A DNA stretch of 56,342 nt, counting the filler, from Sphacelaria rigidula (Eukaryota): the NCBI GenBank assembly GCA_964200075.2. It is 4 parts of 4 records of this genome, joined end to end, with 100 filler letters (N's around TTAATTAATTAA, not from the genome) between each part and the next. Parts side by side here need not be neighbours in the genome. Positions count along the whole stretch, not along the records: positions 1 to 14,017 come from CAXNAA020002512.1; positions 14,118 to 28,128 come from CAXNAA020002513.1; positions 28,229 to 42,235 come from CAXNAA020002514.1; positions 42,336 to 56,342 come from CAXNAA020002515.1. One strand, 5' to 3'. Positions within the stretch are counted from its first letter, which is position 1; every line of letters begins with the position of its first letter. Shown one piece after another: positions 1-56,342 of this stretch. The translations under genes were made by a program, and so were the position numbers. The notes below the pieces were generated by a model. It had not been told where the DNA came from, made no database searches, and worked only from the letters and a program-made list of their open reading frames with translations.

Positions 1-145
1 ATATTGGCGACATTGGCTAGAACAAACCCAGGCGTGATAATTCCCAGCTTCTCCTTGTGCTTGGCTTTTCCCAATTCGATTTACGTGAAGATTTTGCCTC
101 CCCAAACCATGCACTTTTTGAGGGGGTGCTATCGTAGAAAGTGTC
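1..145 (+). mobile_element. Partial copy of GACAC-TIR MITE family (cut by window edge)
   Basis: Near-identical to the distal half of the full copy at 406-654 and ends in the TIR GCTATCGTAGAAAGTGTC. Confidence 0.85.
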
Positions 146-278
146 GCGCTAGAGATATCTCAAATGAATTTGCCAACGGGGATGCCTTGACCTATATTCT
201 CGTGCAATCTAGAATCGTCAGGAGCCCCTGAACCAGACAAGAGTTCGCGCAAAAAGTGCACCCCTACCGTAGCATTAC

Positions 279-378
279 TCTGACCCTAACCCCAACACTA
301 ACTCTAACCCTAACCCTCACCATAGGGGTGTCTCAACTCCGATGCGGTCCCCTAAGCACGCGGTCCTTCCACGCATTA
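279..378 (+). repeat. Dispersed repeat carrying telomere-like (CTAACC)n; second copy ~47497-47595
   Basis: ctaaccctaaccc...cataggg(g/a)tgtc...tccgatgcggtcc(c/t)ctaagcacgcggtcct is shared by both loci. Confidence 0.7.
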
Positions 379-405
379 CAGAACTGCACAGGTGAAGCAT
401 TCAAG

Positions 406-654
406 GACACTTTCTACGATAGCCCCCCCCGAAAACCAGCTAAAAGTGTCACGAAAAAAATAGCCATACAGCGCCTGGTGTTCGAGTTCAGGCTTCATGA
501 AGCGCCTCATATTGGCGACATTAGCTGGAACGAACCCAAGCGTGGGAATTCCCAGCTCCTCGCTGTGCTCGGCTTTTCCCATTTGGATTTACGTGAAGAT
601 TTTGCCTCCCAAAACCATGCACTTTTGTGGGGGGGGGCTATCGTAGAAAGTGTC
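406..654 (+). mobile_element. Complete 249-bp MITE, TIR GACACTTTCTACGATAGCCCCCC, 4-bp TSD CAAG
   Basis: Perfect ~24-bp terminal inverted repeats; CAAG at 402-405 and 655-658; homologous copies at 1-145, 53016-53370 and 56199-56342. Confidence 0.9.
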
Positions 655-1052
655 CAAGACGTGTTCACACGACCGGCGAAACGATGCTCGAAAACTATTA
701 TACTAAGACTATAACAAGACTACACGAATGACACGTTCAATCTCTGACGGATGGACTTTGTCACTGAACAACAGTATACCGGTATATCATATATGTTGTG
801 TGTGGTGCCAACAGCTCCCTACATCTGGGGGAGGGGGGGCCTCCGGAAAATATGGAGAACATTGCATTCAAAATCCCCTTTTCCCGTCACATTCAGGGGT
901 ATGTATTATCCTCCCGGCTAAAAGTTTGTCTGCTGGCAAGGGTCTATCAGGAGAAGAATTTCAGACACGGAGCCCCCCCCTCCCGGAGGGCAATTGTTTT
1001 ACAACTAACTGTGATGATGTTTTGTATTTGTTTGGTAATGTTTTTGACGAAC

Positions 1053-1912
1053 ATATTTGCTTCTTCTCCTTGCCCGCTCTAGGATGATCTCGGATGCCGG
1101 CCACCCTCACACATGTATACACACGAGCGCACGGTAGCGACAGCCGGCAGCCAAACTTGCTCGGACTAGTGGTACAGTAGGCACTCGAGGCCCACGACAC
1201 ACAACATGATCCTATAACCGTAATCATGGTAAGTTGTGCGAGGGGCCCCACAACGGGAAATGGCTGCACCACCGCCTATACACTGTACCACCTCTACGTA
1301 ATCAAATGTAATTACCGTGAGATTAATACACGTGCGGTGCAGTGCAGAAACTACTATCGCCATCATCCAGCGATCAGGGGGTACTCCCCCCCCCCCCCAT
1401 AGCCTCATAGAATCGGGTCCCCCTCCTCCCCCCCTCCTTCAACCCCAAAATGAGGTGTTTGCGGCCTGGGGGGGGGTGTACTCATGATCATGCTTGCCAT
1501 AGTCATCAGACCATTGACCTCGCATCCCTACAAAGCCGGGACGGAGCACGCCGGGTTTTCGCCGGACCAGGCTCCAGGTGTTTGCGGCCTGGGGGGCGGT
1601 TTTGTAGCCATTTCCCGATATGGGACCCCCTGTTTTTGAAGAAGTTTATCAAGAAACACTGACAAAAATCGAAAAGTCTGGTGAGCTTTGCGAGGTTCGT
1701 ATATTTGCTTCTGATCCTTGCCCGCTCTACGATGACCTCGGATGCCGGCCACCCTCACGCACATGTATACACACGAGCGCACAGTAGCGACAGCCGGCAG
1801 CCAAAGTAGCGACTTTATCTTACGCTTCGCCAAACTTGCTCGGACTACTGGTAGGTACTCGAGGCCCACGACACGGAACATGATCCCATAAACGTAATCA
1901 TGGTAAGTGGTG
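1053..1912. repeat. Two direct copies of a ~190-210 bp repeat (1053-1238 and 1701-1912)
   Basis: atatttgcttct...ggatgccggccaccctcac...gtagcgacagccggcagccaaa...cgtaatcatggtaagt in both; copy 2 has an extra ~28 bp bounded by gccaaa microhomology. Confidence 0.85.
1474..1575 (-). mobile_element. 5'-truncated LINE 3' end (family B, GCEVNGLMTMASMIMST) with 21-bp TSD
   Basis: TSD aggtgtttgcggcctgggggg at 1453-1473 and 1576-1596; element ends ...CATGAGTACA next to a C-run; same end at 55822-55908. Confidence 0.8.
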
Positions 1913-2199
1913 AACTTGGGGGGGCGGCGTGTCCACCATCTCATCGGTCTCCACACCAAGGGCCTCTGAAGACGATAGCTGAGCGCACCCGCCAACGCCT
2001 CGGCAATAGACTAGGTAGGGGACATCAGGCTACCCCTCCCCCTCAAAAACTCGAATTGTTAATTTTAAGCACCAAGAAAGCGGTTCGTGAAAACTCCCAG
2101 TAGTTGTCGCCGAGAGCGCTGCTTGACACTGAAGAGCTGATTTGTGCATCACCCCTTGTACTGGTTAAGTATAGGCGCTTAGTTCGCCGCCACACTTCG

Positions 2200-2540
2200 T
2201 GCAACGATCGAAAGATTCTTCGCATTAATGCACCGCTATACATTGAGCAGGGTATGCAAGTACGTCGCATATAATGCCATGCATTCCTAACACGTTCTGC
2301 CCATCAATACATTGAATTCGGGTGAAGGGAATCAACCCGCTGGGATTTCAAATAATCGTACGGTGGTGTTTTTTCTGTTTCAGAATGTATGTTCAACGAC
2401 TATAATACCTCGTCGAAATGTTGACCCCTTGACCGCCAGGGTTGGCAACCAGGGTCACGCAGTAACTTTTCGCGTGAGAGTAGAAGCCGATTCTATACAC
2501 GGCTAAAAAGCTGGCTTTTAATCAAAATGTATACTCTCAA
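2200..2540. repeat. Diverged dispersed repeat; inverted homologue at ~41250-41580
   Basis: aaccagggtcacgcagtaacttttcgcgtga...acggctaaaaagctg matches the reverse complement of 41280-41347. Confidence 0.65.
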
Positions 2541-2584
2541 TGTGGCGAGAATGTTGTTTCACCTGTCCATGTAAAAACATACCA

Positions 2585-2784
2585 AGGGCAGGTCGAGTAG
2601 AGTATACTCAATTGTGGGAGATTTTGAAAGTCGTACTTGAAGTACACAACTTGGGGGTAGGGTTTACGGACCTATTTACAGTTATTTTTTGGGTACGACT
2701 CGTAACACTCTACCCTAAATTGAGTACCTCAAGAACGTCTTTCAAAACATCCCGCAATTCAGTATACTCTACTCGACCTGCCCT
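2585..2784. mobile_element. 200-bp foldback MITE, possibly PIF/Harbinger type
   Basis: TIR agggcaggtcgagtagagtatact / agtatactctactcgacctgccct, arms pair imperfectly for ~85 bp; flanks cca/tca suggest a 3-bp TSD. Confidence 0.8.
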
Positions 2785-3139
2785 TCAAACATACGTCGTA
2801 CAACAGCCGGTCAATGAGATAAGCAGTATAGCCCAACGATACGGTTCGTCCTTAGATAAAACGTTTCCTTTTTAAACGAGAAAAGAAGCGAAAATGACAC
2901 CGATTTTACAAACAGACAGTCAGCGCCGGAGGTATCCGTTAGTGAAATCGGCATTATACTCACTTGAGAAGCTACTACGTGACCCAGACTACCAACCCTG
3001 GCGATCAAATGGTTAGCATTCCGAAGAACTAGTCGTTGGATACATTATCTGAAAGCAAACAGACATCAAGATACGATTCTTTGAAGTCGCGACGGGTCGA
3101 TACCCTCCACTCGCGTTCATCATATTAGTTGTAAGAATA

Positions 3140-5770
3140 TTTTTGGAATACATGCCATTATTCGCGACATACAGAGACACCCGGAATGATGATGGTAGAC
3201 GCATACTGAAATGCGCAGCGGAACATGAAATGGCCATCATCAACACATGTTTTTCGCACGCCAACTCGTGGGGAAAGCTCGACTACATACACGTGTGCGG
3301 AGCCGAAGGTCGAACACCGGTGGCCCCTGGACTACATCTAGTACGCCAGCAACTCTGCCTATTCATCCGAAATGTCACTGTGCACTCCGAGATGAAATCG
3401 GACCATCGACTGGCCTCAGCCCCCATCCGTCTCCTTGCATGGAGCACACCCAACTGCCGACCGAAACCGGGAGGCGGGTTCTGGGGAGTGCGTTTCGATC
3501 GCAAAACCCTCGTATCCGACCGACGCTGCAGAGCGACTGTCTCACAGGCCTTGTCGCCAAGCTCCCGAATGCCACCAATTCCACCGCAGTAATGGACGTC
3601 AACGCCATGGCATCCACTTCGGCACCCTGGGACAAACGGTCGCGGATACACTCCCTTCATACCCGAAGAACTCCATCTAGAGGTTTCAGTGGGACACCTC
3701 AGGCTCAGGATCGCCTCCAAAAGGCGTGGAATCTCAGGGAACGTGTGTGGAAGAAACTACGCGCCAACCCCTAAGACCCTGTCCTAGAGAAGGCGCTGAA
3801 GGTGACGAACAAAGCGTTCAAACGGGTGAAGGATGCTGAGCTGCAGAATCCCGTTCACAAGTTCACAGTCCGGATAGCAGAGTTCGTTCGCGAGAAGCAT
3901 CAAGTAGGGATGTACTAGCACATCAAGCCCATGAAACTGGAAGGGAATGGGGAGTGCGACTCAACCTACATCAGGAGTGCCACTGGCGAGCTGTTGCGGG
4001 ACAAGCAAGCTATCCTTCAACAGTGGAAGAAGGGGTTTAAAACACTTCTGATTGCAACCTCGCCTACGATCGACCACTCTGTCATTGATCTCGTCGAAGA
4101 GATGCCGGAGCACGCACCGCTCGCGACCGAGTCCTAGATGGAAGAAGCGAAGGAAGCGTTGGACAAGCTGGTGAATGGTAAGGCCGTTGAGGCGGGCGCC
4201 ATCTGTGGCGAACTGTTGAAGCTCGGCTGCATCGAAGACTCCACCATCCTGCAGTGCCTCCACAACATCGTGCTCACCGTATGGTGTCAGGTAGTAGTGC
4301 TGCAAGAGTGGGAGCACACCATCATCAAGACACTTTTCAAGAAACAGGATCCGCACGAATGCGGTAATTGCCGTGGTACCTCTCGGGTCCCCCGTGGACA
4401 AGGTGGTGCTTAAGATAGTTGCGACTCGCCTCACTACCTACTGCGAGTGGAAGTAAATCTTCCCATAAGCGCAATGCGATTTCAGACCTAGCCGACCGAC
4501 AGACGACATGATGTACGTTGTTTGCAGGCCCCAAGAACCAGCCAGATAGAGTAGTCTTCCACTGTACAGGTGCGTCATCGACCTCCAAGGTATACGACTC
4601 AGTAGACCGCTCTCATCTCTTGAAAGTATAGCACGCTGCGGTATCCCCGCCAGGATGATTTTCATCATCCACCAGTTCCACGACGGCATGCGGGCATGCG
4701 TACGCCTTGACAGCGGCCAGACATCTGAGTGGTCGATACGGTAACCAGGGCCTCCGCCAAGGCTGTGTTCTTCCCCCGGTTTGTTTAACATCTTTTTCGC
4801 GGCGGTGCTGACGGCAACGTTCGACCACTTCTCGTTTAATAAAGCGGTGTCGCAGGACTTCATCTGTATCACTGAAAGGAGTGGGAAGATCAGGGCCGAG
4901 CTTAGCAAGGTGTTTCGGGCCATGCTATACGCCGACGACGCTGGCATTGCAACGCGGTCTCAAGTAAGCCTGGCGAAGATGATGACGGCCGCCGTCGAAG
5001 TATGTGCAGCATGCGACCTCGTTGTGGGGGTAAAGAAGACAGCTACCATGCACACGTTCTCCCCAAACATGAAGGCGGATATGATCGAGGTGGAGGCTGC
5101 GGTTCGAAGATACAAGCAAGAAAGTCTTTCCTCTACCTCAGCGAAAAACTCAACAGCATCGGTGATGTCACTCCTGTGGTCCATAGCCGCGTTGACCAGG
5201 CCTGGACGTGCTTCTACAAGTACAGCAGAGCGGTATACGACAACCCGTACATCACCCTGGCCACCAAGGCTCATCTCCTGAAGACTGAAGTGATCGTGTT
5301 AACACTACACGGCTGCGTGACCTGGATGATCGCACACGGCAAGTCCGGCGCGTTACCGGAGGCCCATGAAGGATTTCTACTGAGGTGCCTCAATAAGCAT
5401 ACCTAAAGCCGCAGCGTCCCTGACTACCACATGCTGCCATACCACGAAGTCCTCGAAAGAACTACCTGCGAGTGCTAGAAATTGTTCGCTGTGCATGATG
5501 AGACTGATCTTCCTAAACGCCGGCCGTGTTCTTCGCATGAACGACGGACGCCTCCCCAATATCGTCATGCGTGGAGGTATGGTCGGAGGAAAGGCGAAGG
5601 CCGGCCGATCAGCAAGACGACTGCAACACTGTGTCACGGAATACTGTTCTAACTCCGGTATTCACGCGATATCGTAAACGCACGTTGCCCAAGATGTGTC
5701 CGAATGGTGCTAAACCGTAAAGGGGAGGGAGCTGGATGCACACGGCTGCCTGGACCAAAGCACGTCATGC
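3140..5770 (+). mobile_element. Decayed RTE-like non-LTR retrotransposon (AP-endonuclease C-terminus + reverse transcriptase)
   Basis: Fragments RNDDGRRILKCAAEHEMAIINTCF, LDYI, SDHRL; ECGNCRG; FNIFFAAVL; LYADDA; AGRVLRMNDGRLPNIVMRG; many stops and frameshifts. Confidence 0.9.
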
Positions 5771-6484
5771 TAGAAATTGTTCGCTGTGCTGCCGATAGAG
5801 TCCCCCCAGTGCCTACCGAGGACCTCCGAAGAGTAACCAGTAGCCCGCCGCGTAGTATACTCGCTAGTGTCTCTGTCGTCCTCCGAACTGATTTGGTGGC
5901 TGTCTACTTGCGCCCGCTTCAACCCTCTCTGCATCTACTGTCGCGCCGTCCAACCCTGCGCCTTCGTCGCAGCAGGACCGCCCACAGTTGGGTCCGGAGC
6001 ACTGTCCACCCGGGCTGCTCCCGCATATTTTCATGGACCATGGCCGCACTGCCCGAGAACAACTCATTCGTGAGTATGCTGACCACGCGCCAGCCATGAT
6101 GAATGATTCAGTCAATCGGCAACGCAACACGGATGCAGCGGCGTCTACATTTTCTATCGAGGAGTATCATGCTCCTCTCCGCGAACAAGAGGAGGAGCGC
6201 TCACGCGCCTCTCACGCCGTAGCCGCTCCTCGCCCCCACCGCACGCCATCCCCACCCCCCCCCCTACTTCGACCGCCAGCTCAGACACCAGTGCCGAACT
6301 GCGCCGCTTCTCCATCCACTGCGATGACATCAGCTTGGCTAGCGCTCGCTTGACCGCTTCAGAGCGCCGTCGCTTCCTACTTGGACCATGACGGGATCTG
6401 TCCTTCCGATGGTTCCCTTTCGCTCACCATTGGTCATTTATTCCGCCACATCGAACAAACCACCACCTCCTACGAACTGTCATT

Positions 6485-8341
6485 GTGGAGCTCTTCGACG
6501 CGTTGCGCGCCGCCTCCAAATCCGCCAAAGCTCACGCTGATGACAACTGGACCCCGGTGACTTCTCGTCGCCGACGCCACAGACATGATGTTGCCGATCT
6601 TGAGCGCAACCGCCGCGGTGATTCTCACAACCATCACGGAGGATCAAGCTCCTCCTCTGGGAGGGCCCCACCACACCGTGTAAACCGTCCCACCACCAGG
6701 TTGACCAAGACACACCAGGGTGGCGCCTCACCGAGCTCTTCTTCCACCAAGGCCAGGATTCGGTCTGAAACAAACTCGCCTGCGTCGGCTTCTGCCAACC
6801 TAAGTCGCGCTATATCGCGTTCAGCAAATGTTTCGCGTCAGATTTTAGGCCTTTTGGACGACAACTCGGATAAACCGGTATCTTCCACTTCGGCTCGCAC
6901 TCTGGCTGCCTCTGCGGCCGAGCGAGAGCAAGCCGCTGCTAGTGCAGCAGCAGCCGTCGCTCGAGCGAAATCCGCCCGCGCCGCCGCCATCCAGAGAGAA
7001 TACATCCAAATTGACATGAAAAACCTTTAGCATGTGAAACCCATGCCTGCAGCAGACAACGAAGACTCGGGACAATTCACTTCTGCTCTCATCACCTCTG
7101 TACGCCGCACTCTTCGAAACATCCTTGCTCAGCGTTTCGAAAATTCTAACTGGGTTGATGGTTGGTAGACTCCTCTCCACAAAGCTCTGCACCGCGCCAT
7201 CAACCGCCGCTCGCCCGACACTGCCGTTGCTTTGACACAAGTCCTTGATGGTTTCATGGCCGCTATGGATGCAGACCGCACCTCGGGGAAGTCAGGCCCG
7301 GATTTACTCCGTGATCTGGAGCGCCGCTTGACCGGCTACTTCGATCACAGCACTCAAGGGAGTGCTATCCAACGAGTTAGTTATTTTGGTGTCGCAACAG
7401 ATGTCCCCTTCGTGGACTACCTCCGAGAATTGAAGCTTCTCGTTTCCAGTACTATGGGAGTAGGTCGCCAGGCTGGCCCATCAGACGCAATGTGTCAATC
7501 ATATGTGAGGAATAGTGTTTCCGAGCAGTTCCCGGCACTAATGCCGTCGCTGTTTCCAGGTGCTTTAGCCCACCGCGAAGTGCCTTATCCCTCTGTGGAT
7601 GCGATGTGGAGCGCGTTTGTTCATCAAGAAAATAATTTGACGCCAGCCATTCGCGGCGGCAAGTATGCTTGAGCTCCTTCCCAGTCTGCTTCTGAGCCTT
7701 CTTCGACCCCTTCAGGGTCCCGTCACCGGTCTCACACTTGGCTTCGTTCCTCGTGGGTGCCCGCCTCCGTGGCCGGCTCTGTCATGAGCGTTGCAAACAA
7801 TAGAGATCCTTTCAGCGCCAGTCTTGACGGATGGCCGTACTCCGCCGAGACTTGGGATGATGTCTACACTGTATCTACGTCTGCGTTTACTACAGATGAC
7901 CCACATCTGTGGAACCCCCTCCTCTCGTCTGCTGCCAGACACGAGGCCTTCAGCCGCCACGCAAATAGTTGCATCAATTGTAACACCCAGGGGCACAGTA
8001 TGCGCGATTGTACGTGCCCTTGTATCAACTCTTTCGACCTCATGAACTCTGAGCTGCACGACAATGAGCCAGCATGGCGCCGATGGCAGAAATGCATTCG
8101 TGAATACTGCACACCCAACCGTCATTCTCGCCACCCTTTCAACAACCGCGACAACACTCGCTCGAATCGCGACAGTCACCCCAACAACTACGACAATTCT
8201 GGCTCCCGGCGGAGAGAAACTTCTTCTCACCGTCACCGGAATTCCGCCGATAGACACCAGCGCACGGGGCCGAATCACAATCACTCGAACCCCAACGCCA
8301 GAAACCCTGGTTCCTTCATGACTAACCGTACCGATCCATGA
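6485..8341 (+). pseudogene. gag: Gypsy gag (interrupted)
   Basis: ORF pieces 6485-7030, 7232-7672 and 7757-8341 with zinc knuckle CINCNTQGHSMRDC (C-X2-C-X4-H-X4-C). Confidence 0.8.
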
Positions 8342-9357
8342 CATGCCGACGCCGGCGTTTTTACGTCTTCGGCGCCGCTGATAGCACACACGAAGACTAT
8401 TTCACACCAACCGCGGAACGAGTGACAAACCTTCCTCGCTCAACCTCCCCGGCACTGTGCAGGAGTACTAATGACGGCCGCTCATATCGACCCCCGTCTT
8501 CACCTCTTCGCACACAGCGTAACAGTTGCGTTGACTCACAACTTAGCCCTACCCTCGGCTCTGGACTTGGCCCTCCGGAACTGAGCGTAAATCTGAGGTG
8601 TGGAAACACCAACCGTCTGTCTCTGAGGCAAAGGCTTCCCTCAGCGACCGCACGCACAGGCAATGGTGTAATTCATTCGACTGGTTCAAGTATCACTGGT
8701 CAGAATTTGACCGCTTCGGACCAGGTAACATCCACCCCGGTTGAACGAGTTTATCCTTCGCGTTCATTACACCATGCGAAGCTACCCCTGAATGGTTCCC
8801 ACATAAACCATCCTACTATACCTTCGGCTATGACTCCTTAGCCAAGCATGCCTGCGGACTGTCCACAAGCTTCGCCCGAGCATGCCCCAATGCTGACCCC
8901 ATCCACTCAACTGGACGCAGTTGAGTTTTCCCCAAACACATCGGAAGTTCCCCGCCCTTTGCAACGGCGAGGGAGGAAGCCCCGTGAACATGCCCCCACT
9001 GAAGCGCGCGCATCAACACGTATACCTCCATCGAGTGGAAATCTCGACCTCACTCTCTCCAAAATGCGACGACTTTGAGCTCGATGAATTTATCAAGTGT
9101 ACTAGAAGAATCCAAATCAGATATTTGGGATTTTTTACCTCTTCTGCGGACTACACCGAACAAGATGGATCTACTTTAGACGTTGATCCCTGCCTTCCCA
9201 ACACGATCATATATGGAATTGCTAATGACCAACCGAGCTGTGCTCACTCTGGGGACTACACATCATCCATCAAACTTTCTGGTGAGAAAGTTAACCCCCG
9301 GCGGATCACCCGCCCTCCGTTTTCGCCGTCAGCACTACTGATTCCGATCAATTTACC

Positions 9358-12300
9358 TTGGCTGAACATGGTCCGGATCTTGTCGGCGGTAAAGTGTCTG
9401 TTGATCCTGCCACTTTTACTACTCGCGTAGCGCTACATTCTGGACCATACGCAACCACGACTGCCAAATGCGTCTCCTTGTTAGACAGCGGCAGCCCACA
9501 AACATTTATCCGTGAATCAATGTGGGAACATATGAAACAGGTTGGTGCTGCTTCATCAACTTGCGAAATCACCACCAAACCTCGAGTATAGGGCGGTTTT
9601 GGTGACTCCACCGCACCTTTGACCACACGAATATCAGTTCGTCTCAGTGTGCGATTCTTTCACAACACAACTCCTTCTGCCAGCCTTGCAGTCTGGGCAT
9701 ATGTTGTCCCCGATAGCACCATAGCTCACGCCTTACTCATGGGCCGAGATAGTTACATGCGGTTTGATCAACGGACCTACCGCATACTACCACCATTATC
9801 GCCACAGTCTGCGCCGCGTGGAGAACTCAGCCTTGAACATTTCGGTAGTCTTCACGGCGCCTTGGCCTATGAAAAAAATGAACAAGCTACCGGAGCTGCT
9901 TACCACCTCCGATAAGATGGTACTGCTGGTGTTACCCTCTCCGATGATCCTCAACTGCTAGAAGTTGCCCTTGTTCGCCGAAATGGCATGCCTGCCCTTA
10001 CGGGACATCACCTCGCTGAAATGCTTCCTCGGGTTGGTGCGCCTGCCGGCACAGAACACTTTGTCTCCGCAGGGAAATAACTTTTGCCACTCACGGGTCA
10101 CGCTAACTTGGAACCAGGAGATGTTTTGGGTATTGCTGCTGCTCCCCTCATGCACATTCTACTTGAGACATGTGCCACTGAACCCTCTACGCCCAACTCG
10201 GTGCCTCCGACAGACGGTACTGTCAATCGCGTCAATGAGCCTTACTTCGACCTCTTCGTCTCCACGTATTCACATCATGGACCCTGCACCGTCAACGTCC
10301 GACCCTCCCGCCGAAGTGCTACAACGCCTATCGGCAGAATCTCGGACAAGTTTCTTGCACATGTGGGATCAACTTCCATCCCATTTACGTGACATCAACT
10401 TTGACCTACATGGACCCGGTTGGGAACCCGCTGTAATCAAATAATTGAGCGATATTTTATTGAAGTACCAAGACCGATTTTTTCGATCCAAAACGGATCT
10501 AGGGCATTGCAAAACGCTGCCCTTTAAAATCACCCTTCAACCTGGCGTTTCGCCAATCTCTTCTCGACCGTATCGGACGAACCCCATCCTTACCAAAACA
10601 GTTAACGCCATTTTAGATGCGTACTTAGGTGCCGGATTAATCCAACACTCCTCTTCTCCGTGGGCTTCACCGCTAGTGGTAGTCCCCAAAAAGGATGGAA
10701 ACATACGCATCACCGTGAATTATAAACGGCTAAATCGCGTTACTGTGGTGGGAAAACTTCCCATTCCTCGCATAGACGAAGTCTTCGACTCTCTAGGCGA
10801 AGGCAAAATATTCAGTACTTTTGACCTCGCTTCAGGGTTTCAACAGGGAATCTTACAAATTGGGGATGGATCATTTATTGGGGATGAGAAACCCAGAGGA
10901 ATAAAATCTTCGTATCCGCACCAAATATTCGAAATATGGTTCCATTTCTTCACCTACTGATAGTTATTGACAACTGCTACACGCCATAGAAACTTGGATT
11001 TCGATCACCGAAATATTGGGGTCCTAGGTGAAAAAACAGTTTTGTGGAATTCCGGGTGTCCGAGCGGACGCCAAAATGGTCCCGAAATTGTTTTTTCACT
11101 TAGGACCCCGACTATTCGGTGATCGAAATCCAAATTTCTATGGCGTGTAGCAGTTGTTAACAGCAATCCGTAGGTGAAGAAATGGAATCATATTTCGAAT
11201 ATTTGGTGCGGATACGAAGATTTTAATCCTCCGGGTTTCTCATCCCCAATAAATGATCCATCCCCAATTTGTAAGATCCCGTGTTTTTATCCAGAATGCC
11301 ATCCACCCTGATACAGTGCCACTGACAGCGTTCTGCACATCTTCTGGGCTCTACGAATGGCGACGTATGTCACAAGGTGCCGCCACTGCACCAGGTTGTT
11401 TCCAACGCTTAATGCAACGCGCTACAGAGAATCTCGAACACGTCATCATGTACTTGGACGACACTATCGCCTTCGATGCCTCCCCGCTTGCGCATGTGCA
11501 CACCTTACGAGAGTTTCTTTCTCGACTGCGGAAACATGATTTGAAACTGTCTCCATCCAAAGCTCGCCTTGGCGTGACTGAACTGGATTTTCTGGGACAC
11601 CCAATTTCACCGACGGGTCTACACCCCGAAACCAACAAAGTCAGGGCAATGACTGAATTGCCGATGCCCACAAACCTTACTCAGCTCCGCTCATTATTAG
11701 GTGGACTGTCCTCCTATCGCAATTTGTTGCCTAACCTGTCCAAACGGATTCGCCCCATTACGGACTTGCTTAAAAAAGGCCCCGGGTTTGTCTTCACCAA
11801 AGATATGGAAGCCATCGTGCGCGACTTGCTGAAAACGCTCACCGAAAAACCGGCCCTTTGTTTCCCAGACTGGGATGCCGTACAAGACGGCTCTCGCCTC
11901 TTTCACCTACATACAGACGCGAGCACCGACGGGTTCGGCGCCGTCCTGAATTAACCTCAACTCGATGGCTCTATTCGACCCATCCTCTATATCAGTCGCG
12001 CCACTCTGCCAAACGAGGCCAATTGGAGTCCACTGGAGCTGGAAGGCGGAGTCATCACTTGGGCCATAAAGCGCCTTCGACAATATTTGTTCCATGTGAC
12101 TTTCCAAATCTACACGGATCACGGAGCACTTGAACAACTCGCCAAAGTTAACGAACATAACCCGCGTGTGCAACGCTGGTTGGAGTTCCTGACAGCTTAT
12201 CAGTATACTGTCAAACACCGCCCTGGCAAAACCAACGGGAATGCTGACCTTCTCTCCCGCTTGCCCCTCCCTCCAACGGCTGTTGATTTCAGCCCCGCTT

Positions 12301-14017
12301 GCCGACTAACTGAACCCGATGGACCCAGCGTGTACCCTATCCGGCGTTTCTCAACGCCCATTTACGCCCTTGACCTTCATTGCCCAGAGGCGGGTATGCA
12401 CATGGGTGGCCCCCGCCCCCTACCGTATGATGCGGTCTTGGATGGGCCCACAGACGCCGATTTCGCCGATTTCCGTACTATCGGTCCTCGCGCAAAAATT
12501 GCAGTTTCGCCTCCTCCAGTTGTCCATCTCATTTCCAACAACACGCGCTCTCGGTCTGCCGCCGGCGCTAACCCTCCCCGCGCCCCGCCGCCACCGACAA
12601 CACCTACTGCTTCTGCGAGCAGCGTAGCGCCGGCTCCCCGCAACACCGCACCACGAGCCTTGACAATCCCCGCCACGCGCAGTTCTCACAACAAGCGCCG
12701 AGCGCGATCTCCGGCGCGCACTACGGCAACATCGCCGCCCGCCGCGGCCCCGTCAGTGCCCACCCCTTCTGATGCTCCCGATGTTCACATCGACGTTGGC
12801 ACCCCCCCCCCGTCGCCTGTTCCACCGCTTCACGAGCCACCATGTCTGGTCGGCTCTCCGGCGGAAGGCCACCTGCGCGAATTTCTCGCCAGTTACTCCC
12901 ATCGTGATTGGGCTCGTGAACAACAAGCAGAACCATTATGCCGCGCAACCATGCGGTACCTCCGTGCTGGCTGCCCTGCTCCTATCCCGGCTAATGTATT
13001 GGCCCCGATTGGCACACTGCCACCACCAAATACCGCTCAGGTGTACGAACTCGCGCGTAAAGGTACTCTCTTCACAACTGATGACAGAATCGAATTGCTT
13101 ATCCGTCGCCCTATGCCCCAGCGGGGCGTAACTTCACCCGCGCCCACTGGACGTCATGCACGACTACTCGACGATGAACCCACTCGGATATATGTCCCAC
13201 TCTTGATGCGACCGTGGGTAATGAAAGGCTGCCATACTGACCTGTCTTGACACCTTGGTGTCACGCGCACATTAGCGTTACTCGAACGCTTTTACTGGTG
13301 GATCGGTATGGAAGTGTCCACCCGTTTCCGGATTCGGCGCTGCTCCAAATGTCAAGCTCGCAAAACCTCACGACAGACTATACGTTGGCCAGTTATTTCG
13401 ATGGCACTTCCCAACGCTCCTGGTCACCTCGTGCCTTTCGACTATTTCGGTCCTTTACCGCCCACTGACCGTGGCAGCACCTACATCTTACTCTTTACCG
13501 ACCGTTTCAGCCGTCACGGAGCCATGTACGCAGTCACCGCTGGAGACTTCACAGCCGCGGGCACAGCTATTATCTTAGTTCATGACTATATCAAGCACTA
13601 TGGTTGCCCGAAACGGCTTCTCTCCGACAATGGTCAGCAATTTGCTCCGATCTCTCGGACGAACTGTATACGCTCCTGGGCATTCGAAAGATAGCTACGA
13701 GCGCTCATCGCCCTAATGGTAAGGGTGGTACTGAAAGAGTTAACCACACCATGGCCCAGATGTTGTCTGTGGTAGTCAACGATCGACAAAACGATTGGGA
13801 TCTCCATCTCTCACATGTCATCCCGTCTTATGACATCTCGATCAACGCTGCTACCGGCCTTTCTGCGAACGAGTTACATCTTGGCCGCTACCCCCGCCTG
13901 CCCATCACAGTGCTTGAGAGACACACCTTTGATGGCCACCAAGGCTTGGATCAGGATCAGATATCCTACCATGACCTGGCGCGTGCACGCCAGCGCAAAG
14001 CTTTCACTCTCGTGCGT
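9358..14017 (+). pseudogene. pol: Gypsy pol (protease, RT, RNase H, integrase), interrupted
   Basis: LLDSGS protease; SPWASPLVVVPKKDG, FSTFDLASGF, YLDD RT; LHTDAS, YTDH, NGNADLLSRLP RNase H; CSKCQARK, FDYFGP, LLSDNGQQF, GGTERVNHT integrase. Confidence 0.93.
10842..11285. mobile_element. 444-bp foldback MITE inserted in the Gypsy RT
   Basis: ~200-bp arms are near-perfect inverted repeats (aacagggaatcttacaaattgggg... / ...ccccaatttgtaagatcccgtgtt); flanks tttc/ttta; removal restores DLASGFIQNAIHP. Confidence 0.92.
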
Positions 14018-14117
14018 NNNNNNNNNNNNNNNNNNNNNNNNNNNNNNNNNNNNNNNNNNNNTTAATTAATTAANNNNNNNNNNNNNNNNNNNNNNNNNNN
14101 NNNNNNNNNNNNNNNNN
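14018..14117. other. Artificial scaffold linker N-TTAATTAATTAA-N (also 28129-28228 and 42236-42335)
   Basis: Identical spacer with stops in all six frames, flanked by Ns, three times. Confidence 0.95.
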
Positions 14118-14173
14118 GGCGCTCATTACTTTCTTTCCGTAGCTCATTACATTTCTTCCATACATTACACAAG
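14118..14173 (-). mobile_element. Fragment of LINE family A 3' region (LCNVWKK...NER)
   Basis: ggcgctcattactttc(t/c)ttccgta also at 52086-52109; abuts a G-run. Confidence 0.6.
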
Positions 14174-14469
14174 GGGGGGGGGGGGGATAGAGGGACGCAG
14201 GGTAAAGAGGAAAACAAGACAAAACGCTGGGCTAACATCTGGTACCAGTCGTGAAAGAAAATTCCAAACAGGCACCCTGCATCATGGCTCCTCCGGGCAA
14301 CAAGATAATAACAAATCGCAAGAAAGTCAAGAAAAAAAATGAAACAAAACAAAGCGGAACGAAACGAAACGGAGCAAACCATACAGACGAGGCATGCATC
14401 GGAAATCAGAGCAGAATTTTCAGGTATTGTCCTTCTTAGCAAGCAGCCCGGCGAAGATTGCATCGAACG

Positions 14470-14532
<63 letters not shown>
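14470..14532. repeat. (CT)n microsatellite
   Basis: Direct read. Confidence 0.95.
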
Positions 14533-14536
<4 letters not shown>

Positions 14537-14951
14537 GCTACCGATGCCTTGTTTCGCCTTGGTTTGCACGGTCGCCCAAGGGGTCAGGCTCTGGAGTGGT
14601 TGTCGAGGGTTAGGGTGAGGGAAGACGGAAGCCACGAAAGAACTCGCGTTGTTGTTCCCTATGACAACGTTCCACTTCGGACTCGAAGTACCATGTTGAA
14701 CAGGTGCCACATGAAGGCGGAGGCCACCATGACTACATGTCGCTTTACGAGTCCCCCCCCCCCCCCCCACCTATCTCGGGGGTCATTATTCACTCATACA
14801 CCTGGCGTCCGGAATGTTTCCCTAACACGAACAGTCTCACGTAATCACGGGCCGTGACATACCAATTTTCGTTTCAGAAAATCACCTGGCGAACCGTGTG
14901 AAGAAACCGACACTCTATGTGCTCTTTCTTTGCCGTCTCATTACACCGAAG

Positions 14952-17900
14952 GCGTTCGGGATCAAGCTGTCTCCCGATGAACTGGGCGCGGCTATTCACC
15001 TATTTGACAAGGACGGGGATGGCAAGGTCAGCTGCCCGGAGTTCCTCCTGACGTTCTTCAGAATCGGTGAGCTTACCAACGCGTCAAACTAATACGCGGG
15101 AGGGGATGTTACACAAGCTCGTGATGCTCCTGTGAAATGCGGGTATGACACGACAGTGGAAATAAATGTCCCGGGGTCAGAAACAGCAGGCGTTTGTCAG
15201 GATGGGGGCGAACCCCCTTATTTTCTGGGTTCCGGACCTGAAAGGATGAACGTTACACCACGGCACGCAATGAAACCATCATTGATTGATCGAGGGCCGT
15301 ACTCATGATGGGAATACGGGCACTATTCTGACAACTCGTCTGCGATTTCGGAATTTGTTTCTTTTCTTTTCTGTGCCCTTTTTTTGTATATCGATGTCGA
15401 TTGCGTTTTGCTCTTTTTCCGGATCGTCAAGAGTTGGTTCGCTTTCTACGCCTGCGACGCATATCATTTTGTTGGAGAAGGAAATATTCACCCCGACTGA
15501 TGAAGAAGGCGCATGCCCCTGCGTTCACCGTTACCACCATGCCTGTGCGGATTGCTGCGATACCTTCCGCGTGAGGAGCTACGTTGCTCGTTTTACACAA
15601 GGCATGAAATGTTGTATTCTCCGACGATTCTGCCTTGTTTCCACACGTCGTGAGTTTCACAGGTTTCCAAAACAAGGAGTTGCTCCGAGCAGAGCGGAGG
15701 GATCGCGACCGCGCGATGGCAAACCGTGCGGCAGAACGAGCAGAGGAAAGGGTGAGCAGGGAAATCATTTCCGCGCAAGTGGAAGAAACCGTTCTAGCAG
15801 TGAGATGTGAGAGTCCCCTTTACGATGTTTAGCTGGGAGATGATTGTTCTAGAAAACGCTATACCGAAGGATCGTCCACGGCTGGATTACTGGGGGGTCA
15901 GTCAAAGTGCGACAACCAACCAACCAATCACTCAATCAATCAACCAACCAACCAACCAATCAATCATCGGGTGAAGGTTTCACGTCGTCCATTTCGTAGC
16001 AGCATCATTGCATCGGAATATTCTTCGGTGCTGGAAGAAGGAAGCGGCAGATTGGTTTCCCACCAATTTGTGCTGCGGGTCGTGTTGTTACAACTATTGT
16101 ACAACTCCGTACGTCGACCTTCCTTCAACAGAATCGACTATTTCGATACGAAACGTCAGTCATTTTTGCAAGCACATACAAAAAGCGAGAGGTTATGGTT
16201 CCATAATATAAAATGAACAAGAACCCCCCCCCCCCGACTTGATATTCTTCTTGCACTACATTTTGATACGCGCACGAGTGAATTGTGCCACAACGCTGAA
16301 ACGCTCTCGGATCCACTGGAGACGATTAATTCCTAGACGTGATCGTATGCAAGGCAGCACGCGCAGCAATGTCAGTTGATCAGACCGTTACAACCAGCGC
16401 CAGGAGATGAAACGTGTTCACAATCCAATCGATGTGACCCCTATATCCCAATTTTCAGACAGATTTATGTCTTCCGAAACCCCTGGTTCATCATCACTGT
16501 ACCTCAGGAACAGATGCGGACAAGGAACATTCGGAGTCCTTTACTCTTTTCATTTGATGATGTCAGCTCAAATATTTCGTCGATTTGAGGCGAAAAAGGG
16601 TGCAGAGTAATCGCGTGTGCGTGCACCGTACTCTCCCCCAATAGGCGAATGCCGCGAATAAGTCACGCATGTGAGAGTCCCGACCAGATCTACACAGACC
16701 CAACCAATCCATCAGGATTCGATCTCGTGATATGAACGCATTCATCGTTGCGAAGAAGTTTCTTGGAAAAAATTGAACTACTACTGTGATGAAAGTTCAC
16801 CTCAATCAACGTTTGTTGCCGTTTGGATATTTTTTCAGCTGATCTTTTTCAAGACAGTGTGTCTCCCTCCCAGCCAGAGACGCATACGTTTCCCAACGAA
16901 GCCCCCATCTACCACATGGTCGGCCCAGCACTGTCGCCTTCTCCAAGTGATCACACTTTCAATATACTTTGACCATATAGTCTTCCTGGGTCTAGCTTCT
17001 GGGGTTTTAGCGGCTTGGTCCTCGGCAAACCTTGCTGCTGCGTTGTACTCCGCCCTCCAAACAAGATATCTGGTTGTGTGCCACGAACAGGAGCGGGAGA
17101 TTGAACGGCGAGCAGCCTTGAAGCTGTCGACAGATTTCGACGAAGAAGACAAGGCATCCGCCCTCGCGAAAATCTCAACGGCAGCGGCAAGGTAAGGCAT
17201 CCAGAGAAACAAAAATGGAAATATATCGTTGTCCCAGCGAATGCCTGGTTCCACCCGGAAGTTCTAGTTAGCTTACAAGGGGCGCTCCTTCACGCCGCCA
17301 TTTCAATATGCTCAGATGTGTTTGCTATTTTAACATGCTTCGACCGCAGGGAGGGTTGTGTAGATCTATGCTGTAGGACATGTTACAGCTTTCGGAGTCT
17401 CTCGTGTTCACTCACAGTGTTGCCCTACTCTATCCTTTCTCTTGATAACGGAATCCCACGTATTGTTTGCCGGGAATTGTTCGTTATGTGGGTTACACAT
17501 GCTGAAGGAAAAACGCTACTCTGAAGCAGTCACTCGTACTCCTGGAGTATGCGAACGAATTTCCCGAATTTACTATGATTCTCTCTTGTTTTCGTTAAGT
17601 TTTTCATTTTCTTGCACTTTTGAGCCCCTCCCCTTCCCTCGGAACGAGACCGTGGCATCGAGATGTTATTCCATATCTCCCGCGATCACTGTGAGTAAGT
17701 GGGTATATTTGCGCTGTACATGAGTGCAGGACATGACTCTCTCGTCGTGTTTCTTTCGTCTACCCTCTCCTGTCCATGCACCCTCACCATGTGTGTCGTA
17801 TTTGTTTTCCCGAACATAATATGCACACGTTCAACTATTAGGTATGATAAGAACCATCCGAGCTGCCTGGGGCTGGACGCGTTCGACGGAGCGATAATGC

Positions 17901-18367
17901 CACCGCACGTCTTCAAGGAGCAGCTCAAGAGGGTACGAATCGGGGGTGGAGGGATATATCTTGAAAATATTAAAAATAAGGATAATGAATAAGAATAACA
18001 AAAACAACAGCAGTGATAATATTCGTGAAAATAACAAAAGTAATAATGAAAACAAAAACAATAAAAATAATCAAAAGGAGAACAGTGGTCGTTGAAATAG
18101 AACAATAACAGCAACAACAATAATGAACATGAAAAAGGAGATATTAGCAGCAACAAGGATAATAATGATGACATGATGAAAAATATATTGCTGTCTCACG
18201 TAAAACATAAATAATGTCGGATAAATGCCTCTCTTCAGTACATCTCGAGACCGTAGGAATGACAATGACGATGATAATAGTAATAATAATAAAAATTAAA
18301 ATAATATTAATAATATTAATAATATATTTTATTAATATCCTTCTTCTTCTTCTTCTTACTATTATTT

Positions 18368-18415
<48 letters not shown>

Positions 18416-21400
18416 CATAATAATAATAATAATGATAATAATAATAATTATAATAATTATAATAGTAATAGTAATAATAATAATAATTACGATAATAACA
18501 TGTTGTAGTCTCACGCGAAACGTAAATGGTGTCGGATTAATGCCTCTTTTCAATACACTTCAAGACTATTCCTGTATTATTTTGAACCCCGCGATATCGT
18601 CGCACAGTTTTTTTTGCTTTCAACTTCGTGCTTCAGGTGGTTCTCTAGTTCCGCGTCATCTCGGGGCGGTTCGCCTCTGTCTTGTCTGAATTTGCAATAG
18701 CTTGATTTTTCGGCTGTTTACATCTTATTGTCGAGCGTCTCAATTTGGCGTCTCTCCGTACCGTTTGGCAGGTGCCTTGTGCGAGATCTTGAACTTAGAT
18801 GTCTGCTGTCCCGACGTTGTGCTGTGATGTTTACCTTGTCACCTCAAGCTTCTTGTCGCCGTGTTTCTGTCCCCCCGTCTTTTTCTCCGCAGGTATTCAA
18901 CATCAAGCTTACTCCTCTCGAGCTGGGTGCCCTGATGCAAGCGTTCGACAAAGACGGCGATGGAGCCGTAAACTGCTCTGAGTTTCTGTTGACCTTCTTC
19001 CGTATGGGCTTCGAGGCCAGACACAAGGCCCTTCGAAGGTCCGTATGTACAGGAAGAAATCGCACCGCGCGACACAACTCGGGTATCACTCGACGGTATG
19101 AAGATGGTCGTCACTTCAACTGTTCGCATCGTCTGTACATGCATGTTGTGGCCCTATCTATGTCAGTCAAAGTTTCCCGACGTTCTTGGTCCTTTGTTTT
19201 TGCTCTGATCATTCGTTGTTTTTTTTCCCTCTTAGTTTCTTTTCTTCGTCTACTCTCTTCTTTTCCTTTTTTGTTTTTTGTTTTAGATCGGTCATTTCTT
19301 TCTGCGCTTTCCCCTTTTTTTTTCACGTCTTAGTCCACTATGTCTTTCTGTTCGACTCTTGTCTGTTCCTTCTTTTTCTTCAGAGAGTGTTTCAGTTTTT
19401 TTTTGTTGGTACATCTACTATATGATCACGGCTGGACCCCTGAGGGGTCAGCTAAAGTGTGACAATCAATCAATCAACTCCGTCTGTTTTGCCCTTCTGT
19501 TTCATTTACTCCTCTTCAGCGAGTGGTTCTCAGATTGTTTTCATCTCGGTGACGTCAATCATGTGGAGAATGACCACGGATGGATAATGACTACCTGGGG
19601 GATCAGTGAAAGTGGATAATGATAAATCAACCGAATCAACCAATCGTCACCTCTTGCGATTACAACACTGCAATCGACTCCAGAACACGTGGTTTGCGAT
19701 GACCTCGGTTGTCACGCTCTTTAGTCCAAAAGCGCCTACAAAACACGACGCAAAACACGCACACCCAAACAAGTCCAAAAAACGCCAGTAGGTGTTCGTC
19801 TCAGTGAGCTAGCTTCCTCGATAACGACGGAGGTTTGAGTGAAGGGATCTCCTGTCAAAAATGTAACGTATATTACTTGCTCGTGAGATTTCCTACACAG
19901 ATGCGGAATAAAGAGGTGAGGCTCTTGTAACATGCCACCAGAGGCCGTGAAGGAAAAATAAATAAATACATATATACATGTACACATACATGCGAGCTTA
20001 CCCACTAGTTCTGATACATACGTACAGTACGTGCATCGTATCAGATGTTCACGTTTTGCTGTGAAATCATGAGTTAGTACCGAGCGATGGTTGATGCCTG
20101 CGCGGCTCACTCCACGTGTACGTTTCGCCAGCACAGTAACAGCTCCCACGCAAATCGCGGGCTACGCCCGACTTTCGCGGCTGGCATCGCTTCCAGTAGA
20201 GTTGGTCACACGTTACCTTGAGACATGAAGCGCAATGTTTTACAAGCGACTCATCGTCAATATGTGGCAGGAGGCGGGCGGTAGAGGCCATGAACTCGAA
20301 ACGTATGGCAGAGGAAGAAACCCGACGCCTCAGGGAGAACGAGAGAAGAAAGTGCCAAGCGGTCCTCGCCCCATACACCGACAAGGTTGAGTATTTTGTC
20401 GGGATTGGCTTCGTCATCATGCTTTCCAACTTCTTCCCTTTCTCGGGGAGGACCCGCAGTCTGAAGGGGTTTAACCGTTGCTCCCTGCCCGGTGCTTGCC
20501 TAAGAATTTGTCGCCGAAGATCAGATTTCATATTCCCACTCTCGTCGACACTCGTCGAATGTTCTTTTGCTGCTCATGTGTTCACGCTTTTCGTGGCGGA
20601 AACTCGATTGTGCTTAACACGACCGCAAATATCTGGATTCACACCCGGGATCTTCTGTTCTATCCAGCTAGCGGTCTGCCAGGTGGACCACTGAGGCGCG
20701 GCGGCACCTAGGTTGAGTACGCCCAATACTTCTTGACGAGAATTATTGACGGTATTTTCTCAGCTAGTGGGAAAAAAAACAAAAGCACGTCATATGAAGA
20801 GTCTTGTATTTTTAGTTTTGTTTGTTTTTTTCCCTTCCGTCCCACTTCAATCACCCCCGCTTTCTCGGGACGTGTCCCGGCGGTTCCAAGGGAAAGTCGA
20901 TCCCCATCTCTCCCCAGGTGTACGCCTCACGGTTTGGTATCGCGGGACGGATCAGCGATCCCGGGCTGCGTCGATTCTCACCTAACACACCTCGCGAGGC
21001 AAAGCCTTGTTTCTGCTCGCGTCCTCACGTAGTCAATGGCGAAGATCAGACACTTTGAGAAGAAAAATCAAGACTCAACCCACGTGCGGGATTTTCGAAC
21101 CCATGTGCTTGTTCTTCTTCGACCTGATGGTGTCAGGAGTACCATGAACCAATGGGGCTCGGCGAAATCATAGATTTACATCGAGTGCATGAGTGGAATT
21201 CGCTCGAAGACAGTCCCTTACAGTATCCACTCACGGAACGTGACGGCACGTACGCTTGCCTGGAGCATCTGCATGTCAGTGCAGTCAAATCGGGTACTGA
21301 GATATTTGGGGCGATACTTTGAGCAGAATGGGACGCGGCCTCACGATACTGTATCGGCATTAGCGTGTCCCCCCCGTTCTTTTATCCATGACCCTGTTTG

Positions 21401-22000
21401 TGCTGTTCGACGCTTCCCTGTTTGCCGTCCTCCCGAGGAATCTGCAGAAGGTAGTTCGTCTGCCAGCACGCCCGCCCGCCCCGAACGAAGGTTGAGATTT
21501 CGGTTTGTGTGAAACATCCACGTGAATGCTTCGAACCTTGTACGATCTTTGTCCATGAGCATGTTACCTTTGGATATAGCGTATGATCACGAAACGTACA
21601 TCCCACCATGTTTCGAGCATGTAGCTGAGAATGGTTACCACAGGATGAATTCATAACCCGCTGCTGCCGTAACATGCCGTGGCTGTTCGTTATCCTGTCA
21701 GTAAACTACGCTGTGCTCAGCCTTCGCCACCCCCATACGTCTACCTATATTACGATCAACCTGAGCGGAGTCATTTGGAAGCATTGCTCGGGACGTATCA
21801 CAACTTGGCGATCTGTCTTACTTCCTTCCCCCCTGCAGCGCTTGTCCCTGCCGTTGGTATTGTGCTGCGTGACCCTACCCTCGGTGGGCGCGTGCATGAT
21901 GTGAGGAGTACTCAGGACCAACCTTGTCACGCTCATTACCGCCCCGGCCGCCAGGCTGTGCGATACTCATTTACTACAGTTTTCCGTTGTTGTTATTATT

Positions 22001-22035
<35 letters not shown>

Positions 22036-23678
22036 CCTCAAATCAAAACCTTTCCGATATCTCCGCAGTACTCTGTACGGGGCCGTGGTCACACGCTAAC
22101 TACCCCAGGCTAGGGTAAAAGAGAGTCAAAAATAAGATCGGACCCGGGAAAACATCACACAGACGCGATACAAAAGAAAAAACAAAAATTATGCAATGCA
22201 AAGAAACCTTGTCCTGACACGGTTGGACATAGGACCATGGTGTACAACCGAACTGTACGATCGTGAAAAACTGAGCAAAACGGGCGGGTAGAGCAAAATC
22301 AAGATGACGTCGTCATTCGGTGTCGCACACGCGGAGCACCTATCTCCTCATGCATGTATGCGCTACTCCGTCGTCCCCGGCTCACTCGCGGACAGCTCTT
22401 TGCCCTCGACGGCGGTGAGGAGGTCAACTGTCGAAATTTGAATTCAGTAAATGTTAAGCGTGGTCGTACGTTATATTTGCACCTACTGAACAATGCAATG
22501 ATATAGGATCTAGATGACACGTTGGACATGTTGATCGAGGCGGCCGCACGCTATGACCGGAGGCAGCTAGGACTAGCGGGGTCCAAAGCGTGGGAGGTGA
22601 GGATGACATGTCCACCTGGCAGCGTCGTAAGTCTCGCCAGAACATCGACGATGATGACCAATAGCGGTACGTACCGAACTCCACATAGAGCCTATCATTA
22701 GTGGACATCACGTGCACCCTGTCTGGGAGTATGGTCTACACGTACCTGACCCACAGGTTGTTTCGGCGGCGTTGAGTTTGTTGCACAGCCTCGCTACCGT
22801 ACCTAAACCCCTGGCAGAGACCTGCCGCGGGCTTGCGAGCGACCGTCACTAGTCTGTAGCCTAGCGGCTATGCTATTTCTACTTTCCCCCCTCCTTTTCC
22901 CTCCTTCCTTTTCACCCATTTTCCGATCCGTTCTCTTGAGCGAGTGTCTTTCTAACATATGTCTTGGTTACGCCTTGCTTGTGACCATGGCTCGATTCAT
23001 CGTCGCGGATAGGCTATTAAGCGGCGGTCAATCCCATCGACCGACCAACCAGCTGATCAATTCACTCCCGAACACGAATGCTTGCACGAAGATAACCGCC
23101 CAAATCGTGCAGTGGGCGGAATAAGTCTAGTCAGACTCTGTTGCAATCCTGACGCTATTGCATGTGTGCGCACATAACCGTCGATTTCTGTCTCTCAAAT
23201 ACCTACAAACCGGAGGGAAGTGGACGCGTTCTCCGTCAACCAAGGGTTGCAACAAAAGGGGGATGTGCAGTAGTGGACTAGGTGGTATGAGGATTTCAAC
23301 AGACTGAGGGACCCGTGTATAGTACGGACGTGTTTCATGAGGCGACATCAAGATCATTTCAATATTCTTGAAATCAAGTCAGGATGTCCGTGACTTTAGT
23401 GTACGCTTTTCAAGCGCGGTGTGTCGGTGCTATGTATCACCATCAGCTTCCGACGTGATGATTTTGAATATCTCTCTCAATTAAAATATTGCTAATCTAT
23501 TATTTTCCCCGATACATCTGCCTACAATCGCTACAGACGAAGTGCATGGACCCTTTCGAGTTGAAGGAAGCCCTGCGGCTCACGTTTGACATGAAGCTCG
23601 CGCCGCGTCAGCTGGGAGCGCTGGCGCATCTGTTCGGCGCCGGCTCCGGGTGTGGGGACGACGAAGATTATGAAGGCG
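14952..23678 (+). CDS. Multi-exon EF-hand / coiled-coil repeat protein (partial; start and stop not found)
   Basis: Eight AG/GT-bounded exons with consistent phases: 14952-15066, 15663-15751, 17091-17191, 17842-17932, 18893-19038, 20271-20385, 22507-22596, 23537-23678; ~296 aa open; EF loops DKDGDGKVSCPE and DKDGDGAVNCSE. Confidence 0.9.
15893..15967 (+). repeat. Non-LTR 3' end with (CAAC/CAAT)n tail; related ends at ~19444-19477 and ~19598-19645
   Basis: ggggtcag(tc/ct)aaagtg(c/t)gacaa followed by a caat/caac microsatellite. Confidence 0.6.
17965..18560 (-). repeat. Two tandem copies of a short retroposon-like end with long (AAT)n tracts
   Basis: gtctcacg.aaaac.taaat..tgtcgga.aatgcctct.ttca.taca at ~18193 and ~18508, each preceded by AAT-rich microsatellite. 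Confidence 0.7.
20808..21155 (-). mobile_element. tRNA-derived SINE
   Basis: Minus strand: A-box-like TGGTTCATGGTA, B-box GGTTCGAAAATCCC, body, A-rich tail. Confidence 0.65.
21985..22240 (-). repeat. (TTG)n microsatellite, probably the tail of a decayed SINE
   Basis: TTG/TTA repeats at 21985-22033; adjacent unique body with only a weak B-box-like segment. Confidence 0.5.
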
Positions 23679-24571
23679 GTAGGATACCTGCTTATTCGCG
23701 CTGTCCCTGAACTAAGATCGAACTGTTGACCTATGCTGCCCGGGGTGTTGCGTTGGTTGACTTCTTCTTCTTCTCTTCTTCTTCTTATTCATTATCCAAT
23801 CTCTAATCTTCTCTAATCTAATGTATTATTACGCTAAATGTCTCGCCGCTTGATACTGGAATCAAGTAAGCGTGTGATCCTTCTCGGAACACTAATTTAC
23901 GTCAAAACAAACCTTCCATTACTACGACAAAGTAAACAGCTCGGCAAGAGTCACAAAAAAGAAGGCGGAGGCGGAGTAGTTCAACGCACGGAAGGTTTTT
24001 CGTCCGTTTGTGTGGTTCATCTGTGTGGGGGGTTCGTTTCGCTGTTTCGCCGTGCTTGTGCTTGCCGTGTCGTGTGCGATATGATACGCGCAATACGATG
24101 CGACATGATGGGCGCGGTATGATGCACCGTCCCTCTTGTGCAGGGTGGATTGAAAACTGCATCATTGGTTGCGGGCGACACTACCCCAGCGGTCAACAAC
24201 TCTGTTTGCAAGCAGAGGAAGCCCGACCAAGTCATGACAGCCGCCGTCAATCAATCCAGTAATTCCTCACCATTTTATCGTACCGCTCATGGTTAGGCCC
24301 ACCGATTCCTTTCAGCTAGCACCACCGTCCCAAGATGAGCGGTTTTCTCCGGCAAGCATGGCATTGAGTAAACACCGGTTGTTCGTTCGCGTAAAACCAG
24401 GCGTGCTGCGCTTGTGGCGTGTTCTGTCCACAATAATGCCCCCATGTAAAACCAGGCGTGCTGCACGTGTGGCGTGTTTCGTCGCGTTGGGTTGGAGCTG
24501 TTGCGTTGTAGACGTGTAACGTCCGTCAGTCATGTCAGTCGTTGAGATTTCCAGACATCTCTCCTACTACG

Positions 24572-24780
24572 AGAGGTATCAAAACTCGGCTCCCGGTATA
24601 ATGGTGTATTCGCTGGGTCTGAGTTGTGCACTGCTTTTTCCAGTGAAAGTGATCGCGATTCATGAGAGGACCTGACCTGGCAGTCGAACGGTCTCATCAT
24701 CTGATGAATCGGCATCACTTTCACTTGAAAAAATGAACAAAACAGACCAGGATACCGGGAGCCGAGTTTGAGATACCTCT
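24572..24780. mobile_element. 209-bp MITE
   Basis: TIR agaggtatcaaaactcggctcccggtat / ataccgggagccgagtttgagatacctct; flanks actacg/actaag (possible 6-bp TSD). Confidence 0.7.
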
Positions 24781-25574
24781 ACTAAGACCACTTTGTATGG
24801 CAGTCGAAAAAACGAATCTATACGCAGATCAGGGGACCTTAGATCCGGAAACGCATTGTATGGGCCCCAATTTGAACCAAATCGGGGAAGCTCAGATTCG
24901 TTTGTCACGATTTCAGAACGGTTTTACACTAATCTGAACCCAGATCCGTGGAGAATCGAGGTCCCCCGAATCTGTAGCAACTGGAGTACGTATGTTGACG
25001 TACAAGGATAGGGCAACAGGCGTTTGGTATCCTTGGAACAACAGCAGCAGACAGTCTCGTGACAGCACAGACAGTGCCTGTTAGCGCCGGCTGCTGGAGC
25101 AGCTCCACACGGGGTTTGGCAAGCGGATAAGAAGTGTTGACGCCGTATCTGCGGTGATGGCAATTTTTTATGCTACACAATACTGATGTATGTATAATCA
25201 TGACGAACGGTACTGTACAATCGAGCACTCTGCTGTCGCGGTACTTGCAGGGTGATGAATGACACTGCACTCGTGAACCCTTGCCGCACACTGTGCACTG
25301 TTCTCGCAATGCCGACTGTACCATCATGTGTTACCACAGGGCATTTTCGTGTACTGTGATTTTGGAGTGTACTGCACTGCATCATACCCAAGAGTATCAT
25401 GCTACGACGCTGCTCTTGAAGGATGAATCCCTGCCTCCCTGTTCTTCGACTTCACTGTGATACCACACCCGCCAAGAAAATGACCGTTCGTGTACAGAAC
25501 GGTTTAAAAAATATGTGAAGCCATACAGGGGTACACACAAAAATAAAGCGTAGAGATTGCGGATAAACTTCACA

Positions 25575-26910
25575 GAAGAAAGGTAGGGTACTAAAAATAA
25601 ATAGACGAGGAAAAACTCCTGTGTTGGCCTTCCTCCTGTGTGACCGCGGCTGATGCGCCCACATATGCCGAAAGGTGCGGACTGGCGTCCAGAATAGATG
25701 GCATGACAACACACACAGAGGGGAAGGGACCTCTGAAGAACTCTTCTCAAGAATATAAGGGAAGGCAAGTACCGCAGAAGGAACGCGGACTTTGCAAAAC
25801 AAAAGTAAAACTCTGGCCTTGCTCTGTGAAAGTCTCCTGTCTTGCCAGTACGTGCCTCTTTGTCTTCAAAATACAAAATAACGAAAATAAGAACAATACC
25901 CAGTAGTAGTGGTCGGTCGCCCCAGTGGCTTAATTGGTACCCTCGAATCCTTCTGACGGTTGGGTCGTTGGTTCGAATCTCGATGAAGTCACACGAACTG
26001 GAATTTCTCTCACACCATACCCAACAGTGGAGAGCGACTATGTCGTGGGTATCCGAAGTTCGACTGCATGGTCGACGAGGGAAAGGGACTGCTGAATCCC
26101 TCTCGCGATAAAAAAATAAGGCAAGCACCAGGGGGCTGCGCGGAGAATGTTTTCGGACACGTCCCACCCACCCTTCCCCCCGGGAGATATATTTTCGAAA
26201 ATTGTCATGATTTTTTTTGTCAACTTTGTCGCATCGCAAGAAATTGATCAATAAACCTAATTAGTTTTTTTCTGTTACTTTTGTCACAAGAAATTGATGA
26301 ATAAACACAGACCAAAACCGAAAACTCTGGTGGGCTCTGCGGAGTTTGTATATTTGCTTCTGCTCTTATATATATTGATATAAATATGTACCAGATACTT
26401 CTTGAAAGAAAAATATAAGGGAGCATACGTACTGTGTATGATATATACTTCGTATGATATAGTACTGTATATAAATTATAATAGGGTATATATTAGGGAG
26501 CAGAAGTATACATTAAATACATAATGCATGACATATGATACATAATACATAATGCATGATGATATGGTATCATTTATCATACATTTTATAAGGATCTCTA
26601 CTGTCGACAGCAGCTGACCGTATCCGCCAACGCTCCGGAAAAAAACAGGGCACACACGGCTGGGGGTTCCCCCCCCCAAAAAATAAGAAAAACCATTTCG
26701 GGGCCTACGTGTCCCGGATTCTGTTTTTCGCTGCCCCCTGCAAGCACCGCAGAAGGAAGGTGGAGTACTAAAACATGAAAAAATATTGAAGCTCCCGTGT
26801 TGGCCTTCGCCTTGCGTGACGCCCGCTGATGCCCCCACATCCACATATATATATATACCGAAATGAGGTGTAGACTGCTGGAGTCCAGAATAATAGATGG
26901 GATGACAACA

Positions 26911-26944
<34 letters not shown>

Positions 26945-27080
26945 GCACTACTTACCGACTGACAGATACCGTACGCACCGATGCCCATCGCAAAAGGAAG
27001 GTCGAGTACTGAAAACGAAATGAAAAACTCCGGGTTTGGCGTTTCTCCTGTGTGGCCCGGGCTGGCGCGCCCACACATGC
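25575..27080. repeat. Three diverged direct copies of a ~100-140 bp unit (~25575-25720, ~26750-26915, ~26990-27082)
   Basis: gtactaaaa...ctcc(t/c)gtgttggccttc...gctgatgc(g/c)cccaca...tccagaat...gatgg.atgacaacac. Confidence 0.7.
25915..26135 (+). mobile_element. tRNA-derived SINE (second family)
   Basis: A box TGGCTTAATTGGTA and B box GGTTCGAATC at tRNA-like spacing, followed by a non-tRNA body. Confidence 0.7.
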
Positions 27081-27204
27081 CCCTACTCTAAGAAAAAGTG
27101 GCGTCCACTAACAACAGCGGATTCCCGCAAATGGGGTTGAAAAATTAAATGAGGTTCCACTCAAAAGCCGTGCTTTCCCTAACCAAAATTTATGACAAAT
27201 GACT

Positions 27205-28010
27205 CGATTTGGGGTTGAAAGGGACTCTTCTTGGCCCAAAACAAAATGCTTTCGCACATACCCTTTGGGGGAGCGGAAGGCTAGAAATCTCCCGAAATAG
27301 TTTCAGGGAGGTCGGGACGGATGAGGTCGTCCATGTGAAAGTCATTTGTCATCAACTTAGATCAGGGAGAGCACGGCTTTTGAATTGGACCTCATTTGTT
27401 TTTTAACCCCATCTGCCAGAATCCCTTGTTCACTGTCAGTGCAAACAGGGGGTGGTGGATGAAACTGAGCCATGTTTCTGTTGGCAGGTCCAACTTCTAC
27501 AAGCAGCGCTGCGGAAAATTCCATTTCTGCAGATAGATGCCAGCATAGATATACAACACACTGCTCCCCACCATGCCGGCTTGTCTGCACCACGTGCATA
27601 CAGCGCACACTTCTGTACCTATAACGAAATAGGAGAGAAAACGGATCTGCATATATTCACAGAAAGATTCATATAAAAAACCGTGGTCTCGGCGATGCGT
27701 GCGGTACGAGTAATAAATGCGACCGACCTGACCCCCCCCTCCCCCCAAATCTCCCTGAAGCTATTTGGGGGGTTTCGAGGCTTCCGTTCCCCCACAGGGT
27801 ATGGCCATGTGCAACAAACCATTATCGGGCTAAAAAGCGCCCCCCTTTTCTCTCCCAAATTGAGGCCAAAATGTGTTTTTGCACATACCCTCTGCGGGAA
27901 CGGAAGGCTAGAAACCCCCCAAATAGATTCGGGGAGATCGGAGTGGATGAGGTTGTCCATATATGAAAGTAATATGTCACTACTTTAGGTCAGCAAAGCA
28001 CTGGTTGAAG
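27205..28010. repeat. Composite repeat: direct copies (~27230-27378, ~27860-28004) plus an inverted copy (~27742-27803)
   Basis: gcacataccct.tg.ggga.cggaaggctagaaa.c.ccc.aaatag occurs twice forward and once reversed. Confidence 0.7.
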
Positions 28011-28339
28011 TTGAACTTCAGTTTAATGTTCAACCTGGTGTACCCCCTTTTCTCAGGATCCTCCGTTAAGAGTGGTATATGGTCGGTGAGGTATCGTCGA
28101 ACAACCCGGACACTTTTCGAGGGCTAGCNNNNNNNNNNNNNNNNNNNNNNNNNNNNNNNNNNNNNNNNNNNNTTAATTAATTAANNNNNNNNNNNNNNNN
28201 NNNNNNNNNNNNNNNNNNNNNNNNNNNNCACCCACCCCCCCCCGCCCTGCAAAGAGCAACACACCACCGCCCCGCCCAACAAAAAAAGGGGGCGCCCCCC
28301 CCCCCCCCCCCCCCCCCGGTATCGATCGAAGGCCCTTGC

Positions 28340-29420
28340 GGACGGTACTTCCCTCGGGTTTTCGTCGCATACTGGCTAGCCTCCTCGAACCTCATTTCAT
28401 TGATCAACCTCATTTTATAGCATCCCCTGTTTTCTGCAGTTTCGTGGAGGAGGTGGGAACGTTCGTGCGGGGCTCATCCCCGGCGGTCGTGCAGCAGGAA
28501 CTTCATCGTCGGTTCTCGATTGGAATGCTACTGCCTCATCGCGGCGTATCATGTCAGACGTTGATGCTGATGATACTACGACTGCCCATTGTAGCTCATC
28601 CTACATCATACCTGGCTGGGTTGTTAGTTGGATTAGTACTTGTGGAAGCGCCTCCTTGATCCCGACTACAAGGACTGCCCTCTTAGTCTCCTCGGCTTTG
28701 GCGTTTCCAAGCGCTTCGAATTCCCCCCAGATGGTGTCCAGCTTCACCATAATATCTCCTGGTTCTTCTACATAATTGCATTGTAGATCCTGCAGTCTTC
28801 GTTTCAATGCAAGTAGTTGCACAGACGGCTCGTCCTATGCACGTCCTCCGTAGATCCGTTTCATCTCCAGCCTGGCTTCCCTACCATCGAGGATGCCGCC
28901 GTGCTCGCATCGTGCGACGATGGCTGCGCGGTTGACCCTTCCGTGGCCTGTGCCAGGAGGAACCACAAGGACTGCGTGTTGCGTTGGTGCTTTTCGTACG
29001 CCCTACGCTGGTCGAGTGATGTGGTCGCTGTCGGAACGGCCGGTGTGGTATAATCTGGTCGCAGCAGGGGGTGTAGTCTCTTCCACCATGCGTGCCCAGC
29101 GATGGGGAGTCTCCATGCGCCCCATGTTGATCGCGAGTGCCCACGAGCGCCCGTCTGGACTGGAAACTTGCGTAGGTCTGCCTCCATACTCCTCGAGGCT
29201 CACGAACCTGGGCACTTGTGAGGTGTTTGATGTGGCCGTGGCGCGCTTCCTCGCAGTGCACCGTTTTGTAGCGGAGCAAGGCAATTGTCACGAGAGATCT
29301 TGACGGGTTGAGCAGTCGATGGACCCGTGTGGGGCGTGCTTTTCATTATTCATTCAGATGTCACCCGCTTGTGTACAGCTCTATCTGAACCTTCTCTCTC
29401 TGAATCTCAGCCCAAAAGCC
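28340..29420 (-). mobile_element. Ty1/Copia gag relic (rest lost in gap)
   Basis: SLWFLLAQATEG and QLLALKRRLQDLQCNYVEEPGDIMVKLDTIWGEFEALG resemble UBN2/Retrotran_gag_2; degenerate GGTTATGGGCCC-like primer site near 29405-29420. Confidence 0.65.
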
Positions 29421-29760
29421 TCAACTATAGAGTTTACAATATAGAGCCACGGAGCCGTTCTGGCTCCAAGGAACACTGGCTACAGTACCGGTTACCGGGC
29501 CGTTCCTTGGTACTTTGTACTGAACCGTACTGGCTCCTACCAGGCTGCTTGACTACATGCCCAAGAATCTACGTGTGAGATTTATGCCCAATACATAATC
29601 TGCAGAGGAATCAGTATATTCTTCGCTTTCTGCGACGGTCTTACGGCGTTGTCTGTACTGCACTTTGCCCGCTTCTATTTCACATCCTACACTGTACGAA
29701 ATACGCACACACGCACTAGCTTGCACATATAGTTGCTACCAATAACGCGTCTGCCGCAGC

Positions 29761-30027
29761 TTATAGACTTCTGTCACTCAAGATCAGATTGCCATGTGAA
29801 CTCCTCCCATCACGGGCACATGGACTTCAGCAGCTATGGGTATTCGTATATTAACCCTCAGCATAGTATAGGAGAACAGGACCATAGCCTCTCTCCACCA
29901 GAGTAGCAAAACCGGCTCTACTCGTCATGGAAGTCACCATCACAGAGTCCGGCAATCAGATCCGCAACCCCACCTACAATGTCCCTGACCTTAGGTAACA
30001 ATGGTGGCTAGGTGTACAGCACCCCCA
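29761..30027. repeat. LTR-like direct repeat, copy 1
   Basis: ttatagacttctgtcactcaagatcag...ccttaggtaacaatggtggc, highly similar to 33818-34099. Confidence 0.9.
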
Positions 30028-33000
30028 AAGCTCTCCACTACCAACAAGTAGTTACATCAGAGCTTGACAACCTCAGACATCATTGGTGCCTGATAGTACC
30101 GTCGTTTTCCGCAAAGAATAGCAACCTCTTCCGCTGCTTTCGACAACAGCTTCATACAAGCTTGCCCCACTTCCGAACAACTCGCACGAGATTCCAAGAA
30201 AATATCGTCCATCATGAACATGCAATCACGCTACTTGCACCACTTTCAGTTACAAGGCGATAGCTAGCGCCGAATTCTCAAATATTTGCCCAAAACAAGT
30301 CTCTTGACTCTTCATCGGCACGAAACCGGAAATGTCAGCGAACGTCAAATTCCAGAGCATTCGTGACTCATCGTCCCTCTCATCCGAGACAAGGTACTTC
30401 TCAACATACAAAATGCACTTCTTGTACGTTCAGCACCTGCGCGACGGAGTGCAACAACCAAATGATACACCATCCTCACGCTAGAAGAAAAGAAGCGCCC
30501 AACACGTCTAAAAAGCACCTGGCCTTTTGCTTCTGCAACACCGTAAACAACGTATGCATCGCATGCCTCCCCGCCGTCAAAGCTTCTATGCTTCAACTTG
30601 CCATTGTTTTATCAAGACAATCAAAGGAAAGCCATTACTCAAAGCGCTATTCAAGTCATGCGTACTAATCCAACGACGGCGAACGGACCTCGGACCTCCG
30701 CCATCATTGATCACCCCTCGTGATCTCGTTCTTGAACTCTTGTTTTCGAGCAAATCCCAGACATTTGTATATCTCGTTTGGGCCTTGGACCGTCATATTC
30801 CATCCGCGCATCAGCCAAAATGTAGAAATAATGAATTCCTCGACACTCTTGTAGTCCACCTGCACCAGTTCTTGGAACAAATGGACGCACCATCCACATG
30901 CTCCTCCTTCTAACATGAACAAAAACCAACCACGTGCTCGTTCAAACACATGACAATCCATACAAAAACGTGCCACGGTCAAAGATCATTGATGCATGCG
31001 CGCATGAGGTCTTTATCTTCAACCACCGAAAGCCCTTGCGTCATACCTGCTCACATACGACGAGCCTACGCATTTCGTACCTTTCAGCTCATCTTCACGC
31101 TAACAGCAGGGGTCACCGTCTCCTACAGTCAGTACGAGCCTACGCATTTCGTAGTTTTTTTTCTCATTTTCACGCTAACAGCAGCAATCCATATATATCC
31201 TGCAGTCCGTACGTGCAAACCGCACAAATATTTTTCGACTGTGTTCCTGCGCGAACAAGATTGAACCAGCATCTCTTCATTTAGCATACAGCAAAACATT
31301 GAAAACTGCCCCACCCTAGGTCGTCACCAGATACCATTCATATCAGTACCATTCGAGCAAATTTTCGCACATGCCTGCCAAATTTCCACTCAGCATAATA
31401 TAAAAATCCGCACATGCATGCCAATATTTCACTTAGCGCATGCAATGCCACCTTCCTTGCAGCAAACACCATGCATCGTCCGTGCCAGCCAGATCAGCGC
31501 AACACACACATGCCAAATACCCACGTGTACGCCAGAGTTTTACCCTGCACACGCGATACGATCATACTCGCTCAACAGCCAGTTGCATGCGCGAACATGA
31601 CCACATACCACACAATAACAAGCTGCAACCATTATCAAAACGATTCGCGAATACCAGTCATAATGTCTTTCCTCATTCTCAACAAGCACTCAATCACCAC
31701 AGCACTTGCTCCTCAACATCAGCACCCAACTCGGCGCTCATCACAACAGCAAATCCCTCACGTAATGCCTTCTTTGTAGTCCTCCAGCCCGCTCCTGAGA
31801 AACAGCAGCACTCGAACCACAACCTCGTGCACAGCGTAGAGCAGCGTTTCCACCCGAACACTCGCTCCTTGCGACATGAGTTCAGCTACAGCTCCCACCC
31901 TCGTGGAGCCACTCAGCTCGCCAATAAACGGTATATCCGCACCGCCGAACCGGTGCGACAGGCCATCTACCCCCACAGATACTCGGGCAGTACTGAACAC
32001 CTGTGCTCCAGTCAGTTTTACCTCCGCCATCGCCGCCAAATACGCCAACTGTCCATGTAAACAGCAGTGCACACGACCACCCCAACACCACGCGACGCTC
32101 GTCGTCGCCGTCAGAACTGTGATCGCTAACAGCATCACGAGCTTGCAGCTCGCGCTGCTTACCCGCTTCACGCGGGTCACACGCCCCTGTTGTTTCGATT
32201 ATGCAAGGCTTGTCCACAGCTACGCGCTGCTCCGGCGGCAATTATGCCAACCCGGCATCCACCTGTCCTTCAAACAGACACCCTTGCGAATCATCTGAAC
32301 GATCTCCCGCCATGTCACTGGCGCAGATAGGTTCACCCTGAGCATCGCAAGCCCCAAGCTTGCTCTGCTCACTCTCATCACGAAGATAACACCCCCTTGC
32401 AGCGGCGAGCATGCAAGGTGTGTCCCCAATCACGCTCTGGTCCGGCGGCTACAAGCAACCTGGACATTTGTCGCTCAGCGCTAACTCATCGCAGCAAGTT
32501 AGCTTCGCGCTTCCAACAGCAGCGGCAGCAGCGGCTGGATCAAGTACCCCCGCTTCAGCCACAATCTCCTGCTCAGCGCACTCCTGAACGGCAGCAGCGG
32601 CAGCTGAGCTGTCTGCAGTCCGCTCGAGCTGCGTGGCATGCTCGCCCTCTCCAACAGCAATACCAGCAGCAAACCAATGCTTACCGTGGTAATGTCGGCG
32701 GGCGCGCTCTCATGTCTACCCGGTTTCACAGACACGTGCTGCGTCTCCTTCCCGCTCTGCACAGTGGAAACAGCTGCCCTGTATCGTTGCTAAACACGCG
32801 CCCTACCGACTGCACGTTCAGCGGGTGCACTATCATGCCTATCCCCTCGAGTAGACACATGCTTCTTGGCTTTCACAGTGCAAGCATCTGCCCTGTATCG
32901 TTGTTTCAAACGCGCAGCACCTACTGCACGTTCGGCTGGTGCACTGTCGTGCCTGTCCCCCGGGGCAGACACATGCTGCTCGGCCTTCACAGTGCCATGC

Positions 33001-33817
33001 ACCCCATTCGACGATGCATGCTTGCGCAAAGCGAAAAGCAACTGCTCGTTCTCAACATCATAATCATGCTTCAAGAACGTGTGACACAGACATTTCGCAA
33101 TATCTTTCGGCATGAGCTCAGAAACTGCTGCCACCTCAAAGAGGTTTGTCCACCGCGCGTTCACCTGATTTACATCTCGCAAATATTGCTCGTATTTGCG
33201 TAAAAACTCGGCCGATTTCTCGCTCGAAAACTTGCGGCCGTAGTACGGCATCTCCAGCGCCAGTACAGGAACAACACGAGCATCGACGACGACATATTCC
33301 TGCGCCTGATTTATTTCGGTCAGCAGTACAGCACTCCACACCGCCTTTTTGAAAAACGAAGTCGCCTCCCACTCACAGGAACAACAACTCTCTCCTTACA
33401 CCAAGACGTGCTGTACCACCTTACAACGACAATGGCCACAGCGCTTCTTCCTCACGCAGGTCTCACCACGGGTTTGGAGTCCCTAGACTCCTCTTCATGG
33501 CCGTACCTGGCCAAGCGTAGAACAAGCAACTCTCGCTGGCACCACCAGGCAGTAATTCGCCGCTTTTTCTGGAACGATCTTGAGCTCGCCAGCTGTCGAT
33601 CGACCGCTCGCACCTCACGCACGAGCGATACCACAGCCTGCCCTAGCACTGCCTCAGAACCTTCTCGGCTCTACTTCTCCAACTCCTCGCGACATTAATA
33701 CGCCTTGAGCTGGTCTTGCTTGCTGCAAACTGATCAGGCCTGCAGACTTTCCTATCTTGAAGTGTCAGCTGCTTTTCAGCGGACCTAACGCCTTTTAGTG
33801 GACTTAATGAACTTTCA

Positions 33818-34099
33818 TTATAGACTTCTGCCACTCAAGATCAGATTGCCATGTGGACTCCTCCCATCACGGGCACATGGACTTCAGCAGCTATAGTTAT
33901 TCATATATTAACCCTCAGCATAGTATAGGAGAACAGGACCATAGCCTCTCTCCACCAAGGTAGCAAAACCGGTTCTACTCGTCATGGAGGTCACCATTAC
34001 AGAGTCCGGCAAGCAGACCCGCAATCCCACCTACAATGTCCCTGACCTTAGGTAACAATGGTGGCCACGTCTACAAGCTGACGGTATATAGCACCCCCA
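33818..34099. repeat. LTR-like direct repeat, copy 2
   Basis: As for copy 1. Confidence 0.9.
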
Positions 34100-34533
34100 T
34101 GTACCCAAACTTACAGGCATCCAAATTATATAGACATACGTAGCGCATACCGCGTACTCTGCAGTACGGCACCGCACATTCATGCACGGTATGATGCTGT
34201 CCTGCCACGGTACGGTACGGTTCGGTACAGCACCATACCGTGCTTACAGTGATTCTTATCCCTATCAAAGTACAATAAACCGCGACCAAAATCATGTGCC
34301 TTTTGTATGATCACCTTATTGCTTTGATTTGTTTTTGTAGACTAGCGACCACGTGGTTTTCGAAAAAGATACATGCTATTTAGAGCGTACATTCTACAAG
34401 GTTATCGTCAACAACTGTCCTAGCACCGCCGTATGTGCATATACTGGCAGTCAATGTATGGGATTTGTACAGCCGACTGTGTTCCAAAATTCTCGTGTTT
34501 TACTCAATGGACATGAATTGGGGGCCAAGACGC

Positions 34534-35288
34534 GGAGTCGAAAAAGATACCTATGGTGGTGACCTAACTGTTGCTAGCGTGGTGCAGAGGGGTGCCTTAA
34601 TGCTGCAATCTGGAGCTTTGGTTGCTCTACTCTACTGACTGCCGTCTGCAGATGAGAGGTCACCCCCGTAACAACATGTTATGTACCGAATTTCGTAATA
34701 GCTATCGAAACAGAACAGTTCGATTTTATTAACTACGCCCACATGATTAAAATGACTCTTGTTACCTGAGGAACTGTGGCTTCCCCGTCCCCCCGCCAGG
34801 TATGAAAGAACGACGACAGAGTTTTTGCGGGTGCATGCAACACTCACGGGGCAACAGAGAGTTTGTCCTGTATGAAAATCCCCGTTTTCCCACCTGCGAC
34901 CCGTTTTATGCCGATTGCTTTCTAATAATAACGTTGAACTACCGATTTCTGTTCGGTTCTGTGCTGATTGGCGTATGTCAATGCCAGCACAGTTTGGTAG
35001 TGCTGTTCGACAGTATCTTCGAACGCCTGGCCGCACCCAAAGCGGCCACTTTCCCTCGGGAAACAAGAGTCATTTCAATCATGTGGACATAGTTTATAAA
35101 ATCGAACTGTTTTGTCTCTATACCTGTTCCGAAATTCGGTACACAACATGTTGTTACAGTGGGTGACCTCTCTACAGACGGCAGCCAGTAGAGTAGAGCA
35201 ACGAAAGCTACAGATTGCAGTATTGACACACCCCTTTGGACCACGCGAGCAACAGTTAGGTCACCACCATAGGTATCTTTTTCACTCC
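34534..35288. mobile_element. ~755-bp element with ~245-bp terminal inverted repeats (Mutator/foldback-like non-autonomous)
   Basis: 34534-34780 is the reverse complement of ~35047-35288 (gaaaaagatacctatggtggtgacctaactgttgct... / ...agcaacagttaggtcaccaccataggtatctttttc). Confidence 0.88.
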
Positions 35289-36329
35289 ACATATCAAGAA
35301 GGTCTCCACAAGTGCTTGATCTCTCTCTCTCACACACACCCCAACTGGCCTGTGGCAGGCTCTTGTGGTCGAGCACCTAAATGGTCACAAGTCGGGTAAA
35401 ATCAACGGTGAATAACACACCCCAAGCTCAAACTGGATCTGTCCTTATTTCCGCAGCACCGCCTTTGCTGGCACGTGTGTGACAGAGAATAGTAGTAGCG
35501 GTGACGGGAGCGTTGCACTGTTTTCCAACGACATTTATTTCAGCGCACAGAGGCGCGTCCTGTCTAAAACGAGAGGCAGAGAGAAATCGATCTTCGCATT
35601 GGTGAGCTCTGCAGGCAAGAAGAGACGAAATCTCTCCGCACCTCGATATTCTCTGGGGGTCTGTGCGCAACAACATAGTAACAGGCCTACCGGCACATGA
35701 GAAACTGGGTACATGCTGGTAACATCGATTTTGCCAGTCTCTCGAGCGATTGGTAATCGCCGAGCGAGGACACATAAAGGACACGGGCGAGGAGCTTCCT
35801 CTCTGCCGTTGCTTCTCTCTCTGGTAATATCGTCATCGGCACGCGTGTACACCGCATTTTTTCTGTGCACCTAGCCGCACCTGATTTACTGCTGCAGAGT
35901 TTTGGAGGGAACGATGGTTTCGCTTTGTGCAACTGTTTCGCGTCATCCCTGCAAGAAAAATATGCTACTTGAACCTCATTTAGAGATCGATCCCATTTTT
36001 CAGGATCCACTGTTCGTTACAGTACTCCCTCCCAAAATAGTCTGTTATTTTCGTGCTGTGGCTATTTTGAGCTGTCCCTGCCGTTGTTGTTTTTGCATCA
36101 GTGTGTCATCTTGGTAAGTGCTGGACTACGGTTTTTGCAGGACTACGGTTCTTTCAGGACTCGCATGTATATACTAGGGAGTAATATTCCATTATCGCAT
36201 CACCAAACACCTGAGTTAGCCGTGTGGACATACATTCGCAATCAGTGTATAAGATTTGCATACAGCAGATACTATTGAAAATTCCCTTCTTGCCCCAAGT
36301 CACATGTGAGCAGGGGAGCAGAAGGGTGA

Positions 36330-36685
36330 GTTTCCAACACTTTCTGCTGCCTCTCGAATCTCATACGCTGTTTACGGTGCAGTATGTGGGACTTGCACAG
36401 CAGAAGCTGTTCGCAATGAGTTCTCTCTTTGCCCAATTTCGGTATAAATTGGTGGGCAAAATGGGGGTTTGTTTCGAACAGCTTCTTCTGCTGTACAAAT
36501 TCCAAATTTGCCCTTGTATGGGGTTTGTACAGCAGAAACGGTTTGAAATAAATCCTCGTTTTGCCCAATTTCCAAAATTGGGCAAAATGAGGATTTATTT
36601 CGAACAGCTTCTGCTATATAATGAATTCTACAGATCTTGTAGCAACTAATTGTGAATTTTCAAATTGGGCGAAGCGACGATTAAA
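36330..36685. repeat. Array of alternately inverted ~55-60 bp modules
   Basis: cagcagaagctgttcg...tttgcccaattt alternates with its reverse complement gggcaaaatg...ttcgaacagcttctgct. Confidence 0.75.
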
Positions 36686-37217
36686 TTTCATAAAAGTTCC
36701 GAAATGTAAGACGGGATTTTTATCAGAACGGCTGTGCAGGGCTTTGCCGACATGCCTCCACAGGGTCGCATACAGTGTGTCGAGAAAAACACTATACAAA
36801 ATGCTGGTAGAGGTACTAAGTTGAAAATGCTGTGCAGGGTTGCTGAACCCTGTGGACGCGTCCTACAGGGTGCTATCTGTCCAGGTGTGCAGCACGCATC
36901 TACGCGCCTAGAGTGATCCTCCTAGCTGTTCCTTTTCCCGAGCTGAGCTATTGACGGTATTTCTGCTCTTCATGTGTTGTGCTGTGGTACAATTGGCCTG
37001 GAAATAAACAAGCAGCACAAAGATAGCTTCAGGCAGCACCACCAGTGCTGCAAGAGTCGTCCCTGCATTGTATGATCGTGTAACGTTTTGGAAACACTCA
37101 GGCAGCGCCCACCACAGTCAGCGGACAGTACAGTACAGCACAGCACAGCATCGCACTGTACAATCTGTGCAGCGGACAACCGACAACTGTATGACAAAAA
37201 TCTTCCATTCATATGGC

Positions 37218-37580
37218 ATGAATCACGGGTACATGCTGTATTTCTCCGCTTCGATTAATGCAGCACGAGTCACGTAATTCGTATGCATGTTTTCCAAGTT
37301 GCGCTCTTGAGCAGAATCACAGGTACATGTTTCCCACCTTTCATGCATACGAGATGAATCAAGCGCACGTGTTTCCCAAGTTCTGTTCATGCAGAATGAA
37401 TCATACGTACATGTTCTGCGCCTTCCCTTCATACGAGGTAAATCAAGCGTACATGTTTCCCGATCCGTTTATGTAGTATGAATCAAGCGTAAATGTTCCC
37501 CAACTTCGATTCATACGAGATGAATCAAGTGTACATGTTTCCTGCTACTGATTCACACAGGAATTGTGCTTCGTACATAT
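37218..37580. repeat. ~42-bp minisatellite, ~8 copies
   Basis: Unit approximately atgaatcaagcgtacatgtttcccaacttcgattcatacgag. Confidence 0.85.
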
Positions 37581-39078
37581 GCCCCCCTTGATTCGTCTGA
37601 CACTACTTGGAGTAAACTACTCGGAGTGCACCCATTCCTAGTTCGTGATTCGTTCGGTATGACCTTGAACGTACAACTTTACCGTCCATGATTCATACCG
37701 GATGACTCTTTGGTACATGATTCGCATGCAACATTCATGGGAAGCCGAACCGTATGAACTCTGATTCGCCCGAACAGTGCAATACTACGTGGTCTCCAAC
37801 CACTAGGTCATACGTCCGTGCTACAATTGAAGTAACTGGTATCACATCTTCTCTTCATGGCATTTGCGCGTATTGGAGGACGCCAAGATCGTTTAGCCCC
37901 GCGGTATGTTTTGCGAGATACATCAGATTCCCTTGTGGGTCCTACATGCCCAGGAAGCTCGACGCATGCTTGGTCGTTTGCCGTGTTGAATAGGCGAGTA
38001 GAAATGCATTTGCGCCGCGCCATGTCTTATTTGAGAACCTCTATGAGGCCGGCACTGAGGATTAGTATTTACAGAGAAAAAAGACGGAAGTAATTGACTG
38101 GCATACCGTAGGGAGTCTGGGACGTGGGGAGGGACGGTGGAGGTGCAGAGACTGCATCCAAATAACCGGGTGCTTCTCTCAGCACTACATCTCAGCGTGT
38201 GGAATTCAAGCCTGTCTTCAATCTCATCGCTGAAGAAAAAACAGCCATGTGAATGAACTGATACACCTGTGCACCACTCAATCCCTCTCCGACGTCTACT
38301 ATTTCGTGCTACGCATAACAAACAAGATCACCAGAGCTCGATCCCACGTATATCCACCTCTTATGGAGAGAAAAATGTGGTTTCTGCGATCGCTGGAAAA
38401 AATCACTTCGATAGAGTGCAACAACATTACTTCTGACAGTGTGACAGTGCAATCGCGCTTGATTTTCCCCCACCTGTGCAAACGTCATGCCACGGTAGGG
38501 GTTGCACATTCGGGCCCAGATCATTCTCATTTTGAGGCTCCTACAAATGGGATGGGAGTTGCACAAAATATAGCTCAGGCGATTCCCGTTTCAAAATCCG
38601 TTTTAGACATCCCGGTCCCCTTGGAATGCTGATCGTGGCGTGCTCTCATATTGTGCATGAGGCTTTTTTTGGATGAGATAAAGAACCCCTACAAATTCAA
38701 GCCTCATAAATATTTTGTCACCGCTAGCGTGGCATTACTAACAAGCCGACAACGTAGGTACCCCCGTAGAACAGTGTGAGTGCTCCTTGCCCTATCTTAC
38801 CCGACATATACATAAAGAAGCGCTACAGAAACATTCCCTGTACGACCATGCTCCCCAAAATTCAGCGAAATGTACTGTCGGCGGTCCCCGACCTCTCAGT
38901 CGCATCCTGCTGATCGTGCAACGACGGCGCTCTCGACTACTTCAACCAACTTTCGGTAACGTTCACATAACAACCAACCGGACTGTAGCACAGCCAGCTG
39001 CTCTCAGGTTCCGAAGAAATGGTGCTGAGTATGCCAGAATTTGTCCGGAAGATTACGATTACTGGCTACACAGCGGCG

Positions 39079-40523
39079 CTAAAGGAAGTACAAGATGCGA
39101 CGAAAGACACCCATCTCCACGCACGAAAGTCCCACTACCCTTTCAATCATATCGGGGGGCACCACACGGCCGTCGCTGTCATTATTAGTCTGGAGAGCCT
39201 CGCCACCTTTGTATACATCCGCTCCCTCTAGCCCGCCATCTTCCTCCTTGACAACCTTCATGTTGTCCTCGGCAATGTCACCGTGTCGACCTCCTCTGTT
39301 ACACATGATGCCAGTAGTGCTTTCCGAATACGCGAGACACTCCTCGACAACCGATGCCGTGCACGAATGCTTCACACTACTGCTTTCATCGTCAGAACAC
39401 TCATCGGAAGCAGACTGGAGATCCTCGTGTAGACGCTTCGTGCCTATAACAGAACAAACACGCCCATTTTTCGCCCTCGACACACCTCGTGACCTTCTAA
39501 CTACACCTTGCGTATTCGTCAAGAGAAAGAGCCCACGTCCGGGCCTTGTGCACGAACCACTGCCGCTGCCCTCGTCAGACGCCGCATCGACCTCCATGTC
39601 TCCTCTCCACCCCATCTCCTCTGACCTCTCTCCCTTCGCCCCACGGTGCATCGCGTTCGTCAAACCCATGACACCCGACACGGCCGCTTGACTCTCCTGG
39701 CCTAGCTCTGTCTCATCGTCTATCGCCCCGTCGACAGATGATGTACTCGCATCGACACGCATGTCCACAGAGTATCCCCTTTTGCCTCCGACTTCTGCGT
39801 TCTTGGTCTCGAGTCTTTTGGCGAGTATCACCAGCCAACCGCGACGGCGCCAAGCCTTGTTCTTCCGGGCACGGTGGAGGAGCACCCGGATGCGCCTGGC
39901 GGATGTCGAATTTCGACGGCGGTTGGACGCCAGGGGAAGCTCTCCGTTGAACTCCCGGTTGGGGTCCTCTCTCCACCTACACGGATCGCCTAGACCGATC
40001 ACGTCAGCGGCTGTTGGTAAACTGCGATCAAAGCAGGATGAAGTCGCACCATCCAGTAGGTAACACCCCAGCTGCGAGGAATAGGACGGCCGTGTCGACT
40101 GAGAGCATTGTTCATTCATGTTGAGCGTGGAGCTGGTGGCGGTCGAAGAGTCAAAGCCACAAGCAACAACAGCGGCCGCTGCGAAGTCTACCGCATCCGG
40201 GTCAGCGCCCGCCGACAACAAAATGCGTACGCTGTCCGGACTGTTGAAACGACACGCCCAGTGTAGCGGAGCTAATCCGGCCGAAGATCTCGTCTCCACG
40301 TCTGCCGCGCTCACTTCCTCCCTCGTCTCGAGCAACATGCGGATGATGTCAGCTAGCCCATACTCTGCCGCTTCGGAGAGTGGGGTCTGGCCGCGGACGT
40401 GATCTCTGTGCTCGAGGTAGGCGTTGGCTTTCAGTAGTATTTTGACGACTTCCGGTTTATCGTTGATCACGGCTAGGTGGAGGGGGGAGCGTCCGCTGAC
40501 CATACGACTCTCGGTATCAGCAC
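39079..40523 (-). CDS. Ankyrin-repeat protein, long terminal exon (upstream exons not identified)
   Basis: Uninterrupted 474+ aa ORF; three ankyrin repeats (SPLHLAV, TPLSEAA, APLHWAC...GADPD); acceptor ccgatag|GT GCT GAT at 40523; C-terminal AWRRRGWLV ... GVFRRILYFL-stop. Confidence 0.9.
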
Positions 40524-42335
40524 CTATCGGGTGTTTTTGTCGAGTGAAGTCAATCGCGTAGCGCCGTTAGTGGCAGGGGGAAAGCTTAAGCGTATTTTGT
40601 GAAGACTGTGGCCTGCGGTATGCGAAGGGGTTGGTCGCAGTAGGCTAACGCAAGTTTTTACCACACCATCCGCGCGTGCTCATTGCAAGCAACTACAGTA
40701 GCACCCGATAATATCTGAGTGATCATGACAGGGATATACAAGAGACGGTGATACTCGCGGTGAAGTTGGAGCTTCTTCATGATAGATGTATGCGATGTCC
40801 ATTCATCCTCGATACTACTGTAGCGCCGGGGGTGTAGCATGGACGATTGCCCCGCGTTATCACTGAAAATACTGGCTACATGTCACTACCGAGTCAGGCA
40901 GCGCTGTTGGTTGTTTATTGCTCATAGCGGGCAAGACACCTGAAACGAAGTGGAATACCCTGGAACGCCAGCCACCGGAGTGTCATAGCATCCACGCCAG
41001 AGCATGGCAGAGATAAGCTACATATCGCCACGGGAGTACGCCGGAAGTTTTTGTGAAGTCCGTAAGATCACGTACGAATGTAGTTTAGGTCCTGATATTT
41101 CATTGGCGCACCGAACTAAAAAAACTGTACGACGTGCGCAGCTGGTGTCAATTCGAGGTACACCACAGTAGCGGGCAGTTCTACCAGCCATATTTGGGAT
41201 ACAAATCATGCAAACTAGATATCGATGCAAATGACTGCAGCTTTTTCGTGAGGTTGAAAGTACAGGGTTCGATTGACAATCAGCTTTTTAGCCGTTCGTG
41301 GAATGGACATCATTTTCACGTGGAACGTTACTGCGTGATCCTGGTTTCTAACCTGACGATCAAAGGGCAAACATTTTGACGAGTTAGTCGTTGGATGTAT
41401 ACGCCGGAAGCGAAAAAACGCCGATATATAGCTGTTTGGAATCGCGACGGGTTCATGACCTACAATCGCACTTGATGTATCGATCGGAAGAATATTGTTG
41501 GAACACCTGGTGTTACGTGCGACATGTAGGCGTGACCTGCCAACCTCACAGCGGCGCAATAATGAGAGGAATTTTTTGATGGCTGATACGATCATTCTCC
41601 ATCTTTTGATTCCTAGTTCAACTCAACCGGTCGTTTCCTATTGTCAATTGTTAGTGTTTCATTGATTGATTGAGACACATAAAAACAGTGTGTCTCTAGT
41701 AGAAGCTCACTCCCGATAGAAATCTGTATTATACTCTTGATCTCACGAAACCTTGTGAGAATTACAGCAGTGTTACTAGTACAAATCAAGGGCTCTATTT
41801 TTGCACTAACTTACACAGTTCTTTTCCGATGTGGAAATTACAGCGCAGATAACCAAACGCTACTAATTAGTAGACACAAGTCAAGAGCACCCCCTGGGCT
41901 GCAGGCTTTAGCGTAATGATGGGAACAAGGTCGCGGTTGGTACATACGGCTGGATGGGACGCTCTGACTCAAGTAGTGCGTGGGGGTTCCTTGCTGCATG
42001 GAAACGACATGCGGGAGTGACACCAAAAAAAAAGTAGAAGATGTTGAAGGATCCTTTAACCCCTAGACAGCAAGCGTCGCCTCGGTACAGTTTCACAAGG
42101 TGACCATCCGGAGACATTCGGGGGTTTCCAATAGCGGAGGGGTGTGGCTTTTGATGGGGGAGGGGGGGGGGGGGGGACTTTTTCGTTGCTTGCCTTAGTC
42201 GGGTGGCTATTGAATACGCCCCCCTTTCCAGACGGNNNNNNNNNNNNNNNNNNNNNNNNNNNNNNNNNNNNNNNNNNNNTTAATTAATTAANNNNNNNNN
42301 NNNNNNNNNNNNNNNNNNNNNNNNNNNNNNNNNNN

Positions 42336-42400
42336 TTCCGCTCTGGGATGCGTGGTCCATGGTCAGACGACTAAGGCAAGCAACAAATGAGTACGCCCCA
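42336..42400 (+). mobile_element. LINE family A 3' end next to a C-run
   Basis: gggatgcgtggtc...gactaaggcaagcaacaaatgagtacg followed by poly-C. Confidence 0.75.
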
Positions 42401-42714
42401 CCCCCCCCCCCCACCTCCCCCGCTTCACTACTTTCCACTTCAATATTCAGAAATAAGCCAGATTAGCTCTCGAAAGAGATGAAGAGAGAGTCGGTAAGGA
42501 AGAACGGATGGAGAAAATGGAGCGGACGGGTAAAGTACTCATAGTGGTAGTATTCAGAGTCCCTACTAGGGGCCATACTACGAGAATAGAGTTCGAGAGG
42601 AAATGCGACGAAGTTGGACTCTACTGTTTGGACAACACGAAATGTAGAAGGGCACGGAGAACAGTTCCGAGTCACACCAAAACAGAGAGCGAGCAAAGAG
42701 TGGGGGGAGGGGGG

Positions 42715-42780
42715 CATATTCATTTGTTGCTTGCCTTAGTCGTTTGACCATTGACCACGCATCCATTTCGAGACGGAGCA
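42715..42780 (-). mobile_element. LINE family A 3' end with ~18-bp TSD
   Basis: gagcaaagagt(a)gggggga at 42691-42708 and 42776-42794. Confidence 0.8.
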
Positions 42781-43149
42781 AAGAGTAGGGGGGAAGAGAC
42801 AAAAGTAAGTGTCGGCATGGGTTAGAAAGGTAGAATAGGATAGGGAGTTTGTATAGCCATTGGGACAATGAATGTGAGACGTAGCCCTTATGTAGATGGA
42901 GGAAAGGGGAAGCAAGAACAAGTACATGCCTAGAAGGGGAAGGAGAGGGGAAAGAGCGGCCGGCCCAGAGCAAGCAAACAAGGATGAAACCGGAAACGGA
43001 AAGCAAAATCAAGTAAAGGACAGGGGAAGTAATAACGACGGATAGAGAACAATCGAGAAAATGAGACTGAATAATGATTCGAAAAGGAGGTTGAGATGAG
43101 GATTGTGTAATGTGTGTGGATTCGTCCCGGAAAGCGCAAAGAAAAAGAG

Positions 43150-43482
43150 ACGACCGAACACGTAATTAAGCGCAACCTAGATATATTGGGGATTCAAGAG
43201 TCATGGGAGAAAGAGGGAGCGGAAATAGGATGCAAAGTTGGAGAGTACGCATGGATTGGGAAAAAGCGGAAGGGACAGAAACACAAGGACAGGGGAGCGG
43301 GGGGAGTAGGATTCTTCGTCAAAGACTACATGTGTGGCGTAATAGAAGTGACCGGAGACACAAAAATTGACGAGAGCATGCGGAGAAGAGTAACAGGAGG
43401 GCGAGGGACGGAAGGGTTTGTCGTAGGCAAAAGCTATATGCCCCCAGCCCCCAGGATCTCAGGGTACGGTAGAAAACAGTAG
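43150..43482 (+). pseudogene. LINE AP-endonuclease N-terminal fragment
   Basis: NLDILGIQESW...GEYAWIG...GAGGVGFFVK...YMPP, the canonical APE motifs. Confidence 0.85.
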
Positions 43483-44692
43483 TGTTCACAACTTGGTCGA
43501 CATACAGAATATTCTCGAAAATATGTGGTGTCAACATGTTCAAAGTTTCTTGCGGAAATTTATGATGTTGAGCATCGCGCTTCAGCAACCGTTTCACCAG
43601 CTGTTTCAGCCAGTTCCCCTTTCAGCGGCCGTTTCAGTCAGTGCCACGGGCGACACTCCGGAACGAATTGCACCGCTTTTCAGGAAAAGCTACTCGTACT
43701 ACACAGGACTGGCACACGAACTCCCACATACACGAAAGACACCGCACGGCCTCCCTGTTGCTACTGGATGTGCTGAGTTTGCTGCAATGTATACACTATG
43801 TGGGGCACAACCCGAGTATTTACTTGGTTGAGAGCTGTGTTGTGTTGTGTGGGGGCAGGGTCAACATTTTGTCGCACTACTCTGGTACGTGGAAGGTTCT
43901 TTCGCTTTTACGCCCACTGATTTAGCCCGATGTAAGACGATAACTGCGAGATGCAGATGATCACGCTTGTGAACCTGTTGTGCGGCTGTTTGACTGGTGA
44001 AGCTCGGGTGCTGCCGTCTTCGTGTTACGTTTAGCACACTGGGTACGTCCCATATGGTGTTGATACCGACTATGGCCTGCCCTCTTTTTTCTCTCGCTGG
44101 TGTATAACTCATGTTTCTGTACGCGCGATCGGAAAAACCCGTCGCGCAAAAAGCAAGAAATGGAGTGCGTAGCTCACACATACCCAAATTCTGAGGGCAC
44201 TGTTCACGAGCACCTCCTAGACGTGAGTTCGCAACCCTCAAGTAGACGCTGATATATCTGCATACGTCGGATAGCTCATAAGCTAACCGAAATTACAAAT
44301 CGAAGAGGACACTCGAATCTCTTGTGAAGAAACACAGAGTACGTGACAGCAGGGTCCGAGAAGGCCAAGCGCTACCATTGCGCCACTGCGTCAAGAAGTG
44401 TAGGGACCAAATTTGATAAGGGGGCAGAAACAAACTAGTACATAATTCGGATCAGTACACGAATAGATAATATTCCGGTGGCTCATGAGCTGTCCGGCAT
44501 GTGAAAATCTTCGTTTGTGTGGATTGCGTGGTCATCTGGTATTTGTTGTTGTTGAGGATTTTCGATTCACTTTAATTTTGTAGCATTTTTACTCCGCTCG
44601 AAGTTTTCAGGATTATAGATTCGTTCTCATTTGCTGCTATGTATATGTTCATCTTCGCATCTTCAGCCATATTCCGTATATTGACGATGTAC

Positions 44693-46060
44693 CTCGTGTG
44701 AAGGTTCCAGGTGGCCATCCTTCAACTCAGCTCCGCGCAGGTTGTGAAGCGAAGAAATGGAGGTTTGGCTTCCGCAGCTGCAAAACTTGCTGATTAACGC
44801 GAGTGAGCCGTACCAACGATCAAAATCCTACGGAGAGACAGAAATGGAATGGGCGGTTCAGTTTAATCCCTTTAACTTGAAAAAGACTGAAAATGATACC
44901 GATTCCCAAAAAGGCCCCTGCATGCAAACCCCATGTTTCTTGGAGTCCGGTCCCCAACGGGCTAAGGAAGTAAACACATAAATTGACGAGGACGCTCTAG
45001 ACGGTATAGCGAGGAGAGGATATTTTCCGGACGCACGAAGTGATTTTTTGTTGTTGCTATTTTATGGACGATGATACGTTCTTCCTTTCAGTATTTGCAA
45101 ATGGATCCAACTTTCTGAACTTTTTTTTCCTTGAGCACTTCGGTAACCTTCTGCGCATCGATGACTTCATCTATTGGCTTCATTTCGTGAAACATGACTA
45201 GCTCCTCACCCCTAAAACGAAGCTGTGAAAAACTAGCCGAGCGAAAGACAGGCTACTACTCCCACTTCATGCACGTACGCACGTGAGCATATGAATACAG
45301 CAGCCCGACCAAAATCCCGAGACACCACACTGCAATGTAGCAGTACCGGTACAGTAGCACCGGCCCTCTCAGTTGTAAGCGTCGAGAAGCATTTTCCTGC
45401 TTCGGCAACCGTAGTTTCGAGGCACGAGCAGAACCATCGCTCGTAAGCCCTACAACACCAAGTCTCCTTGAAAAAAAGTCACGAAATTCTGCCGAACCAG
45501 TCGAAAGAACGCATGAGGGGCTTCGAACAGAAGCGGCAACTCCACAGTCTCTAGTTTTGCATCCCACTTGATGTCGTGTGGGGTGCCCCGCGTGGCGTTT
45601 TCCACGGGGCGATCCACCGACCTGCGGTTGATGGTCTAGTTCTCGAGCTTATTCACGAAAGTCACCATGAAAGCAAAGGAATCACAATCCAACACGATCA
45701 GAGAACACGGGCATTTCTTCTTCTCCCCGTGATTCTGCTCGTGAGGTTTCAGATTGACGCCGACGCATATCTTGGGCCTACCAAAACAAAACACGACACT
45801 GCGCACCGTGGTTCGTTTCGTGCGGTCCATCGGGGGATAGGTATAGTCCGGCCACCTTTCCGAGAAGCGCATGAGGTTTGCGAGCTCGGCTGTCTACGGG
45901 CGGCTTGATATTGAACGGAAGCCTGTAGTCTCGAACCAGCCCTTCCTCGCTGAAACTTTCTCCGGGATTGCAGCCGGATCGAGCAATCTGCAAATACTTC
46001 ACAGCAGGGATGAGGGTCTGAAACCCCGCCCCACCACGTAGAATGCGCCCTGAGCAAGTG
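44693..46060 (-). pseudogene. Possible decayed spliced Mutator/FAR1-like transposase
   Basis: VVFCFGRPK...KKKCPCSLIV...FMVTFVNKLEN resembles a FAR1/WRKY-type Zn domain; candidate exons 45211-45148 and 44827-44693. Confidence 0.35.
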
Positions 46061-46849
46061 GTATGATGGGTGCATACAACAATATTCAGCAGTAGAGAAT
46101 ATTTGTAAGATGATACGACGGAGCGAGCGGTCCTACATGCTCGGATAGTTTTTAGCGGTACTCTCTGGGTATTAATTAAACTTTCCCATCCCTGCATAAC
46201 GTTCTCTACTTATGAAACGATTCTCAAGGTTCAGAACGTTTTGTTTCTATTTTGCCCTTGCGATACCCCATATAATACTAAGCTTCAAGGCACAAATCAA
46301 GTTATTCGAATTATGACGGACTACCATCCTGACGAAGTGCATCTACTGCCTGTGCTCGCAATATGCTGAGTTTCGTATGGGACATTATTGTGTCCCTTGA
46401 ATTGGAACCGAAATTGGGCACGAATGACATATCCCGAACGGAGGTGTTTTCCGTACTCTGGTTGGTATCATTCGAAAATGAAAGAGAGTGATACTCATGG
46501 GAAAAGAATTGAAAAAAACTCATGTATTCCGTGCACAGTTTCGGGTTGTGATATCTACCCAAGTTTGGACAATTTGGCCGCTTGAAATCCGTTTTTTTGC
46601 CGAAACTGGTCGACTTGCCCCATTTTCGTGCCGGATAAAGTTCACAACTCAGCGAGGCATAACTACACGAAGTGATTTGGGACCACGCGAAGCTACCCTC
46701 TGCACATCATGTCACGTGAGACGAAGAAATTCCGACCAATTTTTGTACATTTCATCACCGGGTTATCCTAAATATTTTGCCCCCGGGATAGGGGCGAAAT
46801 ACGGCCATTTTAGCAGTTGCTTTCGCAATTTTTCACTGCACTCCCGCCC

Positions 46850-48230
46850 CCAACCCGGGTCGGGCGGGCGGGGGGTAGGGAAAACCTCATGAATCACCCG
46901 TTCAAAAACAGTGTGACTCCTCACGTATCCGACCGTTGGCGCCCACCTGTTGATTGCGCTGAGCGTAGTCGCACCAGCCTCAAGCATCAACATAAATCTC
47001 CCCACCAGCCTTCGTGTGCACCCACTTTGTGGTGTGGTGTACCCATGCTTCTTGGTCAACGTCCTGCCGACAAAAACCCCAACGTGTGTATCAGGTAATA
47101 CATACTCGCACGCACCACTATTGAACCCCACTGTAACAGCACGGCGTGTGCCGGCATAAAACACTGGTGGCACAATGGTGCCGTCGGCCCACGGCATGCT
47201 TCGTCCCACTACGCGTATAGCGATGGGAACGGGCCTGCGACTCTAAAACCGGATGAATTCCCCTCATGATCACGTGCTCACGATCCCCTCCGTGCCCGTT
47301 AAAAAAAAAGGAACGAACAAACCTTTGCAGGGAGCGCCGGCCCCATCACATATCGCACGCCTGCCGGACCCTGCCATCGAACACTCTCTTCCGCTCCACT
47401 GTAATGCGTGAGAGGACCGCACGGTAGTTCGGAACACCTCGTGATCGACGTTTTCCAAAACTTATCGGGCCAGTCAGTCCCTGCTGGGACTACGCCCCTG
47501 ACCCCAGCCCAACACTAATGCCAACCCTGACCCCAACCATAGGGATGTCCAACTTCCGATGCGGTCCTCTAAGCACGCGGTCCTCTCACGCATCACACCA
47601 CTTCCTCCGAAAGCATCGGGCGGTTGGTCAGAAAAGATGATCCCGATCCCCGGGGAAAAACCCTCGACAGTGGCGCCATGCGCCGTGAACACAATCCGAT
47701 CAAACGACAAAGGGAGGGGCTGGCGGAAAAAAAAACCCTTCGACAACAACGATTCGCGATCTCACCGACTGCTAGTCGCACCACATCCGTCTCCCGGATC
47801 TCGTAAACCTAGACTTCAATCCACACGCCGTTATTGTCACTGCACCGTGGATGCACTTGGCCTTGTACCTTAGTGCTTCTCTCACACTGAACTGCCTCAC
47901 CTGACTCATCACACAGGCAATCATGCAGGCCAATGTGTTCTGAAGTGGCTTCTACCGTAGATATTGTGACCACTCTAAAGATCTGTGGAAGTTCTTCGCG
48001 CTCCTGGACAAAACATCGATTATCCCGAACACAGAATAGAGGCTTTTTTGCAGTTGCTTTCGAATTTGGTCACATTATGCACTTGCGCCCTCAACCCAGC
48101 TTGGGCGGGGGTGGAAGGGAAATCCTCATGAATCACCTGTTCAAAAACAGTGTGACTCTTCACGTATCCGACCGTTGGCTTCAATCTGTAGATTGCGCTG
48201 AGCACAGACGTACCAGCCTTCACGAGAGCC
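46850..48230 (+). repeat. Fragments of a dispersed repeat family (46850-46990, 47760-48230; third piece 52195-52460)
   Basis: cctcatgaatcacc.gttcaaaaacagtgtgactc.tcacgtatccgaccgttggc twice; ctgctagtcgcaccacatccgtctcccggatctcgtaa twice. Confidence 0.8.
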
Positions 48231-48539
48231 TAAGCCGACGCGTGAATACAACAAATCTCCCCTACGCTTTCCCCTGCCACACCAATGCAATCTGTTCCAT
48301 AGGGGCAAGACACTTTCGTACATATGTGAGCGACAACTTCATCTCGGCTCCAAGTCTGGCATCCAAACCTCATCATCGACACATGACTATGCTACTCTTC
48401 ACTTTTCCATCTTTTTAACCGCATGTTACTGTATACTTTTTATCGCCGTTATTTTGATGTAGCATCCATTATGTAAATCGGCGTCACGAGCCGCCTTCCC
48501 CAGATGAGGTTTTTCCCCACCCCTCTATTCGGCGTCCTG

Positions 48540-50080
48540 ACCAGGCTGCCGATCCCGCTTCTACGCTTATCGGCGAAAGCTTATGACACCAGAACGCAAA
48601 TGGCATCGTTATCCCGCACATATGGCTTCTACGCGTCCGATTTCCATCCAACTTCTTTCTGCAACATCCCTAAGGTCAGTTCAACTGTGGACAAGTGTGT
48701 GGCGCTACCAATCCACAGAGAGTGCAGCGCAAACTCTGCCGACGTGAGCTCTGCCAACGCCACCGCTTATCGCAACGCAGCCATCGCATCATACCGACTC
48801 CATACCAAAAATCCCCCGTTTTTCCAGATATAGCGTACCTCATCAGCGGGGCATCTACAGGTAACGATTCATCAACTAACAAGAGCTTCAGCACAGTGCG
48901 ACCATTACGCCCCCGTCTCGAAATGGCAACGGATATCGCAAGCGAACACGCGTCACGATCGAGTTCGAATTGACCCCTTCGGGCTCCTGGAGACGCACGT
49001 CCACCCAATGTGCCGTACCCCAATCACGTCGACGCAACTGCATCCTTCCCCGATAAAATGCCACGTCACTTCTACGCACAAGTTTACTGGGTGATAAGAA
49101 CGAAACAGGATGGGCATGCATCTCGTGTGGTCTCGTCAAAAGGAAAAGGAGGCATATGAACCACAACACGTGGCCACCCGGGCCCCACGCAAGGGACAGA
49201 CGTTCCTCATCCAACAGCACCGACGATGCACCGGCTGCCGAAGTCGTTGCTGTGTTCCCATCACAACGTGGCTACGCTTCAATCCCATCAACGCATCCAT
49301 AATGAACGAATATCCTCACTGAGTTCTCGCATACGACCGCGCATCGGCATTTCGGACAAGCCCGAACCCAAAGTACCTGAACACAGATGCCTCCCCTTTG
49401 TCCTGTTGTCCTGCATGTCTCACTGAATATCGGGACGGTAGGATGAGACCTTAGCGCAAACGCAATCCATGGGTAACCGCGAAATTGCTTCAGCCACATC
49501 ATTGAAAAGTCCTGAAACATGCTTCGTCGCAACACGAAGCCCGCGTCAATTTCGAGCACACCAAGCATGCGCATCACAGCACGCGGCTCCTTACCCCCTC
49601 TGCGCTTATCCATACCCACATTATGGCGTACGAGTTGTCTCCGTACAACCGCACACAACCCGCTCATAACCGTGGACGTCTCCTGCAGAGAAGAAATATT
49701 ACTGGCGCCAACATTACCGTACCCAAAGGTTCTAGTACAGTGATCGAAATATCATCATCCGATTGCACAGTTTGGCCTTTACAATGGGATTGTTCCTCAG
49801 TGGTCAAGTCATACCGCCGCCACATGCCCAACTGCAAATAATGGTCCCTGATAGCCGCGTCCGACTCATTCGGAGGCAAGCACAACGTGGGCGGGCGCAA
49901 AACTAAGCGTTATTCCGGGGATAATATTGCTGTTCCACGCCGCGACAGTACATAGCCAACGACCCAACGCCACACGCTCGATTACCGTGAGCTTTCGGGA
50001 ACAACACCACCACCAACGCCACACGTCTAAATCATCGTGAAACGCCGGGCCCAAAACCACCACCCGCAACGTCGTCGCCG
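48540..50080 (-). mobile_element. DIRS-type (tyrosine recombinase) retrotransposon relic: RNase H + YR
   Basis: Minus-strand pieces LGPAFHDDLDVWRW, LGMWRRYDLT, RGGKEPRAVMRMLGVLE (RNase H); GLKRSHVVMGTQQRLRQP, AWGPGGHVLW, RRSDVAF, EFALHSLWIGSATHL...GWKSDA*KPYVR (YR). Confidence 0.85.
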
Positions 50081-50620
50081 CCCTCTCGAAAAAAACAAAA
50101 CAAAACATGCCCCGCTACAACACGGGACGGTGAGAGGGGCGGCGCGCCCCAGCCGAGGCGAGCATGCGGTGAACAAAATGTTCTCCCGGGCGTGGAACAA
50201 ACGAGACGTGCAGCCTTTCGTATACCGAGAATGATGATGCATCTCCGCGCCACGACAATCCGTCGCCGACCAGCCAACGCCGCACGTCTAAATTATTGTG
50301 AAATTCCGTGACTCAAAACCACCACCCGCGAGTTCGTCGCCGCCCTCTTCAAGAGCATCCCTGTCACAACACGGGACGAGGAGGGGCGGCGCACCCCAGC
50401 CGATGCGGGCTTAATACCACCACCCGCGAAATCGACGCCGCCCTCTCAGAAAATCATCTCCCGTCACTACACAAGACGGGGGTGGACGGCGCACCCCAGC
50501 CGATGCGTACTCAATACTATCGCTCGCGACTTCGCCGCCCTCCTTGAAATCATCCCCCGTCACAACACTGGATGGGGAAGGGCGGCACGCAACAGTCGAT
50601 GCAAGCATGCAGTGAGCAAA
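50010..50620. repeat. Degenerate tandem duplications derived from the DIRS pol segment
   Basis: ccaacgcc.cacgtctaaat...caaaaccaccacccgc twice; acaacacgggacg...ggcggcgc.ccccagccga about four times. Confidence 0.75.
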
Positions 50621-51960
50621 GGACGTACCCGAACGTTAAATAAACGAAACTTGCAGTAGAAAACCAGTCAATGACAAAATGTCTCTCTGATGCACAATTG
50701 CGGTCTCGAGGCTACTGCAACCATGGCTTTGCAATCTGTTACTTTTCCCCCTCTAAATGGGAAACAGAGAGGGAGTCAGAATCAATTGCCCAACCCAGTA
50801 CTTCCACTCGTTTATACATTCCAGGCCGACGTTTTTTTGCAACAAACAACGGTGGGTCATTCGGCCCACGCTCACCCAGCAAACGAATATCACCAGAAGT
50901 TAATTAACCCTTGGGAACCTTCCCCTTCCGTCCCCGGGTCAGACGCCTCAATATTTCAAGCACTGATTACGAAGAAAAGGTGGGAACAGAAAAGACCGAT
51001 GGCAACCATTTTCAAGGTGGAAGGCCACAGAAGAATCCACCAGCATACGTCAGGCGCGCACTAGAGGTGTCACCCCCGTGCAGTCACATGAGGCTGTCCA
51101 GTGAGGGACGCAACGGGTCAAGTTTCTTGAACTTTGTGTGCACAGCAAAAATCAGCGCTTGGATACCTGAAGTCTTTACAAACAAATCAGCACCGCCTGT
51201 CTATGTTCTATACACGGAGTCAAGTGCGGCACCGGGGCACATTTTTATTCAGGCCTGAAAAATACGCTCGGGATATAGTTTGCGTGAAAGCTGTAAGTAC
51301 TCCACATGTCGGTGAAAAAAAAAAGCACCCTGACATCCACAATTTTCCACTGCCAGCACCGCTTCGTCGCAAACATGAGTTGCCTTCTGGGAAAAAACAA
51401 ACAAACGAACTTCCACCGGTTTACTGTCATCAACATAGATGCACATGAAAGAGGGAGTGCCAACCCTGCCACCACCTCGGAAGCGCCCTACCATCCACGG
51501 GCAGAGTGCCAACGCGACCCTGTAGGCGGCGTGCTATCTTGACAGACTGACCTGCACGGCGGCCGATGTCTCTCACCATATGCGAAAAAAAAGTGATGTT
51601 GGTGAACGAACATTTCAAGGCCGTGAAGTCCGGGACCGCTGCCGGTTGATTTGATTTGATTCGATTGCCGCACTTTGATCAACCCTCCAAGGATCCAGCG
51701 GCGGTCATATGATGGACATACCCGAGACAAAACAAAGTTGAAACAGTCGCTGAAGAAAGACAAGAAGGTAGGAATAGAAAAGGTGGAACAGAACAACAGA
51801 GTAGACTAAGATGACTGCGCCACCCGAATTGCAAACACAGGCAACTACAGCCATTTCACCCAACGCACAGGCGAGATACGTGGCGCGTAGCGAGTTCACA
51901 ACACCTGGCAAAGACGCCTCTTTGACATCAAGATTACTGATCACAATGCGTGCTGAGGGG

Positions 51961-52110
51961 GGGCGTACTCATTTGTTGCTTGCCTTAGTCATTTGAACAT
52001 TGACCACGCATCCCTTTCGAGACGGAGCACCNNNNNNNNNNCGGAGCACCGTTCCTACTCCTAATAGAGACACCTCCAACATTCTGGCGCTCATTACTTT
52101 CCTTCCGTAC
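51961..52110 (-). mobile_element. LINE family A 3' end (NERQNVGGVSIRSRNGAPSRKGCVVNxQMTKASNK-stop) with 14-bp TSD
   Basis: tgcgtgctgagggg at 51947-51960 and 52111-52124. Confidence 0.85.
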
Positions 52111-53015
52111 TGCGTGCTGAGGGGCCAAATTTTTACCGCAAGGACACAGTATGTATGAAGACAAACAAGAATCAGACAAAAACAATTCGCGATACTGTTA
52201 CCAACTGCTAGTCGCACCACATCCGTCTCCCGGATCTCGTAAGCCTCGACTTCAATCCACACGCCGTTATTGCCCTGGTACCTTATTGCTTCTCTCACAC
52301 TGAACTGCCTCACCTGACTCATCACACAGGTAATCATGCAGGTCAACGTGTTCTGAAGTGGCTTGTAGATACTGTAACCACTATAAAAAATTGGGGAAGT
52401 TCTTCCCGCTCCTGCACAAAGGATTGTTTTATCCCGAACACAGAATCGCGCCTTTTCGGGTCCAGTGATACATGTTGACCGGTCGGCTGCATAGGGGACC
52501 CGAGAACTGAAGAGACAAATGAGTAGCATTTAGCAAAAAAACGCCGAAGAACGCAGAAAAAAAACGCGGAAAAAGAATAGGACAGGGTCAAGGGCCTGTA
52601 CAATGAAATCGATCCCAACGTATGGGACAGAGGAAGTACATGTTGACGACACGGTAGTTCGACACTAGGGATGGCAAACCGGGGGCGACCGTGGAGACTA
52701 GAGCGACAGCTTCTCTCTCGACAGTGGCGACGACGGTATCCCGTGGGAAAAGTTCAGCAAGTGCTCGTTTTTAGGCATTCTGAATGGAATAGGAGGCAAT
52801 CTCTCTATTTCCACAGCTGCTTTGGCCTTCATGCATTCATCAGCGGGTCCTCGTATCTCAACGATGAAGCCCACCCTGGCCTGCACGTGGAACACAAGGG
52901 AGAGTGCTGTAGCGTGGTGGCAAAGGAAGTAACAGCCATCGCAGGCATAGAAAGCACTATAAAAATCGTACACCGCCGTAATCTTCATCAGTTGCGATAT
53001 TTTCCTGGCGAAAGA

Positions 53016-53370
53016 GACGCTTTCTGCGATACCCCCCCCCCCCCCCCAAAAAAAAGGGGCCGGGTTGGGGGGGCCCAGGCCACCCGGTTACCGGCAAAAA
53101 TAAAGGGGGNNNNNNNNNNGCTTTTGGAGAAACCCCCCCCCCCCGAAACAAACGTGGCTGGTTCGGGGAGGCAAGGTCTACAGGTAGACCGAAAAAAAAA
53201 AAACAGAGCAAAGCGAACAGCTGGGAATTTGCACGCTTGGGTTCGTTTTCGCCAATGTCGCCCATATGAGGTGCTTCATGCAGCCTGAAATCAAACATCG
53301 GGCGCTGTATGGCCATTTTCGTCGTGACAATTTTCGGCTGGCTTTTGGGGGGGCTATCGCAGAAAGTGCC
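53016..53370 (-). mobile_element. GACAC-TIR MITE copy, 4-bp TSD AAGA (contains N gap)
   Basis: TIRs gacgctttctgcgatacccc / gggggctatcgcagaaagtgcc; aaga at 53012-53015 and 53371-53374. Confidence 0.88.
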
Positions 53371-54212
53371 AAGACCGCTCATCTGTGTCAAACGCCTCAC
53401 GAGCGAAGTCGAATCTGTCGTCGTTGCGGTGTTCGAAACACGTGCGTGGTGCACTCGCTGTCCGTTCGCCGACCATGGTGCGTCAGTACGCTACCCTCAT
53501 CACCACCAAACCGACGTCACGGGTGTGTATACACACCCTCTTCTCTCTTCGTGCCTGGGAACGCCCCCCCGTTACATCCTTACATACGACGGCAGGCAAC
53601 AACAGTTCACGAGTAAAGAAAATGAAACCATGTAATACACGGTGGACTTTTTTCTTTGCCTCCTGCTGTTCGCATAATATCATCAACAAATGAAAAATTC
53701 CCAAAATATCCCAAAACATCCTGCTGCACGCGTTGATAAATCATCACGTTGCGATTCATGTGCAGACATCACCGTAGCCTGCCAAATACGCAAACCCCGA
53801 ACAAAACTCTCAGTTTTCTCCGCACTTTCTGTTCACCTTACCTTGCAGAGTACTTCTCGGCCCTCGCTCCTCCTCTTGTTGCGGACCGCATCGCGTACAT
53901 GACGTTCACCATCGTGAAAATCATGAACCCACCACCCAGGAAAAAATGATCGCCATTCTTACGCACGACATCGAATCCCCTTTCCTCAATTTCGCCACCA
54001 ATGGAACCCCACGAGCGCCAGCCTCACGATACATGTTTACGATTTTGTTCACGTCATCCTGATTCAAAACTCCCGTGTCCGCCACTCCAGCAGCCAATCC
54101 CATAAAATCTTCTTCGGCGATGTCGACTGCAGTGGGTTGTTGCGTCGATGTATTGCAAGCAGCGACGCCGTGCTCACAAGACCACAGTGCGCTGCCCCCT
54201 CCTTGCTCGTTT

Positions 54213-54280
54213 GGTGCTCCGTCTCGAAAGGGATGCGTGGTCAATGGTCAAATGACTAAGGCAAGCAACAAATGAGTACG
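54213..54280 (+). mobile_element. LINE family A 3' end
   Basis: ggtgctccgtctcgaaagggatgcgtggtcaatggtcaaatgactaaggcaagcaacaaatgagtacg. Confidence 0.8.
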
Positions 54281-54796
54281 TGATCTTCTGCATTTTGATC
54301 ATGAAAAGCTGCTGTCAAAATTTCAGCGTCCAACTCCTGATATCGCGCCGTGCGTCGCCTGAGCGAGCGAGATTCACACGTACTCTTGGCTGGCCCAGCT
54401 CGTAATATCAGCAAGGATTGGTGCTGGAACGGATGCACGTGTACGTCTAATGTCTACGCGAACAACCTTGACATTGTCCGATACTTCCAAGAGCCGAGGA
54501 CAAACCAAGAACATCGTGCTCAACTTTTCATGACTGCTGCGGCTTGAAAAAATGATCTGTTCAGTTTCAGGGGAGCTGGTCACGCTTATGAGTAGTTGTG
54601 CTGTAGGTCTTTTGTCATGGTTACTCGTCATGCGCCGTCTGTAGTCGTATTTTGTCTTTTGTTTCCCCTGCAAGTAAACGTGATATACTAATAGCCCCTG
54701 ATTCATTCCAAGAATTCTGACGACATAGATTGATATCACAGGGCGAACACAAATAAAAAACGCGAAACTTTCACATCCTTCTTCCGGGGCGGGGGA

Positions 54797-54861
54797 GTGC
54801 TCGCTTGTTGCTTGCCTTAGTCGTTTGACCGTTGACCACGCATCCCTTTCGAGATGGAGCA
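54797..54861 (-). mobile_element. LINE family A 3' end next to a G-run
   Basis: Reverse complement of the same ~65-bp terminus, preceded by ggggcggggg. Confidence 0.78.
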
Positions 54862-54862
54862 T

Positions 54863-55055
54863 CTGAGGGGGGGTATACCCCTCCCTCACGAGACTGCAAC
54901 TTAACCCTGGTTCGTTTCACAACTCCTCTACCTAAACCTTCTCCTGTAAATGGGCGCGCGCGGGGGGGTATAGGTCGGTATTTACAATTTTCTCTTGCCA
55001 TAGTGGTGTATTTTTCTGTCTATATCATTAACCCTTAGATAGCGACCCCCCCTCA
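54863..55055. mobile_element. Possible small MITE
   Basis: Perfect 12-bp inverted ends ctgagggggggt / accccccctcag; no clear TSD. Confidence 0.4.
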
Positions 55056-55821
55056 GCTGGACTGAGATGGGCTTTGCCACATTCGGGATTCAGAACAGCT
55101 CTTTTCTCGCTACACAAAACGCCTTTTTCATGAACAGTGCATGTTGGGCATCTATATAGCAAATAGTCCCGCAAAAACCCTGACCGGTTTTGACCCTGTC
55201 GTCAATTTCGTGCAGAGTCAGTGTGTGCGCGCTATATGTCTCCGCTGGATACAGCGGCAAAAAGCAGTCAGCGTGCCATCGCACCCCACTGAACACAGTC
55301 TGCCGCATGCTGTTGAAGTATGTGCTTAGTATTCCACGACGATACTACAGGCAGTTTGAAAATATGCTGGCGACACATGAGGGCTCAGGGAGGCGGCATA
55401 GACTACGAGCAGAGCACAGGACATATTGTTTGTGCCCACGTAATCTATGGTTCACCCTTAGACGGCGAGGAGAGTAGGTAATCCGTTGAATGGCATAATA
55501 TTTCACTTGAAGAAAATATGCATGCACTAGATGGACTACCTCTCGCGGTCTAAGGGCTAAGCTGTCGTGATCAAAATGAGAAATACAAATAGACAGCGAT
55601 GTAGTCCACCTGTAGCCCACCTGCACGGGAACGAAGTGGCCATTTTGATAGCGGTGATTGGTCAGAATGATCACTCCGCTCCTCTAGGGCCTCTTTCCTG
55701 GGTTAGAATTTTCTGTGAGAAACTTCCAAACACACATGGTTTGACGTGGTGAGCTTTTCTGCTGTTCTGCGCGAAGGCCCCCACCCCCCTGTCAAAAACC
55801 ACCTTCCCTCCCCCCCCCTCC

Positions 55822-55908
55822 CGAGGTCACTATGGCATGCATGATCATGAGTACACCCCTCCCGAGGTCAATGGTCTGACGACCATGGCATGCATGATCA
55901 TGAGTACA
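55822..55908 (+). mobile_element. Two tandem LINE family B 3' ends in a C-run
   Basis: cgaggtca...atggcatgcatgatcatgagtacacccc twice. Confidence 0.75.
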
Positions 55909-56198
55909 CCCCCCCCCGCCCCCTGGAAACGCCCGGATGTCCCCGGACTATCAGCCTGTGAAACTGTTCCGAGGCGACGCTCGTTGTCTAAGGGTCGTAA
56001 AAGAGTCAATTTTCGTTTCACACAAAATTGAGAAGGGAAGCGTTCGATGCCATGTTGTACATACTGTATGCAGATAGATGTCAGCTTCTCCCACAAAGTT
56101 TACCACGAATGACTTCATCATCTACCTCCCCCACGCGAGTGTGATTTGAACCTCGGTTCAATCCACTACTCTTGTACATACCCAATCCTTGCGCTTTT

Positions 56199-56342
56199 GA
56201 TACTTTCTACGATAGCCCCCCCCCCAAAAGTGCATGGTTGTGGGAGGCAAAATCTTCACGGAAATCGAAATGTGAAAAGCCGAGCACAACGAGCAGCTGG
56301 TAATTCCCACATTTGGGTTCGCTCTAGCCAATGTCGCCAATA
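56199..56342 (-). mobile_element. Partial GACAC-TIR MITE copy (cut by window edge), inverted relative to 1-145
   Basis: gatactttctacgatagcccccc...ctagccaatgtcgccaata is the reverse complement of the window start. Confidence 0.88.

What the first reader, a model, noticed from the sequence alone, without database searches (positions are those of the whole stretch)
1453..55915. Two related tail-less LINE families that target poly-G/poly-C runs
Seen: about ten short 3'-end copies. Family A (...GCVVNGQMTKASNK*-GTACG) lies at 14118, ~42180, 42336, 42715, 51961, 54213 and 54797. Family B (...GCEVNGLMTMASMI-ATGAGTACA) lies at 1474 and twice at 55822-55908. Both end in a GAGTAC(A/G)-type terminus with no poly-A or microsatellite tail and almost no 3' UTR. 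All copies with a visible 3' end except 54213 run straight into a C-run. Three copies have clear TSDs that end in the G-run: 21 bp (1453/1576), ~18 bp (42691/42776) and 14 bp (51947/52111). Established: variable 5' truncation with 10-20 bp TSDs is the signature of target-primed reverse transcription, and most LINEs have A-rich tails and nick T/A-rich sites. Inference: a non-LTR clade whose endonuclease nicks G-tracts and whose RNA may end in C residues that anneal to the G-rich primer. That would be a GC mirror of L1 poly-A/poly-T priming. I do not know of a description of it, but cannot verify novelty.
Basis: partly seen in the sequence, partly recalled or inferred. Interest (0 to 1): 0.78.

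Follow-up and report, generated by a model that had tools for sequence, protein, structure and literature searches.

The report
Algal LINE with oligo-C tail
The short repeats are the cut-off tail ends of a very abundant jumping gene (a LINE retrotransposon) of an alga that ends in a run of C instead of the usual run of A and lands next to runs of C/G, a rarely seen variation on how such elements start copying themselves.

Summary
The window, which is four unlinked ~14-kb contigs joined by linkers, carries nine copies of a conserved 3' end. Eight of the nine run straight into a C-run of at least 4. Three have clear 14-21 bp target-site duplications (TSDs).

Four contigs from elsewhere carry the same end as the last 60 nt of a 1,253-1,426-aa ORF. 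That ORF holds an AP-type endonuclease, a reverse transcriptase and a CCHC knuckle. Its stop codon lies 5 nt before the terminus, which is followed by C8-C13. Family A is therefore a true LINE.

In all three clean TSDs the upstream copy already starts with C4-C6, while the 3' junction has 3-7 more C. So the target carried a G-run at the nick and the element also brings C residues. It is oligo-C-tailed, not tail-less.

Family B shares only the last ~75 nt and has an in-frame stop, so it may be non-autonomous. The nearest named relatives are Ectocarpus (brown alga) proteins. LINEs there are annotated mostly as RTE-X, but clade membership was not tested here.

I found no description of C-tail/G-tract priming. 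Supplements that might hold one were closed.

The parts
1477..1575 (-). Family B copy, 99 nt, 5'-truncated. It ends ...GAGTACA and then C9 (G9 at 1468-1476 on the + strand).
1453..1473 (.). TSD of the family B copy, 21 bp. Its partner is 1576-1596. The 3'-junction copy carries 3 extra G (1474-1476).
14118..14172 (-). Upstream part of a family A copy, cut by the linker. It includes a 24-nt tandem duplication. Its 5' junction abuts C14 (G14 at 14173-14186).
   Evidence: (loose ends at 52109)
42177..42235 (-). Degenerate family A 3' end, cut by the linker at its 5' side and followed by C15 (G15 at 42162-42176).
42336..42395 (+). Family A 3' end, with its 5' side cut by the linker. It is followed by an interrupted C-run at 42396-42424.
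42425..43510 (+). Long fragment of the same LINE: a short leader, the start codon region, the N-terminal domain and the start of the endonuclease. It begins right after the C-run of the preceding copy (head-to-tail). It lacks the ~0.75-kb leader seen in L013/L007 and breaks off inside the endonuclease.
42715..42781 (-). Family A copy, ~67 nt, nested inside the long LINE fragment at an internal G6 run. TSDs are 42691-42707 and 42776-42793. Paralogous LINE copies L013 and L007 lack the insert.
51964..52110 (-). Family A copy, 147 nt including an N10 gap. TSDs are 51947-51960 and 52111-52124 (14 bp). The 3' junction has 3 extra G (51961-51963).
54213..54280 (+). Family A copy, 68 nt and 100% identical to L001 and L013. 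No C-run follows and no TSD was found. A C5 run lies 13 nt upstream of its 5' junction.
54796..54861 (-). Older family A copy (about 89% identity to the loci) with an altered terminus, followed by C5GC4. There is a possible decayed ~12-bp TSD ending in the G-run.
55820..55908 (+). Two tandem family B 3' ends, both truncated at the same point. The pair is preceded by C9 and followed by C9GC5.

Best explanation
The repeats are 5'-truncated copies of a very abundant non-LTR retrotransposon (LINE) of an alga. Its nearest named relatives are in the brown alga Ectocarpus.

Anatomy. The full element is at least 5 kb. It has a leader of about 0.75 kb or more and one ORF of about 1,380-1,430 aa. The ORF holds an N-terminal RRM-like domain, an AP-type endonuclease, a reverse transcriptase (FADD) and a CCHC-like knuckle. 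Its stop codon lies 5 nt before the terminus ...GAGTACG. A run of 7-15 C follows.

Proposed mechanism.
1. The transcript carries some C residues at its 3' end. Most simply these come from read-through into the C-run behind the source copy.
2. The protein recognises the last ~75 nt of the RNA.
3. The endonuclease nicks the target strand at the 3' edge of a G-run.
4. The terminal G residues pair with the oligo-C end of the RNA, and reverse transcription starts at ...GAGTACG.
5. A second nick 12-21 nt away gives the TSD.
6. Most copies are cut short at the 5' side.

Each insertion recreates, and tends to lengthen, a C/G run. That run is then a target for the next copy, which gives head-to-tail and nested copies.

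Shown: LINE identity, the constant 3' end, the C-run after it, variable 5' ends, TSDs that start in a pre-existing C-run, and extra C at the 3' junction.
Inferred: the RNA's C end, read-through as its source, the pairing step, and which protein part reads the RNA.
For: LINE identity.
- An 18-mer from the window matched 12 metagenome stretches, and 3 of the 12 are true copies (L001, L002, L007). A 26-mer found 1 of 1 (L013).
- In all four loci the window's 3' end is the end of a long ORF: 1,426 aa in L007, 1,382 aa in L013, 1,253 aa and open-ended in L001.
- These ORFs match Exo_endo_phos (E 6.7e-13) and RVT_1 (E 1.1e-30).
- The terminus is followed by C8, C12, C10 and C13, and then by four unrelated flanks.

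Target.
- The three clean TSDs begin, in element orientation, with C6, C6 and C4 in the upstream copy.
- All 8 visible short-copy 5' junctions have a C-run of at least 4 ending 0-15 nt upstream. The background is 7.4%.

Tail.
- The 3' junction runs are 3, 7 and 3 nt longer than the upstream TSD copies.
- In the nested copy, the extra block is G6 plus A on the + strand. This fits copying of an interrupted C-run from a source locus.

Insertion proven. LINE paralogues L013 and L007 lack the 42715-42781 insert.

3' recognition module.
- L001 and L007 are 97% identical in the last 75 nt, against 60-89% in every other 75-nt window.
- Family B shares just this block.

Abundance. Bins holding copies have about 1.5 million summed word depth, against about 70-90 in unique bins of run X1. 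This is not a copy count.

Self-targeting. One 3' end plus C-run is followed directly by the 5' part of another copy, and a third copy is nested at a G-run inside that one.

C/G runs of 10 or more: 12 seen against 0.11 expected from composition.
Against: - Only three clean TSDs and one decayed candidate are available, all from one assembly.
- No TSD could be found for L007 or L013. Their 5' ends run off the contigs.
- One copy (54213-54280) has neither a C-run nor a TSD.
- The 3-7 extra C could come from slippage, from later expansion of the run, or from homopolymer length errors in the assembly.
- No RNA was seen, so the oligo-C end of the transcript and its origin are untested.
- Whether the endonuclease prefers G-tracts, or pairing selects among nicks, cannot be told from sequence.
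- No significant RNA fold was found in the last ~100 nt (z from -0.06 to -2.2), so the recognition signal is undefined.
- C/G runs are common in this genome, so part of the association could reflect run-rich neighbourhoods. The 7.4% background already includes them.
Confidence: 0.7

Rival explanations
1. The element has no C residues of its own. The endonuclease is strictly specific for G-tracts, and every C at the 3' junction is target sequence. The extra C come from slippage or later expansion.
For: The upstream TSD copies start in C-runs. Homopolymers change length easily. Run lengths vary widely, from 4 to 15.
Against: All three clean TSD pairs differ in the same direction: the 3' junction is longer by 3, 7 and 3. 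The nested copy has a second complete C6 block separated by one T, which is not a simple slippage product.
Confidence: 0.15
2. The C-run is only a tail, added to or carried by the RNA. Insertion sites are random, and the C-runs in the upstream TSD copies are coincidence.
For: The four loci from other assemblies all show a C-run after the terminus whatever the flank.
Against: The upstream TSD copies begin with C4-C6 in 3 of 3 clean cases. All 8 visible short-copy 5' junctions have a C-run of at least 4 within 15 nt, against 7.4% background.
Confidence: 0.07
3. Endonuclease-independent capture: cDNA is primed at breaks or stalled forks that arise at G-tracts (structure-prone DNA), not at enzyme-made nicks.
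For: G-tracts are fragile in other organisms (recalled background; PMC2211496 seen as a search listing only). The copy at 54213 lacks a TSD.
Against: TSDs of 12-21 bp with a sharply defined 3' end are the pattern of two staggered nicks. The ORF keeps an endonuclease domain that still matches its family model.
Confidence: 0.05
4. The termini are ends of a DNA transposon or a satellite, or the C-runs are sequencing artefacts.
For: Another repeat in the window does have inverted 26-nt ends that include a C-run (405-430 / 630-655).
Against: The 3' end is the end of a 1,250-1,430-aa endonuclease-RT ORF in four independent contigs. The C-runs are internal to contigs, flanked by unique sequence and TSDs, and recur in five assemblies.
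Confidence: 0.01

Closest known systems
RTE-X (and RTE) LINEs of Ectocarpus, with the non-autonomous RTEX-N1_Ec32 (PMC12477816; I read Table 1 and passages of the main text)
   Same: The best named protein matches are Ectocarpus sp. gene products at 55-66% identity. One of them ends in the same ...ASNK peptide. The paper reports endonuclease-RT LINEs in thousands of copies and a ~600-bp non-autonomous family that shares only the 3' end with its LINE. That is the pattern family B shows here.
   Different: I could not test which annotated clade these proteins belong to, because no reference sequences were available. Every passage of the main text containing 'poly', 'tail', 'target site' or 'TSD' was seen. 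None concerns LINE tails or LINE targets. Fig. 1C (terminal motifs) and Supplementary Material 3 (family notes) could not be seen.
L1 / LINE-1 (poly-A tail pairing with the T-rich primer at a TTTT/AA nick; recalled)
   Same: A homopolymer at the RNA 3' end is complementary to a homopolymer at the nicked primer. TSDs start in that homopolymer. 5' truncation and an AP-type endonuclease plus RT plus CCHC are shared. Human L1 ORF2p is the best solved-structure match to the RT (E about 3e-22, against 4e-18 for R2).
   Different: The tail is C, not A. It cannot come from ordinary polyadenylation. There is one ORF instead of ORF1 plus ORF2. There is almost no 3' UTR. The last 75 nt are strongly conserved, which points to sequence-specific ('stringent') rather than relaxed recognition.
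Simple-repeat-targeting LINEs: Waldo and Mino (R1 clade), Kibi and Koshi (Tx1 group), Dong (R4 clade), and Zorro3 in poly-A tracts (all recalled, not checked here)
   Same: Insertion into a simple repeat, with the element's 3' end continuing into the same repeat. Read-through or repeat-ended RNA is thought to pair with the target.
   Different: The target here is a mononucleotide C/G run as short as 4-6 nt, not a di- to tetranucleotide array. Insertions are dispersed. Clade relationships were not tested.
'Stringent-type' LINE/SINE pairs such as UnaL2/UnaSINE1 (review PMC3747384, passages read)
   Same: A conserved 3' block is shared between a LINE and a short partner. The terminal repeat is thought to allow slippage at initiation.
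   Different: No stem-loop could be shown here. The conserved block is coding sequence rather than 3' UTR.

Membership tests
Non-LTR retrotransposon (AP-endonuclease type LINE) | AP-type endonuclease domain upstream of a reverse transcriptase in one ORF | tested here: met
   P0001 matches Exo_endo_phos at residues 235-461 (E 6.7e-13) and RVT_1 at 807-1056 (E 1.1e-30). P0002 gives the same domains.
Non-LTR retrotransposon (AP-endonuclease type LINE) | Constant 3' end with variable 5' truncation | tested here: met
   Nine copies of 26-147 nt share the terminus. The 5' ends fall at at least six different points.
Non-LTR retrotransposon (AP-endonuclease type LINE) | Target-site duplications of variable length | tested here: met
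   TSDs of 21, 14 and 12-18 bp, plus one decayed ~12-bp candidate.
Non-LTR retrotransposon (AP-endonuclease type LINE) | No terminal repeats (LTR or TIR) | tested here: met
   L013 and L007 show a leader, one ORF and a C-run, with no repeat of the ends within the contigs. The 5' ends run off the contigs.
RTE-X clade | RT groups with RTE-X reference elements in a phylogeny | not testable with these tools
   No named reference LINE sequences could be fetched. The only basis is 55-66% identity to unnamed Ectocarpus proteins, together with that genome's LINE table.
L1 clade | Poly-A tail | tested here: not met
   Eight of 9 window copies and 4 of 4 outside loci end in C-runs. None ends in an A-run.
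L1 clade | Separate ORF1 upstream of ORF2 | tested here: not met
   L013rc and L007rc each have only one ORF of 80 aa or more upstream of or overlapping the element. The RRM-like domain is fused to the same ORF.
Simple-repeat-specific LINEs (works-like comparison) | Target repeat identical to the repeat that follows the element's 3' end | tested here: met
   The upstream TSD copies start with C4-C6, and the 3' ends are followed by C-runs.
Non-autonomous LINE partner / SINE (family B) | Shares only the 3' block with the LINE | tested here: met
   Family B aligns to family A over the last ~75 nt and diverges upstream.
Non-autonomous LINE partner / SINE (family B) | No long ORF; own 5' head (for example a Pol III promoter) | tested here: inconclusive
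   There is a TAG two codons before GCEVNG in the window copy and in the loose-end consensus, but another frame is open. No full-length B copy was seen.

The most novel reading that the evidence does not exclude
A widespread clade of algal LINEs, marked by a conserved extreme C-terminal peptide and almost no 3' UTR, primes reverse transcription by pairing an oligo-C RNA end with G-tracts. It thereby seeds, lengthens and re-uses poly-C/G tracts across the genome. It would be a self-reinforcing homopolymer niche that works without polyadenylation, and a major source of the structure-prone G/C tracts in these genomes.
Probability: 0.35. Interest if true: 0.7.

Novelty: new variant of a known kind. 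Interest (0 to 1): 0.55.

Why it matters
LINE initiation is understood mainly from two cases: poly-A/T-rich priming (L1) and site-specific elements. A high-copy family that uses a C/G homopolymer would show that homopolymer pairing at the nick is a general solution, not one tied to polyadenylation.

It would give a natural system for asking how an RNA gains a non-A tail. It would help explain the roughly 100-fold excess of long C/G runs in this genome. It would also explain why short-read assemblies of such algae break at these sites: three of the six inner contig ends in this window fall inside copies.

On the practical side, the 75-nt 3' block plus a C-run is a precise marker for annotating this family and its non-autonomous partners.

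Tried and rejected
- Whole genome: none is held, so no genome-wide count of copies or empty sites was possible.
- Earlier notes of this scan: four look-ups, nothing found.
- Rfam on the whole window: 0 matches.
- RNA folding of the last ~100 nt of four copies: z from -0.06 to -2.2, no convincing structure.
- Viral contigs: the 18-mer and a protein-based scan both found nothing.
- Sequencing runs: no RNA holder is listed.
- Laying contigs of four runs. This gave abundance and loose-end extensions. No joint skipping a copy appears among the joints listed, and 1,802 further joints were not shown. So no empty allele was seen and none is excluded.
- TSD search for L007: the 3'-flank words do not recur upstream. 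The 5' ends of L013 and L007 run off the contigs.
- A tblastn extension beyond the 52110 boundary is weak, gapped similarity and was rejected as spurious.
- Clade assignment. PDB comparison only ranks L1 ORF2p above R2. The protein atlas gave unnamed endonuclease-RT clusters. No phylogeny with named references was possible.
- Literature searches for a C-tailed or G-tract-targeting LINE found none. The library omits most subscription journals and Repbase reports.
- Fold of the N-terminal domain. The core is confident (block pLDDT 75-93) and has a beta-alpha-beta-beta-alpha-beta order. The best PDB matches are RRM domains but weak, with E 0.017 or higher. It is reported only as RRM-like.
Full report
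WHAT THE WINDOW IS
The 56,342-base window is not one locus. It consists of four pieces of 14,017, 14,011, 14,007 and 14,007 bp joined by N44-TTAATTAATTAA-N44 linkers. The near-equal lengths suggest neighbouring contigs of a length-sorted fragmented assembly. Three of the six inner piece ends (14118, 42235, 42336) fall inside copies of the repeat studied here, as expected if the assembly breaks at a high-copy repeat. The DNA is eukaryotic. It holds a decayed Ty3/gypsy element (RT_RNaseH) and an ankyrin-repeat ORF. One public run that holds the unique part of the window is labelled an algae metagenome. No whole genome is held.

THE OBSERVATION
A profile built from the last ~70 nt of the repeat finds nine matches in the window and nothing else.
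- Family A has six: 42337-42395(+), 42716-42780(-), 51964-52030(-), 54214-54280(+), 54797-54861(-), and a degenerate copy at 42185-42235(-).
- Family B has three: 1478-1543(-), 55829-55854(+) and 55862-55907(+).
Eight of the nine are followed directly by at least four C in element orientation. The exception is 54213-54280.

Three copies have clear target-site duplications:
- 21 bp at 1453-1473 / 1576-1596;
- 14 bp at 51947-51960 / 52111-52124;
- 12-18 bp at 42691-42707 / 42776-42793, where 5-6 nt are also element sequence.
A fourth, decayed candidate lies around the older copy 54796-54861.

The sequence at 14118-14172 is not a 3' end. It is an upstream part of a family A copy whose 3' part falls in the linker, and its 5' junction abuts C14.

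IT IS A LINE
An 18-mer invariant in five window copies matched 12 metagenome stretches. Three of the 12 (L001, L002, L007) are true copies and the other nine are chance matches in unrelated DNA. A 26-mer found one more contig, L013, which is filed under a bacterial bin but is clearly eukaryotic.

In all four loci the window's 3' end is the end of a long ORF: 1,426 aa in L007, 1,382 aa in L013, and 1,253 aa (open at the contig edge) in L001. The ORF has an AP-type endonuclease and a reverse transcriptase. A CCHC-like motif lies about 100 aa before the end. The C-terminus is ...GAPSRKGCVVNGQMTKASNK, and the TGA stop is 5 nt before the terminus GAGTACG. Then come C8, C12, C10 and C13, followed by four unrelated flanks.

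L013 and L007 also share about 1.1 kb of upstream sequence, the stretch before and across the start of the ORF, at 82% identity. The full element therefore has a leader of roughly 0.75 kb or more and is at least 5 kb long.

ANATOMY BEYOND THE FINDING
The first ~90 residues upstream of the endonuclease are conserved in relatives. They are predicted with good confidence (block pLDDT 75-93) as a beta-alpha-beta-beta-alpha-beta domain. The best solved-structure matches are RRM domains, but only weakly, with E 0.017 and above. I call it RRM-like.

The last 75 nt are 97% identical between L001 and L007. Those two elements are otherwise 60-89% identical per 75-nt window. One window copy is 100% identical to L001 and L013 over 68 nt. 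This extra constraint on top of coding points to a 3' recognition block for the reverse transcriptase. I could not show a fold for it.

Twenty of the 38 best protein hits (P0003-P0040, down to 28% identity) end in a related peptide, (C/R)-V-V-N-G-x-x-A-M-A-x-x. None of the 82 weaker hits does.

TARGET AND TAIL
In element orientation each clean TSD begins with a C-run. The upstream copy is not next to the element's 3' end and so reports the empty site. It has C6, C6 and C4. The copy at the 3' junction has C9, C6-T-C6 and C7, which is 3, 7 and 3 more.

So the target strand that served as primer ended in a G-run: the nick lies between the last G and a non-G. The element also contributes further C.

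All eight visible short-copy 5' junctions have a C-run of at least 4 ending 0-15 nt upstream, although one is the tail of the neighbouring copy. The long LINE fragment at 42425 shows the same. At random positions the figure is 7.4%.

The copy at 42715-42781 is nested in another copy of the same LINE, at a G6 run. LINE paralogues L013 and L007 lack the insert, and at that point they read differently, without the G-run. That is an independent view of an insertion into a G-run.

At 42336-42424, a 3' end, its C-run and the 5' part of the next copy lie head to tail. This is expected if C-tails are themselves targets.

C/G runs of 10 or more are about 100-fold over-represented in the window: 12 seen against 0.11 expected.

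MECHANISM
The most economical reading is target-primed reverse transcription in which the G-run at the nick pairs with an oligo-C end of the RNA. Ordinary polyadenylation cannot supply C. I therefore propose read-through into the C-run behind the source copy. The interrupted C6-T-C6 at the nested copy fits copying of an interrupted source run.

Whether the endonuclease itself prefers G-tracts, or pairing merely selects among nicks, cannot be decided here. The extra C could also be slippage or later expansion. That rival gets 0.15.

Weaknesses are the small number of TSDs, their origin in a single assembly, the lack of RNA data, and the copy at 54213, which has neither run nor TSD.

FAMILY B
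B shares the last ~75 nt with A at about 80% identity and diverges upstream. In the GCEVNG frame there is a TAG two codons upstream. This is so in the window copy and in the loose-end consensus of hundreds of contigs in four runs (agreement 0.68-0.93). That frame also has no stop before the C-run. B may be a non-autonomous partner that borrows the 3' block, or a LINE read in another frame. No full-length copy was seen.

ABUNDANCE
Bins of the laid stretch that hold copies reach about 1.3-1.5 million summed word depth in run X1. Unique bins reach about 70-160. The tool warns that this is not a copy number. It shows only that the 3' end is extremely repeated in all four runs.

COMPARISON WITH WHAT IS KNOWN
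The best named relatives are gene products of Ectocarpus sp. at 55-66% identity. One of them ends in the same ...ASNK peptide.

The 2025 survey of Ectocarpus transposable elements (PMC12477816; Table 1 and passages read) lists LINE/RTE-X (7 families, 16,418 copies), RTE (3 families), CRE (2) and unknown (3). It also lists a ~600-bp non-autonomous family that shares its 3' end with RTE-X elements. I saw every main-text passage containing 'poly', 'tail', 'target site' or 'TSD', and none concerns LINE tails or LINE targets. Its Fig. 1C and Supplementary Material 3 could not be seen and may record a terminal motif.

I could not place the RT in a named clade. No reference sequences were available, and the PDB only ranks human L1 ORF2p (E about 3e-22) above R2 (4e-18).

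In how it works, the element resembles two known kinds. One is L1, where a homopolymer tail pairs with a homopolymer primer. The other is the simple-repeat-specific LINEs, recalled from memory: Waldo, Mino, Kibi, Koshi, Dong, Zorro3. It differs from them in the base used, in using short mononucleotide runs scattered over the genome, in having a single ORF, and in having virtually no 3' UTR.

Six full-text searches found no description of a C-tailed or G-tract-targeting LINE. The library lacks most subscription journals and Repbase reports.

VERDICT
The element family itself is very probably already annotated in brown algae. The C-tail/G-tract coupling appears to be a new variant of a known mechanism, pending a look at the closed supplements and a genome-wide test.

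Noticed in passing
window 14018-14117, 28129-28228, 42236-42335: The window is four near-equal ~14.0-kb pieces joined by N44-TTAATTAATTAA-N44 linkers. Three of the six inner ends fall inside LINE copies, so distances between pieces mean nothing.
   Followed up: yes
window 405-430 / 630-655; also 1-145, 53136-53375, 56196-56342: A perfect 26-nt inverted repeat (an 18-mer plus C8/C9) flanks a ~200-bp unit that is itself repeated four times. In the laid runs many contigs join the family B end plus C-run (55913-55917) directly to the 18-mer at 56202. This could be a small TIR element whose ends include a C-run, or tiny retro-copies in C-runs. It is unresolved.
   Followed up: partly
window 3182-5719 (+): A second, decayed LINE of a different lineage. 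It is 24-35% identical to the weaker, partly animal hits such as P0078 and P0104, with frameshifts and stops. Its 3' end was not located.
   Followed up: partly
window 7523-14017 (+): Decayed Ty3/gypsy-type element (RT, RNase H, integrase region), 28-60% identical to the gypsy part of the chimeric Ectocarpus gene model P0025. It runs into the linker.
   Followed up: partly
window 1386-1398, 14753-14768, 16224-16235, 28295-28317, 53032-53047: Long C-runs (C12-C23) with no recognisable family A or B end in front of them. Some are preceded by other short motifs, such as ...GGTACT at 1386 or ...TACGAGT at 14753. These might be ends of further families.
   Followed up: no
window 280-330: Degenerate internal telomere-like CCCTAA-type repeats. 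A similar stretch lies at 47498-47597.
   Followed up: no
window 14118-14172 and 52087-52110; loose ends at 52109: This genome's family A carries a ~24-nt tandem duplication just upstream of the conserved 3' block. L001, L002, L007 and L013 do not have it. It shifts the reading frame of the copies seen.
   Followed up: partly
proteins P0003-P0040: A conserved extreme C-terminal peptide, (C/R)VVNGxxAMAxx, occurs in 20 of the 38 best relatives down to 28% identity. It sits within a few codons of the stop, and so of the element's end.
   Followed up: partly
L013 3692-4192 (-) and relatives: An N-terminal RRM-like domain is fused in frame to the endonuclease-RT ORF. L013 and L007 have no ATG at the position where P0003 starts, so the true start of translation is unclear.
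   Followed up: partly
L013 (whole locus): A contig filed under a bacterial metagenome-assembled genome is almost entirely this eukaryotic LINE, so it is likely contamination of the bin.
   Followed up: no
window 50349-50547: Contigs of runs X4 and X5 skip 197 bp here, inside a tandem-repeat region (50009-50602). This is a length polymorphism unrelated to the LINE.
   Followed up: no
window 39082-40566 (-): A 495-aa open frame with ankyrin repeats (Ank_2, E 1.1e-26). It is the clearest host gene candidate in the window.
   Followed up: no
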